DNA of 64,000 bases, taken from contig CAWGBN010000002.1 in NCBI GenBank assembly GCA_963820825.1, positions 320,001 to 384,000 of the forward strand. Direction: 5' to 3'. Of the stretch, positions 1 through 64,000 are shown in pieces. The position numbers and the translations under genes were made by a program. Under the pieces are notes generated by a model. That model saw only the letters and a list, made by a program, of their open reading frames with translations. It made no database searches and was not told the DNA's origin. How positions within the stretch are numbered: the stretch's first letter is position 1; each line of letters starts with the position of its first letter. Source of the stretch: Vulcanimicrobiota bacterium. GTDB taxonomy: Bacteria; Vulcanimicrobiota; Vulcanimicrobiia; Vulcanimicrobiales; Vulcanimicrobiaceae.

Positions 1-1151
1 CTTAAACAGGAAGTCCCTCCACCGATATTGGTGGTTCCGTAGAGCACGCCTTGTACGTTCGTCACAGCGGCTACCGGTTCAGAGCCATCGTCACCGTTGC
101 CAAAATTGTGCAACACTTGCTCCTCCCCGGTCGAGAGGTCGACGCTAAAGAGCGTTCCCTCACAATGGCTACAATAGTATCCTCCACCGCAACAGGTCGT
201 GCCGTAGAGCGTGCCTTTGACGTTGATCAGGCTTGCGAACGGGTTGCAGCCATCGCGCGGGTTGTTGAGAAAACTGTGGACGACCCGTTCGCCGCTACCG
301 TCCGCGCCGATGCTGAAGACGGTGCCGCAGAATTGATTCGTTCCACCGAGGTCGGTCGTGCCGTAGAGCGTGCCGCCGACGTTGAGCAGGGCGGTGAACG
401 GACTTGCCCCGTCGCCGAACTTTCCGAAACTGTGCAGCACCTGCTCCGTACCGGTAGCCGGGTTCACGCTGTACACCGTGCCGCACGTTCCGTTGGGCGA
501 ACCTCCAGAATCCTTACACAACCGCTGATTGGTGTAGGTGCCCCCGGCGTTTGTCGTGCCATATAGAGTTCCGTTGACTTCGATCACACCCGATATTGGG
601 TAGGCGCCATCCTGGCCGTAGCCAAAGCTGTGGACGATCGTCTCGGTATAACCCGACCGTTCGGATGGAGTTTGAAGAGTGTCCCGGCGTCGTATTCGCC
701 GCCGTAGAACGTCACGCCATAGAGGTCGCCGCTCTTCTCCGCGAGCAGCGGCCCGAACGCCGCCGCTCCGTCGCCGGGGGCTCCTTCAAAGGTGTGAAGA
801 ACGTCGATCTTATACGTCGGCTTGCCCTTATTTGGCACAAGACGATAAACGATGCCGCACCCGGTGTTCGAACTCGTGCTAAACGGCGTCGAGCAATTTG
901 TATCTCCACCCGCCGTGGTAGCACCATAGAGCGCCGACGAGCTGCCGGTAAAGCCGCCGCTACCACGCCCTCCGATCTCGTAGCCCGACTTTCCGTAGTT
1001 ATAGAACGGAATGACGTGGACGGTCTGCGGGATGGAATCGAGCTTTGCGAGTGCGATCGGTGACCCACTCGCCGGCGTGACGGCAGGATGGTTGCACGAC
1101 GCCGCGGCGGCTAGACCAATCAATCGCAACGAGACGCATAAATTGCTTCAT
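1..1151 (-). CDS. Secreted repeat protein with LYGTT-x-x-GG repeats (GloVer-type choice-of-anchor beta-propeller); frameshifted, runs to window edge
   Basis: ORF 584-1129 has ALYGATTAGG and GDLYGVTFYGG repeats; the same repeats continue in another frame toward position 1; ATG at 1151 after GGAGG. Confidence 0.7.
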
Positions 1152-1450
1152 TGGGGGGACCTCCTTTGCACCCGCCGCTTCGGAATTCGAGTCTTGCGGC
1201 GACCGCACTCGCTCCAAGTCCTCAACGAAACCCGCTCAGACGAGCAGGGCCTCGTTTGGTACTCGTGCTCTTATCGCCGTGAGATGGCGACATTCCTCCG
1301 AGGAACCCCTAGCTTGCCCACAAAGATGCCGACCGTTCCAGGAGCGTCAGATCAGTCCTGATCCGAGAGCTGGTTCGCACCGCGAATTCTAACCAGCCGT
1401 CTCGGTATCGTTGACGCGTTAACGGATTACTCCCGTGTGATACTCGGACG

Positions 1451-2800
1451 ATGAAACCGCTTTCTCGCATCCTCGTGCCGACCGGATGCGCCGCGCTTCT
1501 TGCTTCTTGCAACGGCGCGTCCGTACAGAACACTCCGGCAGTTGATACGGCGACATCATCGCGCGCTAGAGCCGTCCACGGCGACGTCGCCGAAAAGATC
1601 CAGCACGTCGTGATCATCATTCAAGAGAATCGCACCGTCGATAACCTTTTTTCGTTCGTTCGCGGCGCAAATACACAGCGATGGGGCTACAACTCGCAAG
1701 GTCAAGTCATCCAGTTCAAGCCTCGCCACCTTTGGGCGCCGTTCGACTTGGGTCACGTACACGCCGACTGGGTAGCCGATTACGACGGCGGCTTGATGGA
1801 CGGATTCGACCGCGAGCGCTGCAAGGGCCGCTGCGCACGCAAGACCGAGCACGCATATAGCTTCGTGCCCAGAGACGAAGTCAAGCCCTACTACCAAATG
1901 GCTGAAACATACACGTTCGGCGACAACTTCTTCCAGTCGAACCAGGGCCCGAGTTTTCCGGCACACCAGTACCTGATTAGCGGCACATCGACGATAAGTG
2001 AAGGTTCCACCGTCAAGGCCGACAACAACGCCGAACAACCCCATGGCAAGGGTACTACCGGCGGTTGTGATTCTCCCGAAGGCTCCACGGTACGATTGAT
2101 CACGCTGCAAAACCAGCAGGATTCATTTGCGTTTCCCTGCTTTAAGCGCCACGCGCTCATGAACGAGCTCGAGGCCTCGCACGTGAGTTGGCGCTACTAT
2201 CAGGCGACGGCAGGCCCAGGTCTGTGGAACGCCCCAGATGCGATCTACTCGCTTTGGTCGTCACCGGGGTACGACGAGCACGTCGGAATACCGTCGGCGC
2301 AAGTACTTACCGACGTCGCCGATAGTCAGCTTGCAAGCGTCGTTTGGGTTACGCCGACGAAGCTCGCCTCCGATCATCCTGCCGTAACCGACGGCTCCGG
2401 GCCATCGTGGGTTGCGTCGGTCGTAAACGCGATCGGCGAATCCCCCTATTGGAATAACACGGCAATTATCGTCGTCTGGGACGATTGGGGCGGTTGGTAC
2501 GATCACGTCGCTCCGCAGATTTACAACACCTACGAGCTGGGCTTTCGAGTTCCGCTGATCGTCATCTCACCGTACGCCCGGAGGCATTACGTCTCTCACG
2601 TCCCCCACGAGTTCGGCAGCATTTTGAAGTTCACCGAAGAGGTCTTTGGTTTGGGCTCGCTCGGTACGACCGACGGCCGCTCCGACGATCTCTCCGATTG
2701 CTTCAACTTTAAGAAGAAGCCGACGCCGTTTAAACCGATCCAGACGCAATATCCCCCGAATTACTTCCTACACCAGCCCGCAGCGGAGGCCGACGACTAA
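1451..2800 (+). CDS. Phosphoesterase / phospholipase C family lipoprotein (alkaline phosphatase superfamily)
   Basis: KIQHVVIIIQENRTVDNLF, GPSFPAH, WDDWGGWYDHV and GFRVPLIVISPYA motifs; lipobox LASC. Confidence 0.9.
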   Translation: MKPLSRILVPTGCAALLASCNGASVQNTPAVDTATSSRARAVHGDVAEKIQHVVIIIQENRTVDNLFSFVRGANTQRWGYNSQGQVIQFKPRHLWAPFDLGHVHADWVADYDGGLMDGFDRERCKGRCARKTEHAYSFVPRDEVKPYYQMAETYTFGDNFFQSNQGPSFPAHQYLISGTSTISEGSTVKADNNAEQPHGKGTTGGCDSPEGSTVRLITLQNQQDSFAFPCFKRHALMNELEASHVSWRYYQATAGPGLWNAPDAIYSLWSSPGYDEHVGIPSAQVLTDVADSQLASVVWVTPTKLASDHPAVTDGSGPSWVASVVNAIGESPYWNNTAIIVVWDDWGGWYDHVAPQIYNTYELGFRVPLIVISPYARRHYVSHVPHEFGSILKFTEEVFGLGSLGTTDGRSDDLSDCFNFKKKPTPFKPIQTQYPPNYFLHQPAAEADD

Positions 2801-2848
2801 GAACCCGTCCCAGACCCTGCACGTCCAAAGAGCCTCATCGGGCCGTGC

Positions 2849-3979
2849 TTAATCGGGTCCACAATACGTTTTAAAATATCGAGCCTGGATCGGTTCCTTG
2901 AGGAGATCGTGGTTAAAGTGCCGGATGAGCCTCGTCCATCCGCCGCCGCTGATCTGAGTCGTGCCCGCAAGGGGACGGTCAAAGACAAGCCCCACGGCGG
3001 TCATCATTCCCACCATCCCGAAGAGCGCGCAGGTTCTGACGAGCTGGCCCCTCGCCCGCTGCCCCGAGACGAAATAGCTCATTCCGCTCAAAATAAGGGC
3101 GCCGAACAAGAAGGCCAGCCAAAGTATTGGTTGTACCGTGCGCTCATTATAACGAGCTCTGCGCTCCTGTCGGTTCTCTGAGATGCCCTCCAAGACCGTT
3201 AGGTCCTGTTGATAGCGGACCCGATACCCCCAGAGCCCTTGCTCGTTGCCGTCGTAGCCTCGAGCGCGTGTTGATGAAGGTAACGCCACCGTAAGATCCC
3301 CGATACAATGGGCAAGCAGATTTGCTCGATTCGAAACGGAACCCAACGAGTCAATGCAGGTAATGTCGGACTCCGAAATATCGCGGCACAAGGGCGCTTC
3401 CCTTGCCATTTGAGCCCACTCCGCCAGCGTGTAGACGGCGTAGTCACGCAATAGGTAACGAATGACCGTGGCGTTTTCGCTGGGGTATTTCTCGTTGAGG
3501 TGAAAGAGGTAGTCGACGTTATGCTGCTCCTCTATAGTCAAATTCTCGGCGTCAGAACGGGCCTGCCAAGCCGTCACGACGACAAATGCAACCAAGACGG
3601 CGTAAATGACGCCGACGACGCCAAAGAACTGACTTGCGAATTCGTGAGATTCTTGCGCCGGTGCATTCGCAGCTTCGTGTGGCGGCGATTTTTGCCAGCC
3701 GATCCACCCCACTAACGTGCTGTACACAAGATGGACCGCAGCGCCGGTAACGGTCCCAATCGCCGTCCATAGGAGCAGCAGCGCGGTCGGTCCCCAGCCA
3801 ATGGTCATCTTGTCCAGCCAGGTTTCAAAGGAAAAGATCAAAGCACCACACGCGGCAAGGCAGATGACGGCGAGGAGCAAAATGCGATAAGTCGGCCGGA
3901 CGCTCCACAATCTTTCTATCTCTTGAACTGAACCGTGCAAGCTACCGCTGACTCTTTGCCACATTACTGATTGTCGCAC
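2849..3979 (-). CDS. Multi-pass membrane protein, DUF4239/bestrophin-like
   Basis: FFGVVGVIYAVLVAFVVVTAW and LVFDRPLAGTTQIS motifs; several hydrophobic helices. Confidence 0.65.
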   Translation of the reverse strand: MRQSVMWQRVSGSLHGSVQEIERLWSVRPTYRILLLAVICLAACGALIFSFETWLDKMTIGWGPTALLLLWTAIGTVTGAAVHLVYSTLVGWIGWQKSPPHEAANAPAQESHEFASQFFGVVGVIYAVLVAFVVVTAWQARSDAENLTIEEQHNVDYLFHLNEKYPSENATVIRYLLRDYAVYTLAEWAQMAREAPLCRDISESDITCIDSLGSVSNRANLLAHCIGDLTVALPSSTRARGYDGNEQGLWGYRVRYQQDLTVLEGISENRQERRARYNERTVQPILWLAFLFGALILSGMSYFVSGQRARGQLVRTCALFGMVGMMTAVGLVFDRPLAGTTQISGGGWTRLIRHFNHDLLKEPIQARYFKTYCGPD

Positions 3980-5052
3980 CCCGGGTATGCGACGTGTTCT
4001 TGCTGGGTGTCGAACGACTCCACGACACGCGCGGGCGTTCCCATTCCGCTGTCATCGACTGCAACTGGGACCTCGATACTCGCCGGTGTCACGGGCAGCG
4101 AGAACCTGCTACGCGACGTCAGCGTTCGATGGATCTGTTGTATCGCTACCGCACCAAGACATGCTGGGTCTTGTGCAATTTCTGCGCGAATGTTGCCGGC
4201 GCGCAACTCGCCCCGGGCCGCCGGTGTGTCGTCGTATCCCACGATCGGAACGTCCTTGGGTTGCCGCCCTTCCCTGAAAAGCGCGTGCACGGCGCCGAGC
4301 GCCAGCGTGTCGTTGATAGCGAAAACGCCTCGCAGGTGGGGACGTTCGTTCAAGATGGTCGTTAGAGCATCCGCGGCCGTGTCGGGCTCGCGTCCGACGT
4401 CAACGTCGATCAAGTGTCTATTCGCACCGTGGCTCAGCGTTTTTTTAACGTCGACTGCCGGTTCGCGTCCGGCATAAACGCCGAGCGGGGTAGAATTCGG
4501 CGAGGAATCGCGACACTCTTTAATCGCCGTTGTGAATCCATTAACGCGGTCCTGAACGCTCGTGATATCATGCTCGTCCAAGACGGCGATATCGGCGCCA
4601 GGTGGAGTTGCTGCACAAAGCTCGCTGCCCGCGTCGAAGCCGCCCGATCGATTATCGCTTGTGATACTCGCTACTACGCTACCCTCGCCCGGACGGCTTC
4701 CGATATCTACCGTGAAGACCGGGATATGCGCTACGTTTGCCTCGAGGATCGCGGGGTCGATCTCCTGTGAGTCGACGGGCACCACCACGATCGCATCGAC
4801 CCGCTCGGTGATGAAGTCCTCGATCTGTTGCTGTTGTTTGGCTGGATCTTCATCCGCGTGTTGGATGACCACCCGATAGGAGTACGTTCGCGCGTTCCGC
4901 TGCAAAGCGTGCTGCAGTTGTTTATAAAAATCGTTCGAGCGGTTGCCCTGGATCGAGACGCCGATCAACGGGGCGTTGGGACGTAGACCCGGCAAAGCTA
5001 CTGCCAGCACGACCAGAACCGCAACTAGTCTCAAGCGCTCAGTGCGCATCAA
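3964..5052 (-). CDS. Sugar-binding periplasmic protein (RbsB-like, type I PBP)
   Basis: QQQQIEDFITERVDAIVVVPVDS, SDNRSGG, GVFAINDTLALGA and IVGYD motifs. Confidence 0.85.
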   Translation of the reverse strand: MMRTERLRLVAVLVVLAVALPGLRPNAPLIGVSIQGNRSNDFYKQLQHALQRNARTYSYRVVIQHADEDPAKQQQQIEDFITERVDAIVVVPVDSQEIDPAILEANVAHIPVFTVDIGSRPGEGSVVASITSDNRSGGFDAGSELCAATPPGADIAVLDEHDITSVQDRVNGFTTAIKECRDSSPNSTPLGVYAGREPAVDVKKTLSHGANRHLIDVDVGREPDTAADALTTILNERPHLRGVFAINDTLALGAVHALFREGRQPKDVPIVGYDDTPAARGELRAGNIRAEIAQDPACLGAVAIQQIHRTLTSRSRFSLPVTPASIEVPVAVDDSGMGTPARVVESFDTQQEHVAYPGCDNQ

Positions 5053-5168
5053 TAATGCTGCAAAACCTCACATCCTAGTTGAGGCCAGATTTTGGATAGC
5101 CGACTAGCTAGTTGTTAGGGGGTGGCTTCCCCGGGTCCTCCGCAACCCGGGCCGACGCCTCTGATGGG

Positions 5169-6227
5169 TTATTGAATGGCGAGCTGCTGTGGAAATCGTA
5201 CCCGCGTGGAGTGTCCGCTGATCTTACGGATTGGCCGAACATCGCCGTTCGAACCGGGAGCATAGACCGTAATTCCGTCGCCTTCATTCGCTACGTAAAC
5301 GTCCCCATTAGCGTCAACCGCAACGCCATCGGGTAGAAAGAGCTTTGTCTTAGTGCCGTAGAGTGACCAGCTCGGCGCTACGTTGCCGTTGGCTCCGATT
5401 GGGTAAGCCGTTACGCCGGTCGCGGGACCGGTCTCTGGATTATTTGCTACGATGATAGTTCGCCCCGCCACGACGAGTTGCTCGGGGTGTTCGAGACCAG
5501 TGTTGGCTCCGTTTATCGTTCGTATCGGCCGCCTGTCGCCGTTCGCGCCCGCCGCGTAGACGGTGATACTATCGTTGTGAGCATTGGAGACGTAGATGTG
5601 GCCCTTTGAATCCAAACCGAGACCCACAGGCTCGTCCAGTCCGGTATTCGCGCCCGCAATGAGCCGGATCGGCGCGACGTTACCATTGGCACCGGCGGCG
5701 AAGACCGCTACGTTGTTATCGGAGTAACCTGCGTCCGCAACATAGATGTTTCCCGAGGCGTCAATGGCGACGCCGGTAACCCCGCTTATCTGAGTGTTGC
5801 TTCCCGCGATCGTGCGGATAGGCGCGACGTTGCCGGTCGCGCCGGCCGCGTAAACCACGATGGAGTCGCAGTCTGCCGCGTAGATGTTCCCGGCAGCGTC
5901 GAGTGCCACGCCGGCGCCGCATTGCAGCTGCGTGTTGTCCCCTGCGATATCGTACACCGGAGGCGTGTCCCCGTCGGCGGTCACCGGGTAGGCCGTCAGT
6001 TCAGGACGGTAGCATCCCCCGCGGCAACCGTTTTCGAGATTGGTGACGAATAGACACGGGCAGGGCGACGTGGTTCGCTTTGCCGCCACCGGCTTCGCCC
6101 TCGACTCGAGCGGCCAAGCGGGCGAAAAGGCCGATACCGCGCCGCAGCCCGCGAGCGAGAGGGATAGTATGGTTACTGAAATGACGGTCCGAGCGCGGCA
6201 CGCTTGTGACATCTGGGACGAGATCAC
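5169..6227 (-). CDS. NHL-like beta-propeller lipoprotein (CPC-L-Y/F-V family, paralogue 1)
   Basis: Lipobox LAGC, TTSPCPCLFV, repeated YAAGATGNVAPIRTIAGSNT units. Confidence 0.85.
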   Translation of the reverse strand: MISSQMSQACRARTVISVTILSLSLAGCGAVSAFSPAWPLESRAKPVAAKRTTSPCPCLFVTNLENGCRGGCYRPELTAYPVTADGDTPPVYDIAGDNTQLQCGAGVALDAAGNIYAADCDSIVVYAAGATGNVAPIRTIAGSNTQISGVTGVAIDASGNIYVADAGYSDNNVAVFAAGANGNVAPIRLIAGANTGLDEPVGLGLDSKGHIYVSNAHNDSITVYAAGANGDRRPIRTINGANTGLEHPEQLVVAGRTIIVANNPETGPATGVTAYPIGANGNVAPSWSLYGTKTKLFLPDGVAVDANGDVYVANEGDGITVYAPGSNGDVRPIRKISGHSTRVRFPQQLAIQ

Positions 6228-6232
6228 CCGCG

Positions 6233-6442
6233 TTAGTGATCTACAAATCTCGAGACTTCGCTTAGCGTCGGCTCGAGCTGGAGATCTTCGTGCGCGTATC
6301 TGCGATCTTCGTGCCCTCCGGCAACCTTCACTCGCACGAGAACCTCATGCGGATGAACCTCTCTTACGGTGCCCTCTTCTGCGCTCCCATCGATGCGAAC
6401 GCGATCGCCAACCTTCAGCATTCTCCGTCCCTCTTTCGTCAA
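6233..6442 (-). CDS. Small hypothetical protein with KOW/SH3-like start
   Basis: MLKVGDRVRIDG...GTVREV; AGAGGG RBS-like sequence upstream. Confidence 0.5.
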   Translation of the reverse strand: MTKEGRRMLKVGDRVRIDGSAEEGTVREVHPHEVLVRVKVAGGHEDRRYAHEDLQLEPTLSEVSRFVDH

Positions 6443-6577
6443 GACTATCTCATCTTAAGGGTGGTCGCCGAGCTCGCTTTCTCCTCCTCTCCTCCGTCCC
6501 CACCCTTTTCCAGGGGGCGCGCGAGCATTTCCAGAATCCTGCCACTTGGAAAAGGACGTCTTTGAAAGGACCGCCTT

Positions 6578-7690
6578 ATGAAACTATTGAGCTTCGCTGG
6601 GCGCGCGGCCGTTACGTGCGTCTCGGTCGCGGTCATCACCGCATGCAGCGGAATGCAAGGAGCGGGTAATCCCGGACCTGCCGGTTCGGGGTTTGAAGCC
6701 TCCGTTCAACCTAATCATTCTCGTACCAAACTCTTGATGCTCGCAAAGTCGACCAGAATCGGTTTGGTCCCCCAAATCCATCACAAGCGAGGCAAGTCCT
6801 GGATCGGGCCGGACGCGGGGAGACAGTACCTCCTCTACGCCTCGGACTTGTCCAACGGTACGGTCGACATCTATAACTATCGCGTTAAGGCGGGCAAGCT
6901 CTACGGCCAAATAACGGGCTTTGACGAGCCCTACGGCCAGTGTATCGACAAGTCGAAGAATATCTACATCGCGGATGAAGGCACTTCCATTATCTACGAG
7001 TTCGCGCATGGCGGCATCACCCCGATCAACTCCGCCTCGGATCAATACGGGTACCCGATCGGATGCTCCGTGGATCCGACGACGGGTAATGTGGCCGTTG
7101 CGAACCTCTATGGATTCGCTTCGGGGTCCGGTGGTATCGACATCTTCTCGGGCGGCCTCAGCGGAACGCAGACGTATTATACCGATGCGAGCGCCGCCTT
7201 CATGTGGCCCCCCGGTTACGATCAGTACGGTAACCTCTTCGTTGAGGGCCAGGACATATCCGATGCGAACACACTGTTAGAGCTCCCGAGCGGCAGCTCG
7301 GCTTTCACCACGATTACCGGCCTGACAATCGGCTATCCGGCGAGCGTCCAGCGGTGGAAGGGTTACATGGCCGTGACCGACCAGGGTTATCAAGGAACGA
7401 CCGACGCGATTTACACGGTCAGCATCACCGGGTCGGCGGCCACGATTATCAACACGACCCAACTTACCGATGACTGCTACCCGAGCGAAAACTACTTCGA
7501 CGCCGTCCAACCGTTCCTCAACGGCACGACGATCAAGAAGAACGGCATCGTGGCCGGAAATATCTCGTGCTCGTACCGCATGGATTTCTTCCACTTCGAT
7601 ACGGGGCTCAATCCCAAACGGGTCTTGCCTCCCGATATCGCTCCCTACGATGCGTGGGGCCAGTCGGTCAGCCCGTCCGTTACGAAATAG
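6578..7690 (+). CDS. Secreted beta-propeller lipoprotein
   Basis: Lipobox ITAC, KSWIGPDA..YLLYASD, PIGCSVDPTTGNVAVAN; AAAGGA RBS. Confidence 0.8.
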   Translation: MKLLSFAGRAAVTCVSVAVITACSGMQGAGNPGPAGSGFEASVQPNHSRTKLLMLAKSTRIGLVPQIHHKRGKSWIGPDAGRQYLLYASDLSNGTVDIYNYRVKAGKLYGQITGFDEPYGQCIDKSKNIYIADEGTSIIYEFAHGGITPINSASDQYGYPIGCSVDPTTGNVAVANLYGFASGSGGIDIFSGGLSGTQTYYTDASAAFMWPPGYDQYGNLFVEGQDISDANTLLELPSGSSAFTTITGLTIGYPASVQRWKGYMAVTDQGYQGTTDAIYTVSITGSAATIINTTQLTDDCYPSENYFDAVQPFLNGTTIKKNGIVAGNISCSYRMDFFHFDTGLNPKRVLPPDIAPYDAWGQSVSPSVTK

Positions 7691-7691
7691 C

Positions 7692-7730
7692 CAAAGGCCC
7701 GTCTCTCGGACGGGCCTTTGTTATTGGCTC
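7692..7730. terminator. Hairpin terminator plus TTATTGGCTC; remnant of the tRNA-Asn 3' end/terminator unit (att remnant 1)
   Basis: 12-bp stem CAAAGGCCCGTC/GACGGGCCTTTG, similar to 31681-31720. Confidence 0.75.
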
Positions 7731-7926
7731 GCGGCGTCAGTCGAGCAGAATGCGGAAGCGCATCGACGAGTTGCCGCAACGGAAGACGCCACCGCCTCTG
7801 AGCGTTAATGCGTTAACGCGACAAATACGTTGAGTTAGATTTTCTGATTCGGCGCAATCTTCTCGTGACGAGCGCGGCCCTCCCGATGTAGAATCCATTT
7901 TGGATTCAGTCTCCGGGAGGTTTCTT

Positions 7927-9489
7927 ATGACGAAGGCCCATTTTACGCTGGGCTCGGTGGCGATTTTTTCCGCAACAATCCTTTATGCGTGCGGCGGGTC
8001 GCATTCGGTGTTGCCCACGAACGCGCAACAGGGCGATGCGCTCTCTGCGAAATACGCCAACCTTTCTCAAGACTCGGACGAAAACGATGGACGTTCGCCA
8101 TCAGAGCCGGCGACGGTGGTCGTCGATCCGTCGCAGGTCGGGCCGCCCGTGACGCGGCTCGTAGCCGGCGCGACGCTTCCGGCATGGTACAATCTAACGC
8201 TCTCGGGGATCGCGCAATCCATATCGGCGGCGAATCTGGCGATCACGCGTTTCCCGGCCGGAGCGCAAGTCGACATTTATAATTGGCAGAGCGGCACAGA
8301 TGGTCCCGCAGGAACGCCCTGCGCCGGTAACGCGAAGCCCCAGTCCAACATCGACACCTTTATGCGCGACATCGCTCTGCCATCGGGCACGCAGGTATCG
8401 CTCGGCGTCAACTACGGCAGCAACCCCCAATGCAACCGCGGGAATACGCCGACAAACGCCGCCGCCTTCGTGTCGCACGTCGTCAACACTTACGGTCCGA
8501 GCGTCGTCGCTTTTTGGGAACTCGGCAACGAGCAATACGCGCCAGGGAGTATCGACTGCCGTCAGCCTGGGTGTAAATCGTCGCGCGACCCCGATCAATT
8601 CGCCGCCAACGAACCCGCATTTTACGATGCAATGCGTGCTGCAGGAGCACGAAATATTTGCATACCCGCCGACGCGGCCAACTCAAAGAGCCCGTGGAAT
8701 CCGGTTGTCTTCTCCAAGGCAAAATTCGATTGCGCGAATATCATCTACTATCCGCAACGGGTCCACACCAGCGATTCCTTCCTACTCCATGACGCTATTC
8801 CGGAGCTCGGTGCAGAGATCGCTTTAGTGAAGGCGCAGTTGGCTGCTGCAAATCGTGCCAACACGCCGATCCTACTCTCGGCGGTCTCGTCGGCACTGGG
8901 ACCGTACGGCAAACAGAGCCAAAGCATTGTCGGTGCGCTCTTTGCCGATATGGCGATGGGAGAGGCACTCAACGATGGCGTGGCCGCGATGATCTGGCAC
9001 GCCGGTTTTGGCAGCTGCGACGCGCGCTCTCGCGGGGGCGACTTTGCGTCCAAGGTATACGGCTGGCAGAAGTATGGCGGAGCCATGATTTTCAGCGACG
9101 GCCCTGCCAACAACTGCCCGGTCACCACGCCGCGCGGCACGCTGCTCGCGACGGCGAACGCGTTTCTTACTGCTGCGAAGTTTATAAATACGGGCGGAAA
9201 CATGGTGAGCGTCACAGTAAGCGGGAATCCCGACGTGCGCGCCTATGCGTCGAATAAAATGATCATGCTTTTCAATCTGAGCGAGACTGCACGGGCATCG
9301 GTTAGCGTCACGATCAACGGCGTCAGCAGTGGCGCCGGCGGCCTGAGCGTTCACTATAGCAAACGGCTCTACGACAAGTCGAAAAAGGGCGTTTGGGCCT
9401 CGCCAAGTCTCACGACGTTGCCTCCCTGGAAGGGCTCAATACACCTTTGGTTACGGCGCTGGAGCGTGACTGTTGCGCCGTTAGAATGA
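7927..9489 (+). CDS. Clan GH-A glycoside hydrolase-like lipoprotein (arabinofuranosidase GH51/GH79-like)
   Basis: RFPAGAQVDIYNW, VNYGSN and FWELGNEQY motifs; lipobox LYAC; GGGAGG RBS. Confidence 0.7.
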   Translation: MTKAHFTLGSVAIFSATILYACGGSHSVLPTNAQQGDALSAKYANLSQDSDENDGRSPSEPATVVVDPSQVGPPVTRLVAGATLPAWYNLTLSGIAQSISAANLAITRFPAGAQVDIYNWQSGTDGPAGTPCAGNAKPQSNIDTFMRDIALPSGTQVSLGVNYGSNPQCNRGNTPTNAAAFVSHVVNTYGPSVVAFWELGNEQYAPGSIDCRQPGCKSSRDPDQFAANEPAFYDAMRAAGARNICIPADAANSKSPWNPVVFSKAKFDCANIIYYPQRVHTSDSFLLHDAIPELGAEIALVKAQLAAANRANTPILLSAVSSALGPYGKQSQSIVGALFADMAMGEALNDGVAAMIWHAGFGSCDARSRGGDFASKVYGWQKYGGAMIFSDGPANNCPVTTPRGTLLATANAFLTAAKFINTGGNMVSVTVSGNPDVRAYASNKMIMLFNLSETARASVSVTINGVSSGAGGLSVHYSKRLYDKSKKGVWASPSLTTLPPWKGSIHLWLRRWSVTVAPLE

Positions 9490-9533
9490 GAAGGGTGACA
9501 ACGTATCGACGACCCCGCACGGAATGGCCCTAA

Positions 9534-9598
9534 AAACGAAAAGACCGCCCCATCGTGGGCGGTCTTCGTTTCCTCTCCCGGATGCTGGACTCGAACCA
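9534..9598. repeat. att remnant 2: hairpin terminator plus 21-bp tRNA-Asn 3' fragment
   Basis: AAGACCGCCC/GGGCGGTCTT stem, then CCGGATGCTGGACTCGAACCA identical to 31720-31740. Confidence 0.85.
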
Positions 9599-9781
9599 CG
9601 CAACCGCCTAGGCCGTAAAGTTAGTAAAGCACATCACGGTGAGATACTAGAGACGCTCTCGCAGCGTGAGGGTTTGCGGCTTCCAGCGCCTTGCGAAGCG
9701 CAAGCGCACGAGCCCCTCACCTTCAATTTCAAGATGCCTTAACTAAACCGAAGCGTCCCTGGACTGTAGTCGCGTAGGCGA

Positions 9782-10795
9782 TTATTGAACCGCGATGCCG
9801 TACGGGTCGGAGAGTTTCGTTCGGTCGCCTTTGATCTTGTTGATCGGCGCAACCCTGCCGGTTGCTCCCATCGCGTACTCGGTAATCCAGCCGGAGCCCG
9901 CATTAGAAGCATAGATCTTTCCGTTTGCGTCGACCGCAATGCCGAAGGGCAAATTGAGCTTCGTCCGAACGCCTTTGATATATTGGGCGGGCCGCACATC
10001 GCCGTTGGACCCAGCGGGGTAAACGGAGACCGCGCCGGGCTGCGGATCGTAGTTTTCCACATAGATATTCGCGTTGGCATCGAGCGCGAGCCCTTCTGCG
10101 ACGGTGAGCTTCGTCCGCGAGCCGATGATCGTTCGCGCCGGAGCAACATCGCCGGTGCTTCCGGCTGCGAACATTAGCACGCGGCTATTTGCGTTTGCAC
10201 AGTAGATATTTCCGCTGGAATCCAAAGCGATGCCTAACGTGGTCTCGAGCATCGTATAGCGGCCGGCGATATCGACAGTTGGAGCGACGTTTCCGTTAGC
10301 GTTTGAGGGGTAGGCGGTAATGGTGTCATAGCCTACGACGTAAATGTCGCCATTGACTGGATTGAGCGTGATGCCCGTGGGGTGATCGAGCTGCGTATAG
10401 GAGCCAGCAATCGTCTGCACAGGCGAGACGTTGCCGGTTGCGCTGGCCGCGTAGACGGTAACGGAGTTGCTGCTCGCATTTGAGACGTACATGTTCCCGA
10501 AGGCGTCGACGGCTATTCCTGTCGGATCACTAAGATGGGTGTTGCCGCCCAAGACGAATTGAATCGGCGCCCTGTCTCCCTTAGCGCCCGAACCATAGAC
10601 GGTGATGGAGTTGCCGCCTGCGTTCGCAACGTAGAGGCAAGGACATGACCTGGTAGAGTGCTTGCCGTGCGAACTGCTTTGGGACGCGACCGGCGTGGCC
10701 GACGTGGCCGGCGTGGCCGAACCGCCGCTGCACGCGGCTAGGAGCGAGACCACCGACGCGGCGGCGATCGTGGATCGAGCATAAGAGAGTCGCAT
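9782..10795 (-). CDS. NHL-like beta-propeller lipoprotein (CPC family, paralogue 2)
   Basis: Lipobox LAAC, TRSCPCLYV, repeated GNVSP/GDVAP units; AGGAGG RBS before MRLSY. Confidence 0.85.
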   Translation of the reverse strand: MRLSYARSTIAAASVVSLLAACSGGSATPATSATPVASQSSSHGKHSTRSCPCLYVANAGGNSITVYGSGAKGDRAPIQFVLGGNTHLSDPTGIAVDAFGNMYVSNASSNSVTVYAASATGNVSPVQTIAGSYTQLDHPTGITLNPVNGDIYVVGYDTITAYPSNANGNVAPTVDIAGRYTMLETTLGIALDSSGNIYCANANSRVLMFAAGSTGDVAPARTIIGSRTKLTVAEGLALDANANIYVENYDPQPGAVSVYPAGSNGDVRPAQYIKGVRTKLNLPFGIAVDANGKIYASNAGSGWITEYAMGATGRVAPINKIKGDRTKLSDPYGIAVQ

Positions 10796-11046
10796 CGCTG
10801 ATCCTCCTTCTGGGGCAAGTCCCATATGGAAATGATCCTGCTAGAAGTTCGGAAGCGTAGGTCCTGGGTCCCATGAACCTTTGGTCATCGAGGTGAAATA
10901 ACACCTCGAACCTCACCAATGGACTAAGATGGAGCGTGCAAGAGAGGTGTCCCGCAAGCTCATGGCCCGCAGCAACGGCATGAAGGCAGGGCTCCAGCCC
11001 CATAGAACATGCCGCCCACCTGTTATCGGCTCGGAGGAAGGCAATA

Positions 11047-11460
11047 GTGGGCAGTTTTCGGCTAGCAACAGCCTTGGGATTCGGTATTACGTTTTTAGCG
11101 GGGTGTGGAACAAATCAACAGATCGATCCATCGCAGGCGACACACACGCAGAACGTTACGCGGGTAGGCTCGACAAAACCCGATAGTACAATTTATTGGG
11201 AACCGTCCAAGATAGTTTTAAAAGGCTCCGAGCATGATAACCCCGTGCTCTATCTTCCCACCGGTCATAAATGGGGCTTGGGCAATGACACCTGCGGCAC
11301 AAGGGTATTCGCAGCGACGATCAAGCAAGGAACCTCCGGGAGCCTTACATGGTACGAGTGGGATTTTCACGCCACAGCGTCGGGTCCGTTCCGGTGCGTC
11401 TACGTCGCCCATGATCGGGTCACAAAGGAGAATGGTAGGCTAATCGTCATCGCTCGATAA
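11047..11460 (+). CDS. Small hypothetical lipoprotein
   Basis: Signal peptide with LAGC lipobox; GGAGGAAGG upstream. Confidence 0.6.
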   Translation: MGSFRLATALGFGITFLAGCGTNQQIDPSQATHTQNVTRVGSTKPDSTIYWEPSKIVLKGSEHDNPVLYLPTGHKWGLGNDTCGTRVFAATIKQGTSGSLTWYEWDFHATASGPFRCVYVAHDRVTKENGRLIVIAR

Positions 11461-11555
11461 GCAAAAGCGGCGTTAAGATTCCAAAAAGAATTCGCAAAAT
11501 TGCGGGCCCTTTTCTCATCGGGACATCGCTAACAAAGCATAAATTGAGATTTTTG

Positions 11556-11603
11556 AACGGGCCTTTGTTTATTGGCTCCCACTGCTGGACTCGAACCAGC
11601 GAC
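11556..11603. repeat. att remnant 3: half terminator plus degenerate tRNA-Asn 3' fragment
   Basis: AACGGGCCTTTGTTTATTGGCTCCCACTGCTGGACTCGAACCAGCGAC aligns to 31698-31745. Confidence 0.85.
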
Positions 11604-11892
11604 GCGCAGGCAGGTGGCCGCTCGGTCGCTCAGAAAAGACTGGGCATAGGGACTGCGTGATTCGGTCCTGAGCTGACGCACTACACCTCAACCAGAACGT
11701 TCTCCAGAGCGGGTTTTCGCGTCCTAAAGAACGCGATGGAGGGTATTCTTATGTCAAAGCAACATTGTGCGCTCGCGCCGATCCTGTTTGCTCTATTGCT
11801 ACAAGCATGCGCGGGTCCAACCGGCGGCCTCGAGTCTACTTCGTCATCCCGAAACGCTTGGGGCGCTAATCAGATTCCGTCAACTTCTCAAA

Positions 11893-12005
11893 AATAAAGG
11901 CCCATTACGCAACGGGCCTTTATTCATTGGCCCCGGATGCTGGACTCGTTCTTCGACTCGCGCCTCCTGCGCTCTGCTCAGAATGACGGACCCGCTGATT
12001 AACAG
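11893..12005. repeat. att remnant 4: terminator plus tRNA-Asn 3' half interrupted by a 40-nt insert
   Basis: AATAAAGGCCC...GGGCCTTTATT, then TGGCCCCGGATGCTGGACTCG [insert] GACCCGCTGATTAACAG. Confidence 0.85.
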
Positions 12006-12025
12006 AAACTCAGCCATGGCGAGGT

Positions 12026-13048
12026 TTATTGAATCGCGATGCCTCCCGGGGAATCGAGCTTCGTCCTCGCGCCCTTAATCGTACGAATCGGCTCGACGTT
12101 GCCTCCGGTGCCGGGAGCATACACTGCTATGATGGGACCGCCGTTGACGACGTAGACGTTCTCGCTTGCATCGACTGCAACGCCGGCAGGATTGCTAAGC
12201 TTCGTTCTTCTGCCGTGGATTATCCAACTCGGCGCGACGTTCCCGTGCGCGCCGACTGGGAACGATGTAACGCAGTTGCAGAGCGCGCCTGCTGTGTAGA
12301 TGCTTCCGCCGCCCACGGCGACTTGCTCGTTATCGTAGAGACGCGTTCGGTGGCCGCCGATTGTTTGTATAGGAGCGACGTTGCCGGTCGCGCCGGCGGA
12401 GTAGACGGTGATGGTTTGGCTGTTGAAGTTGGGAACGTAGATATTGTTGCTCGTATCCAACGCGAGAGCGTACGGGACGTCGAGCCCGGTATTGGAGCCG
12501 GTGATCGTGTTGACCGGGGCGACGTTGCCGGTCGCGCCGGCGGAGTAGACGGTGATGGCCCCCTGCCCGCTTGGGCCACCAGCTCCGTTAGTGACGTAGA
12601 GGTTCTCTGATGAGTCCAGCGCAACGCCAATGATGTAGTTCATGGTGGTATTGGAGCCGGCGATTGTGCGGATCGGGCTGACGTTCCCGTTCGAGCCCGC
12701 GGCATAGACCGTGACGGAATCGTTGAACTCGCCGTTCACGTTGGCGACGTAGATGTTGCCGCTCGCATCGAGGCCGACATCGGTTGGATCGATCAGTCCC
12801 GTCCTACTGCCGCTGATCGTCTGTATCGGCTTGACGTTGCCGGTTGCGCCGATCGGATAGACGGTTACGGCGTTGCTTCCGGTATTCGCGACATACAGAC
12901 ACGGACACGGTGAGGTGCTCCTCTTTCCCATGAAGTGGTGCTGTTGAGGAACGGGGTCCGATGGGGATAGCGTATCGCTCATCCCGCCGCACGCGGCCAA
13001 GAGCGCTGCCGTAATGCACGCTCCCATCACGCTGCACAGATATCTCAT
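12026..13048 (-). CDS. NHL-like beta-propeller lipoprotein (CPC family, paralogue 3)
   Basis: Lipobox LAAC, STSPCPCLYV; exact 40-bp internal repeat at 12375-12414 and 12519-12558; AGGAGG RBS. Confidence 0.9.
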   Translation of the reverse strand: MRYLCSVMGACITAALLAACGGMSDTLSPSDPVPQQHHFMGKRSTSPCPCLYVANTGSNAVTVYPIGATGNVKPIQTISGSRTGLIDPTDVGLDASGNIYVANVNGEFNDSVTVYAAGSNGNVSPIRTIAGSNTTMNYIIGVALDSSENLYVTNGAGGPSGQGAITVYSAGATGNVAPVNTITGSNTGLDVPYALALDTSNNIYVPNFNSQTITVYSAGATGNVAPIQTIGGHRTRLYDNEQVAVGGGSIYTAGALCNCVTSFPVGAHGNVAPSWIIHGRRTKLSNPAGVAVDASENVYVVNGGPIIAVYAPGTGGNVEPIRTIKGARTKLDSPGGIAIQ

Positions 13049-13396
13049 TCCCGACCTCCTTTCAGAAGTAACGAGCTACGCCTCAAACCTTGGCTTGGCG
13101 CCGCCCTCGAGACGTGCCCGATCAGGTTCGATCCGACGCTCAGAGAACACCCAATAGCCCCGGTTGTTAGCGGAGGCAACTAGTATACAGCTAAAGGCTG
13201 CCCGCCCCTGCCGGCAGCGCGTCCCCAAACTTTGCCGTCGCCGCGGTGGACACCGTGTCCACCGGGAAACAGCGAGGTCCAGTTCACCAAGCCCATTCGC
13301 TGGGTCACACCGTAGTCGGTGACGATTCGGTCGCGTTCCGCGAGAAGGTCGGCGATGACATCGTCGCCGGTACGATCCCGGCTGCGGAAATACGCC

Positions 13397-13461
13397 CTTA
13401 GGCTGCACATTGCCGCACCAAGACAAAGGCCCGCTTCACGAACGGGCCTTCTGATTAACAG
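13397..13461. repeat. att remnant 5: arm repeats, terminator and anticodon-loop end, with the middle of the core deleted
   Basis: CTTAGGCTGCACATTGCCGCACCAAGACAAAGGCCCGCTTCACGAACGGGCCTT then CTGATTAACAG; aligns to 31652-31707 and 31749-31759. Confidence 0.85.
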
Positions 13462-13660
13462 CATCGCAAACTACGCACGCATCCGCTGCTGGGAGCGGCG
13501 AAGGCATGTGGCGACATTTGCCCACAGGAAGCCGTCGAGTAAACGTTGTGGATGGGCACCCGCGCCCGGGCAAAGGCGCTCGCCGGATAATCGCGAATCG
13601 CGCAAATGGCAGGAATCTCCGTCACGAAACACGAGACGCGGAGATTCAAGGGAGGCTTTT

Positions 13661-14860
13661 ATGCGATTGGAGCTTCGTCGTACGGCACTCCTATGCTGCT
13701 TGGTGGTCTCAGGGTGCTCGCACCCTTCGGGCTCGACGCCGGCGTTGCCGCCGAGCCTCGACCAGCGCGCGTTGGCGCGCACGACGGCGTTACCGGATAG
13801 CGCTTTTGATTCACTCTATTCGTTCGGCAAAAATCCCTACGATGGCAGCCAGCCCACGTTCCTCGTACCGTACAACGGGAAGCTCTACGGTACGACCTGC
13901 TGCGGCAGCCCTGGAGGTGAGGGCACCGTCTTCAGCCTCACGCCCGACGGCAAGGAGACGATTCTTCACACCTTTATGGGAAGCGACGGCGGCGTACCAA
14001 ATGGACCGCTGCTCAACGCCGGCGGGGTCTTTTATGGAACCGTCAGTTCGGGGGGAGGGCCGAGCAGTCTCGGCGCCGTGTTCAGCATCGACACCGACGG
14101 AAACTTCAACGTCGTCCGCGCGTTCCAAGGCGGCTCGAACGACGGCCTTCAGCCGTACGGCGGACTCGTCGAGTTAGACGGCACGCTCTACGGCACCACG
14201 CTCGGGGGCGGCGCTAATGGAGACGGCACCGTGTACGGCATCACCCCTCAAGGAGTCGAGCATCTGGTCCATTCGTTTAACGGTTCCGACGGCCAAGAGC
14301 CGCTTTCAACGCTGATCGTCGTCAACGGCGACCTGTACGGTACAACCCTTACCGGAGGCAAGTTCGGCGGCGGAACAATTTTTCGCGTTACCACCGCCGG
14401 CAAAGTGAAGGTGCTGCATAACTTTGGAAGAGGCAACGACGGCAACGCGCCATATTTCGGCGCGTTGGTCGACGTTGACGGCACGCTGGTCGGGACGACG
14501 ATTATGGGCGGCAGAAAAGGCGTCGGTACGATCTTCGAGAGCACTCTCGACGGCACGGAGAGCGTGCTCTATAGTTTTCCCGGTACGCCCGCAAAGGGCT
14601 GCGAGCCATACGCCGGACTCATCGAGTTCAACGGCACGCTGTATGGCACCACCGTCGGCGGATCGGGTCCGGGCTGCAGCGGCCACGGTACGGTGTATCA
14701 ATACGTGCCGAGCGGCGGTGTGATGACACTTCGCAAATTTCCCGGCGGGAACGGCGGCGCTGCCCCTGTCGGCTTGACGTCAATGGGTGGAAGTATTTAT
14801 GGAGTGACGCTTGGAGGCGGCCGTTACGGGCAAGGACTGTTTTATTCCGTGACTCCGTAG
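13661..14860 (+). CDS. GloVer-type choice-of-anchor repeat lipoprotein
   Basis: GGAGG RBS before MRLELRR; lipobox VSGC; repeated LYGTT..GG..G.GTVF units. Confidence 0.85.
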   Translation: MRLELRRTALLCCLVVSGCSHPSGSTPALPPSLDQRALARTTALPDSAFDSLYSFGKNPYDGSQPTFLVPYNGKLYGTTCCGSPGGEGTVFSLTPDGKETILHTFMGSDGGVPNGPLLNAGGVFYGTVSSGGGPSSLGAVFSIDTDGNFNVVRAFQGGSNDGLQPYGGLVELDGTLYGTTLGGGANGDGTVYGITPQGVEHLVHSFNGSDGQEPLSTLIVVNGDLYGTTLTGGKFGGGTIFRVTTAGKVKVLHNFGRGNDGNAPYFGALVDVDGTLVGTTIMGGRKGVGTIFESTLDGTESVLYSFPGTPAKGCEPYAGLIEFNGTLYGTTVGGSGPGCSGHGTVYQYVPSGGVMTLRKFPGGNGGAAPVGLTSMGGSIYGVTLGGGRYGQGLFYSVTP

Positions 14861-14902
14861 CGCTTTGAGCGGCCAGTACGAGTTCCGGCGCCCGGAAAGT
14901 GC

Positions 14903-17711
14903 TTAGAAGGCGAGGGCTGCCGCTACGGCTTGATCTTCGTTCCAGGCAGCGCCTTCAGCCATGAGCTTTGCAAGCTGGTCGTCGCCGAGCGCGTCGCGCA
15001 GTGCAGGGAGCATCTTATCGCGCTCTTGCCGTTCGGTGTGCTGCCGCAACGCTTCGATTCCATCCAAACGCGCATCGACGTAGCCTAGAAGCCGCGCAGC
15101 GCCGAGCCGATCGCCGCGCACGCGCTCCTCATCGTCGGCCCGGCGTAGCGCGGCGGTCGCTGCGAGATGCTGCAGACCCCATAATACGCCGGCCTCCCAT
15201 TGCGTGTCGCGTGCGGCTGCGAGCCCATCTCGGGCGGAAACGCGAGCGTCGTCGTAGCGTTCGAGCGCAGATCAGGTATGCCGCAAGTGTTGCACAGCGA
15301 AATCGCTGCGCCGAGTTTATGATTGAAGGTGCGATAGGTTGCGAGTGCCTCGTTCTCCAGTCGAAGGGCCTCGACGGCATTGCCCTCGTGAAACTCGGCT
15401 TCGGCTAGATTTCCCGCAATGTGCGAGCATACGCGCTCTGCGCCAACGGAGCGGAACATCGCCAATGCCTCGGCAAAGAGCGGCCGCGCTCCAGCCAGGT
15501 CGCCGGCGTGGTTGCGTGCGACCGCAATGCTTTGCAAGATATCTGCGATAACGCTGCGCACTCCAACTGCTCGCGCCTCCTTCAGCGCCGAGGCCAGCAT
15601 GTTCTCGCCTTCTTCGATGTCGCCGAGATCGACGAGCGCGCGGCCGAGGAGGTGTCGGGCCTGCGCAACGCGCAGGGGATCGTCAAGCTCGCTGTAGAGC
15701 GCCAGGGCGCGTTCTGCTCGCTCGCGAGCCGTCTTCCGTTGAGCGAGTGCGTAGCGATCGCCGCTTCGGCACAGATCGAGTGCGGCCTCGACCGAGGCCG
15801 GCATCGCGGTCGGCGGAGAGATCACGCGCGGCCCGAATCCACCGCTGTCCTTCCGCCGCAGCGAAGCGCGTCCACACCGGCCGGAGCGCCGCCGCCAGCC
15901 GTCGGCCGAGCAGCACGTCGCCCTGCGCTCCGAAGCGCCCAGGTGAGCGCCGCTCGGAAGTTCTCCAGCTCCGGCTCGGCGCGAGCAAGCCACGCGCGCT
16001 CGGGCGTCGTTTCAAAAATGCTATAGAGTTCTTCGCCGAGCGCGAGAATTGCAGCCGCGTGCAGCCGCGCGACGGCGGCATCCTCTCCCGCCTCGGCGAG
16101 GCGTTCGCGCCCATACTGCCGCATCGACTCGAGGAGCCGATAGCGCATTCCGCCTTCCGTTTCTTCCGCATGCACCAACGACTTGTCGACGAGCGACGAG
16201 AGCAGGTCGAGGATCTTCCCACGACTCGATTGCGTCTTCTGCGGCTTGGCTCGTCGGCGCTAACGGCGCCGGCCGTTTCGAGCGTCCACCCTCCGACGAA
16301 GATCGCCAGCCGCCGGAACAGCCTCTGCTCGTTCGGTGAGAGCAGATCGTAGCTCCAGTCTATCAGCGCGCGCATCGTCTGCTGACGCGGCACCGCCGTG
16401 CGGCTGCCCGCCGGTCAGCACGCGAAAACGCTCGTCGAGTTTCCGAGCCAGTTGTCGCGGCGCCAACACCTTTATTCGAGCCGCCGCCAGTTCGATCGCC
16501 AGCGCGATGCCGTCGAGGCGCCGGCAGATCTCCGCAACGGTTGGTGCGCTTTCATCGCTTCAACTCGAACTTCGCGTCGGATGCAGCGGCGCGCTGCGCA
16601 AAGAGCGCGACGGCCCCATAGCGCAGAGCGTCTTCCGCCGTGAGCCCATCGCTTTGCGCCGGAAAAGCCAGCGACGGCATGTGATAAACGTGCTCGCCGC
16701 CGATGCGCAGCGGCTCACGGCTGGTCGCCATTAACCGCACGCCGGGAGCGCCGCGCAAGATCGTATTCGCGATCTTTGCGACCTCGTCGATCACGTGCTC
16801 GCAGTTGTCGAGAAGTAGCAGCAGATTCTTGCTCTCCAGATAGCGCAGGAGGGTCTCGAGCACGGGACGTCCCGGCTGCTCGTGCAAACCCAGCGCCGTC
16901 GCGATCGTGCTCGGCGACCAGACTCGCATCGTTCGTCGATGCCAGCTCGACGAACCACACGCCATCGCCCGAACGATCGAGCAAATCCGCACCGACTTGG
17001 AGTGCGACGCGCGTCTTACCCACGCCGCCGGTGCCGACGAGCGTCACCAAGGCGTGCTCACGTATCAGCCGCTCGACCTCGGCCAGCACCTCGTCACGCC
17101 CAATGAGCGACGTAAGCTGACGCGGCAGGTTGTTCGGCATCGATTGGAGCGACCGCAGCGGTGGAAACGTTTGGGCTAGGCCCGGAGCGACGAGTTGCCA
17201 AACGCGCTCCGGTTGGGCGAGATCCGCAAGCCTGTGCTCGCCCAAATCGCACAACTCCGACGCGTTCGGGCATTAGACCGCGCAACAGCAACGCGGTTGC
17301 GCCGGAGAAGAGGACTTGGCCGCCGTGCGCCGTCGCTAACAGCCGTGCCACACGGTTCACGACCGGCCCAAAGTAGTCGCCGTCGCGCTCGTCGGTCGCG
17401 CCGCTGTGCAGGGCCATGCGAACCTGTAGGCCACCGATTGCGCTCCAATCCTCGTCTGAGAGTTCACGCTGCGCATCGATTGCCGCGGCAACTGCATCCG
17501 TCGCACGCCAGAACGCCGCGCAACACGCATCACCGACCGTCTTGAACACGTGACCGCCGTGCCTTTCGATCGCGGCGCGCAGCAGTTCGTCGTGGCGGCG
17601 CAACGCTGGCGCCATCGCGTCGCGTCGCTCTTCCCAACGCCGCGTGCTTCCCTCGATGTCGGTAAAGAGCAGCGTTACCGTCCCCGTCGGAATTGGAGCC
17701 GCCCGTGCCAT
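14903..17711 (-). CDS. Class III adenylate/guanylate cyclase + NB-ARC-like ATPase + TPR protein (multiple frameshifts)
   Basis: [29 protein letters not shown], Walker [34 protein letters not shown] and TPR-like C-terminus across frames. Confidence 0.85.
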
Positions 17712-17989
17712 CCCTGATAGTTCAAAATCTACGCGGGGCGCGCCTTGCCCCGCGCTGGGGGGAACCGAGGAAGCAAATCCCGACCGTGTGGGGCCGGGCC
17801 GGGAGTCGAATCAGCGCTCGGGGAATCCGGCAGATACCGTCCGCTACTGAAAAGTGTTATTCTGTCTGCGATGGATCGGCAGTGGCTAGCTGCGCTCGAG
17901 TGACGATCCGAACGTCCAGCTCGTAATAGCCATTAAATGGTTGCAAGAGCCGACTCACGATTGCTACGTCGATCGCCGAGAAAGCCTGC

Positions 17990-18218
17990 GGCTTTGCGCG
18001 CACGACCAGGCCGGGATTTGGCCGGCCTCTACGACCTGCGTCACACGGCCATCGAGAATCTCGTCGCCTCGGGAGTGCCGATGGATGTGATGCACGTTCT
18101 TGCCGGTCACGCGAACGCAGACGACGCTCCGGCACACAGCAAGCCCAGCGAGGAGCGCCGTCGCGCAGCCGTCGATTCGGTCGGCAAATGGCTCTCCGAG
18201 CGCACGGTCGCAAAATGA
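17990..18218 (+). pseudogene. C-terminal remnant of a tyrosine recombinase/integrase
   Basis: LYDLRHTA...LAGHAN, QTTLRH in another frame, then SKPSEERRRAAVD; no N-terminal part; directly adjacent to an att site. Confidence 0.75.
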
Positions 18219-18265
18219 GGACGGTTGCTCTACGGTCGCTCTACGGCGCGCACTCGGCAGGAGAG

Positions 18266-18463
18266 CACAAAAGAGCAACCCCCGCAAAGGAGCCTTATTT
18301 TGCGGGGGCTTTTACAATCTCCGGATGCTGGACTCGAACCAGCGACCCGCTGATTAACAGAACTTTCGCAACGTCTTGGTTCCATGCGGTTTCTCGATAA
18401 CTCGCCTTCTCTGGCTCTTATGTTTCCGTGATTTCTCACCTATTGGCTGCACAATGGCTGCAC
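18266..18463. repeat. att site 6: terminator, 42-bp tRNA-Asn core and right arm with tandem TGGCTGCAC
   Basis: 18319-18360 identical to 31718-31759; arm repeats at 18444-18452 and 18455-18463; near-identical to 20338-20535. Confidence 0.92.
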
Positions 18464-18642
18464 CTGAGCACGACGTAGCGGGGCATCGTTATGGTCCTTC
18501 TCTAAATCCAGTAGACGCCCCCACAGTGTCTGGATATGGCAGACGTCACGGCGGATCAGGAGGCAGATAGGGTCAGTTGGTTAAGCGAATCATCTAGGCG
18601 CAGGGCTAATTCTCACTTACCTTACTTACGGCATCCTTTATT

Positions 18643-18918
18643 TTGATTCCAGCCGCACGGCTGCTTTATCTCGCCGTCGCGCCGCCACAGGGTGCGCTCC
18701 TGGGCATGGTGTTGGTGACCGCGCCCCGGCCGCTCTATCCGCACTACGCGGTCGCGGCCGGTTCACTGAAAGCCGCGCTCGCTGATCAAGGAAACGCCGC
18801 CGCGCTGATGTGGATCCTCGGCGGCGCCGTCGTCTTCGGCGCGTTGCTCGTTACGCTCGGGCGCTGGGCTCGGCGCGAACGGGAACCGTCGCTTCTGCGT
18901 CGAACCGGGGCGGCCTAG
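18643..18918 (+). pseudogene. C-terminal fragment of a CtaG-type (caa3) cytochrome c oxidase assembly protein
   Basis: RLLYLAVAPPQGALLG...APRPLYPHY...ALADQGNAAALMWILGG; N-terminal portion absent. Confidence 0.65.
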
Positions 18919-18956
18919 CTTGCGGTGCTTTGCAACTGCAGAAAGGGATCGCGATC

Positions 18957-20000
18957 GTGCGCTTTTTACACATGACGTACGCGGCTGTCTCGACGCTCGC
19001 GCTGTTTTTGATTACGGGCTGCGCGCAGGATGGTACGCAGCCGGCCATCGTCGGTCAGCAAAACCAGGTCCGAGCGAAACACACGACGTCTTCATGTCCG
19101 TGCCTGTACGTCACCAACTGGGCGGGGCAATCGATTACCGTCTACCCAGTCGGCGTTACCGGTAACGTAGCACCCATAGCAGTCATCGCCGGTCCTCAGA
19201 CCGGAATCGACCTCCCATACGGCGTCGCGTTGGATGCAAGCGGCAACATCTACGTGACAAATTTTGACTACAACTCCGTCACGATCTATGCCGCCGGTGC
19301 TAACGGCAACGTCATGCCAACCGCGACCATCATGGGCTCGAATACTAAGCTGCTCGACCCCGAGGGCATCGGCATCGATCCTAGCAACGGGAACATTTAC
19401 GTTCAGAGCTTAAACGGTCCGAGTGGCAACCCCAGCATCCTGGTCTTTGCCGCCGGTTCAAACGGCAACGTCAGCCCGGCTGAAGTAATCGAAGGTTCAA
19501 AAACGGGGCTGACCGACCCCGTCGATCTTACGTTGGACGGCGGCGCAAACATCTACGATGTCGACGTCGCCAATTTCATCAACGTCTATGCCGCAGGCAC
19601 TACCGGCAACAAAAGGCCAGCGCGCAAGATCAAAGGCGGTCTCACCAAACTGAACCTTCCCTTCGGCGTGACGGTTGACTCCAGTTTCAACGTCTACGCA
19701 GCTAACAACGGCGGCGGCGAGAGCAGTATCACCGTTTATGCCTCCGGCGCAACCGGAAATGTCGCCCCCATCCAACGCATCAAGGGTCGCAAGATTGAAC
19801 TAACAGATCTCCACGGCGTCGCCGTCGACAGTTCACGCAACATCTACGCTTCCAACGGTGCCGGCGAAGTGCGCTCCTGTTCGGGCTGCAACTTCATAGC
19901 CGTCTATGCCTCCGGCGCGACCGGCAACGTAGCGCCCATCAGGGTAATCGCGGGAACGAATACAGGTCTCGACGGTCCGAGCGGGCTCACGATTCACTAA
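18957..20000 (+). CDS. NHL-like beta-propeller lipoprotein (CPC family, paralogue 4)
   Basis: GTG start after AAAGGGA; lipobox ITGC; TTSSCPCLYV; repeated YASGATGNVAPI units. Confidence 0.88.
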   Translation: MRFLHMTYAAVSTLALFLITGCAQDGTQPAIVGQQNQVRAKHTTSSCPCLYVTNWAGQSITVYPVGVTGNVAPIAVIAGPQTGIDLPYGVALDASGNIYVTNFDYNSVTIYAAGANGNVMPTATIMGSNTKLLDPEGIGIDPSNGNIYVQSLNGPSGNPSILVFAAGSNGNVSPAEVIEGSKTGLTDPVDLTLDGGANIYDVDVANFINVYAAGTTGNKRPARKIKGGLTKLNLPFGVTVDSSFNVYAANNGGGESSITVYASGATGNVAPIQRIKGRKIELTDLHGVAVDSSRNIYASNGAGEVRSCSGCNFIAVYASGATGNVAPIRVIAGTNTGLDGPSGLTIH

Positions 20001-20299
20001 AGAATTGCGGGGCATGAAGAATAGAACTTTAGATCCGCATTTGCTGCCATTGAGTCGCTGGCCTCGCGTTCGATGCAGTTCTCGCGCGCGTGCGCGCGCG
20101 AAGCTTCTAAATCACGTAAGCTTCCTGTACGGGCTCGACGGATGGCGCCCGGTGGGAACCATGTAGAACCCCGGATTCCCGGTAAGTCGACGCCTGTGGA
20201 ACCGCAGCAAGTGAGGCAAGGATTCTCATCTCCCCTGGCGTTCTCCGAAATCGCGACGATGCGCTTAAAGGCAAAGCGCCGACTCGGCGGGGCAGTGCG

Positions 20300-20535
20300 G
20301 ACTTAGGCTGCACATGGCTGCACCCAAATCGCGACGGCACAAAAGACAAACCCCTGCAAAGGAGCCTTATTTTGCAGGGGTTTTCAAACACTCCGGATGC
20401 TGGACTCGAACCAGCGACCCGCTGATTAACAGGACTTTACAACGTCACGGTTCCATGCGGTTTCTCGACAGACTCGCCTTCTCTGGCTCTCATGTTTCCA
20501 CGATTTCTCACCTATTGGCTGCACAATGGCTGCAC
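20300..20535. repeat. att site 7: complete attP-like junction (left arm, terminator, 42-bp core, right arm)
   Basis: 20300-20327 identical to 31650-31677; core 20391-20432 identical to 31718-31759; arm repeats at 20305-20323 and 20516-20535. Confidence 0.92.
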
Positions 20536-20613
20536 AACAGTTCAACGAATCGAAAACCCCGCGCCCCTGGTTAACAACCAACGTAACACCGTTTTCTACG
20601 TCGCAGCTCCCAA

Positions 20614-21230
20614 TCAGGGCACAAGCCCAGGTGAAGCTGCCGCACCAGCTGGGTCAGTGATGCCGTAGCTGCTTCCTAGAGTCGAGACTAGATCGCCAGA
20701 AGGATAATCGAGGACGTCGACGGTGCTTAAATCGGCCACAAACAACAATTTGCCGTCTTTGGAAAGCGAAGGGCGATAGCAATCTTCGAAGCCCTTGTAG
20801 CGCCTATTAACGCGGTTAAATGGAGGCTTGATAAGGTCAAGCGTGCTCTTGCCCCCTGGCCTGCCTTGATCGCAAACCAGAAGCATTACCACTCCCGTCA
20901 AAGATAAGGCCCCCGGCAAAATGAAACGCCGCCCCCAGGAATATCGGCGTTGTCGAACCCGCTGGAAATTCTTTAATGCGCCGGCGCCTGTCACGTGGCT
21001 ATTGTACGAAACGTACAGGTCACCGTTTGTGTCGACGGCGACGCCCTGGGGTGCGCCGCCCACTATGTACTGACTCTTGATGCTCTGGCTGCACTGGGAA
21101 TAGCTATACACGTATCCGTACCCACCGTAATTATAGTCGGCGGCATAGACATTCCCCGAGCGATCGACCGTCACAGCGATGGGATCCACGACGCCCGCGT
21201 AGTAGCTGCACGACGGCGCTGAAGCACCTG
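20614..21230 (-). pseudogene. N-terminally truncated, frameshifted beta-propeller protein
   Basis: PQGVAVDTNGDLYVSYN and VDVLDYPSGDLVSTLGSSYGITDP resemble the 28740/30446 proteins; no signal peptide. Confidence 0.6.
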
Positions 21231-21393
21231 GCGGAGACGTCGGCCCGAGACGTCGTCGCCGTGTAGATGCGACAGACTCGCGTTTGCGCTCTCAGGTGTT
21301 CAATAGGCGCAAGTGAGCGTCTCGTCGGGCCTGACGCGTAGCGCAAAGTCCCGACCGTCAAGCGCGACGGGTTTCGAGGTCAGCGGCCCGATT

Positions 21394-22598
21394 TTAGAAG
21401 CTATGGAGCCAGTTCTCGGTCCCGGCGGTCGTCATGCTAAATACCGTGCCGTGACCGTTGGCGCCCCCATTTACCGTAGTACCGTAGAGTACGCCGCCGA
21501 CATTTAGCAGCGTCCCCGTGGGGTTGGCGCCGTCTGGGCCGCCGAAATTATAGAGCACGTGATACGTGCCGGTCGGCGTGATAGAGAAGAATACTCCGTC
21601 ATCGTGCGTGCCACCCCTTACAGTTGTGCCGTAGAACGTATTTCCGACATCAGCTAGGCCCCCACCAGGATAATTACCATCCCATCCGCCGGCGAAAGGA
21701 TGCAGTAGCTGAAACGTTCCGGTCGTGCTGATCCTGAAAATACTGCCGTAGAGGCTGCAGTTGTCCCCAAATGCCGTCCCGTAGAGCCACTGACCATGCT
21801 TAATCATTGTTCCGGTGGGGTTATCGCCATAGCCTCCGCCGGGGAAACTGTAGAGAACCGTCTCTATCCCGGACGGGGTCAGAGAGAATATCGTTCCGCA
21901 GTCAGAGGTACCGCCGTTTTCCGTCGTTCCGTACAGCGTACCATTGTCTTTGGTCAAGCCACTCGCCGGCCCGTAGGCATCGGGAAAGTCTTGAAAACTC
22001 CAGAGCAAGCTCTCGGGACCGCCGGCGGGCATCTGAAAAACCGCCCCATAGTTCATCGATCCTCCGAACGAGGTGACACCGTAGAACGTCCCGTTTTGCA
22101 CGACCAGACTGCCGTTGTTTGGCCACTGGCCGTCGGACGGGGCACCCTGAAAACTGTGCTTCACCGTTTCGACACCGGAGGTCGTAACCCGAAAAACGGT
22201 TCCAAGATTCTGAGTGCCGCCTCCTGAGGTAGTGCCCCACAGCGCGTTGCCGCGTTGCACGAGACCTGCAGGGGGTCCCGCGCCGTCCGGTGTTCCTTGG
22301 AAGCTGTAGACTATGTTCTCTACGCCCGTCGTCGTAATGGAGAACACGCTGCCCAGGTTGTGGCTGCCTCCAGAAGACGTCGTTCCGTAGAGAACCCCTC
22401 CGACATCGATTAACCCTGCTCTCGGACTGGCTCCATCGGTCGATGGCGTCACGCGATGGTGTCCCGCAAGGGACTTCTGATCCCCACGTTCGGCCGTCCC
22501 ACATTCATACTTGTCGTCGGCGGGCCCGCATTCGAACCGCAATCGGTCAAACCAAGCCCAATCAAAACCAGCAGCACGCCTACAAGACTCTTAGCCAT
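21394..22598 (-). CDS. GloVer-type choice-of-anchor repeat protein (frameshift near N-terminus)
   Basis: Repeated LYGTT..GG..N.G.VF units; ATG at 22598 followed by a signal-like segment. Confidence 0.8.
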
Positions 22599-23077
22599 GC
22601 CTTTAATCCTTCCGCCGACCCCGTAGTCGGCTTAAGCTCCTAGTAGTAGCGCAGTATCTGTTCGCGTCCGGTGCTTGTAACCTTGCAAACCTCGCCGCGG
22701 CGTTCGATTGGATTCGCTCCTACTCGTCACCGGCGAAAGTCAGAGCACTCTGTATGGTTGTTGGCTCAGTGGCGCCCGCCCAATCAAGCATGAGCGGCCG
22801 TTTGAACGAGAAGTCCGATGCTACCGCAACACCATGTTGCCGATAGAAAGCGGCGCGCCGTTGATTGTCTTCCTTCAGTGGCAAAACCGCGACCTTGATC
22901 ATGAACGCTGCGTAGCGCTCCGCGCTAAGAGATGACATGTATCGAGCCTCGGCTTCTGCGTTCTCAAAACTCTGCACGTCCCTCGGTGAAATTACAAATG
23001 CGAGGACTGACGTGAGGTGAGAAAACGGCTCAAGTTGAAACTGTGAGTTCCGGGCCTCTGGCCCTAAGGAGACTCAC

Positions 23078-23374
23078 GTGAAAAAGACTCGCTTCACCGA
23101 AGCGCAGATCGTCGCGATCCTCAAAGAGCTCGACGCCGGCACGACCGCGACGGAGCTTGGTCGCCGGCACGGAATTCATGCCAATACGATCCGCCTGTGG
23201 CGCGATAAGTACGCCGGGATGCAAACCAGCGATCTGGTGCGCATGAAACAGCTCGAGGCCGAGAACACGCAGATGCGGCGAATCATCACCCGCCAAGCCC
23301 TCGAGATCGACGCCGTCAGGGAGCTGATCTCAAAAAACGGCTGGGGCCCGAGCAGCGCAAAGAAGCGGTCGTAG
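23078..23374 (+). CDS. IS3-family transposase OrfA
   Basis: MKKTRFTEAQIVAILKE HTH-type start; AAAAAAC slippery-like site near the end. Confidence 0.9.
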   Translation: MKKTRFTEAQIVAILKELDAGTTATELGRRHGIHANTIRLWRDKYAGMQTSDLVRMKQLEAENTQMRRIITRQALEIDAVRELISKNGWGPSSAKKRS

Positions 23375-23890
23375 CGTTGCACACCAAGGGCCTGTCCACG
23401 TTCCGGGCTTGCGCTATCGTTGCGCAGCCCTACCGATCGCTGTTCAACAAGAAAAAGGCTGAAAAGCGCGCAGACACGCGGCTGAAGGAATGCATCGGCA
23501 AACATGCGCAGCAGCGGCCGCGGTTCGGCTGGCGCCGGCTGTTGATCCTTGCGCGCCGTGAAATACCTGGCACCGGGGAGTACCGATTTCGAAGGCTTTA
23601 TAAGGCTCTTGGGCTTCAAGTACGGCCTCGAAAGAAGCGCAAGGTCAACTACGTCCGCGGAAACGCGATTTCGACCGTTAGTCGCCCCAACGAACGGTGG
23701 TCGATCGACTTCATGCACGACAGTCTTGGGAACGGCCGGGCCTACCGTACGATGAACATCGTTGACGACTTCACGAGCGAATGCCTCGCTTTGGAGCCGG
23801 CGTTCTCGTTTGGTTCTCATGATGTGACGCGTTGCTTCGAGGAGATCGCGTTCGAACGCGGCTTGCCGGCCGCCGTGCGTTTTGACAACG
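23371..23890 (+). pseudogene. IS3-family transposase OrfB, 5' part (interrupted)
   Basis: RPNERWSIDFMHD...IVDDFTSECLA...VRFDN, broken at the DNG motif. Confidence 0.88.
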
Positions 23891-25446
23891 AGCTAAGTAC
23901 GAAAGTCAACCCCACTAGTAGGCATAACGATGCCCGTCGACAGCAAAGCCGAGCTTGCACACCCTTGCCGAGATGCCCCTCGACGACGCAATAGCTCCAA
24001 CCATGATGACACAAGGTCTCGGAAACGAGCCTTCACCGAGCTCAAAACGGAGTTTGCTGCCGATCGGGAGATCCGAGCATTATCTACGAGGTCGTAGTCG
24101 CCTCAACGGCCCAGCGAAGGGATTCTCCCGTCGTGCACCGCCGCTTCGAAATAGTGGCGGTACTCTTTTCCAGATTTGATCAAGCCGTAAGCGACGCGCG
24201 CAATCTTCGCTGCTACGGCGACATACGCTCTTCTTTTGAGATCGGCATCCAGTGGATCGCGACGAACGTAGTCGTCGTACTTTTTCCGAAACGAGTTTCG
24301 GCGCTGATTGATGGCAGCATTGGCTGCCATCCAGAAGGCCCATCGCAGTCGAGCATTGCCGCGTTTGGAGAGCTGCGGTCGGCCGCGTGACGTTCCGGAT
24401 TGCATCGTCGACAAAGAAAGGCCACAGTAGTTAAGAAATTTGCGATGGTGGCTGAAGCGGCGTAAATCTCCGCCTTCAGCGAGAACCGTTAGAGCAACAA
24501 TAGGGCCGATTCCAGGGATAGAGCGCAGGCGCTGATAATCGATGTTGTTCTCGAGTTGTGCGTCAATGAGCTCCTGAAGCTGCCGTCGAAGCTTCATGAG
24601 GCCGATGTACTGCTCAATCGCGAGTTGGAACATCTGGGCGGCCTGCGAATCCGCCGCCACTGGAATTCCCACGCTTTCCTTGGCAATTTCGTAGTAGCTG
24701 GCGACGAGACTTTGCCGAGATGTAAAATGCCCTCCCGCTGCAGTAAACCTTTTGACGAATGTCCTTTTGGTATATTGAAGGACCGTGGAAGGGCATGGCG
24801 CTATGCGCATGACCTCCAAGAACCACTCGCCGCGCGGATTGCTCAGGAAGGGCTCTGCTTCCGGGAAGTACAGCGGCAAATAGTGCGTCATCAGCGAATG
24901 GTAGGCTCGCGTCTTTCGGTCGGTGATCTGCCGATAGGTACCGAGCAGTTCCTGAAGATCTTGGTTGCCACGTTGCAGTGGATCGGCGAACACCTGCGTT
25001 GTACCGCTCTTGAGCAAATGCAGAATCACCTGCGCATCCTTCGGATCGTTTTTATCCCACGAGTTGAACAGCGCTTCTCTCGTCCGATTTGTAGCGATCG
25101 ACGATACGAAATGAACGCGGTGGCCTCGCCGGAGCAAGAAGTTCGCCAGGGGTCGGTGATAGTCTCCGGTTGGTTCCAGCGCGACCTCGCAGGGAAGATG
25201 CGGCGCCAGAATCCCTGCCAACTCGTCGAAACCTTCTTGCGTGTTTGGAACTGTCAAACGCCGGCGAATGCCGGCCTCGTCCTCCAGCAGCGCCACGTGT
25301 CGGTTTTTGGCGACGTCGATTGCGAGCCAGGCGGGCGTCGTTGGAGCAGCACGGAACTTTGCCATAGGGTCGTTGCCTCCAGCGGAGATGAGTCAGATAC
25401 ACCTCCGTTCGCCATGGGGGCAGCGCCCCGTCTTGTATGTATCACG
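23891..25446 (-). mobile_element. IS110-family element (long non-coding end downstream of the transposase)
   Basis: Removing it restores GAC AAC GGC CCA GAG TTT (DNGPEF) of the host orfB; ACG present at both junctions. Confidence 0.9.
24103..25365 (-). CDS. IS110-family DEDD transposase/recombinase
   Basis: AIDVAK, LEPTGDYH, KNDPKDA, SIPGIG, QSG and SKRGNARLR motifs; intact 420 aa. Confidence 0.95.
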   Translation of the reverse strand: MAKFRAAPTTPAWLAIDVAKNRHVALLEDEAGIRRRLTVPNTQEGFDELAGILAPHLPCEVALEPTGDYHRPLANFLLRRGHRVHFVSSIATNRTREALFNSWDKNDPKDAQVILHLLKSGTTQVFADPLQRGNQDLQELLGTYRQITDRKTRAYHSLMTHYLPLYFPEAEPFLSNPRGEWFLEVMRIAPCPSTVLQYTKRTFVKRFTAAGGHFTSRQSLVASYYEIAKESVGIPVAADSQAAQMFQLAIEQYIGLMKLRRQLQELIDAQLENNIDYQRLRSIPGIGPIVALTVLAEGGDLRRFSHHRKFLNYCGLSLSTMQSGTSRGRPQLSKRGNARLRWAFWMAANAAINQRRNSFRKKYDDYVRRDPLDADLKRRAYVAVAAKIARVAYGLIKSGKEYRHYFEAAVHDGRIPSLGR

Positions 25447-25523
25447 GCCCAGAGTTTACGAGTCGCGCGATGCTGCAATGGGGTGCAGAGCAGAAAGTCC
25501 ATCTACACTTCATCGAACCCGGC

Positions 25524-26890
25524 GATTACGTCCCGGCGCGTGGTGTATGAACTGCGACCCCGACGAAGTGGGCGATCAGCTGATAACGGCCGAAAGCCTG
25601 GCGATCTGATTGTCGCTTACGGCGTTCATTCCTTCGAGCTGCATGTACCGCCGCTGCAACTGCCATTCATCGTTCTGTTCCAGCAGCAGCGCACCGACGA
25701 GTCGTACGATCGCGGCCTCGTTGGGAAAGATGCCGACGACGTCAGTCCGGCGTTTGATCTCGGCGTTGATGCGCTCGAGCGGGTTGGTTGAAGCGAGTTG
25801 TTTGCGGTGGGCTTTGGGAAAGGCCATGAAGGCGAGAACGTCTTCTTCGGAATCGTCCAACATCGCTGAGAGCTTGGGAAACTTCTCGCGGAGTTGATCG
25901 GCGACGGTGCGCCATTGTTGGTGCGCCGCCTCGGCCGTTTCTTGAGCGAACACCGTATTGATCAGCGCACGAACCATTTCTCGCTGCCCTTTGCCGGCGT
26001 GGGCTAGCGCGTTGCGCATGAAGTGCACGCGGCAGCGCTGCCACGTCGCCTTGAAGACTTTGGCGATCGCGGCTTTGAGACCGATGTGGCGAATCGGAGA
26101 TCACGAACTTGACGCCACGCAGTCCGCGCCGTCTCAGGCTTCTGAGAAACTCGCGTCCAGAACGGCTCGGCTTCGCTGGGACCCGTCGCCAAGCCTAAAA
26201 GCTCGCGCGTACCGTCGGTATTGACGCCAACGGCCAGTATTACGGCGACCGAAACGATGCGGCCCGACGCGCGCACTTTCACGTACGTCGCGTCGATCCA
26301 CAGATACGGCCAGTCGCCCTCGATCGGCCGATTGAGAAACGCTTGCACGCGCTCGTCGATCTCGCTGCACAAGCGCGAGACTGGCTCTTGGAGATCCCCG
26401 TCATCCCCAGTGCCTTCACCAGTTCGTCAACCGAGCGGGTTGAGATGCCCTGAATATACGCTTCCTGGATCACCGCCGTCAGCGCTTTCTCGGCCGTGCG
26501 ACGAGGCTCCAGGAAGCCAGGGAAATAGCTGCCCTTGCGCAGCTTAGGGATGCGCAGATCGACTGCGCCGGTGCGCGTTTCCCAGAGCCGGTCGCGATAC
26601 CCGTTGCGGCAGTTCTCGCGAGGAGCGGCTCGCTCGCCATAGGCGGCGCCGCAGAGGGCCTCCACGTCCATCTCCATGAGTTTCTGGGCGGCGAGATGAA
26701 GCATGTCGCGCACGAGATCGACGTCGGGGCCCTTTTCAGCGAGCTCCGTAAGTGCGATACTGGTCTTGGCCATTGTGGGTTCCTTTCGTCGGTAGTTTCT
26801 TTGCAAAAACAACCTTCGCCGAAAGCCACGATGGCCGCTCTCTATCCTATGAGGGCGGCCCCTTCATACACCACGCCCTGGGACACGATC
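25524..26890 (-). mobile_element. IS256-family element
   Basis: Imperfect 28-bp IRs ending GCGTGGTGTATGAA; 8-bp TSD AACCCGGC at 25516-25523 and 26891-26898. Confidence 0.93.
25576..26773 (-). CDS. IS256-family transposase (frameshifted)
   Basis: [28 protein letters not shown] and [16 protein letters not shown] motifs in three frames. Confidence 0.9.
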
Positions 26891-27074
26891 AACCCGGCAA
26901 ACCAACGCAAAACGCCAAGATCGAATCGCTAAACGGCCCGATCCGAGACGAGCTGCTCAATGCCCACGTTTCACGACGATCTAAACGAGGCGCGGGCGCT
27001 TGCCGCAGTTGGAGAAAGGACTATAACGAGGTCCGGCCGCACTCGTCTCTCGGCGGCTTGACGCCGCTGGAGTA

Positions 27075-28344
27075 AGAGGTGGCCTCGGTTAGTCGGACAG
27101 CCTGATATGTGATGATTTCGCTCCCTCTGGGTCGAAAAGATCCGTGAAAAGGAGCAGTCATCTTGAAACGTTCTCGCCGCAACCACACGCCGGCCTTCAA
27201 GGCTAAGGTGGCGATCGCCGCGATCAAGGGCGATCAGACCGTCGCCGAGCTCGCCAAGCGCTTCGACGTCCATCCGAATTCGATCGTGCAGTGGAAAACC
27301 CAACTGCTCGAGCGAGCCGATGAAGCCTTCGATGGCGACGGACCAAAGCAGAACGGCCCCGATATCAAAGAGCTTCACGCCAAGATCGGCCAGTTAGCGC
27401 TGGAGAACGATTTTTTAGAACACGCGCTCGGACGTATCGACGGGTCGAGCGCAAAGCGATGATCGATCGCGACCACGCTTTGCCGCTCTCGCATCAAGCG
27501 GAGCTGCTGGACCTCTCTCGCAGCGGTCTTTACTACGGAGCCGTACCGGTCTCGGGCAGCGGATCTCGAACTCATGCGTGAGATCGATCGGCTGCACACC
27601 GACTACCCGTTCGCCGGCGCAAGAATGCTGCGCGACTTCCTGCGGCTCAGGGGCTATCGTGTCGGCCGCCGGCATATCGCGCGGCTGATGCGCCTGATGG
27701 GCATTGAAGCGCTCTATCGCAAGAAGAAAGGCACCAAGACCAATCCGGAGCACCCCGTCTTCCCCTACCTTCTTAGAAACCTCGTCATCGAACGCCCGAA
27801 TCACGTCTGGGCAGCGGATATCTCGTACATTCCGATGCGCCGCGGTTTCTTGTATTTGTTCGCGGTACTCGACTGGGCAACGCGACGGGTTCTGGCTTGG
27901 CGGCTCTCCAACAGCTTGACGACGGATTTCTGCATCGATGCCGTCGAGGAGGCGATCGCAAAGTACGGCTGTCCTGAAATCTTCAACACCGATCAAGGAT
28001 GCCAATTCACCGACAAGGATTTCGTCGGCATGCTCAAGACTACGAGATCGCGATCAGCATGGACGGCCGGGGCGCCTGGCGCGACAACGTCTTCGTCGAA
28101 CGCTTCTGGCGCTCGATTAAGTACGAAGAGGTCTATTTGCGTGCTTACGACTCTGCGAGCGAGGGTAAGCACTTCATCGGCCGCTACGATCGATTCTATA
28201 ACGCAAACCGACCGCATTCGTCGCTCGGCGGCCAAACGCCGGACGCGGTATACTTCAGTCAGGCCGACCAAAAAGGCGGCGTAACTGGCGGAGTCATCAC
28301 ATAACGGGTGCCGATTTCGTGTCCAAAAAACCGGCGCCACCTCT
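27075..28344 (+). mobile_element. Second IS3-family element (orfA 27163-27462, orfB ~27459-28284)
   Basis: IRs AGAGGTGGC..CGGTT....GGACA; 3-bp TSD GTA at 27072-27074 and 28345-28347; RPNHVWAADISYIPM, FNTDQG and DNVFVERFWRSIKYE motifs. Confidence 0.92.
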
Positions 28345-28739
28345 GTATGCGAACAAGTTCTAAAATGACACCTGCTCACAGTTCCTCCTTATGCTAAAGA
28401 CCACCTCACGTCAGAGCCGCCATCTTGTTTCCAACCAGAGCCTGGATAGGGGTAGATTGGCATAAGTGCCATGCCGCTTTGCAAAATCGCGAGTGCCTCA
28501 GTAACCGTAAGGTCGCCATCGGTCCAGCCATGATACGGTACGTAGCGTAAGCGACATTTGTACTTGCTGGCAAGCGAACTGATCCTTCCCGTGCTGAGGT
28601 TATACAGAACGCGTGTCGTTCCAGCTCAGATCTTTACGATTCCTTGAAGGTTTCACTGTAGAGTTAGCCTAACGGCTAGGCGCGTGGACGCTTTTGAGCC
28701 CCACGACTGCGTAGCGACCGATTCAGAAGGAGATTAGCT

Positions 28740-29720
28740 GTGCGATTTCATCTGCTAGCCAGCCTGGTTATCGCCGCAGCATTTGCCGGATGCTCGAGCG
28801 CGCAACTACAACGCGGAAACCCGGCGCTGCCGAGTTCGCCGTCAAAAAGCGTGCCGGCCGCCATCGGGCCGACGCCCGCGCCCATAGCGACGGCAAGTTG
28901 GGAGGACAGCATCTTTGTGGTCGACACCGGTGTCCCCGCCGTCAAGCTCTTTGCGCGCGGAACGTGGGCAGCCAATGGATCGTTCACCAATGGTGTGGCC
29001 AGTCCGTACGGCATCTGGAGTGATCAGAAATATCTCTACGTACCGAACAGTATCAACAATGGCGCGAACGTAGAGGAGTATCGCCCCGACGATACGACTC
29101 CAATTTTTACCTATACGAACGGCCTCTCGGGCAACGCGATTAATGTTTCGACTCAGGACCTTGGCGGGGTTCACTACGTGTTCGTCGTCGTTGGCAGTAC
29201 CGGCTTCGGTAACGGCTACGTTCGGCAGTTTCGTCGTGACACGAATACGGTCATAGCGACGTGCACGCCTAACGGCCAGGGGCAGTTTGGAGTTGCTGGC
29301 GTTGCGGTCGACCCCAACGGCAACGTATTTGTTTCGTACTACGGCTCCGACAGCTCTACGCACATTGTCGAGTACGTTGGGGGCCTGGGCGGATGCGCTC
29401 AAACTCCGCTGATCACGCTACCGACAGAGGGAGCAGATATGGTTCTAGATCATGCCGGTAGGCTGGTCCTTTGCGACGGTGTAAGCACCTGCGACATCAT
29501 CAATCCGCCGTATACGAGCATATCAGGGACGCTCGGCTCCGGCTTCGATGCTCCATTTTATGTTACGATAAATGCAACTAACCAACTCGCCTACGTGACC
29601 GACGGCTTAGGCGTTCACGTCCTCAGCTATCCCAGCGGCGCGCCGCTACATACAATCGGTGCTTCTGCTGGCCTACATAATCCCGTCGGCGTCGTAGATT
29701 GGTTCAACTACGGTTTTTGA
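28740..29720 (+). CDS. Secreted beta-propeller lipoprotein
   Basis: AGGAG RBS, lipobox FAGC; paralogue of 30446-31471. Confidence 0.8.
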   Translation: MRFHLLASLVIAAAFAGCSSAQLQRGNPALPSSPSKSVPAAIGPTPAPIATASWEDSIFVVDTGVPAVKLFARGTWAANGSFTNGVASPYGIWSDQKYLYVPNSINNGANVEEYRPDDTTPIFTYTNGLSGNAINVSTQDLGGVHYVFVVVGSTGFGNGYVRQFRRDTNTVIATCTPNGQGQFGVAGVAVDPNGNVFVSYYGSDSSTHIVEYVGGLGGCAQTPLITLPTEGADMVLDHAGRLVLCDGVSTCDIINPPYTSISGTLGSGFDAPFYVTINATNQLAYVTDGLGVHVLSYPSGAPLHTIGASAGLHNPVGVVDWFNYGF

Positions 29721-30082
29721 TCCGCCGCGGCCGTTTGCGTTGGCCAATCGAACTCGGGGCAGGCAACAATGCTGCTCCAAATGCTCTGCCGCGGCAACAC
29801 CGGCGCGCGCGAACCAAACCCGGAAGTGAGCGACGTGGAAGCGCCGCGCGACCAGAAGTGTTTCAACGTGCGCGCCCGTAGCCTCAAACTGTATAGAGCA
29901 GGGACTCCTAAAGCCTTAGAGCGTAGCCGTGCGTAGTCGCCGACGGTGCAAAAGCCCGTAAAGTACCCGCTTTTTCGGACGCCACCGGCAGCGCTGACGC
30001 CTTAGGGGCCTTAGGGCAACCAACCAGTCGCGTCGAACATCTTAGGGCGCTGATCCGTTCCGGGAGCTAGGAGGCACGGCCC

Positions 30083-30367
30083 ATGAGAAGGTTCGCACTC
30101 AATCGCTTCGCTCTAACCATGATCGTCGCGGGTGCATTCCTCGCGAGCTGCGACGGATCGCAACCGCAGATCGGCGCACCTGGCGCGACGAACCTGCCCA
30201 TTGTCAATCGTGAGCGAAAGCGTTCCCGAACGTTGAGCTATTCGGGAAGCCCACAAAGCTTCAACGTGCCGTTCGCGCGCTGGTACCCGTATCTCCACCT
30301 ATTTCCGGCGGCGTCAGTGCTGCCGGCGCTCGCCGCTGCCAGAGGCGAAGTCTTTATTATTTCTTGA
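30083..30367 (+). pseudogene. Truncated lipoprotein (signal peptide and N-terminus only)
   Basis: AGGAGG RBS, LASCDGSQPQIGAPGA start, then degenerates. Confidence 0.45.
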
Positions 30368-30445
30368 CTATTGTGAGGTAGCTTTAGCTGTTAAGCAAAC
30401 AGGCGCCATTTAGGCCCCGACGCTAGCTTCTATCGGGAGTGGCTC

Positions 30446-31471
30446 ATGCGATTTCATCGGACACTTCTGACCGCGACGATCGGGGCCATGCTGATCGCTG
30501 CGTGCACGAACGCGCAGTCTGAGATAGGTAGCTCGACGTTGCCTCGCTCGCCCGTACGTGTCGGGCCGGACGCGCCCGGGCCAACGCCGGCACCGCTGGC
30601 AACAGCGAGCTGGGAGCAGAGCCTCTTCATTAACGACGTCGTGACCGTGAACAACGGTGTGTGCAGCACCTCTTGTCCGACCAAGCTCTTCAAGAACGGT
30701 ACCTGGACTGCTAACGGATCTTTCAACACCAGCGGATACCCCATGGGCCTCTGGAGCGATCAGAAATATTTGTACGTCCCCAACTTCGTTAACGCGACCA
30801 CCGCAAGTGTAAACGAGTATCGCCCCAACGATCCTTCACCGATCTTCTCCTATTCGAACGGTTTGACATTCGTCACATCTGTGTCGACCCAGCTGCTGGG
30901 GAACGTACATTACGTGTTCGTTACGGGAGGATACAACACGAACTACGAGGCGAACTTCGTTCAGCAGTACCAGCGGGACACAAACACGATTATTGCCACG
31001 TGCTACCCCCATGGCAACGTAAATCTCATGGGCGTCGCCGTCGCTCCTAACGGAAACGTATTCGTCGACTACAACGACAGTCTCGACGTCGGGCACCTCG
31101 TCGAGTACGTCGGGGGCCTGGCCGGATGTAACGCAACGCCGTTGCCGATGACCTTCCTGGGACATGTGACCGGGATAGCGCTCGACAACGCCGGAAGGCT
31201 CTTGATTTGCAACACTCACGGTGCGGCGGCCATCGACGTCATCGACCCGCCGTATACCAGCATATCCGGAACGCTTGGCTCGGGCTTCATGTTCCCGGAT
31301 TCCATCTCGATCAATGCAAACAATAACCTTGCCTTCGTTGCCGATGGGCTCCTTGAGCAAGTCAGAGTGCTCCAATACCCAAGCGGCGCACTCGTTCAGA
31401 CGATTGGTACCGCCAATGGGTTGAACGGGCCGCGCGGTGGCGCCGTGGAGTGGGTCAACTACGGCTTTTAG
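30446..31471 (+). CDS. Secreted beta-propeller lipoprotein
   Basis: Lipobox IAAC; shares GPTPAP.ATASWE, WSDQKYLYVPN and C-terminal W.NYGF with 28740-29720. Confidence 0.8.
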   Translation: MRFHRTLLTATIGAMLIAACTNAQSEIGSSTLPRSPVRVGPDAPGPTPAPLATASWEQSLFINDVVTVNNGVCSTSCPTKLFKNGTWTANGSFNTSGYPMGLWSDQKYLYVPNFVNATTASVNEYRPNDPSPIFSYSNGLTFVTSVSTQLLGNVHYVFVTGGYNTNYEANFVQQYQRDTNTIIATCYPHGNVNLMGVAVAPNGNVFVDYNDSLDVGHLVEYVGGLAGCNATPLPMTFLGHVTGIALDNAGRLLICNTHGAAAIDVIDPPYTSISGTLGSGFMFPDSISINANNNLAFVADGLLEQVRVLQYPSGALVQTIGTANGLNGPRGGAVEWVNYGF

Positions 31472-31649
31472 TCGGTCTACGGCTTAACCAGCTCGAACGA
31501 AATCGTCGTGCCTGTAGAGAGCGCCGGCAACAGCGGCAGCGGCGTATACGGCGACGTGCCGGCGCCGATGCCGATCGGCGAATGCTTCTGTTCCATCGGA
31601 TTCGATCTAATAGCGCTCTGGCTGGACCGGCCGAGTTCCAATCTTGGCT

Positions 31650-31677
31650 GACTTAGGCTGCACATGGCTGCACCCAA
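31650..31677. repeat. Arm-type tandem repeat (AGGCTGCAC-A-TGGCTGCAC) at the tRNA-proximal junction
   Basis: 28 bp identical to 20300-20327. Confidence 0.85.
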
Positions 31678-31680
31678 GAC

Positions 31681-31710
31681 AAAAGGCCCGCTTCGTAAAC
31701 GGGCCTTTGT
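31681..31710 (-). terminator. Intrinsic terminator of tRNA-Asn
   Basis: AAAGGCCCG/CGGGCCTTT stem immediately after the CCA end, followed by a T-run on the minus strand. Confidence 0.85.
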
Positions 31711-31714
31711 TTAA

Positions 31715-31790
31715 TGGCTCCGGATGCTGGACTCGAACCAGCGACCCGCTGATTAACAGTCAGCTGCTCTACCAACTGAGCTAATCCGGA
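31715..31790 (-). tRNA. tRNA-Asn(GTT)
   Basis: 76 nt, TCCGGAT...AGCTCAGTTGGTAGAGC...CTGTTAA...GGTTCGAGTCC...ATCCGGAGCCA; canonical cloverleaf with encoded CCA. Confidence 0.97.
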
Positions 31791-31850
31791 ACGTGCCGGG
31801 TGGTCGAAATGACCGGCGGACCGGGTTCCACAGGTCCGGCGGAGCCCCTT

Positions 31851-32339
31851 CTAGCGGCCGAAGTGGCGCCCTGCCAACGAGTTATCGACCATCATGGCCA
31901 CGGGGACGCCGAAAAAGAGCGTATGCGCCACGAGGATGTTAATCAGGTGCGGCGTCGACAACGGGACGCGGACGGCGTGGCCGAGCGGTACGACGCCATA
32001 GATCATCACGACCATGACAACGATGCCATAGCAAAGGCCCATGATGGCCGGATAGCGGCGCACGAGCGGCAACGCCTCATATAACATCGTAAAGATGATT
32101 GCCCAGACCAACGAGACGACGAAGTCGGCCCCGAGACCCCGCAGCGCCATGCCCCAGCCGCCGCGGAAGGCAGCGACCCCGTAGAAGTTCGAGGCGTCCC
32201 ATTGCAAGACTTGCAGGAAGGATTGTATGAGCCGAACGTGCTCCACAAGGCAACGCTCGACCGCGAGATAAACGGTAATCGCGATCAATCCGGCAATGGC
32301 CGCGGCGATGGATGCACTGAGGAATCGAGAGGTCGTCAT
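31851..32339 (-). CDS. Hypothetical four-helix membrane protein
   Basis: Four hydrophobic segments; GLCYGIVVMVVMIYGVVPL and AHTLFFGVP. Confidence 0.65.
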   Translation of the reverse strand: MTTSRFLSASIAAAIAGLIAITVYLAVERCLVEHVRLIQSFLQVLQWDASNFYGVAAFRGGWGMALRGLGADFVVSLVWAIIFTMLYEALPLVRRYPAIMGLCYGIVVMVVMIYGVVPLGHAVRVPLSTPHLINILVAHTLFFGVPVAMMVDNSLAGRHFGR

Positions 32340-32416
32340 CTAGCTCAGACCTTCGAGCCGATGCCTACGTGACGCCTTCAGCGGAGAAGCCGCAGCTCCG
32401 GAAGTATACTCCCGCC

Positions 32417-33364
32417 ATGGTGGAGCGTACGAAGCGCGGTCGCGCAACGGTGGAGATTCCGGCGGACGTCGACGACGCGGCCGTCGAGGTCGACGGACGC
32501 CAGGTCGCGCTGACGAATCTGCGCAAGATCTACTTTCCGAAGCTTAAGCTGACCAAAGGTGATCTTCTTCGCTACTACGCGAGCGTCGCCGGCGTGCTGC
32601 TGCCGCATATCCGCAACCGCGCCATGGTCATGAAGCGCTATCCGCACGGCGTTACCGGCGACTTCTTCTACATGAAGCGCACGCCGTCGCCGCGGCCGCC
32701 CTGGATCCGCACCTGCCCGATCGAGCACCGCTCGGGCAACGTCATCGACTTTGCGGTCATCGACGATCTGCCGTCGCTGCTTTGGCTGATCAACCTCGGC
32801 TGCATCGACCTCAATCCCTGGTACTCGCTCTGCGACGATCCGGACCGGCCGCTCTACATCCACTTCGACATGGACCCCACCGCCGAGACGCCGTTTGCCG
32901 TCGTCCGCGAAGGCGCGTTGATCGTCGCCGAGGTGCTCCGCGGGCTGGGGATGACGCCGTTCGTCAAGACGACCGGCAGCCGCGGCGTTCACATCTACGT
33001 CGGCATTCGCCGCGGCCCGACGCAGCATGAGGTTTGGGCGATCGCCAAAGAGATCGGCCATCAAATCGCGCGCGCGCATCCCGACGTGCTCACCGCCGAG
33101 TATCGCATCGCCAAACGCCCGCATAACCGCGTGCTCGTCGACTACAACCAGAACGCATGGGGCAAGACTCTCGCGTCGATCTACTCCGTGCGCGCAAACG
33201 AAGAAGCGGCCGTCTCGACGCCGATCACGTGGGAGGAGCTCGAAAACGGCTGCGAGATCGAAGATTTCACGGTCTTCAACGTTCCCGAGCGCGTCGCGCG
33301 CATCGGCGATCTGTGGAAGCCGCTGCTGAGCGATCGCAAGCGGTTCGTGCTCGATGGCGTTTGA
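32417..33364 (+). CDS. Stand-alone LigD-type primase-polymerase domain protein
   Basis: LTNLRKIYFP, TKGDLLRYY, FDMDP, KTTGSRGVHIY, VDYNQN and YSVRA motifs. Confidence 0.92.
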   Translation: MVERTKRGRATVEIPADVDDAAVEVDGRQVALTNLRKIYFPKLKLTKGDLLRYYASVAGVLLPHIRNRAMVMKRYPHGVTGDFFYMKRTPSPRPPWIRTCPIEHRSGNVIDFAVIDDLPSLLWLINLGCIDLNPWYSLCDDPDRPLYIHFDMDPTAETPFAVVREGALIVAEVLRGLGMTPFVKTTGSRGVHIYVGIRRGPTQHEVWAIAKEIGHQIARAHPDVLTAEYRIAKRPHNRVLVDYNQNAWGKTLASIYSVRANEEAAVSTPITWEELENGCEIEDFTVFNVPERVARIGDLWKPLLSDRKRFVLDGV

Positions 33365-34367
33365 CGGCTTGCTCCTGCGGCCGCCGGTCGAGCCGATGGA
33401 GACACGCCAGACGCCGAAGATCCCCGAGGGCGCGGAGTGGTCGTACGAGCCGAAATGGGACGGCTTTCGCTGCCTCGCCTTCCGCGACGGCACCGCGATC
33501 GAGCTGCAATCGAAATCGGGCGAGACGCTCACGCGCTACTTCCCCGAGATCGTCGCCGCCCTCGCAAAAGCGCGCTCGCAGAAGTTCGTCATCGACGGCG
33601 AGCTCTTGATCGCGGGCGAAACCGAATCCGATTTCGACGCACTGCTGCAGCGGATTCATCCCGCCGAAAGCCGCGTGCGCAGACTCGCCGTCGAGACCCC
33701 GGCGGCCTACGTGCTCTTCGACTTGCTCGTCGACGGAGGCGACGCGCTCTACGAGCGTCCGCTGCGCGCGCGGCGGGAACGGCTCGAAGCGTACGTCGAG
33801 CGTAACTTCGCCGAGAATCGCACGATCCGGCTCTCACCGGCAACCGACGATGCGGCGCTGGCAAAGCGCTGGCTCGGAGGAAGTCTCGCCCGTCTCGACG
33901 GGATCATCGCCAAGCGCGACGTGCCCTATGCGTTCGGCACTCGCGATGCCGTCGTCAAAATCAAACGGCGCTACACCGCCGATTGCGTGGTCGGCGGATT
34001 CCGCGCGGCAAAAGACGGTTCGATCGCCTCGCTCTTGCTCGGCCTATACGACGATGACGGGAAACTCCATCACGTCGGTTTCGTCGGCTCGATGAGTGCC
34101 GCCGAGCGCAAGCGCGCCGGCGAGCTGCTGCGCCCGATCGTCGAACCGCCCGGATTCACCGGCAACGCGCCCGGCGGTCCGAGCCGCTGGCGGCGCGAGC
34201 AAGACGCACCGTGGTTTCCGGTGCGGCCGGAGATCGTGGTCGAGGTCTCCTTCGATCACGTGACCGGACACCGTTTTCGTCACGCGACGCGGCTCTTGCG
34301 CTGGCGCGCCGACAAAGCGCCGCGCCAGTGCACGATGGAGCAGTTACTCTCCCCTACGGAATCGTGA
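33354..34367 (+). CDS. ligC: ATP-dependent DNA ligase (LigC-type)
   Basis: [18 protein letters not shown] and PGGPSRW...RFRH motifs. Confidence 0.88.
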
Positions 34368-34995
34368 GGTTCTGCTGGAGCTCGACGGTGACGGGCTGGC
34401 CCTTAGGAACGATAATCGGCTCGTTGTCGGCCTGCGCGTAAATGTATCCGCCGACCGTCGTTGAGGGTCGGTTCGAAACGCTGACGCTTCCGCCGCTGCC
34501 GATGCGCGCTTGCCATGCAATCGGTCCCGGCGTCACAAAGCCGTTGGGCACCGTCCCCGCCGACATCATCTGCTGACGGGCCGCGCTCTGGCCGGCCGGA
34601 TTGAACGGCGTGACGCGTTTGCTCACGACGTAAGCCACGATCGGTTTTTTCGTGCCGTTCGGCAGCACGATCGTCGTTAAGAAGAAACCGACCTTCGTTC
34701 GCGTCGAGCCGGACGGCTGCACGACGTCGGTAATGTAGCCGTGAATCTCGGCACCGACGAGTGCGGGATGCGACGGGTCGGTGACCTTCAGTTTGAACTC
34801 GTCGCCGTATTTTGCCGTCGCCGAGTTGAACGACTCGTCGAGCACGGTGTTGATCTTCGTTCCGGCCTTATAGGTCTGCGAGGGAACGAGCGTCGTTGCG
34901 CCCGCCGGCGCCAATGCCGCGGCGCAGACCGAGGCCATCAGCGCGAACGCCGCGATTTTAACTTGCAAAGTTCGGAACACGTAGTTGCTCCCCAT
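34354..34995 (-). CDS. Hypothetical secreted protein
   Basis: Signal peptide from [28 protein letters not shown] resembles TrbI/VirB10-like beta domains. Confidence 0.6.
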
Positions 34996-36187
34996 CGAAC
35001 GCGGTCGCCGCCCGGAGCGCTTCAACGCGATCGACGCGCTCCCACGGCAGATCGAGGTCCGGACGGCCGAAGTGACCGTACGCCGCCGTTTGCTTGTAGA
35101 TCGGACGGCGCAGATCGAGATGATGGATGATCGCCGCCGGCCGCAGATCGAAGAGTTCGAGCACGGCCTTTGCGATCCGCTCTTCGGCGATGCTGTCCGG
35201 TGCCGAACGTTTCGACGAGCACGCTCATCGGGTGCGCGACGCCGATCGCGTAGGCGACCTGGACTTCGCAGCGGTCGGCAAGCCCCGCGGCGACGATGTT
35301 CTTCGCGACCCAGCGGGCGGCGTAGGCGCCGGAGCGGTCGACCTTGGTCGGGTCCTTGCCGGAGAAGGCGCCGCCGCCGTGGCGGGCCATGCCGCCGTAG
35401 GTGTCGGCGATGATCTTGCGGCCGGTCAGACCGGCGTCGCCCTTCGGACCGCCGATGACGAACCGGCCGGTCGGGTTGACGTAGACGCGCGTCTGCGCGT
35501 CCGCATGGACTGCGGAATGACGTGATCGATGACGCGCTCGGTGATCTCGCGACGGATCTCCTCGAGCGGAATCGTCGGGATCGTGCTGGGTCGAGATGAC
35601 GACCGCGTCGACGCGCACCGGCCGGTCGCCGTCGTACTCGACCGTTACCTGCGATTTGCCGTCGGGACGCAGGTAGGGGATGTCGTCGTTCTTGCGCACC
35701 GCGGCCAGATGACGGGTGAGATTGTGCGCGAGCACGATCGGCAGCGGCATCAGCTCGCGCGGTCTCGCGGCAGGCGTAACCGAACATCATGCCCTGGTCG
35801 CCGGCACCGAGCAGCTCGAACTCATCGTGTATCGCCCGCTCTTTGGCTTCGAGCGACTTGTCGACGCCCATGCGCGATGTCGGGCGACTGCTCGTCGATC
35901 GAGACGCTGACGCCGCAGGTCTCGGCGTCGAAGCCGATCGCGCGAGCGCGTGTAGCCGATGTCGCGCACCGTCTCGCGCACGATCCGCGGGATGTCGACG
36001 TAGGTCTTGGTCGTGACCTCGCCGGCGATGTGGATCTGGCCGGTGATCGCGAACGTCTCGACCGCAACGCGCGAGTAGGGATCGTCTTTGAGGATCGCGT
36101 CGAGCACGGCATCGGAGATCTGGTCGGCGATCTTGTCGGGATGGCCCTCGGTCACCGACTCGCTGGTGAAGAGCCGCTTGTAGGCCA

Positions 36188-36188
<1 letters not shown>
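34958..36188 (-). CDS. metK: S-adenosylmethionine synthetase (frameshifted in this sequence)
   Basis: [36 protein letters not shown] and [12 protein letters not shown] motifs. Confidence 0.95.
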
Positions 36189-37465
<1,277 letters not shown>

Positions 37466-37531
37466 CTATAACTCCTGCAGGGCGAAAAAGGCTCGCGGGC
37501 TTTTCGCAACCTATCGGCCAACCCCTGGTGC

Positions 37532-38116
37532 GTGGAACGCTTCGACCTCTACCTCGAACGTCTCGCCTCGAGCGAGGCCGTCCCCGGAGGCGGAAGCGCC
37601 GCCGCCGTCGTCGCCGCAATCGCCGCCGCGCTCGTCGCGATGGTCGGACGGATTACCGCGACCCCGGTGGAGGGACTCGTCGAACGCGCCGACCGCCTGC
37701 GAACCGAGCTCGACGAGGCCCGGCGGCGCGATGAGGAAGCCTATGCCGCGGTCGTCGCCGCGCAAGCTCTTCCCAAAGGAAGCGAGAGCGAACGCGCCGC
37801 GCGGCGCCACGCCGTCGAGGAAGCGCTCAGGCGCGCCGCGCAGGCCCCGCTCGATGCGGCCGCGCTTGCGCTCGGCGTTCTCGAGCTCGTCGAGCGGCTG
37901 ATGAAAATCCACATGGGGGCGCTGGTGAGCGACGTCGGCTGCGCCGCCGAGTTCGCTCATGCCGCAGTGATTGCATGCGGCTACAACGTGCGCGTCAACC
38001 ATCGCTACATGCGCGACGAGGAGGCGATTCGCGAACAAGCCGCGACGCTGGTTCGCTATGAGGGCAAGGCCTCTCGAATCTTGGAACGCGCCCGCGACGC
38101 CGTCGCTAAAGGTTGA
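37532..38116 (+). CDS. Formiminotransferase-cyclodeaminase C-terminal / cyclohydrolase family protein
   Basis: LASSEAVPGGGSAAA, SDVGCAA and YNVRVN motifs. Confidence 0.85.
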   Translation: MERFDLYLERLASSEAVPGGGSAAAVVAAIAAALVAMVGRITATPVEGLVERADRLRTELDEARRRDEEAYAAVVAAQALPKGSESERAARRHAVEEALRRAAQAPLDAAALALGVLELVERLMKIHMGALVSDVGCAAEFAHAAVIACGYNVRVNHRYMRDEEAIREQAATLVRYEGKASRILERARDAVAKG

Positions 38117-39650
38117 GGTAGGTCGCGGCGGCCATCCCGCCCAGGATCTGCCCGGCGACCTCGCCGGTATCCTCATCGTGCGGACCGTTCATCGCGCCGA
38201 TGTAGAACGCGAAGGCCACGTGCCGGCCGCCCTTGGTTGTGATGTACCCCGCAAGGCCTTTCTCCACGATCCCGCCGTCGTTCAAATAGTTGGTGCTGCC
38301 GTCGGTTCCGGTCTTCGCAAAGACCTTGCCGGCCGCGGGAGACTTCTTTTGAATGGCGACCAGCGTACCGTCGACGCCCATGATCGGCAGACCGCGCAGC
38401 AAATACTGGTACCAGCTCTGCATCCGCGCCCAGGCCAGATAGCGGACCATGAAATCGGGCGTGAAGTACGCGCCGCCGTAACCGTCCCATTGCGCGGCTT
38501 GATTCACGTCGAGTCCGGCATTACTCAACATCCGCGCCTCGAGCGCAAAACCAGCTTTGAGGTAATCGCTCTTGGCTTTCGCCAAATAGACGCCCCACAT
38601 ATACGGCATCAGCGCGGCGTGCAGATTGTCGCTGACCTTCAGCGTTATATACGCATCTTCCGATAGCGGCGGCGATACGTGTTTGGCGACGAGTTTCGAA
38701 GCGTCGTAATTGCGCATCACATCGGGGTTACCTAGTGACGGCCCCGGAAGAGAGCTCGTGACGTCGTGCGACAGCACAGTCATTTCTGACGGTTGGATGG
38801 CTACGCCGGCATCGGTCAAGGCAACCGTGAACGCTGCCTCGGCGAAGCGTTTGGGATCCGGCACGCGATAGGCGTACAAGACAGAAGGACCGACCGGCTG
38901 CGAACCGGCGATCGTGACGACGTGGTATCCGTCCGAATTTTTAGCGTCGGCGCTCATGTCGATCGTCGCGTCGCTCTTCGCGGCGCCCGTCGTCGCTTTG
39001 CTGACGAATCGAACATACGGCGTTTGCGGCGAGACCGAGATCGAAACCGGATCGCCCGGATGCGCGCCGGGCGTCACCGTGACGTCGACGACGTTGTCGT
39101 TGACGGTAATAGCGGAGAGCGTCGTGCCGGTTCCGTCCTCGCTTCCCTGATCCGGAAAGAGGCTCGTATCTACGACGACGCGCCCGCGGACGGTTTTGAT
39201 CCCCGCCTTCGCGATCTGCGCCGCGAGGTCACGCAGCACCGCGAGCGGGTCGCCGGGAACGGCCTTCGTCTCCGGGGAGCCGTCGTAGGCGTGATCCTCG
39301 TTCTCGAAGGCGAGCGTGCCGTCGGGTTGGATGCGTTGCGAGAGATTCGGATCGCCGCTTGCAACGAGCACGAGATCACCGTGTAGCGCGCCCTGCGCGT
39401 CGATCGACCCTCGAACGTAGACCGGCGTCGTCCAGCGGAAGTCGTGGCCGAGCAGCGCGAGACTCGTCCCTTCCGTCAGGAGCTTCGTCGTGGAAGCCGG
39501 CACCATGAGGATGCCGGGGTTGCGCGCGTAGAGCACGCGATGGGAGTCGAGATCGTAGACTTCGCCGGCGACGACCGAGTTCTTGAGACGGAGCGTCCGC
39601 GTCGGCGCGTTGATGGCGAGTGCCAGCGCCGCCGTCGCGGCAGCGATCAC
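38106..39650 (-). CDS. dacB: D-Ala-D-Ala carboxypeptidase/endopeptidase (peptidase S13, PBP4)
   Basis: PASTTKL (SxxK), SDN and AKTGT motifs. Confidence 0.88.
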   Translation of the reverse strand: MIAAATAALALAINAPTRTLRLKNSVVAGEVYDLDSHRVLYARNPGILMVPASTTKLLTEGTSLALLGHDFRWTTPVYVRGSIDAQGALHGDLVLVASGDPNLSQRIQPDGTLAFENEDHAYDGSPETKAVPGDPLAVLRDLAAQIAKAGIKTVRGRVVVDTSLFPDQGSEDGTGTTLSAITVNDNVVDVTVTPGAHPGDPVSISVSPQTPYVRFVSKATTGAAKSDATIDMSADAKNSDGYHVVTIAGSQPVGPSVLYAYRVPDPKRFAEAAFTVALTDAGVAIQPSEMTVLSHDVTSSLPGPSLGNPDVMRNYDASKLVAKHVSPPLSEDAYITLKVSDNLHAALMPYMWGVYLAKAKSDYLKAGFALEARMLSNAGLDVNQAAQWDGYGGAYFTPDFMVRYLAWARMQSWYQYLLRGLPIMGVDGTLVAIQKKSPAAGKVFAKTGTDGSTNYLNDGGIVEKGLAGYITTKGGRHVAFAFYIGAMNGPHDEDTGEVAGQILGGMAAATYLNL

Positions 39651-40462
39651 GCGGCCACTTCCTCCACCAGATTGAGAAACGGCTGGAGATCGGCGGCATC
39701 GACGTCCATGCCGACACCCTTGGTGTGATAGCGGATGTCGTGGAAGTCCATCCCGGCGGTCATCACCAAGCCGTAGCGTTTCGCGGTCTCGCGAAATTCA
39801 CACGTATCCTCGGGCGAATGAAGCGGATAGAAGACTTCGAGCCCGCGCAAGCCGTGGCCGACGAGCTCGTCGATGAGCACGCGGTCCTTCAGCCGGCCTG
39901 GATGGGCGAGCACCGGAATGCCGCCGGCGGCGGCGATCTGGTCGATCGCGTGCTCCGGCGTCGTGTATAACTGCGGAACGTATCCGGGCTTGCCGGGAAC
40001 GAGCGCCTCGCTGAAGGCCTCGTTGACGCTGTTGACGACGCCGAGGCGCACGAGCGCCTTGGCGACGTGCGGCCGTCCCATCGAGTGCGCGTCGCCCGCC
40101 TCGCGAACCACGTCTTCGATCGTGATCGAATAACCGGCGGCGCGCAGCCGTTCGACCATTGTCACCGCCCGCAGGCGGCGCTGCTCCTGATTGTACTCGA
40201 GCAGTTCGTTGATCGCCGACGGCCCCAGCGGGACGCAGTAGCCGAGCACGTGGACTTCGTTCTGACGCCACGTCGTGTTGATCTCGATCGAGGGAATCAC
40301 CCGCGATCCGGGAGGCGGCTCGAAGAGGCCGTACGCGCCGAGCGTATCGTGGTCGGAGATCGAGAAGAGCTCGACGCCCCGCTCGCCCATGAAATCGGCG
40401 AGCTCTTGCGGGCTGAGCGTACCGTCGCTCATCCGAGTGTGGGAGTGGAGATCAACCTTCAA
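39647..40462 (-). CDS. PHP-domain phosphoesterase
   Basis: DLHSHTRMSDG, SDHDT, GRPHVA, LAHP and DFH motifs. Confidence 0.9.
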   Translation of the reverse strand: MKVDLHSHTRMSDGTLSPQELADFMGERGVELFSISDHDTLGAYGLFEPPPGSRVIPSIEINTTWRQNEVHVLGYCVPLGPSAINELLEYNQEQRRLRAVTMVERLRAAGYSITIEDVVREAGDAHSMGRPHVAKALVRLGVVNSVNEAFSEALVPGKPGYVPQLYTTPEHAIDQIAAAGGIPVLAHPGRLKDRVLIDELVGHGLRGLEVFYPLHSPEDTCEFRETAKRYGLVMTAGMDFHDIRYHTKGVGMDVDAADLQPFLNLVEEVAA

Positions 40463-40754
40463 CTTCGACCTTGTCCTCCAGCTTGCGCCGTTCGACGAAG
40501 AGTGATATGGCGGTCCGTTCGCTCTCACCGATCGCGACCACGACGAACGACGGCGTGCAGACCAAATCGAGTCCCGCGCCGCGCAGATAGCTGCGCGCGA
40601 TCGCGACCGCCTTGACGGCCTGGTTGATCGCGCCCGCGCCGACTGCCTGCAACTCGGAAGTCTCGCGTTCGCGCAACGCGGCAGCAAGAGCCCCGGCGAC
40701 CGCGTTAGGGTTGCTCTTAGCGGATACCTTAAGGGTGACTGCTACGCTCATCAT
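40452..40754 (-). CDS. spoVS: Stage V sporulation protein S family
   Basis: LKVSAKSNPNAVAGALA...VGAGAINQAVKAVAIAR. Confidence 0.92.
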   Translation of the reverse strand: MMSVAVTLKVSAKSNPNAVAGALAAALRERETSELQAVGAGAINQAVKAVAIARSYLRGAGLDLVCTPSFVVVAIGESERTAISLFVERRKLEDKVEVEG

Positions 40755-41536
40755 GCGATACCCCTTAGAAAGATGCGCTTAATCTCGTTGGCCCTACCGG
40801 AGGTGGGGTCAATGGCGACGACGGCGCCGCAGAACTGCTTCGGACCGGTCTTCTGGACGCTAAAGCGTTCCGAAATACCGGTCAGAAACCGATCCAGCAC
40901 CGCACCGGCCTCCATGCCGATGATGCCCTCGCTGGGGCCCGTCATTCCTAGATCACTGATGTACGCCGTCCCGCCCGGAAGTATCTGCTCGTCGGAGGTC
41001 TGAACGTGGGTATGCGTCCCGAAAATGCAGGAGACCCGGCCGTCGAGGTACCGCCCGAGGGCGACCTTCTCCGAGGTCGCCTCGGCGTGGACGTCGACCA
41101 GAACGACCGGTGTACGGGCGCGAAGCTCCGAGACGAGCGAGTCCGCACACCGGAACGGGTCGTCTACCGGCGGCATGAAGGTCCGTCCCATCACGTTGAG
41201 GACGCCGACGGTCACGCCGTTGACGGTAAAGGTCGCGGCGCCGCGCCCGGGCACCGCCGGGGGGTAGTTCGCCGGACGGATGACGCGACCGCTGCTCTCG
41301 AGATATTCGCCGAAGTCGCGCTTATCGAAGATGTGATTGCCGCCGGTGATAAAGTCGACACCGGTCGCAAATATCTCTTCGGCGGTCTGCGCGGTCAAAC
41401 CAAAACCGCCCGCGGCATTTTCGCCGTTGGCGATGCAGGCGTGGATCTTGTGCTGTTCGCGAAGCAACGAGACGCAACGCTTGAGCACCTCCCGTCCCGG
41501 GGACCCCACGACGTCCCCGATGACCAGAAGGTTCAG
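40751..41536 (-). CDS. ymdB: YmdB-family metallophosphoesterase (start uncertain)
   Basis: GDVVGSPGR, NGENAAGGFG, GNH, HAEATSEK and GTHTHVQT motifs. Confidence 0.9.
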   Translation of the reverse strand: MNLLVIGDVVGSPGREVLKRCVSLLREQHKIHACIANGENAAGGFGLTAQTAEEIFATGVDFITGGNHIFDKRDFGEYLESSGRVIRPANYPPAVPGRGAATFTVNGVTVGVLNVMGRTFMPPVDDPFRCADSLVSELRARTPVVLVDVHAEATSEKVALGRYLDGRVSCIFGTHTHVQTSDEQILPGGTAYISDLGMTGPSEGIIGMEAGAVLDRFLTGISERFSVQKTGPKQFCGAVVAIDPTSGRANEIKRIFLRGIA

Positions 41537-41544
41537 GGGGCTAT

Positions 41545-42096
41545 CTAACGGCGAGCCGAGGCCTTCGCTTTCTTTTGAGATTTGAGAAAGTAAACGAGGA
41601 CGCGCTTCTCTTCTCTAAATCCCACCAAACTCTTCGACTGCGTCGGATCGCGCAACGCCTCGACGGCATAGAGCGCGGCTTCATCCTCGGCAGCCGGATC
41701 GGCATCGAGCTGATCGTCGGGGTGCGGATTGCGAACCAGCGCCTCGCCGCAGCGATCGCTGAAGAGTCCCACCTGCAGCTCGAGCTCTTCCTTTGAGAAG
41801 GTCTCGAGATCGCGGGTCACGTGCACGAAGGTCAGCGTTCGATCCCCCTCGCACTCCACGCGCAACACGGCCGGCTCTTCCTTGCCGAACGCGAGAAAGC
41901 TGCGGACGTGCTCCTCAACGCCTTCGGCGAGTGCGGCCTGCGCCGACTTATCGAGACGCTGGCGCACGGCGAACGTCAATCGAAGCGTCCGGTCCGTCGG
42001 ACCGGAGCGAATCGAGGCCAGTTCCGGAAAACGCACCAAGAGTGCGCAGACCAGACTGACGGTATCGGCGTTTTCGACCGGTGCTCGCGTGCTCAT
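41545..42096 (-). CDS. Conserved hypothetical protein
   Basis: MSTRAPVENADTVSLVCALLVRFPEL...LVGFREEKRVLVYF; first gene of the ymdB-spoVS run. Confidence 0.65.
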   Translation of the reverse strand: MSTRAPVENADTVSLVCALLVRFPELASIRSGPTDRTLRLTFAVRQRLDKSAQAALAEGVEEHVRSFLAFGKEEPAVLRVECEGDRTLTFVHVTRDLETFSKEELELQVGLFSDRCGEALVRNPHPDDQLDADPAAEDEAALYAVEALRDPTQSKSLVGFREEKRVLVYFLKSQKKAKASARR

Positions 42097-42210
42097 GATT
42101 CTCGGATCTTCTTTCCGCTTCCAATCCCCCGAGGGCGACGTGCGCCAAGGGGGAGGGTCGTACGACGCGGTGCCAAGGTCTCCCCTTGCCCCCGCCTGAA
42201 AAAGACCGGG

Positions 42211-42765
42211 GTGACCCCGCGGAAGGTTCCGGCCACCCTGATCCTCGGCTTGCTTGCCTCGTTGGCGGCCCACGCGGCGCTCTTCGGTCGCGGCCATGCC
42301 ATGGGAGGCGGCTTCCACGCGGTGCTCGTTCAGCTGGCCCTCACCGGGGCGCTCTGCCTGTTGGCTTTCTTCGGCGCGCTCGCTTGGAACGGCTCGCAGG
42401 GTGCAGCGGACGGGAGCATCGTGGCGGCCCGGCTGCGGGCGCGCCTTCCGGGCCTTGGCACGCTCTTCGCCGGCACGCTGGCCTGGTATGCGGCGGCGGA
42501 GGCGCTCGAACCGCATCACGCTTCCGTCTCGCTGGTCGTCACGGGGGTTGCGGTCGCGGGCATTGCTTGGCTCGTCTTGCAGCTCGCCCGCGCGATCGTC
42601 ACCATCGTCGCCGGCGCGGTTATCGCCGTATGCCGCGCCGCCTTCTCGCCGCGAGCGACCTCCCGGCACCGCCGTCCGCGCCAACACCTTATCGCGCGCC
42701 GCGCGCCGATCGCGCGCCGTCGCTTCGCCCGTCCTCCTCCGGTCTTTGCGTTGATCCGCGCCTAG
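42211..42765 (+). CDS. His-containing membrane leader protein ending RRFARPPP, upstream of a TonB-dependent receptor
   Basis: AHAALFGRGHAMGGGFH and EPHH; hydrophobic helices; Arg-rich tail; stops 39 nt before the receptor ATG. Confidence 0.65.
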   Translation: MTPRKVPATLILGLLASLAAHAALFGRGHAMGGGFHAVLVQLALTGALCLLAFFGALAWNGSQGAADGSIVAARLRARLPGLGTLFAGTLAWYAAAEALEPHHASVSLVVTGVAVAGIAWLVLQLARAIVTIVAGAVIAVCRAAFSPRATSRHRRPRQHLIARRAPIARRRFARPPPVFALIRA

Positions 42766-42804
42766 CCGCGCACCCAACGCACTCTTTCATTAACCGGAGG
42801 GACC

Positions 42805-45234
42805 ATGACTCGCATTTCTGCGGCGCTCGTCGCCGTTCTCATCATGTTTTCGTACGCCCGACCGGCCGTCGCAGCCGTGAGCGGGCTCGTTCGGGGAACC
42901 GTAACCATCGACGGTACGCCGGCCGCCGGAGCGGCCGTAACATTGGAGGGCGAGGGCTCGAAATTCGCAACCAAAGCGGACTCGAAGGGAGAGTACGTCT
43001 TCTCCAACGTGCCGTTCGGCAGATATCGCCTCACCGCAAACATCCCGAACGTTCCGCCGCTGCAGGTGGACGTCACCGTCACGAGCGGCGTGGTGGCGAC
43101 CGTCGATCTGCCGCTCTCCAAGTTACGGCAAATCGCGCAAACCACCGTGACCGCGCACGCCGGCATAACGAGCTATCCACCCTCGGTCCATCTAATCGAC
43201 CGCACCCAAATTCAAACGTCGCCCGCTCAAAATAGCCTCGATCGAACGCTCGAAACGCTGCCGGGCGTCATACCCTTCTCCTACAACGAGCCGGTGATTA
43301 ACGGATTCCACGGCGTGACCTACAACATCGATGGCGCTCCGCTGCCGCTGGCAACCACCTCGAACTTCGCCGAAATCATCGATCCCAAGATCATCGACTC
43401 ACTCGAACTCTACACCGGCGCGATTCCGGCCGAGTACGGTGGCGACCGGATGGGCGGCGTGGTGAACATCATCAGCAGCCGCCCGACAGACTTCGCCCCA
43501 GGCGTATACGGCATCGTCGAAGGGGGAATCGGCAATCAATCGCAGGGCGTGGGGCAAGTCGAAGCCGCCGCGCGCTTCGGTCAGAGCGAGGCTTTTCTGG
43601 ATGCCAATACCCAGAGCACCGCGCGTGGCCTGGACGCGCCGACGTTCGATGCCATCCACGATAACTCGTCGCAGAGCGACCAGTTCTTCCGCTTCATAAC
43701 ACAACTGACGCCGCGCAGCTCGCTGGCGTTCGACTACTCCAACCAACTCGCGCAGTTTCAAATACCGATCAACACCGACCCGAACAACCCGTACGACCCG
43801 ATCTATACCCCGGCCGGAACCGACGACGTCCAGCGCGAGTACGATCGGTTTTCAAACCTCAACTACACGCTGACCTCCAAAGACGGCAACGGCGTGCTGC
43901 AGGTCATCCCCTGGTGGCGCTCAACGCGGATCAACTACGACGGTGACCTTTTTAACGACGTGCTCGGAGTTACCCCAAACTTCAGCGCCGACGCAATCTG
44001 CTTTATGTGCGGCTCGCCGCAAGACGGCTCGGGCTCGGGCTCCGGCAGCGGCCAGCTGCATAACGTCGGCCTGCTCTCGAACACCGACGCAAGCTATATC
44101 GGCTTGCGCGCCTCCGACTTCCGCGCGACGAAGAACCACGCGTGGAAGATCGGCTTTGACGTTGACCGCGAATTCCTGGTCGCAAGCCAGGCCTTCGCCT
44201 GTTACTATCAACAAGGCTGCGGCGCGACGTACGGCACGCACGATCAGCCGTATTACCTTACCGCGCCCCCGCAGCAGGGGCAGGCGGGATCGCAGGTCGG
44301 CATTTACGGCCAAGATAGCTGGCAACTTTCAAAATACGTCCTCTTCAACTACGGCCTTCGCTACGACCACTCGACCGGATACACGAGCGGCAATATGTTT
44401 GAACCGCGTCTCGGTCTCAATCTCTGGGACGGCGGCAAAAATACCTATCACGTCTTCTACGGCCGGTTCTACGCGGCGCCACTGCTCGAGGACGTGCGAC
44501 AGGATTGCGTGCTCTTGCAAGGATGCACGGGCGAGCCGGTCTACAACCTGCTGCCCGAGCAAGACGCCTACGCCGAAATGGGCTGGCAGTACGCGTTCAA
44601 CCCCGCCTTTACCGGATCGATCAATCTCTTCCGCAAAACGTCGGTTAACGTCCTCGACACCACGGAGCTGCTCAATACCCCGCTCTTTGCGGTTTTCAAC
44701 AACGCGATCGGCATCGACAACGGTGCGGAACTCCGGCTGCAGCAGCGCCTTCCCAACAACGATCTCTGGTGGTTCACGATGACGTATTCCGGATCGTACG
44801 CCGCCTGCGTCTCCGGATCGACGTTTCTCTTTCCACCGAATACCAATGAACCCGGCGTTTCGTGCGTCGCTCAGCTAGCGCCCGAAGATCACGACGAGAC
44901 CGTCGTCTCGAGCGCGGCATACACGTGGCGCTTCGGCAAAGGCGGAAACTGGTTCACGACCCTGCAGGGTAACTACGGCAGCGGCTTCCCGGTCGCGTTC
45001 GAGAGTGCGAATGCGAACCTGAGTGGGCGCCTTCCGGCGCATACGACCTTCGATCTCGCGGCCGGGCACAACCTCGTCCTCGGCCGTCCCGGCGAAGACC
45101 GGGGCCTGGGCGTTCAGCTGATCCTCAACAACATACTGAACCACCAGTACGTCATCAAGGTCGCCAACGGGTTCAACACCACGCAGATCTCTAACGGCAC
45201 GAACTTCCTACTGCGGCTCTCGGCCCCGTTCTAG
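42805..45234 (+). CDS. TonB-dependent receptor with N-terminal carboxypeptidase-regulatory-like domain
   Basis: Signal peptide; GAIPAEYGGDRMGGVVNI plug motif; YGLRYD; C-terminal Phe. Confidence 0.88.
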   Translation: MTRISAALVAVLIMFSYARPAVAAVSGLVRGTVTIDGTPAAGAAVTLEGEGSKFATKADSKGEYVFSNVPFGRYRLTANIPNVPPLQVDVTVTSGVVATVDLPLSKLRQIAQTTVTAHAGITSYPPSVHLIDRTQIQTSPAQNSLDRTLETLPGVIPFSYNEPVINGFHGVTYNIDGAPLPLATTSNFAEIIDPKIIDSLELYTGAIPAEYGGDRMGGVVNIISSRPTDFAPGVYGIVEGGIGNQSQGVGQVEAAARFGQSEAFLDANTQSTARGLDAPTFDAIHDNSSQSDQFFRFITQLTPRSSLAFDYSNQLAQFQIPINTDPNNPYDPIYTPAGTDDVQREYDRFSNLNYTLTSKDGNGVLQVIPWWRSTRINYDGDLFNDVLGVTPNFSADAICFMCGSPQDGSGSGSGSGQLHNVGLLSNTDASYIGLRASDFRATKNHAWKIGFDVDREFLVASQAFACYYQQGCGATYGTHDQPYYLTAPPQQGQAGSQVGIYGQDSWQLSKYVLFNYGLRYDHSTGYTSGNMFEPRLGLNLWDGGKNTYHVFYGRFYAAPLLEDVRQDCVLLQGCTGEPVYNLLPEQDAYAEMGWQYAFNPAFTGSINLFRKTSVNVLDTTELLNTPLFAVFNNAIGIDNGAELRLQQRLPNNDLWWFTMTYSGSYAACVSGSTFLFPPNTNEPGVSCVAQLAPEDHDETVVSSAAYTWRFGKGGNWFTTLQGNYGSGFPVAFESANANLSGRLPAHTTFDLAAGHNLVLGRPGEDRGLGVQLILNNILNHQYVIKVANGFNTTQISNGTNFLLRLSAPF

Positions 45235-45254
45235 CGAGCCACGCCGCACCTAAA

Positions 45255-47681
45255 CTAGGGCCGGAATCGCACGCCCATGCTGAGCTCGCGACCCGGCCCA
45301 AAGTGATTGCCTTGGGCGTTGATCAGCGTAACGTAGTATCGATCGTTGAGCAGGTTTTGGACGTCGAGCGTCAAGGCGGCCTTGGGCCACAGCGCGATCC
45401 CTTCTTCGACGTCAAAGGTTGTGTGCGGCGTCTGTTTGCAGTATCCAGGCGTACCGGGCGGACAGAAATCCGAAGAGAGGCCGCTCCCGTATTCGGCGTC
45501 GGCCGAGAACCAGCCGCCGCGCCGGTCGTTGAGCAAGATCCCGCCGGTAACTGTATACCGCTGCTCGTGGTCAGCCGGCGTAAATCCCGTATCCTGTCCG
45601 AAGCATGGAGCGAGCAGCTGCGTTTCGCATCCCGCATTGAGCGAGACGACGTGAGCGAATGAAACGTACGCGCGGCCGTTGCGGGTTAGCGGCTGGGTAT
45701 AAGTGACGGCTTCTTGCGACAACCGCCCAAGGACGTAGTTGATGTCTTGATGCAGCAGCGTCGCGCCGACTTGCGTGTCGTCGATGAGGTCGTTCGCGTT
45801 CTTCTGCCAAATGCGAAAGCCGAGATCGCCGGAGCCGATCGGGACGTGCCCGCCGAACTCGAGCTGCGTGTCGCGTTCCGGCTTGAGATCGAACTGCGCG
45901 AGCGTACGCTGTAACGGCAGGTTGAGCAGATGCGCCGTGTACGGGCTCACGTTTTCGAATGAAAACGGCTCGAAGAACCGGCCGGCGTACGCGTAGAGGC
46001 TTGCCCTTCGGCCAAAAAGACGCGTTAGCTTGATCCGAGGGCTGAAGGCCCCGAAGCCTTGTCCGAAGTTAGGCGACTTGATGGTGAAGAAATCGTAGCG
46101 GATCCCATAATCGGCTTGCCAGCGATCACCCATGCGCCAGCTGTCTTGAAGGTACGTTTGGTAGGTGTTCCCGATATTTGGGGAATCGTCGACGACCGTC
46201 GCCGGCGCGAGGGGCGTGTTCGGGCTGAGAATAGGGGCGAGATAGTTATTGGGCTGTAACGAGATCGCGTAATACTTCAAGATGCGGCTGAGATCGTATG
46301 ACACTCCGGCTGCCACGTTATGCTGCCCGAAGACTTGAGTATAGTCCGCCTGCATGATGTAGTTGAGCTCGGTGCGCGTGTCGGCCAGCGAAACGCCGCA
46401 CATCGTCGGGAACGCGCTCGGATTTGCGGGAGCCAGCGTGAACGCGTTGGCGCAATCCGTGGAGCTGCCGCTGTTGCCGAATGGCGCCGGCGTACGATTC
46501 AGCGATTCGCCGTAGGTCCAATCGTTGACCGGATCGCCGTAATCTTGAATCCTCCCCGCGCTATACGCCGGGCCGTAGGTTAGCGCACCCATGCTTCCGA
46601 TGGCGTGGTGAAACTGTACGCCGAGAAACGTGTCTGCCTGCGTTTCGTTGTCGTCGGTATCGCCCGGTTCCCCGTAGGCAGTGTCGTTGGGAATCTGAAA
46701 GGTGCTGTGGCTATTGATAAACGTGATGTTGGTAAAGTTGTTTGCGCCCGCCGGTAGGGTAAAGCGAGCGAACTGACCCAGGGAGCTCGTATCGTTGTGA
46801 GGCGAGTTCCAATCGGGAGGGTCGAGTCCGCGCGTGCTCGTCAATCCGCTGAACGCTACGTCGAAGCCGCCTCCGCCTTCCAGCGGTGCGTGATAGCCGA
46901 ACGTGTACTGCGCGTTCGAGTACGATCCAAAGCTGGCGTAACCGTCGACTCCTGGCGGCCCGGTCCCCGCCCTCGTCGACAAATTGAAGATTGCCCCGAA
47001 TCGTAATCCATACTGCGCGGGGTACGCACCCTCGATGAGATCGACGAAGGAGAGGTCGTTGATGTTGATCTCACTGCCGATGTCTCGGTTCAGCTCCTGC
47101 GGCAGCTGCACGCCGTCGACCGTGTAGTTGATGACACCGTGGTCGCCGTTGATATGGACGACGCCGTTCGCGCCTTGAACGGCTCCGGGCATCTGCAGCT
47201 GCATTTGCGTGAAGTTGTTGTCGAAGGGAAGCCGCGTTAGGTCGGTACCGTTCAACACGACGTCGCTGCCGCTCCCATGGATCGCGAGCGATTGCGTTCG
47301 GCTAACGACCGCGTGGGCGATCTCCGTGAGTTTCGCAAGCGGGATGACGATCTCGGCGCCGCCGCCGGCAAGGTCGACCCGGACGAGTCCGAGCAGGTCT
47401 CCCGTTTTCGCCTCGACGTCGTACGTGCCCGGCGCGAGCGGCGGAAACGAGAAGCGTCCGGCGGCATCGGTCGTCGCCCTTACGGTTAGATTGTTTCCCG
47501 AGGCCGTGACCGAGACGTTGGGTGCGGGCCTTCCCTCGTTCGTCACCCTGCCCCGTATGAATGCGCTCGCATTTACCGCATATGCCGGTGATGCGCAGAG
47601 GAAAATTAGGAGAGCCGCGATCGATGCGGCGAGCGGCGCTCCGCTCGTCGCGCGCACGCAGGCGCGAAGCCATGACACCAT
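45255..47681 (-). CDS. TonB-dependent receptor with N-terminal carboxypeptidase-regulatory-like domain
   Basis: GAYPAQYGLRFGAIFNL, YGIRYD and QNLLNDRYY motifs. Confidence 0.88.
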   Translation of the reverse strand: MVSWLRACVRATSGAPLAASIAALLIFLCASPAYAVNASAFIRGRVTNEGRPAPNVSVTASGNNLTVRATTDAAGRFSFPPLAPGTYDVEAKTGDLLGLVRVDLAGGGAEIVIPLAKLTEIAHAVVSRTQSLAIHGSGSDVVLNGTDLTRLPFDNNFTQMQLQMPGAVQGANGVVHINGDHGVINYTVDGVQLPQELNRDIGSEININDLSFVDLIEGAYPAQYGLRFGAIFNLSTRAGTGPPGVDGYASFGSYSNAQYTFGYHAPLEGGGGFDVAFSGLTSTRGLDPPDWNSPHNDTSSLGQFARFTLPAGANNFTNITFINSHSTFQIPNDTAYGEPGDTDDNETQADTFLGVQFHHAIGSMGALTYGPAYSAGRIQDYGDPVNDWTYGESLNRTPAPFGNSGSSTDCANAFTLAPANPSAFPTMCGVSLADTRTELNYIMQADYTQVFGQHNVAAGVSYDLSRILKYYAISLQPNNYLAPILSPNTPLAPATVVDDSPNIGNTYQTYLQDSWRMGDRWQADYGIRYDFFTIKSPNFGQGFGAFSPRIKLTRLFGRRASLYAYAGRFFEPFSFENVSPYTAHLLNLPLQRTLAQFDLKPERDTQLEFGGHVPIGSGDLGFRIWQKNANDLIDDTQVGATLLHQDINYVLGRLSQEAVTYTQPLTRNGRAYVSFAHVVSLNAGCETQLLAPCFGQDTGFTPADHEQRYTVTGGILLNDRRGGWFSADAEYGSGLSSDFCPPGTPGYCKQTPHTTFDVEEGIALWPKAALTLDVQNLLNDRYYVTLINAQGNHFGPGRELSMGVRFRP

Positions 47682-47738
47682 AAGATGCTCCTAGCACAAG
47701 AGAGAGTTGAGTACGGCCGGCGAGGCCGCGCTAAGTGG

Positions 47739-47903
47739 CTAGGAGCGAGGCGGAGGACGGTTCCCCCGCGTTGATGCGAAGGTTGCATAGGTCGGAGTGA
47801 CGTCGGCGACGGCGAACCGTGGGATGGAATGCGCCGCGTGGTCGCACACCGACCCCGAGAAAACCAATGCCGGGCAGACCGGGCAGCCTCTCCAATGCTG
47901 CAT
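47739..47903 (-). CDS. 54-aa leader peptide with CxxC and C-terminal RPPP (DUF2946/CruR-like)
   Basis: Manual translation: MQHWRGCPVCPALVFSGSVCDHAAHSIPRFAVADVTPTYATFASTRGNRPPPRS*; not in the ORF track. Confidence 0.65.
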   Translation of the reverse strand: MQHWRGCPVCPALVFSGSVCDHAAHSIPRFAVADVTPTYATFASTRGNRPPPRS

Positions 47904-47905
47904 AC

Positions 47906-47922
47906 TTGCAACTTATTCGCAA
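47906..47922. promoter_or_regulatory. Imperfect palindrome TTGCAACTTATTCGCAA, candidate Fur-family operator
   Basis: 12 of 17 positions symmetric; lies between a TATATT -10-like hexamer (minus strand) and the leader ATG. Confidence 0.4.
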
Positions 47923-47968
47923 ATATAGCCGGGAGGACCTTTGGCTACCGGGAGTAGATTAAGATTTT

Positions 47969-49009
47969 TTGGAGCAGATGCACGACCTTAGCCGCGGAAG
48001 AGTGATCGTCACGGGGGGCGCCGGCCTTATTGGCAGCGCCGTTCTTTGGGCCTTGAACCGGCGCGGGATCGACGACGTTCTCGTAATCGACCGCCTGGAC
48101 GCTTCCGAAAAGTGGAAGCATCTGGTCCCGCTTCGCTTCATCGACTATATGGATGCCGATGAGTTCGAGCGCGCCGCCGAATCCGGGCGCACCTGCGGCG
48201 ACGTACGGACCGTCATTCATCTCGGCGCCTGCTCATCGACGACCGAGACCGACGTCGACTATCTCTTGAAGAACAACTACGAGTATACGAAGCGTATCGC
48301 GCGCTGGGCGATGGACGAGGAGGCGCGCTTCGTCTACGCGTCGTCGGCGGCGACGTACGGCGGGCTAGAAGCCGAGCTCTCCGACGAAGCCAACCTGCAT
48401 TCGCTGCGGCCGCTCAATGCCTACGCCTATTCGAAGCACCTCTTCGATCTCTACGCGGCGCGAACCGGACTCGACCAGCAGATCTGCGGACTCAAATACT
48501 TCAACGTCTTCGGTCCGAACGAGGACCATAAAGGCGAAATGCGCAGCGTCGTTCAGAAGGCCTTCGAGCAGATTCGCGAGAGCGGCTCGGTCCGGCTCTT
48601 CAAGAGCCACCGTCCGGAGTATCGTGACGGCGAACAGCAGCGCGATTTCATCTACGTCAAGGATGCGGTCGAGATGACCCTGCATCTCGCGGAGTCAGGC
48701 GCGACCGGGCTCTACAACATCGGCACGGGGACGGCGCACACCTGGCTGCAGCTCGTCCGGCCGATCTTCCACGCCCTCGAGCTTCCGGAACGAATCGAAT
48801 TCGTGGAGATGCCGGTTCACCTCCGCAACAAGTACCAATATCACACCTGCGCGCGGATGGAGCGGTTCTATGCCGGCGGCTACAATCGTCCGATGACGCC
48901 GCTCGCCGACGCCGTGACCGATTACGTAACCAACTATTTGGTGCCGCAACGGCCGCTCGAGCTCTCCGACGCTCCGGTGGCGGCCCCACTCCGACTAATG
49001 TCACCCTGA
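47969..49009 (+). CDS. rfaD: ADP-L-glycero-D-manno-heptose 6-epimerase
   Basis: VTGGAGLIGS, HLGACSSTTE, YASSAATYG, YAYSK and YFNVFGPNEDHKGEMRS motifs. Confidence 0.92.
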   Translation: MEQMHDLSRGRVIVTGGAGLIGSAVLWALNRRGIDDVLVIDRLDASEKWKHLVPLRFIDYMDADEFERAAESGRTCGDVRTVIHLGACSSTTETDVDYLLKNNYEYTKRIARWAMDEEARFVYASSAATYGGLEAELSDEANLHSLRPLNAYAYSKHLFDLYAARTGLDQQICGLKYFNVFGPNEDHKGEMRSVVQKAFEQIRESGSVRLFKSHRPEYRDGEQQRDFIYVKDAVEMTLHLAESGATGLYNIGTGTAHTWLQLVRPIFHALELPERIEFVEMPVHLRNKYQYHTCARMERFYAGGYNRPMTPLADAVTDYVTNYLVPQRPLELSDAPVAAPLRLMSP

Positions 49010-49027
49010 GCCTCTAGAAAGGATTCG

Positions 49028-49759
49028 ATGTCACAGTCCAACCGTCCCGAACGCCGCCGTCAACAACGCGGTGGCGCCGCTCCACCGCCGCGCCGCGACC
49101 CGATGCGACCGATCTACCTCGGCATCGGCGCCGCGGTTCTCGCGCTCATCATCGCGTTCGTGCTCTTCAACTGGTGGCAGGGCCGCGTCGCGCAGCAGGC
49201 CCTGGCAACGCCGACGCCGGGTACGAATGCCAGCGCGAAACCGATCCAAATCAGCAACGGCGAGAATCTCGGGACGAAGTTCGACAAGGCGAAGTATCCC
49301 GATACGATGCATGGAGGCCGCGGTCAAGTCGTCGACGGCATCGGATGCGGAACGCAAGAGTACGCAACCCTGCACGTACACACCCATCTCGCGCTCTTCT
49401 ATAACGGTAAGCAGATGCAGGTTCCGTCGTATATCGGTTTCGCGCCGAGTCTTGCAGGCGGATGCCTCTACTGGATCCACACGCACGACGGGAGCGGAAT
49501 CATTCATGTCGAGGCCCCGGACATCAATCCACCGCAGGGCGGCCCCTACACGCTCGGCATGTTCTTCGACATTTGGGGAGTCCCGCTGACGACGAACAAC
49601 GTTGCCGGGCTCAAGGGCCCCGTGACCGTCTACGTCAACGGCACGCCGTATCAAGGCGATCTGCACGCGATTCCGCTCGGCGCGCATCAACAGATCGTTA
49701 TCGAGGTCGGTGCGCCGCTGGTTCCGGCGCCGAACTACGCCTTCCCGCCGGGCGTCTAA
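49028..49759 (+). CDS. Membrane-anchored hypothetical protein with HVHTH and HTHD motifs
   Basis: One TM helix; LHVHTHL and CLYWIHTHDGSGIIHVE. Confidence 0.75.
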   Translation: MSQSNRPERRRQQRGGAAPPPRRDPMRPIYLGIGAAVLALIIAFVLFNWWQGRVAQQALATPTPGTNASAKPIQISNGENLGTKFDKAKYPDTMHGGRGQVVDGIGCGTQEYATLHVHTHLALFYNGKQMQVPSYIGFAPSLAGGCLYWIHTHDGSGIIHVEAPDINPPQGGPYTLGMFFDIWGVPLTTNNVAGLKGPVTVYVNGTPYQGDLHAIPLGAHQQIVIEVGAPLVPAPNYAFPPGV

Positions 49760-49765
49760 CGTACG

Positions 49766-50338
49766 TTAGCGCAGAACCTTATCGAGTGCGGCGGCGAGTT
49801 CCTGATACGAGAGCTCGCCGCTGTTCAGATAGGCGACCTTCTTGTCGCGCCCGACGATCGCAATCGTCGGGAAACCTCCCTGGAGATAGAGGTTGGCGAC
49901 GTTGAGCAGCGGATCGTACGCAACCGGATACTCTGCGTGAAATCGCCGCTGCCAATCGAGCACGTCGAGTTGCGACGACGCCGAGGTTCCGTCCATTGCC
50001 GTCTGGCTCCCGGATACCGCGACGAACCTCACGCGGTTACGGTACGCCTGGTAGAGGCGATCGATGACGGTGGTCTCGCGCTGGCAGTGCGGACACCACG
50101 TCGCGAAGACCTCGAGAAATACGGGCTCGTTCGTCTTGCTCAAATCGAAGAGTCCGCCGGTCGTCGAGACGACGAAGTTCGGCGCCGGTTGGCCCACCTG
50201 TGCCTTGCCCACGATTGGCGATTGCGACGCGTTCTCGACGCTTCGGTGCCCGGGGCCGAAGAGATAGTAGAGCACCGCGGCGACGAGAATCAGCACGAGT
50301 GCGGCGAGGGTCGTGACGGCGAGTTGACGACGGGTCAT
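49766..50338 (-). CDS. TlpA-like thiol-disulfide oxidoreductase
   Basis: FATWCPHC and GFPT motifs; N-terminal membrane anchor. Confidence 0.88.
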   Translation of the reverse strand: MTRRQLAVTTLAALVLILVAAVLYYLFGPGHRSVENASQSPIVGKAQVGQPAPNFVVSTTGGLFDLSKTNEPVFLEVFATWCPHCQRETTVIDRLYQAYRNRVRFVAVSGSQTAMDGTSASSQLDVLDWQRRFHAEYPVAYDPLLNVANLYLQGGFPTIAIVGRDKKVAYLNSGELSYQELAAALDKVLR

Positions 50339-50772
50339 GCGTTGCGAAGCTTTCGATCGACGGCAAGCGCGCCCGGCGCCGCCCACGCGACAAAGATGGA
50401 CGCACATGCGAGTGCAAGGTCGAACCCGACGTGCGGCCAATCCGCGACCGCCGCGTCATTCGGTCCGAAACATCCGCAGTTTGCGGCAATGTGGCGGAGC
50501 ACCGCCGACGCTACGGCGCCGGCATAACCGAGGAACTGCAGCGCGGCGATCGCCGCGGCGACGCGCGTGAAGAGCCCGGCGATCAGGTACGCGCCAAGCG
50601 CGGTTTCCAGGAAGGGGAGCGCCAAGGCGAGCGGCCCGACGATCTGCGGCGGAAGCAGCCGAAAGCCGGCGATGTTGGCCGCAAGCTCGGCCGGATGGCC
50701 AACCTTAAGCGCGCCTGCAACGACAAGCAGACCGCCCAAAAGAACGCGGATGATTAAGACCGCAGCCTCCAT
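50335..50772 (-). CDS. MauE/DoxX family membrane protein
   Basis: RVLLGGLLVVAGALK, LPFLE and NCGCFG motifs. Confidence 0.88.
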   Translation of the reverse strand: MEAAVLIIRVLLGGLLVVAGALKVGHPAELAANIAGFRLLPPQIVGPLALALPFLETALGAYLIAGLFTRVAAAIAALQFLGYAGAVASAVLRHIAANCGCFGPNDAAVADWPHVGFDLALACASIFVAWAAPGALAVDRKLRNA

Positions 50773-50848
50773 TGCGGAGCAGTCCTTTGCGCCCCGGCTC
50801 CCTCAACCCCTGGTAGAATAATCGCATGCGCCGAATCTTGGCGTCCCC

Positions 50849-51805
50849 ATGATCGCGCTGCTCGCGTCCGCGCTCTTAGCGCTCGTCCCCGTCCACGGGC
50901 TTCTCATCGAGAACCTCGCGGATCGTACGGCGATCGTCCGCACCGATGCGGTGGTCGGGATGTTTGCGGCGCGCACGCGCCGCTACCGATTCGTACCGCC
51001 GGTAACGCTGCGTGCCGGTACGACGCTCGACGCGATGCTCGATCCGGCGGCGAATCCCCCGGAGCTGCGCGATGCCGTCGCGGCCGGTGCCTTCGCGCCG
51101 GGATTGCCCGACGCCGGGCGCGTCGTTCCCGTTGCGCTTGGCTCGAAGCTTCCCAGGGCGATGCTGGTCGATCAGCAGCAACGCCCGGTCGAGCTCGACC
51201 GCGCCTTCAGCGGCAAGACGCTCTTGCTCTCGTTCGTCTTCACCCGCTGTCCCGATCGCACGCTCTGCCCCGCAATCAGCGGAAAGTTCGCCTATCTGCA
51301 GCAGCGTTTGGATCCCAGGCGCTTCGCGCTCGCCGAGATCACGCTCGATCCGCAGTACGACTCACCCGCCGTCTTGCGCGCGTACGGTGCCGCCTACGGC
51401 GCGCGTCCCGAGTGCTGGCGCCTGCTCACGAGCACGGGCTCGACGATCGTCCGCCTGCTCGATGCATTCGGGGTCAGTTCGATGCGCGTGAGCGAGAGCA
51501 ACTTTCTTCACAGCGACCGGCTCTTTATCGTCGCACCCACCGGACGGATCGCCGACATCGTCGAGACCGGCGAGTGGGATCCGGGCGGCGTGCTCGCGCA
51601 GGCGCGAGCGGTCTCCGGTCTTGCGAACAACCCCTTCGAGCGCTTCAAGCTTGCGCTCATCGCCAATGCGATCGCGCTCTGCGGCGGGAGTCAGTTCGCC
51701 GGGATCGCGCTGCTCGAGCTCTCGCTCTTCACACTGATCGTGCTGGCATCGGCGGCCGCGTTATGGACCGTCGCCCGCATCATCTGGCCGCGCGGGGCAG
51801 GATGA
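50849..51805 (+). CDS. SCO1/SenC family copper chaperone-like protein
   Basis: FVFTRCPDRTLCP, ITLDPQYDSP and distal His (LHSD). Confidence 0.85.
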   Translation: MIALLASALLALVPVHGLLIENLADRTAIVRTDAVVGMFAARTRRYRFVPPVTLRAGTTLDAMLDPAANPPELRDAVAAGAFAPGLPDAGRVVPVALGSKLPRAMLVDQQQRPVELDRAFSGKTLLLSFVFTRCPDRTLCPAISGKFAYLQQRLDPRRFALAEITLDPQYDSPAVLRAYGAAYGARPECWRLLTSTGSTIVRLLDAFGVSSMRVSESNFLHSDRLFIVAPTGRIADIVETGEWDPGGVLAQARAVSGLANNPFERFKLALIANAIALCGGSQFAGIALLELSLFTLIVLASAAALWTVARIIWPRGAG

Positions 51806-51841
51806 CCTGGACCCCGGAGCAAGGAAGCCTGGGCGCAGCGC

Positions 51842-52340
51842 ATGGACCAGCAAGCTTTCCTAGAGCATGCAATCGAGCAGTATGGCAAAGCGACCTATAA
51901 TTTTGCCTATCGCTTGACCGGCAATGCCGCCGACGCGAGCGATCTGACGCAGGAAGCGTTCATTCGCGTCTATCGGGCCTGGCAAAGCTTCAAACCCGGA
52001 ACGTCCTTCCTCTCCTGGATCTATCGAATCGTTACGAATCTCCACCGGGACGAACTTCGGCGCCGTAAGGGACGTTATCAAGAAGAAATCCCGGAGATCG
52101 CCGTTGCGCCCATCGAGGAGTACGTCGAAGGTCATCTCAGCGAACCCGTTTCCAAGGCCCTTGCCGAGCTCACGCCCGAACAGCGCCGAGATCGTCTTGC
52201 TCGCCGATATCGAGGAGTACAGTTATCAGGAGATTGCTCGGATCGTCGGATGCTCGGTGGGGACCGTCCGGTCGCGGCTCCATCGCGCCCGCGGGCAGCT
52301 CCGAAAACTCGTCAACCGCTATATGAAGTCATCGCCATGA
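51842..52340 (+). CDS. ECF RNA polymerase sigma factor (one frameshift)
   Basis: DASDLTQEAFIRVY, SWIYRI and SYQEIA...GTVRSRLHRAR motifs. Confidence 0.9.
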
Positions 52341-52812
52341 ACGAAACGCATCCAAGCACCGATCGCATCGTCGATTACCTGCACGGCGAGCTTTCCGCAG
52401 CCGAAGATGCGGCGCTACACGCGCATCTCGCGAGCTGCCGCTCGTGCGAAGACGTGCGCGCCGACGAAGTCGCGATCACCGAGGCGCTCCGCGCGCACGC
52501 CCGCGCCGCGGAGCTCGAGTTTCCACCGGGGCTGGCCACGGGAATTCGCGTCACAGCCGAACGGCCGAGACCGCATTCGCTCTGGGAGGCGCTGCGCGCC
52601 GGCCTGCGTCCGCGCCCCGCACTGATCCTTCCCGCGGTCGCCGTGATCGCGATCGTCCTCTATTTCGGCTTCGCCGGCCGGCAAGGCGCGCCGGTGCCGA
52701 TCGCGATCGATCCCTCATTTTACGTGCGAATCACGCGGTGATGGCTGCGAAAGCACCCTTCGCCCAAAACGACGCGCCGGTCGTATTGACGTCGAGCGAT
52801 GAAACGCCTTAG
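52337..52812 (+). CDS. Zinc-finger (HxxxCxxC) anti-sigma factor (frameshift near the end)
   Basis: DYLHGEL...HLASCRSC followed by a TM helix. Confidence 0.85.
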
Positions 52813-53825
52813 CGCCGCCGCGCTCGCGCTCGCTGCGACGAGCTTCGCCTTCGCGGCCGCGAGGCCGGCGACCGATCCCATGGATGCGCTGCTGCGTGCG
52901 GCGATGAACGCTTCGCCCAACGTTTCGTACACCGGAATCGTCGAGGTCTTGCGCTTCGGAAGCCACGACGCAGAGGCAATCGGTCTATCGGGTCGAACAT
53001 CGCGCCCCGGATTTCACGCGGCGCTACTACAACGCGCCCGGCGAACTCAACGGAGACTCGGTCCTTTCCAAGGGCCAGCTCGTCTTCGCGATCGATCCCA
53101 AGCGCAAGCGCATCGTGGAGCGCGAGGGCGAAGGGAGTGCGGATACGGCGACGCTCGGCGCCGACTACGCGCTGCTGCGCCGGAACTACCGGGTGCTCAA
53201 CACCGGTAACGAGACGTTCGACGGGCGCCGCACGATCGACGTGACCCTAATCAACGATTATACCGGCAAGCGGACGATGCTGATGCGAATCGATGCGATC
53301 AGCAGAGTCGTGCTCGACCGGCAACTCTTCGCGGCAGACGGCGCGCTCGTGAGCGAAGTCCGCTTCGAAACGATTCGCTACGTTACGGAGCTTCCGCCGG
53401 GCGATTTCGAGCTTCCGTCGGGATACGAGCTGGTACGCGGCGCCACGTTTGGGGAACCCTCCGGGCAGCCCGATCGCGTCGTAAAGAGCGCCGGCTTTGC
53501 CGCGCGCGAACCGCGCGCGCTCCCCGAGGGATTCGCTCCGGTCGACGCTACGGTGGTCGAGTTTCGCGGAGTCCGCTCGCTGCATCTGCTCTACTCCGAC
53601 GGCCTGCGCACCGTGTCGCTCTTCGAAAACGCGCAGGCCTCGACGCTCGATGTCGCGCAGCTCCGGCCGGAGACGCTGACGGTCGGCGGAACGAGCGCGC
53701 TCTACGCCGAGGATGGCGCGACGGCGCTGCTGGCGTGGAGCGATCGCACGCTGCACTACACGCTCGTGGGCGACGTCGGACTCGTCGATCTGCGTCGTCT
53801 CGCCCAATCAATGGAGAAGCCCTGA
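52799..53825 (+). CDS. MucB/RseB-like periplasmic regulator (one frameshift)
   Basis: Signal peptide; VSYTG, LRRNYRV and HLLYSDGLRTVSLFE motifs. Confidence 0.75.
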
Positions 53826-53844
53826 TCGAATCGATCAGGGCTTC
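53816..53844. terminator. Perfect inverted repeat between convergent genes
   Basis: GAAGCCCTGATCGA-A-TCGATCAGGGCTTC. Confidence 0.7.
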
Positions 53845-53882
53845 GTCCAATCGGAGTCTTCGCTAGAGCCGGACGTTCGCCG

Positions 53883-56800
53883 TTAGGTAGAACTGAAACG
53901 GCAGTTTGTGAGGAACCGTTGAGCGCTGAAATGATCGCCGGCCCCAACTGCGGCTCGTACGGGTACTTCCGGAACGGTTGGATCTGCGAACCGGGATAGC
54001 CGGGCGGATTCACGATGGCGCCCGGCGTTCCGTAAGGAGCGACCGGAAAGACCGTTCCGCTCGACGTTACCGTACGAGCAGATATTGCCGTCGTTGAACG
54101 TCCACGGCAATTGCGTTCCGCCCCAGCAGTAGTTGACGATGTTGGTGAGCTGACCGACGAGTTGGATTCGCGGGCTCACGTCGTATGACAACTGCAGGTT
54201 GGCGATCAGCTCGTTGGGCTGCGTGAAGTCACCAATCGGGTCGAAGCCCCCGGTGAACGGATCGGGAATGTTTACTACGTTCGCACAATCCGTCGCGTTA
54301 TAGCGATCGCCGAAGAGCGGTTTGCCGCAGCCGCTCGCCGGGTCGATGCCGGCTTCGGTGATCGGAATGCCGTACTTGCCGCCGCCTTGGAACTGCAACG
54401 AAGGCGTGATTGCGAACTTCTGATGACGGTAGTTCAGCATCAGCGTGCCGACGTACGGCGACCCAAAGCCCTGCGCGGCTAAGCCGAGCGAGCCCGGGAA
54501 GGTGTCGTAGGTCGGGAAGTTCTGCGCTGTATCGATCAGTGCTTGCGGCGGAGCGTTCCAATAGGGATTTGCGATGTCGTTGCGCGGACACCCGCCGCCC
54601 GGAAGTGCGCCGACCGGATTACCCGATGCGGTGTAGCACGCGTTGGCCGCCAAACCGTTCGTGGTGCTGCCGCCGCACATGCTGTTCGGAGCTCCCGGAT
54701 GATTCGCACAGTATTTCGTGTAGGCATTATACTGCGCGATCGAGGCGTTGATCGGCGCGAGCACTGTCGAGCCCGAGGCACCGGCCGCGATCGGACCGTA
54801 GTGAATGTACGAGTTGGTGTAGGCAAACGACATCAAGCCCGACAAGCCGTCGCGCGAGAAGTCGCCCTTTTGCAGCTGGAACTCGACGCCTTCGCTGCGC
54901 TGGCTGCCGACGTTCAAGCCCGATACGAATCCGGTTTGCGCATTGAGGAAGAACTGCTGGATTTGATTCTGAGTCTGCCGCAAGAATGGCGTAAGCTTGA
55001 ACGTGAAGTCCGTGTTTTTGAAGCGGTGCTCCCAAGAGAGATCGTAATTGATCGAGGTCGGCGGTTGAATCGGATACCCGGGCGTGTTACGCCCGAACGC
55101 GAGGAAGTGCGAGCCGATATAGTCGGCGAGATCTTCCTGACGCGTATTGTACTGCTCGTAGGCGGTATTCGGCGCTTCCGTGTAACGCCCGTAGGAGAAG
55201 CGGAAGACGTCGTTCGGATTCGAGGTATAGGTGCCTGCGATACGCGGTTGATAAATGTTGTAGGTATAGGTCTGTGACGGCACGTTCTGCACGTTCGCGG
55301 CGTGCTGTCCTGCCGGGCAGGGCGCGCCGGGATTCGGGTTTGCTTGCGGGGCCCCGGTCTGATTGATGATGCAATTGTCGAGATTGTAGGCGTTGAACCA
55401 GAACTGGCGCACCGCGGCCGAGCCGCCGAGCGGTGGAACGAGCGTGTTTTGGCCGACGAAATTGAAGCTGTCTAGCCGAACGCCGACGTTGAGCAGCCAC
55501 TTGTCGGTCGGACGGTATTGGTCGGTGATAGAGGCGCCCGCAAAGTTCGGTATCGTTCCGCTATAGGTTCCGTTGAGACCGTTCTCCGAGATCATGTATT
55601 TGCAGGCGCTGCCCGCTTGCGGCTTGCCCGGAATCGAACAAGATGAACCTAGCCCTCCGACCGAGTAGTTGGGAGACAATGGGATCGTGTTCCGGTGACA
55701 GTTCACCACCGACGTTCCACTGGAGGTCGGGTTGAAGCAGTAGCCGCTGTACGGGTCGGTCGCGTTCACGATGTTGGCGAAGCTGCCCTCGCCGCCGAGG
55801 TTATAGAAGCCGTTGTTGTCTCGGACGATGCGCGCCGTCGTGTACGATCCGGCGACGCTGAGCAGATTTTGCTGGTTGATCTGATCCTGGAACTCGGGCT
55901 GAGGCCCCGCGTGTGCGTGTTGAGCTCGTAGTCGGGTGCGAGCGGACAGAAAAAGTAGCAGAATCCGGTGTTGTACGGCCCGTTGAGGAACCAGTCGCTA
56001 TAGAACGTGAAGCCGTAGAGGCGAAGGAACGCAGCTGACCCGAAGTTCTTCGTATACTGAATCTTCGTGATCGCGGTGTCGTTATAGGAATTGTCCCGCG
56101 CATCGGGCGGCACGACGTTCGGATTGGCCGGCGAGCCCACGTCGGTGCCGTTGGGGAAGCTGTAGGGCTTCACGCAGCCCGCAAGAGCGTTGAGTCCCGC
56201 TTTATTGAACGTGCCTGCCGACGTCCGAGCTGCAACCCCACGTATAGGTGTTCGTCCACGTTACCGGGATCGAAGTTCCATATGGAATTCCGCCGCCGGT
56301 CAGCGTGGAGAGCGTTTCGCCGTTTATAGCGTACATACACGCCGCACCTGAAACGGCGTTTGGCCCGGTGCAGAACGGCGATGCGATATCGTTGGCCGCG
56401 TAGAACTGATTCTTGAGCGCTTCGTCGTCCCAGAGCATCTGCACGTCGTCGCGTCCGGCATCGTTGCGGTGCGGGATTCCGATGTGGAGGTTCACGACGG
56501 TGTCTCGCCCGTAGATCGTGTTGGTACCCAGTGACGACTGACCGTTGGGATAGTTGCCCGCCGGGCCGAGCGGATAGTACGTGTTCCCGGAGTTGCCGTA
56601 ATAAGAGCGACCAGCCGGGAGCGAAGGGCTGGCTGTACGGATTCTTACCGTAGCCGTAGCCCAAAGGGCTGCCGACGATGCCGAGTACCGGCCCGAGCCA
56701 GTTGTCGTACTCGGAGCCGTTGTTGTTGTTGACGTAGTTGAACGCCTGATTGCAACCGGCGACGCCGACGTAGTACGAGAAGAGCCGGTCGGGCGTCGCG

Positions 56801-57639
56801 CCGCCGATTTCGATGGCGGCGCGATGGTAGAAGGCGGGCGTCCAATGCCGAGCGAGCCGCTGCCGTAGCCGGGGTAGGTTCCGGTCTTGATGACTTGATT
56901 GATGAAGCCCGAGAGGCCTTGGCCCTCGGAGTTGGCCGGGATTCGCGCCGGTGTAGACCTGGACTTCGGCGTTGCCGAGCGACGATGCCGAGCTCGACGC
57001 GTAGTTGTCGAACGACCGGTTGACGGGGACGCCGTCGAACTCGTAGCCGACTTGGTCGTAATCGCCGCCGCGAATGTTGACCGTCGCGTAGTACCCGTTT
57101 GGTTGGGGATGACGTACGCACCCGGAACCGTCGAGATCGCCGAGTAGGCCTGAGTTGATGAGGCCGCCGCCGCCCAAGCGCCGCCGTTGCGGCCTGCGTG
57201 GTGGCGTTGATCGAGTAGACGTCGGCCGTCGTACCGGACTTGACCAGCGACGCCGGCCGCCGTCGGCGGTGACGTGCGCGATGGTTCGCAGCGCCTTGAG
57301 CATCCGAACCGAAACCGTTTGCACCGTGTCGGCAAAGACGATCTGACCCGGAACGCTGACGACTTGGTAACCGCTCTTGGCTGCGGTTACCGTATACGTA
57401 TCCGGAGCAAGCGTCGAGAAACGTAAAATGCCCGCGCCGCGTCGGTCGTGGTCGGTCGCGGATTGCGACGGACTTGTGGCGGTGACTTGCGCTCCCGCGA
57501 TGGGAGCCGAGGTTTCGGCATCGAGAACGGTACCGGTGAGACCGCCCGTCGTGCCTGCCAGTGCCCATGTTCCCTGGCAAACGAATGCGACGAGCAGCAC
57601 CAGCGCGGTAACGAGATGCCGGAGTGATCTCCGGATCAT
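53883..57639 (-). CDS. Large TonB-dependent receptor (several frameshifts)
   Basis: AGTTGGLTGTV N-terminal domain, IRGGDYDQVGYEFDGVPVN plug, NVGVRLD and QPRIAGTY. Confidence 0.85.
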
Positions 57640-57721
57640 TCGTACCTCCTCGAGTTTTCAAAATTGCGAGAGGCGAGAGGGCCAATGCGGCGCTAAACCC
57701 GGCTGCTTCGTCAGCTCACTT

Positions 57722-58760
57722 CTAGGGCCCGCTGGAGCGCGCTTGATATCGCTGAGGCTCGTCGAACGAGCTCGCGCGCGCTCGCAGGAATTGCGTCTGC
57801 AACGGCCGCGCTGGGCGCGGCGCGACGGCTCGTCGCTGGCAATCGCGGCAATCGCCGCGATCGAGCCGGTTAGCGCGTCGAGGCCGTAACCGCCCTCGAG
57901 CACGTAGGCGACCGGCCACCGCAGAACGCATCGGCAGTCGCGGCGGATCGCCGCGGCGAGCGGACCGGCGGCCTCGCACGCCGACGCCGAGGTCGCCGAC
58001 CGACGTCGCCCGCGACGTAGTCGAAGCCCGCGCTGACGACGAGCAGCGTCGGGACGCACGGCTGCCGCCACGAGCGGCAGCAGCTCCTCCCAGACCGCGA
58101 CGAAGCGCCTCGGTCGAGACGCCACGCGGCCGGAAGCGGAACGTTCACGACGAGATCGTCGCCGCGGCGGATAGCTGCGCGTGCCCGTGCCCGGATAGGC
58201 CGGATAGGCGTGCGTCGAGACGTAGGAGAGCCCGTCGCCGGCGACCGCTTCGGTACCGTTGCCGTGGTGGTAGTCGAAGTCGACGACCAGGACGCGCCCG
58301 CCGTCCGCTGCCTGAAAGGCGCGCGCGGCGATGGCGACGTTGTTGAAGAGGCAGAAGCCCATGCCGCGATCCGGTTCGGCGTGATGGCCGGGCGGACGCA
58401 CGAGCGCAAAGACCGCCTCGCGGCCGGCGACGCGCAGCCTCGACGGCGACGATCGCGCCGCCCGGCCGCGCGCCGAGCGGCGCGCATACGAGCCGCGTCG
58501 ACGACCGTGTCGCCGGTCGAGAGATAGCGCGCCGCCTCGCAGGCCGGCGGTCTCGCGCTTGACGAGCTCGAGGTACGCGGCGAGTGTGCACGCGCTCGAT
58601 CTTCAGCGTCGCTCGCGTCGCGCGCAGCGAAGACGTCTGCCGAAGTACGCCTTGCGGCGCGCAAACGCTCGGCGACCACTTCGACGCGCTCGGGGCGTTC
58701 GGGATGCGCGACGCCGCGCAGGTGCTGCGCCGTAGAGCGGATCGGTGACGAACTTCAGCG
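57722..58760 (-). CDS. Histone deacetylase family amidohydrolase (frameshifted; ends approximate)
   Basis: [32 protein letters not shown] and VLEGGY motifs. Confidence 0.88.
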
Positions 58761-60298
58761 CCAGTGCTTCGCTCCGGAGTGGCACGGTTCCGATGCCGCC
58801 TTGCTGCACGTCGTCGTAATCCTTCGTGCCCTTCTTCATCATCGGCAGCAGCCGCTTGTAGGTCGCCACGGCTTTCGTGCACTGATTCGATCCGGCATAC
58901 GATTTCGCGGCGATGTAGAGCAGCGTCGGGATTGCCGTCGAGGAATCCCTTCGCCGCCTTGTCGAGCGCGTCGAAGATCTGCGCCGCTTCCTTATAGTTT
59001 TTCAGCTCGAAGTCGGCGCCCGCGACGCAGCTCAGCGTAACGGGCGAGCGCTGGATCTCGAAGCTCTTCCCGCAGGCGTCGCGCGCGCCCGAATAGTCGT
59101 GCACCCGCGAATAGGCCTGGCCGAGGAGCGCGAAACCCTGCGCGTCGGGCGAGACCTGCGTGTAGTGCTTGCAGATAGGTGATGCTGTCGTTGAGGCTTG
59201 CCCGATCTGCATCGAGACCTCACCGATGCCCAAGCAGTGCGCCCGGAGTTATTCGGATCGAGGGCCAGCGCGGCTTGCCACTGCGCGGTCGCCTTGTCCC
59301 ACTGGCGCTGGCGCGCGTAGTAGTTGCCGTAGCGCGACGAAGCCCGCCGGGACTTTCGGAAACTGCGTGGTGGCCTGCTGCAGAATCGGCTACGCCCTGC
59401 GCGTCCTTCTTCTCGCTGACGAAGTAGCTCGCTTTACGAACCATGATCGCGACCTTCTCATCGTCGGTCGGCGCTGCGACGATCGCGTCGTCGTACGCGG
59501 CGATCGCCCGGACGTCGTCGTGCTGACGCGCGTAGAGATCGGCCTTGAAGACGAGCGCCTGAACGTTGCGCGGATCGATCGCGAGCGCGCGGCCGATCGT
59601 CTGCAGCGGCCATCGGGATGTTATTCTGCTGCGCGTACGTCGTCGCGATCTGAAAGATCGGTGCCGTATCTTTGGGATTGAGCGCGTAGGCCGCTTCGAA
59701 CTGGGCGCGCGCGTCGTCGAAGTGCTGCTCGGCGGCGTAGACGCTGCCGAGCGTCATCAGCGCGCCGGGGTCGGTCTTGTTGAACGTCACGGCGCGTTTG
59801 GCGATGCGCTCGGCGTCGTTGAACCGGTTCGTCTTGAGATAGATGTCGGACAGCTGCGCGAGCACGCCCAGGTTGGTCGGATCGAGATTCGAGGCTTGCT
59901 CGAGATCGTAGGTCGCCGGCAGCGAGTTGACCCAACTGCTCGTGAGCGAAGCCGTCGTAGTAGTAGACCTGCGCGGTCTTGTCGCCCATCTGCAACAGGT
60001 GCTGCGTGTACTGCAGCGTCGATGTCCGGCCGATTGACCTGCAAGATATTGCGGCGGCGAGCTGCGCGAGCGTCGACTCTGATCGTTCGGATTCGCCTTC
60101 AACTTTGCGTCCAGTCGTGGAATCGCGACGCTGGGCGGCTCCGGACTCGCCGTCGGCAAGTGCCGACGGCGACGGTGAGGGGGACGGCGACGCGGCCTTC
60201 TTCCCGCCGAAGAGTCCGGCTTGCGCGCGTCGGCGTCGTGGCGGCAACGCCGACGAACCAGCGAGCACGATGAGAGCGAAGAGACCGAATCGTTTCAA
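58760..60298 (-). CDS. Secreted tetratricopeptide-repeat protein (frameshifted; ends approximate)
   Basis: Signal peptide [17 protein letters not shown]-like segments such as [32 protein letters not shown]. Confidence 0.75.
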
Positions 60299-60299
60299 G

Positions 60300-61289
60300 A
60301 GACCGATGTCCTTTAGCTGTTTCGATCAATTTCGTCAGTTCGGGAACGATGCGAAAGGCATCGCCGACGACGAGCAGATCGGAGAACTCGGCAATCGGCG
60401 CGGCCGCGTCTTTATTGATCGCGACGATCGTGCCGGACGCGCGCATGCCGACCTTGTGTTGGATCGCACCCGAGATGCCGACCGCGATATAGAGATTCGG
60501 GCGTCACCGTCTTGCCGGTTTGTCCGATCTGAAGATTGTACGGCACCCATCCGGCATCGGCCGCTGCGCGCGATGCGCCGACCGCTCCGCCAAGCGCACG
60601 CGCTAGAGGCTTCAGCAGCGTATCGAACGGTTCCGGCCCGCCAAGCCCGCGGCCGCCCGCAACGACGACCGGCGCTTCCTCGAGCGCGAGCTCGCCCGCG
60701 CCCTCTTCGACGTCGCGCTCGATCGCGCGCGACATAACTCTTGGCCGGCTTTTCGAGCGGTCACGATCTCCGCACCCGCGCCGCCCGGCGCGGCGGCAAA
60801 GGCGTTCGGGCGCACGGTCACGACGCCGTACTCGCCCGGGCGCAGCGCGCAGGTCGGTAATCACGGCGCCGCCCATCTTCGGCGAAACGCAGACGACTTC
60901 GCCGCCGTCGATCTGCGACGTCGACCACGTCGGCGACGATGCCGGCGCCCAGACGCGCCACGAGACGGCCGGCGACGTCGCGGCCGGAGAGCGTGTTGGG
61001 AATGAGCAGCAGCGACGGCCCGACGCGCTGCGCGGCGGCTTGCAGATAGTCGACGACCGGATCGAGCACGTAGGCGTCGACGTCGCCGATCGTCGTTGAC
61101 GTAGATCGCGTCGAGCGGATAGCTTCGCAGCTGCTCGGCCAGCTCGCGCGGCGCCCGCGCCGAGGACGACGGCGTGGGCCTTGCCGCCGAAGCGCGTCGG
61201 CGAGACGCGCGCGCCTCGCTCGCGAGCTCGAAGGTGACTTTGCGCGTTGCGCCTTGGCGATGCTCGACGTAAACGATGACGTTTTTCAC
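60300..61289 (-). CDS. etfA: Electron transfer flavoprotein alpha subunit (frameshifted; end approximate)
   Basis: [30 protein letters not shown] and IVAINKD motifs. Confidence 0.9.
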
Positions 61290-61291
61290 GG

Positions 61292-62092
61292 CTACACCAG
61301 CTTCTTCTCTTGAAGAAATTCGAAGATGGCCTGCGCGCCCGCGGCTCCGTCGGCGGCTTCGACCGTCGCTGCCCTTGCCGCGCGCCGGCGGCGGCGCGAA
61401 CTGCACGCAGCTCGCGTCTTCGAGCCGCTCGCGTCCGACCGGGCGGTCGAGCGCGAGATCGGCCGAGCGTCGATCGTGGCAATCGTCTTTTTCTTCGCGC
61501 CCATGATGCCTTTGAGCGATGCGTAGCGCGGTTCGCCGAAGGTCAGCGCGGTCGTCAAGCAGCGCCGGCAGCGGCGCCCGCACGATTTGATAGCCGACAT
61601 CGGTCTCGCGTTCGACTTCGAGCGCGCCGTCGGCGATTTCGACTTTGCGCGCGTTGGTGACGCAGGGCAGGCCCGAGATGCTCGGCGAGCGCGCCCGGCA
61701 CCGCGCCGGTGCTGCTGTCGTCGGTGAGGCCGCCGACGATCGAGCAGATCGAAGTCGAGCTTGCGCAACGCGCCGGCGCATCGCGTACGCGGTCGCCCAG
61801 ACGTCGCTGCCTTCGAGTCCCGCGTCGGTGAGGATCACCGCATCGTCGGCGCCCATCGCCAGCGCTTTGCGCAGCGTCTCCTTGAGCGCTTCGGGCGCCA
61901 TCGAAAAGACCGTCACGTCGCGCCTCGCCGCCGGCGCGTTCCTTTAACTGAAGGGCCGCTTCGAGCGCGTACTCGTCGTAGGGATTGAGAACCGTCTCGA
62001 CGCCGGTGCGCACCAGGCGTTTCGTTTGGCGGATCGATGCGCTTTTCGGCATTCGGATCCGGAACGAGTTTAACCGTCACCACGATCTTCAC
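61292..62092 (-). CDS. etfB: Electron transfer flavoprotein beta subunit (frameshifted)
   Basis: [33 protein letters not shown] and [16 protein letters not shown] motifs. Confidence 0.92.
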
Positions 62093-62250
62093 GTGGTTAC
62101 TAGCGACCTCCGTCGGAAGAGGGGATGGAGGAAAAGAACCGTGGGCACTTTGGTGGTCCGCCCGCCGGACCTGCCGCCGCACTGAATCTGCCGTGGCGCA
62201 GCGAACGGCCGCAGAGTGCCGCGCTTGAGCACGGTCAGAACCCGATCGGG

Positions 62251-64000
62251 ATGCTTCGCTCCGATCCTTGCGCGCCGCCGCCGGCGCCCGCGGCGGCGAC
62301 TAGCGCGTACGCCACCGCAGCGGCACGCCCGGCCACGCTGGTCGTCGACGCCTCGCGTGCAGCGCGACGGAATGATGTACGTGCACGAGCGGATCCCGGT
62401 CGCCGCCCGGCAGCTTCACCCTCGTCTATCCGAAGTGGATTCCCGGCGAGCACGGCCCGACCGGGACCGCTCAACGATCTCGCCGCGATGCGCGTCTCCG
62501 CCGGCGGCGCGCCGCTGGACTGGCGTCGCGATGCGGATCGATCTCTACGCCTTTCACGTCGACGTGCCGCGCCGGCGCTACCAGGCGCTCGACGTCGACT
62601 TCGACGTGCTGCTCAATGCGCCCGGCGACAACATGTCGTCGCATTCGCTCGCCGTTCTCAACTGGAATCGCGCGCTGCTCTATCAGGACGGGATCGACTC
62701 GCACCATTACTTCGTGAAGCCGTCGATCGTGCTCCCCACGGGATGGGATTACGCGACCGCGCTGCGCGGCGCTGCGCGCGAGCGGGGAACCGCGTCGACT
62801 TCGCCGTGACGCCGCTCGAACATGCTGGTCGATTCGCCGCTCGATATGGGACGCTTCGTCAGGAAATGGGATCTATGGCGTGACGGCTCGGCCTTCGTGC
62901 AGCTCGACGCCTTCGCCGACTATCCGCAGAACCTCGACATCCCGGCGAAGCTGCTCGAGGCCTACCAGCGCGTACCGGCCGAGGCCTTCGCGATGTACGG
63001 CTCGCGTCATTTCGACGACTATCACGCGCTGCTCACGCTCAGCGACACGATCGACTTTCAAGGCATCGAGCATCACCAATCGAGCGACGATCGCGCGCCG
63101 GACGACTTTCTGACCGATCCGCGCAGACTCGACTTTCCGACGGCGATCTGGTTACGCACGAGTTCTCGCACTCGTGGAACGGCAAGTACCGCCGCCCGGC
63201 AGATCTGACGACGCCGAACTTTCAAGTACCGCAGAAGACCGATCTGCTCTGGGTCTACGAGGGCATGAATCAGTATCTCGGCGACCTGCTCTCGTTTCGC
63301 GCCGGGCATTCGCGAGCCCAAGATCAGTTTCCGGAGTACATCGCCACGGTCTACGCCGACATGGATTACGAGACGGGGCGCGCGACGACGCCGCTGATCG
63401 ATCTGACGACCGGAGCGCCGTATTATCTATTTTGCGCGCGGCATCTACGCGCACATTCGCCGCAGCTCCGGCGACTTCTACACCGAAGGCGAGCTGCTCT
63501 GGCTCGACGTCGACACGATCATTCGCGAACGCTCGCACGGCGCGCGTTCGCTCGATACCTTCCTCCATCGCTTCACCGAGCCGTCGACGACCGGGCCGAT
63601 CGTCGAGACGTACACGCGCGACGCAGGTCGAGAGTCTGCTCAACGACGTCGAGCCGTACGACTGGCACGCGTTCTTCGAGAAATACGTCTACCACGTCGA
63701 CGCGCATCCGCCGACCGACGAACTCGCGCGCGCCGGTTGGCGGCTCGTCTATACGATCAAGCCGAACGCGTTCGTCTCTTCGCAGCGAGGCCGACGAACG
63801 ATCGGTCGTCGGATGGTATTCCTACGGTGCGAACTCACCGACGAGGGCATCGTGACGAGACGTGCGGGAGAACTCGCCGGCGTGGAAGCGCCGGACTCGC
63901 GCCCGACATGCGCGTCCTCGCCGTCAACGGCCAGCAGTTCTCCCCGAGGTGCTCGAATACGCCGTGAAGCGCGCGCAGCACTCGGCCGGCGCCGATCGTC
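62251..64000 (+). CDS. M61 family metallopeptidase with C-terminal PDZ (frameshifted, truncated by window end)
   Basis: YPKWIPGEH, LVDSP, GIEHHQSS, HEFSHSWNGKYRRP, LWVYEG and VLAVNG in alternating frames. Confidence 0.85.

What the first reader, a model, noticed from the sequence alone, without database searches (positions are those of the whole stretch)
7692..31790. tRNA-Asn-anchored tandem cassette array: an integron-like library of surface lipoprotein genes built from att sites
Seen in sequence: seven same-orientation copies or remnants of the tRNA-Asn 3' half and/or its terminator lie downstream of the intact tRNA, at ~7692, 9534, 11556, 11893, 13397, 18266 and 20300. Four of them end exactly at TTAACAG, the reverse complement of the anticodon loop. 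The two nearest the tRNA are a perfect 42 bp; the more distant ones are truncated or mutated. The intervening modules are mostly 0.3-5 kb and usually carry 1-2 intact genes, nearly all secreted lipoproteins, with no replication, conjugation or phage genes. Established: tyrosine integrases often cross over in the 7-nt anticodon loop, restore the tRNA 3' end, and leave attP-like junctions between tandem islands. Inference: non-autonomous mini-cassettes are added one by one at the tRNA by an integrase acting in trans, giving an age-ordered array functionally like an integron but without attC or intI.
Basis: partly seen in the sequence, partly recalled or inferred. Interest (0 to 1): 0.9.

Follow-up and report, generated by a model that had tools for sequence, protein, structure and literature searches.

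The report
Stacked decayed islands behind tRNA-Asn
Behind an asparagine tRNA gene, this bacterium keeps a row of shrunken mobile elements that inserted one after another and lost their insertion enzymes but kept surface-protein genes; this is a known way for genomic islands to grow, though some small modules may still be moved by a visiting helper element.

Summary
The seven tRNA-Asn 3'-half/hairpin remnants are real and are att junctions. The modules are best read as shrunken integrative elements (CIMEs), not integron cassettes. Modules 1 and 2 carry the same arm sites as a complete 17.1-kb element in G084 that encodes an integrase, a Rep-like protein, an Xis-like protein, a resolvase and about nine lipoprotein-like genes. 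In relatives, 7 of 19 att-bounded modules hold a full integrase, 1 a stub and 11 none. No IntI and no cognate integrase was found in this 85%-complete genome. Re-mobilisation remains open: genes of modules 2 and 4 are 93-94% identical to G065 against about 80.5% genome-wide. A better candidate for the trans-cassette model is this genome's tRNA-SeC array. The scan has noted similar arrays on other DNA. Verdict: new member of a known kind.

The parts
31715..31790 (-). Intact tRNA-Asn(GTT); attB target, core = anticodon loop (31753-31759)
31653..31714 (-). tRNA-side end of module 1: terminator-like hairpin and A-type P' arm pair
28740..31471 (+). Module 1 cargo: two paralogous lipoprotein genes (28740-29720, 30446-31471) and a short lipoprotein-like ORF (30083-30367)
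23006..28344 (.). IS cluster inside module 1: IS3-type, IS110 (copies elsewhere at 97-99.9%), IS256/Mutator-type, second IS3-type
20614..22542 (-). Module 1 cargo: GloVer-repeat propeller ORF (21394-22542, no lipobox in this reading) and a truncated NHL-like ORF (20614-21189)
20297..20535 (-). Junction 1/2: A-type P arm (20433-20535), core, perfect 42-nt tRNA 3' half (20391-20432), hairpin, A-type P' arm (20303-20323)
18643..20000 (+). Module 2 cargo: NHL-repeat lipoprotein (about 18930-20000) and CtaG fragment (18643-18918); 94% identical to G065
18227..18463 (-). Junction 2/3: A-type P arm (18361-18463), core, perfect 42-nt 3' half (18319-18360), hairpin, B-type arm pair (18227-18246)
18021..18218 (+). 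C-terminal 65 residues of a tyrosine integrase, 72% identical to the complete tRNA-Asn island integrase of G017
13485..17782 (.). Module 3 cargo: GloVer-repeat lipoprotein (13661-14860 +) and a frameshifted cyclase/NTPase/TPR gene (about 14880-17711 -) that relatives keep on the other side of the tRNA
13397..13461 (-). Junction 3/4: core plus 4 nt, 3' half deleted, hairpin, degenerate A-type P' arm
12026..13048 (-). Module 4 cargo: NHL-repeat lipoprotein; 93% identical to G065, with the same junction next to the core
11896..12005 (-). Junction 4/5: 3' half split by a ~40-nt insert, hairpin; no arm recognised
11556..11607 (-). Junction 5/6: mutated 3' half and half hairpin; module 5 (11608-11895) is a ~0.3-kb remnant
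9782..11460 (.). Module 6 cargo: NHL-repeat lipoprotein (9782-10825 -) and small lipoprotein (11047-11460 +)
9534..9607 (-). Junction 6/7: truncated 3' half and a different hairpin
7927..9489 (+). Module 7 cargo: 520-aa exported, probably lipoprotein gene with no family hit; 80% homolog about 20 kb behind tRNA-Asn in G096, where no att remnant was found
7692..7729 (-). Last remnant: hairpin plus 6 nt of the tRNA end, directly after the stop codon of the convergent gene 6578-7690

Best explanation
The array is a tandem-accretion island. Integrative elements of several families, each with its own tyrosine integrase, recombine at the 7-nt anticodon loop of tRNA-Asn. Each brings a new tRNA 3' half, a hairpin and a P' arm, and pushes the previous end outward (anatomy shown; order of events inferred). 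The integrase and replication block is then deleted and the cargo, mostly lipoprotein genes, stays (shown for module 3; inferred for modules 1 and 2 from G084; only assumed for modules 4-7). Modules 1 and 2 keep both arms and a perfect core, so they are CIMEs that a visiting A-type element could excise or carry along (inferred, not observed). Older junctions lose arms and core; the hairpin lasts longest, probably because it also ends transcription of convergent cargo genes (inferred).
For: Module 3 integrase tail 72% identical to G017's complete tRNA-Asn integrase, with related arms. G084's 17.1-kb element has A-type arms at both ends (P' 3 of 22 mismatches; P arm 74-76% identical over ~103 nt) and encodes a 402-aa integrase 3.3 kb inside, Rep-like, Xis-like and resolvase genes and about nine lipoprotein-like ORFs; one internal deletion would give modules 1 or 2 with no integrase stub. 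Relatives of that integrase (49-57% identical) are followed by similar arm pairs. Ten full integrases sit at tRNA-Asn in 8 of 58 relatives examined. 18 of 92 post-att segments hit an integrase C-terminal HMM: 6 are full genes used to build the HMM and 12 are stubs, mostly cut at different points; 0 of 300 controls hit. G085's 1.9-kb module shares its right 426 bp (76%) with G017's integrase-bearing element. The same three-step path is described for CIMEs (PMC5704250, passages) and for Prochlorococcus islands (bioRxiv 2020.12.28.424599, passages).
Against: Only 1 of 7 modules here has an integrase remnant, and only one complete A-type element was found (G084). 11 of 19 att-bounded modules in relatives have no integrase trace, 10 of them 4.1 kb or less. 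A 1.3-kb integrase-less first module is 90% identical between G065 and G071, whose flanking core is 75% identical. The module 3 stub and the stub in metagenome contig L127 start at the same residue yet carry different cargo. At tRNA-SeC, 27 of 30 modules lack any integrase hit and one module recurs across distant species, so units without an integrase do seem to travel in this genus.
Confidence: 0.63

Rival explanations
1. Helper-driven cassette system. Small integrase-less modules are themselves the mobile units. A rare autonomous element (G084-type at tRNA-Asn; a 62-kb ICE at tRNA-SeC) supplies integrase and excisionase in trans, and modules are added one at a time.
For: Modules 1 and 2 have complete arms, a perfect core and 90% identical P arms. 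Module sizes are bimodal: 7-17 kb with integrase, mostly 0.8-4 kb without. G065 and G071 share a whole 1.3-kb module at 90% against 75% core. At tRNA-SeC a BKACE/FMN-reductase/CMD module is 92% identical over 3285 bp between G074 and G081 (core 75%) and 91% over 2895 bp between G092 and G102 (core 75%), with different neighbours; the cognate integrase lies on an ICE in other genomes.
Against: No cognate integrase in this genome (best 29%; genome 85% complete). None of the 26 att-bounded tRNA-Asn modules recurs full-length at another position. G065 holds modules 2 and 4 in the same order with collapsed att sites, which fits block transfer or inheritance. Module 1 has gathered four IS elements. 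An integrase stub and a complete parent element exist. Several arm families are mixed, so no single recombinase serves the array.
Confidence: 0.27
2. The att remnants are inert scars, and cargo moves mainly by homologous or homology-anchored recombination between Cybelea lineages, using the tRNA, junction repeats and lipoprotein repeats as anchors.
For: Genes of modules 2 and 4 (93-94%) and the module 3 cyclase (90-92%) are all far above the G000-G065 average of 80.5%, yet the cyclase lies 60 kb away from the tRNA in G065. The small module 6 gene has an 88% match in G065 on another contig with no tRNA nearby. One flanking core gene is as close at 4-fold sites (0.15) as the module genes.
Against: It does not explain why junctions fall exactly at the anticodon loop or why both arms are kept. 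It can only explain later exchange, not how the array was built.
Confidence: 0.1

Closest known systems
CIMEs and site-specific tandem accretion (ICESt1/ICESt3 family; reviewed in PMC5704250, passages read)
   Same: Elements that have lost integration and transfer genes but keep attL and attR, stacked by later integrations at the same site, including between distantly related integrases.
   Different: Seven junctions rather than two or three. The parent of the A-type modules (G084) showed no relaxase or conjugation gene among the ORFs scanned. Cargo is mainly lipoproteins. Cis-mobilisation is untested here.
Dehalococcoides ssrA genomic islands (PMC3146451, passages read)
   Same: Many direct repeats behind one RNA gene; some islands with and 15 without an integration module; cargo dominated by one paralogous family; distal parts fixed.
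   Different: tmRNA T-loop and a serine recombinase there; tRNA-Asn anticodon loop and several tyrosine integrase families here.
Tycheposons of Prochlorococcus (bioRxiv 2020.12.28.424599, passages read)
   Same: tRNA-targeting tyrosine-integrase elements with excisionase, replication and small serine recombinase genes plus cargo; newcomers push older ones outward, leaving integrase fragments and partial tRNAs.
   Different: Different phylum; homology to tycheposon hallmark profiles was not tested; transfer route unknown here.
Tandem tDNA islands (Islander, PMC4383910, passages read)
   Same: tRNA plus displaced 3' fragment; anticodon-centred site (2083 of 3919 islands).
   Different: Islander requires an integrase in each member (125 tandems of 2 or more, 4 of 3 or more), so this array would be filtered out.
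Integrons and CALINs
   Same: Ordered row of small gene units at one entry site, newest nearest.
   Different: No IntI; junctions are double-stranded att sites with a tRNA core and direct-repeat arms; units lie in both orientations, several have long upstream regions, and some hold several genes or IS elements.

Membership tests
Integron | IntI-family integrase | tested here: not met
   TIGR02249: best 67 bits against a cut-off of 265 in the own genome, which is 85% complete; G084 integrase 25 bits
Integron | attC hairpin sites closing each cassette | tested here: inconclusive
   No attC model was available. The junctions are explained as tRNA 3' half, terminator-like hairpin and direct-repeat arms; Rfam finds only the tRNA
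Integron | Promoterless single-ORF cassettes in one orientation read from Pc | tested here: not met
   Cargo lies on both strands; modules span 0.3-11.3 kb with 0 to several genes and IS elements. Promoters were not mapped; the sigma-70 scan was at chance level
CIME / tandem accretion | Retains attL and attR | tested here: met
   Modules 1 and 2 have P' and P arms and perfect cores; modules 3-7 only in part
CIME / tandem accretion | Lacks integration and transfer genes | tested here: met
   No full integrase, relaxase or T4SS hit among the ORFs scanned; one stub in module 3
CIME / tandem accretion | Derived from an autonomous element | tested here: met
   Met for module 3 (stub) and, by shared arms and cargo type, for modules 1-2 (G084); not shown for modules 4-7
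CIME / tandem accretion | Mobilised in cis by an adjacent element | not testable with these tools
   No reads of this strain were found; only indirect identity evidence
IME / MGI (mobilisable in trans by conjugation) | Own integrase plus relaxase or oriT | tested here: not met
   No full integrase or relaxase in the modules; oriT was not searched
Tycheposon-like element (parent in G084) | tRNA-targeting tyrosine integrase with Xis, replication and small serine recombinase genes plus cargo | tested here: met
   PF00589, HTH_17/phrog_66, HTH_36/replication-initiator PHROGs, Resolvase
Tycheposon-like element (parent in G084) | Homology to the published hallmark gene profiles | not tested

The most novel reading that the evidence does not exclude
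Ca. Cybelea runs tRNA-anchored cassette libraries. Integrase-less modules of 1-10 kb with complete arm sites move between species as units, served by rare autonomous helpers: a 17-kb lipoprotein-carrying element at tRNA-Asn and a 62-kb ICE at tRNA-SeC. At tRNA-SeC one conserved 45-bp junction occurs in 43 of 91 genomes, up to five times each, and one module recurs at 91-92% between genomes only 75% alike. Functionally this would be an integron-like library built from lambda-type att sites.
Probability: 0.33. Interest if true: 0.72.

Novelty: new member of a known kind. Interest (0 to 1): 0.4.

Why it matters
As it stands, this is an unusually well-preserved record of island accretion and decay in a poorly known phylum. 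The complete parent element, integrase stubs and bare modules can all be seen across relatives, which helps explain how these genomes gather many lipoprotein genes. It also pairs specific integrases with their arm sites, which makes the open question testable: do integrase-less modules move on their own when a helper passes through? If they do, most clearly at tRNA-SeC, a class of cassette exchange invisible to integrase-based island finders would be operating across a whole genus.

Tried and rejected
Viral-contig scan for the arm pair: 14 loci, none followed by the tRNA-Asn core. Metagenome scan for the P arm: 9 loci, 2 real (L127, L128), both short, 7 unrelated. Genome-collection scan for the P' arm: 6 loci; the two titled outside Eremiobacterota/Cybelea were not examined. 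Sequencing runs: one holder with a 0.07 share, contigs only; its pieces follow the G065 pattern, so it is not independent and cannot show excision; the 20433-to-11556 joint (31-nt side) is read as a repeat artefact. Search for a cognate integrase in the own genome: best 29% to the A-type and 30-31% to the SeC-type integrase; a weak hit on C8 was viewed but not resolved. Promoter and terminator scan: counts at or near chance. The idea that lipoproteins are special to this array was rejected. Frameshifts were not used as evidence of decay, because a housekeeping gene (metK, 34354-35871) is also broken and single-base indels appear against X1 contigs. Dropped rows: one 10-bit plus-strand hit (G102a); C-terminal HMM hits lying on tRNA-SeC itself, an artefact of one training sequence reading through that tRNA. 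Literature searches listed no paper on islands or lipoprotein arrays in Eremiobacterota, but searches were loose and only the top 10-20 listings were seen, so this is weak. No supplements were read.
Full report
OBSERVATION. The window is G000:C2:320001-384000. Records carrying the same arm motif are titled Eremiobacterota or Ca. Cybelea, which I take as the likely taxon. tRNA-Asn(GTT) lies at 31715-31790 on the minus strand. Two are perfect 42-mers starting at the anticodon loop, four end at TTAACAG, and match quality falls with distance, though not strictly (scores 42, 42, 11, 19, 27, 22, 6). None of 100 shuffles reaches the observed counts.

JUNCTION ANATOMY. Read in the tRNA's direction, a full junction is: P arm (a direct-repeat pair about 100 nt from the core), 7-nt core, tRNA 3' half, hairpin, P' arm pair. 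The other integrases of this genome show a similar repeat pair after their stop codons. Anticodon-centred crossover is a standard class of tRNA att site (PMC4383910, passages). Modules 1 (11.3 kb) and 2 (2.1 kb) have A-type (TGCAGCC) arms at both ends, with P arms 90% identical. Module 3 starts with a different, B-type pair. Module 4 has a degenerate A-type P'. No arms were recognised in modules 5-7.

Directly behind the B-type arms lies the C-terminal 65 residues of a tyrosine integrase (18021-18218), 72% identical to the complete integrase of a 7.4-kb tRNA-Asn island in G017. Module 1 contains about 5.3 kb of IS sequence. Module 3's cyclase/NTPase/TPR gene is single-copy here, but 13 of the 16 near-full-length hits at 78% or better lie 37-88 kb upstream of tRNA-Asn on the same contig in relatives; the other 3 are on other contigs. 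So module 3 carries a gene that is normally resident elsewhere.

RELATIVES. 80 of 91 genus genomes match the tRNA 3' half and 22 have two or more copies, by my tally of the table; in two of these both copies are whole tRNA genes. I fetched 3-60 kb around 66 such sites in 58 relatives. Ten full integrases of several families sit at this tRNA in 8 genomes. An integrase C-terminal HMM hits 18 of 92 post-att segments: 6 full genes (used in training) and 12 stubs; 0 of 300 control segments hit. Of 19 att-bounded modules in relatives, 7 have a full integrase (7.4-17.1 kb), 1 a stub and 11 none. With seven junctions, this array is the deepest seen, but relatives were read over shorter spans.

THE PARENT OF THE A-TYPE MODULES. 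G084's second element (17.1 kb) has A-type arms at both ends. It encodes an IS256, AbiJ-like and DUF4238 genes, a 402-aa integrase 3.3 kb from the tRNA-side end, Rep-like, Xis-like and resolvase genes, and about nine lipoprotein-like ORFs next to the P arm. Because the integrase is internal, deleting the mobility block would leave P'-cargo-P with no stub, as in modules 1 and 2. Relatives of this integrase are followed by similar arm pairs. No close homolog exists in G000 (best 29%; 85% complete), and no IntI.

SIGNS OF RECENT MOVEMENT. Genes of modules 2 and 4 occur in the same order behind tRNA-Asn in G065 at 94.5% and 92.8%. The genome-wide average is 80.5%, from 243 of 400 1-kb fragments that aligned, and only 1 reached 92%. 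Four-fold-site differences are 0.10-0.15 against 0.15-0.50 for eight flanking genes; a ninth had no hit. In G065 the att sites around these genes have collapsed and module 3 is absent. A 1.3-kb integrase-less module is 90% identical between G065 and G071, whose core is 75% alike. These facts show exchange between species but not its route: block transfer in cis, excision in trans and homologous recombination all fit. No module among 26 recurs full-length at another position at tRNA-Asn. No reads of this strain were available.

A STRONGER CASE ELSEWHERE IN THE GENOME. At tRNA-SeC (C6:467130) an integrase-bearing island is followed by three integrase-less modules closed by one conserved arm type. 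The 45-bp junction occurs in 43 of 91 genomes, up to five times. In 11 genomes chosen for having several copies, 27 of 30 modules have no integrase hit, 1 has a full one and 2 have stubs. A three-gene module is 92% identical between G074 and G081 and 91% between G092 and G102, pairs that are 75% alike in core DNA. The cognate integrase lies on a 62-kb ICE with relaxase and T4SS genes in G022.

MECHANISM. Shown: att anatomy, several integrase families at this site, one integrase stub, and a complete parent with matching arms and similar cargo. Inferred: serial integration, deletion of mobility genes, survival of hairpins beside convergent genes (7690/7692, 9489/9534), and re-mobilisation of modules that keep both arms. 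I put 0.63 on accretion and decay, 0.27 on a helper-driven cassette system and 0.10 on recombination as the main mover. The first two overlap, since CIMEs can be mobilised.

COMPARISON. The three-step path is that described for CIMEs (PMC5704250, passages). Dehalococcoides ssrA islands show the same mix of islands with and without integration modules and one dominant cargo family (PMC3146451, passages). Prochlorococcus islands show elements pushed outward, fragmented integrases and partial tRNAs (bioRxiv 2020.12.28.424599, passages). The array works somewhat like an integron in being an ordered store of small genes, but it is not one; integron features are given from recall. Earlier notes of this scan describe similar arrays in other phyla; these are unchecked and were not used as support.

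VERDICT. Observation confirmed; interpretation partly supported; new member of a known kind; interest 0.40. The novel reading, a genus-wide helper-driven cassette exchange best seen at tRNA-SeC, has probability about 0.33.

Noticed in passing
G000:C6:467130-498007 (outside the window); L196-L215; L246-L249: tRNA-SeC array: an integrase-bearing 13.3-kb island, then three integrase-less modules (4.4, 5.0, 8.1 kb) closed by a conserved arm and a 45-bp imperfect palindrome. The junction occurs in 43 of 91 genus genomes; 27 of 30 modules examined lack an integrase hit; one module is shared at 91-92% between genomes 75% alike; the cognate integrase sits on a 62-kb ICE in G022. It deserves its own study.
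   Followed up: partly
G000:C4:22771-22815: A fourth SeC-type junction on the 24-kb contig C4, with degenerate arms; possibly the continuation of the SeC array.
   Followed up: partly
G000 C6:691205-700616, C9:130244-138117, C5:168153-169281, C2:207545-211241: Further duplicated tRNA pieces near tRNA-Ala(CGC), tRNA-Ser(TGA; 5' halves), tRNA-Val(GAC) and tRNA-Val(CAC).
   Followed up: no
window 18021-18218 and L127:360-560: The integrase stubs of module 3 and of metagenome contig L127 begin at the same residue (about 340 of the G017 integrase) at 80% nucleotide identity, behind the same A/B junction type but with a different hairpin and different cargo.
   Followed up: partly
window 11949-11988; G022 and G048 junctions: Inserts of about 40-70 nt interrupt the tRNA 3' half at junctions in three genomes and look like short REP-like elements.
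   Followed up: no
window 13485-17782: The cyclase/NTPase/TPR gene is 81-90% identical across many species, above the core identity where both were measured, which suggests frequent exchange; it is missing from its usual position near C2:403556 here.
   Followed up: partly
window 34354-35871: metK is frameshifted in the assembly, so single-base errors are likely.
   Followed up: no
L054:1087-14205 (G084 first element): A 13-kb element at tRNA-Asn with integrase, primase-like zinc finger, AAA helicase and terminase RNaseH-like domain, resembling a phage satellite.
   Followed up: no
genome-wide: About 237 lipobox-bearing ORFs by a crude scan, many with NHL or GloVer propeller repeats; the densest cluster is on C8 near 325-375 kb.
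   Followed up: no

Follow-up and report, generated by a model that had tools for sequence, protein, structure and literature searches.

An IS110-family insertion sequence with a predicted bridge RNA in its right end and a target within the transposase genes of other insertion sequences

An IS110-family element was identified on the minus strand of the window (the whole stretch of 64,000 nucleotides that was analysed), and the best overall explanation, which we hold to be very probable, is that of an intact element whose right end encodes a bispecific bridge RNA and which is parasitic on other insertion sequences. Judged from conservation and base pairing, the predicted RNA is a genuine bridge RNA of the IS621 type, carried by an element of the IS110 group, situated at the right end and overlapping the recombinase gene.

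The element (23888..25443, with the donor core at the right end included) consists of 1553 bp between two 3-nt junction repeats, and its ends are identical in four genomic copies with three different flanks. A short left non-coding end of 78 nt (25366..25443, minus strand) and a right non-coding end of 212 nt downstream of the recombinase (23891-24102, minus strand) were identified, along with traits of the IS110 family, namely the lack of terminal inverted repeats and of a true target duplication, a short shared core and a fixed target motif. The element was found to be interrupting orfB of a host IS3-family element, of which orfA and the N-terminal part of orfB up to D-N lie at 23078..23889 (plus strand; PF01527; PF13276 and PF00665), the rve match ending at D-N at profile position 73-74, and the remainder of orfB at 25446..27075 (plus strand; PF13683 on 26752-27072). 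The proposal of the sequence-only reading that removal of the element restores its target was confirmed, the flanks being in frame as ...RFDN and GPEFTSRAMLQW... (GPEFTSRAM...) of orfB. The left target half (25444..25452, minus strand) contains the G-P-E codons of IS3 on the plus strand together with the target-derived core, and the right target half (23884..23887, minus strand) the Asp codon on the plus strand, which is the second D of DDE.

An IS256-family element at 25524-26890, with an 8-bp direct repeat, PF00872 on both pieces and a frameshifted transposase, in turn disrupts the remainder of orfB. Positions 23030-28380 of the window can be described as a nested island, in which an IS3 is split by an IS110 and also by an IS256. 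A second IS3 follows in the island (27163-28284), with its own motif, TDQGCQF, unoccupied. The island is flanked by secreted beta-propeller-like repeat proteins (18810-22542, 28740-29720), one of the three tested having an NHL/SBBP match.

The recombinase of 420 aa (24103..25365, minus strand) has PF01548 (E 7.6e-21) and PF02371 (E 8.8e-28) in one ORF and possesses the D-E-D-D tetrad as well as the C-terminal SG serine. Residues D17-E64-D107-D110 and S323 align to the catalytic residues of IS621 (match to 8wt6 at E 4e-19), with D17 and E64 kept in 72 of 73 homologues and D107 and D110 in all 73. Homologue set 1 consisted of the best 80 of 583 confirmed genome matches (45-78% identity), whose record titles span about 15 phyla, the closest being Eremiobacterota. 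About 160 homologues from many phyla were found to have a near-invariant target guide and to be inserted at the same target motif, mostly in rve-type transposase genes. Plasmid matches at E<=1e-40 (111 records) stop at 42% identity, and at this threshold the clade therefore looks discrete. No retargeted relative was found among the best 80 of 583 genome matches, the best 80 of 573 metagenome matches or the 2 viral matches.

The predicted bridge RNA comprises two stem-flanked internal loops and lies at about 23985..24140 (minus strand; ends approximate, with the covariance-model match at 23966-24140), its 5' part overlapping the ORF. Alignment of 39 homologues gave a consensus fold of four helices around the two loops, with 95.9% of cells paired and two-sided changes at 24 of 29 pairs. 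Helix 2, the inner GAGG/CCUC hairpin of the target-binding loop (24088..24104, minus strand), was 99.1% paired with 5/6 pairs compensatory, and helix 4, the inner hairpin of the donor-binding loop (24013..24033, minus strand), 96% paired with 6/7 compensatory. The score of this fold was not approached by any slid register, slid controls being at most 50% paired, nor by any of 500 shuffles, a control in which related sequences may outscore shuffles even without structure. The fold is argued to be real because the slid controls fail and compensatory pairs are many. In the held-out test the covariance model matched 74 of 86 sources, with ISEc21 and 11 loci that end before the RNA being missed, and Rfam gave no match at E<=1 over 23800-25500. 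Folding of the region had been suggested as a check; four covarying stems appeared in the consensus of the 39 homologues, whereas the single sequence folded no better than shuffles (z -1.07), with an MFE structure that departs from the consensus. Compared with the region initially put forward (23891-24125, or to 24140 for folding), the predicted RNA begins upstream of 24125, and its second, donor-binding loop had been missed. The ORF stop was located downstream of the left target guide in 67 of 74 elements, and the overlap between RNA and gene is therefore clade-wide. The RNA would begin within the last ~12 recombinase codons, either cut from the mRNA or from an internal start.

The left target guide (24106..24114, minus strand) comprises 9 nt with the core, and its letters are equal to those of the target half at 25444-25452. 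It forms part of an 11-bp copy of the target that had been noticed from the sequence, found here at 24104-24114 as the sole match in the window even when one mismatch was allowed. This copy had been placed at the start of the 3' non-coding end; it lies instead in the ORF, as the last codons L-G-R with the TGA stop at 24105-24103. As a guide, nine of its nucleotides stand while the last two bases are coincidental, as the two letters after the core vary among homologues (CG 23, TG 22, GA 16, AG 10, other 6; n=77), and the full 11-mer is not shared by the targets of the other three genomic copies. Those two bases would suit the suggestion that the 11-mer arose by chance or is a functionless remnant of captured target DNA. 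This is scarcely credible. A word of at least 11 nt in common with the 15-nt target was present in only 12 of 20,000 shuffles that preserved the dinucleotides of 23891-24125, none of 264 control tiles of the window reaches 10, and about 150 homologues, at 45-78% protein identity, retain both the motif and the fold. Conservation of the fold, together with the end predictions for the held-out set described below, refutes the suggestion.

The other elements of the early reading, namely the GAGG/CCUC hairpin (24104-24088), the GAUAAUG segment (24084-24078) and the TTGACT hexamer (23909-23904), were all found at the places given, and the identification of a target-binding loop agrees with the geometry of IS621, in which a 9-nt left guide ending in a 2-nt core is followed by a hairpin and by a right guide for the other strand. 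While complementarity to both target strands with overlap at the core is directly visible, we infer from it that the loop functions in target binding. It would pair with both strands of D-N-G-x codons in rve-type DDE transposase genes. The right target guide, GAUAAUG (24078..24084, minus strand), has U at the third positions of the Asp and Asn codons and is exact to the GAT-AA form at 3 of 4 genomic sites. The 3' motif was found within two mismatches in 77 of the 80 best genome homologues; AGATAATG, the right guide motif, was exact in 73 of these 77 and in 69/74 of the held-out set.

In the source genome, the four copies with identical ends were found at three IS3 genes, always at D-N-G codons, the targets being DNGPEF in two different genes and DNGPEN in both copies of a third, and empty copies of two of the three targets are present elsewhere (C8:392428, C2:91080). 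The conserved DNGPEF codons of IS3 transposases had been proposed as a possible target, and the targeting of D-N-G codons is borne out by all four genomic copies and most homologues. Two copies on contig C6 (621960-623532 and 628000-629569) lie ~4.5 kb apart in opposite orientation, and one of them differs at 21 places, frameshifts among them, through either decay or read error. The copy on contig C5 has one C missing in the RNA region.

A first count of homologue junctions (DNG in 52/53) was circular, as the search pattern held target letters, and was replaced with Pfam and donor-only tests. An open frame was present at 55 of 62 junctions, and 43 of these 55 downstream flanks matched Pfam rve, nearly all ending at profile position 73. 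Upstream flanks matched Pfam rve_3 in 45 of 59 cases (L022 left out), and 46-47 of 59 flanks were IS3/IS481-like by NCBIfam, with L016 looking like IS30. For the held-out metagenome set, with ends predicted from the donor loop alone, the Asn/Asp half was found after 55 of 58 right-end candidates (57/73 loci) and the Gly/Asn half before a left-end candidate in 59 of the 62 loci with a candidate (79 candidates in total).

Individual loci showed some variation. Homologue L034 lies at D-N-G-R-E-L of a gene for a Si-specific NAD(P) transhydrogenase, a true off-target site that retains the Glu codon. The flanks of L015 seem to be of different transposase types (IS481-like and IS3-like), suggesting recombination between copies. 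The targets of L011, L017, L021 and L036 are integrase-like genes with D-S/C-D-N-G-S-E-F, whose N-terminal side is unrecognised by Pfam rve. In the source genome, the genes at C6:246336 and C6:243774, which we take to be sulfatase-like, carry S/T-T-D-N-G-P/A-E-N; one of them fits the whole guide when wobble is allowed and carries no insertion, making it a natural off-target candidate.

Synonymous variation among targets appears to be accommodated by wobble. The left guide is wobble-compatible with the third genomic target (DNGPEN), the two mismatches being G-T and U-G at third codon positions. Across the targets of homologues, the U of the right guide stands opposite GAC 39 times and GAT 19 times, and the G of the left guide opposite AAC 34 times and AAT 32 times. 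On pairing rules, U and G would be the only bases able to read both Asp and both Asn codons, respectively, and a single fixed guide could in this manner serve many divergent targets. For the third position of the Gly codon, a corresponding reading by wobble was discarded, as GGC/GGT occurred at 39 of 64 targets versus 206 of 341 in the background; codon use there equals the background, and the position is simply tolerated.

The guide explains specificity incompletely. Both target guide and target are near-invariant across homologues, and left-guide covariation was weak and did not replicate, with p=0.009 in set 1 and p=0.23 held out at position -3, and p=0.11 and then 0.011 at position -5 (8 positions tested, p values without phylogenetic correction). 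Beyond the subclade of this element, agreement with targets at positions -6 to -8 is at the level of shuffles, and in the majority of homologues only ~7 left-guide bases are in register. In the source genome the 8-nt core motif is present 214 times, 3 of these in integrase-like genes; the full wobble pattern of the element in the window leaves 6 empty genomic sites, of which 3 are integrase-like. Specificity in the remainder of the clade calls for additional recognition or for purifying selection. These same observations, that guides and targets are both invariant, that -6 to -8 are out of register although targets keep the Glu codon, and that a genome offers 214 core-motif sites, speak for a reading in which the RNA and donor loop are real and target choice is largely made by the protein, or reflects purifying selection against insertions outside insertion sequences, with the target guides being partly structural or protein-binding. 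We consider this quite improbable, as the invariant letters show exact complementarity to the two target strands, follow the order of IS621 and place wobble bases at the two variable codon positions, and as target loops have been reprogrammed in IS621 and ISEc21 (10.1101/2024.01.24.577089 and PMC11187229).

A further, rather doubtful proposal is that of a phylum-spanning clade locked on one protein-constrained codon motif, with an effectively codon-degenerate guide (wobble for Asp/Asn, tolerance for Gly) and extra specificity from a split left guide, in which a conserved (U/C)UC at the 5' edge of the loop would read the Glu codon after 3-4 nt are looped out. Retention of the Glu letters was observed at 105 of 107 integrase targets and in 3 of 9 independent non-integrase left flanks. 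In 86 of 111 cases the RNA has (U/C)UC at a distance of 4-5 nt from the following guide base, its first letter showing no covariation with the codon.

The donor-binding loop (24043-24001) contains the left donor guide (24035..24043, minus strand), which matches the right end of the element, and the right donor guide with core and a putative handshake GG (24001..24010, minus strand), complementary to the left end. The left donor dinucleotide agrees with that of the right end in 58 of 61 elements (shuffle mean 23.0), and complementarity between the right donor trinucleotide and the left end was observed in 53 of 63 (shuffle mean 22.5), neither count being reached in 10,000 shuffles; for these counts L078 was dropped as rearranged, while L018, although mis-parsed, was counted. 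On a tree of 73 proteins ~3 shared changes were found per donor guide (4+4 versus 5 joint; 8+5 versus 10 joint), and the independent events are therefore few but concordant. G-U intermediates in the changes of guide and end occur on the tree path to the element of the window. The donor loop, which would pair with the joined ends, covaries with both of them and is thus under selection to pair with donor DNA.

This last point bears on the idea that the abundant working RNA is a short processed one-loop piece, with both flanking target halves needed, as reported for ISEc11/ISEc21. SeekRNAs of 70-100 nt are reported to outnumber the long form (PMC11187229), and the target hairpin of the present element (about 24135-24060) is ~75 nt in length, a reading also compatible with processing into two pieces. 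Given the selection on the donor loop, we regard a one-loop RNA as rather unlikely and retain the bispecific bridge RNA.

At the left junctions the core is that of the target (36 CAT, 34 CGT; n=70), while right junctions always carry the donor core (CGT 62/62); in the held-out set the left junctions were 24 CAT and 34 CGT, with AT at none of 58 on the right. This pattern places the crossover 3' of the variable base, like that of IS621, for which both strands are cut after the core in the structures of PMC11208158. Recombination would thus take place just 3' of the 2-nt core, with the element entering the catalytic motif in antisense and splitting the host transposase. The GG of the donor loop after the core would, we infer, pair with the invariant target CC post-exchange, like a handshake guide.

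The TTGACT hexamer (23904..23909, minus strand), 13 nt from the right end, had been read as the -35 of a possible circle-junction promoter. In 29 of 63 elements TTGAC[A/T] stands at a distance of 12-13 nt from the right end, and at most 5 have it at any other distance from 8 to 24, while 34/63 have no -35; the -10 TAnnnT was found in 15 of 55, with 3/6 letters in the element of the window. The candidate promoter is half supported, with a -35 at a fixed distance and a weak -10 in the element of the window. The element may excise as a circle, bringing the right-end -35 to the left-end -10. In subclade L024-L053 and the alphaproteobacterial subclades the left end is extended to 120-165 nt and contains a GC-rich inverted repeat, and the right-end -35 has been lost, which hints at a different way of making the transcript.

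Bridge RNAs in the IS110 group usually lie at the left end, as described in the available sections of 10.1101/2024.01.24.577089, and the sections available of PMC11187229 describe some elements of this group with a 3' non-coding region and ISEc21 as targeting the second D of IS3 transposases. Comparison with IS621 (10.1101/2024.01.24.577089, PMC11208158, as far as covered, and PDB 8wt6) showed shared features, namely DEDD with a catalytic serine, two simple internal loops, the guide order LTG-RTG-LDG-RDG, a 9-nt left guide with 2-nt core, crossover 3' of the core and, in the element of the window, the handshake-like GG. IS621 is only distantly related (E 4e-19), with a recombinase of ~326 aa versus 420 aa here, and has its RNA in the left end rather than in the right end overlapping the ORF; its core is CT and its targets are REP elements, whereas here the core is GT/AT, the targets are transposase codons and the guide is fixed clade-wide.

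ISEc21 (PMC11187229) showed no significant BLASTP match to the recombinase (best 23% over 113 aa, E 0.11). It encodes 358 aa, has an upstream non-coding region and gives no match to the RNA model; its insertions are in the same orientation and lie between H-S-D and Q-G-S-Q-Y, unlike the antisense insertion at D-N-G-x-E-F described here. Placement of the present element in the ISEc21 cluster (345-385-aa recombinase, upstream non-coding region) was rejected on that E value and the RNA-model miss. From these comparisons, the codon shared by ISEc21 and the ISRel25/ISMex12 group is a case of convergence and not kinship. ISRel25 and ISMex12 are separate elements with recombinases 46-48% identical to that of the window and RNA-model matches of 98 and 92 bits, and a copy of ISRel25 sits at D-N-G-T-E-L. 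Both share the WDKND motif with ISYps2 (supplement 6 of PMC11187229, in the part covered), which probably belongs to their clade. Like members of the IS1111 group (ISEc11, ISPa11), the element carries its guide RNA in a long non-coding end on the 3' side, with 212 nt downstream of the recombinase and 78 nt upstream; recombinases of that group are 330-350 aa in length versus 420 aa, and the guide order here is left-then-right as in the IS110 group. Membership of the IS1111 group was rejected, as subterminal inverted repeats of 7-17 bp were absent, the longest inverted word shared between the 30-nt ends being 5 nt and off-register.

No account of the guide or target of this clade was found in the literature searched, PMC3297565 included for the part covered, the scope of the search ending short of ISFinder, subscription papers, figures and bioRxiv supplements. 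Among the names ISRel25, ISMex12 and ISYps2, the last is mentioned in that literature, with neither target nor guide, and the covered parts of 10.64898/2026.10.21.760802, 10.64898/2026.08.14.744561 and 10.1101/2025.05.14.653916 make no mention of IS3.

Bridge RNAs, IS110 elements with a 3' non-coding end and the targeting of the second D by ISEc21 are already published, and the mechanism described in 2024 is unchanged. The new part is a second, unrelated IS110 lineage that has converged on the catalytic-aspartate codon of DDE transposases in opposite orientation; a distant bridge-recombinase scaffold with a GT/AT core is also added. If the split-guide proposal is true, its guide geometry would be new and the clade would act as a general means of inactivating IS3/IS481/IS30 transposases. 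The clade provides natural material for studying how RNA guides deal with synonymous variation, where the crossover lies (target core at the left, donor core at the right) and how guides overlap their own gene. The whole ISRel25/ISMex12 clade probably lives as a parasite of other insertion sequences, for which the catalytic codon would be a harmless landing place, renewed as insertion sequences spread, in a target that is hardly free to mutate away.
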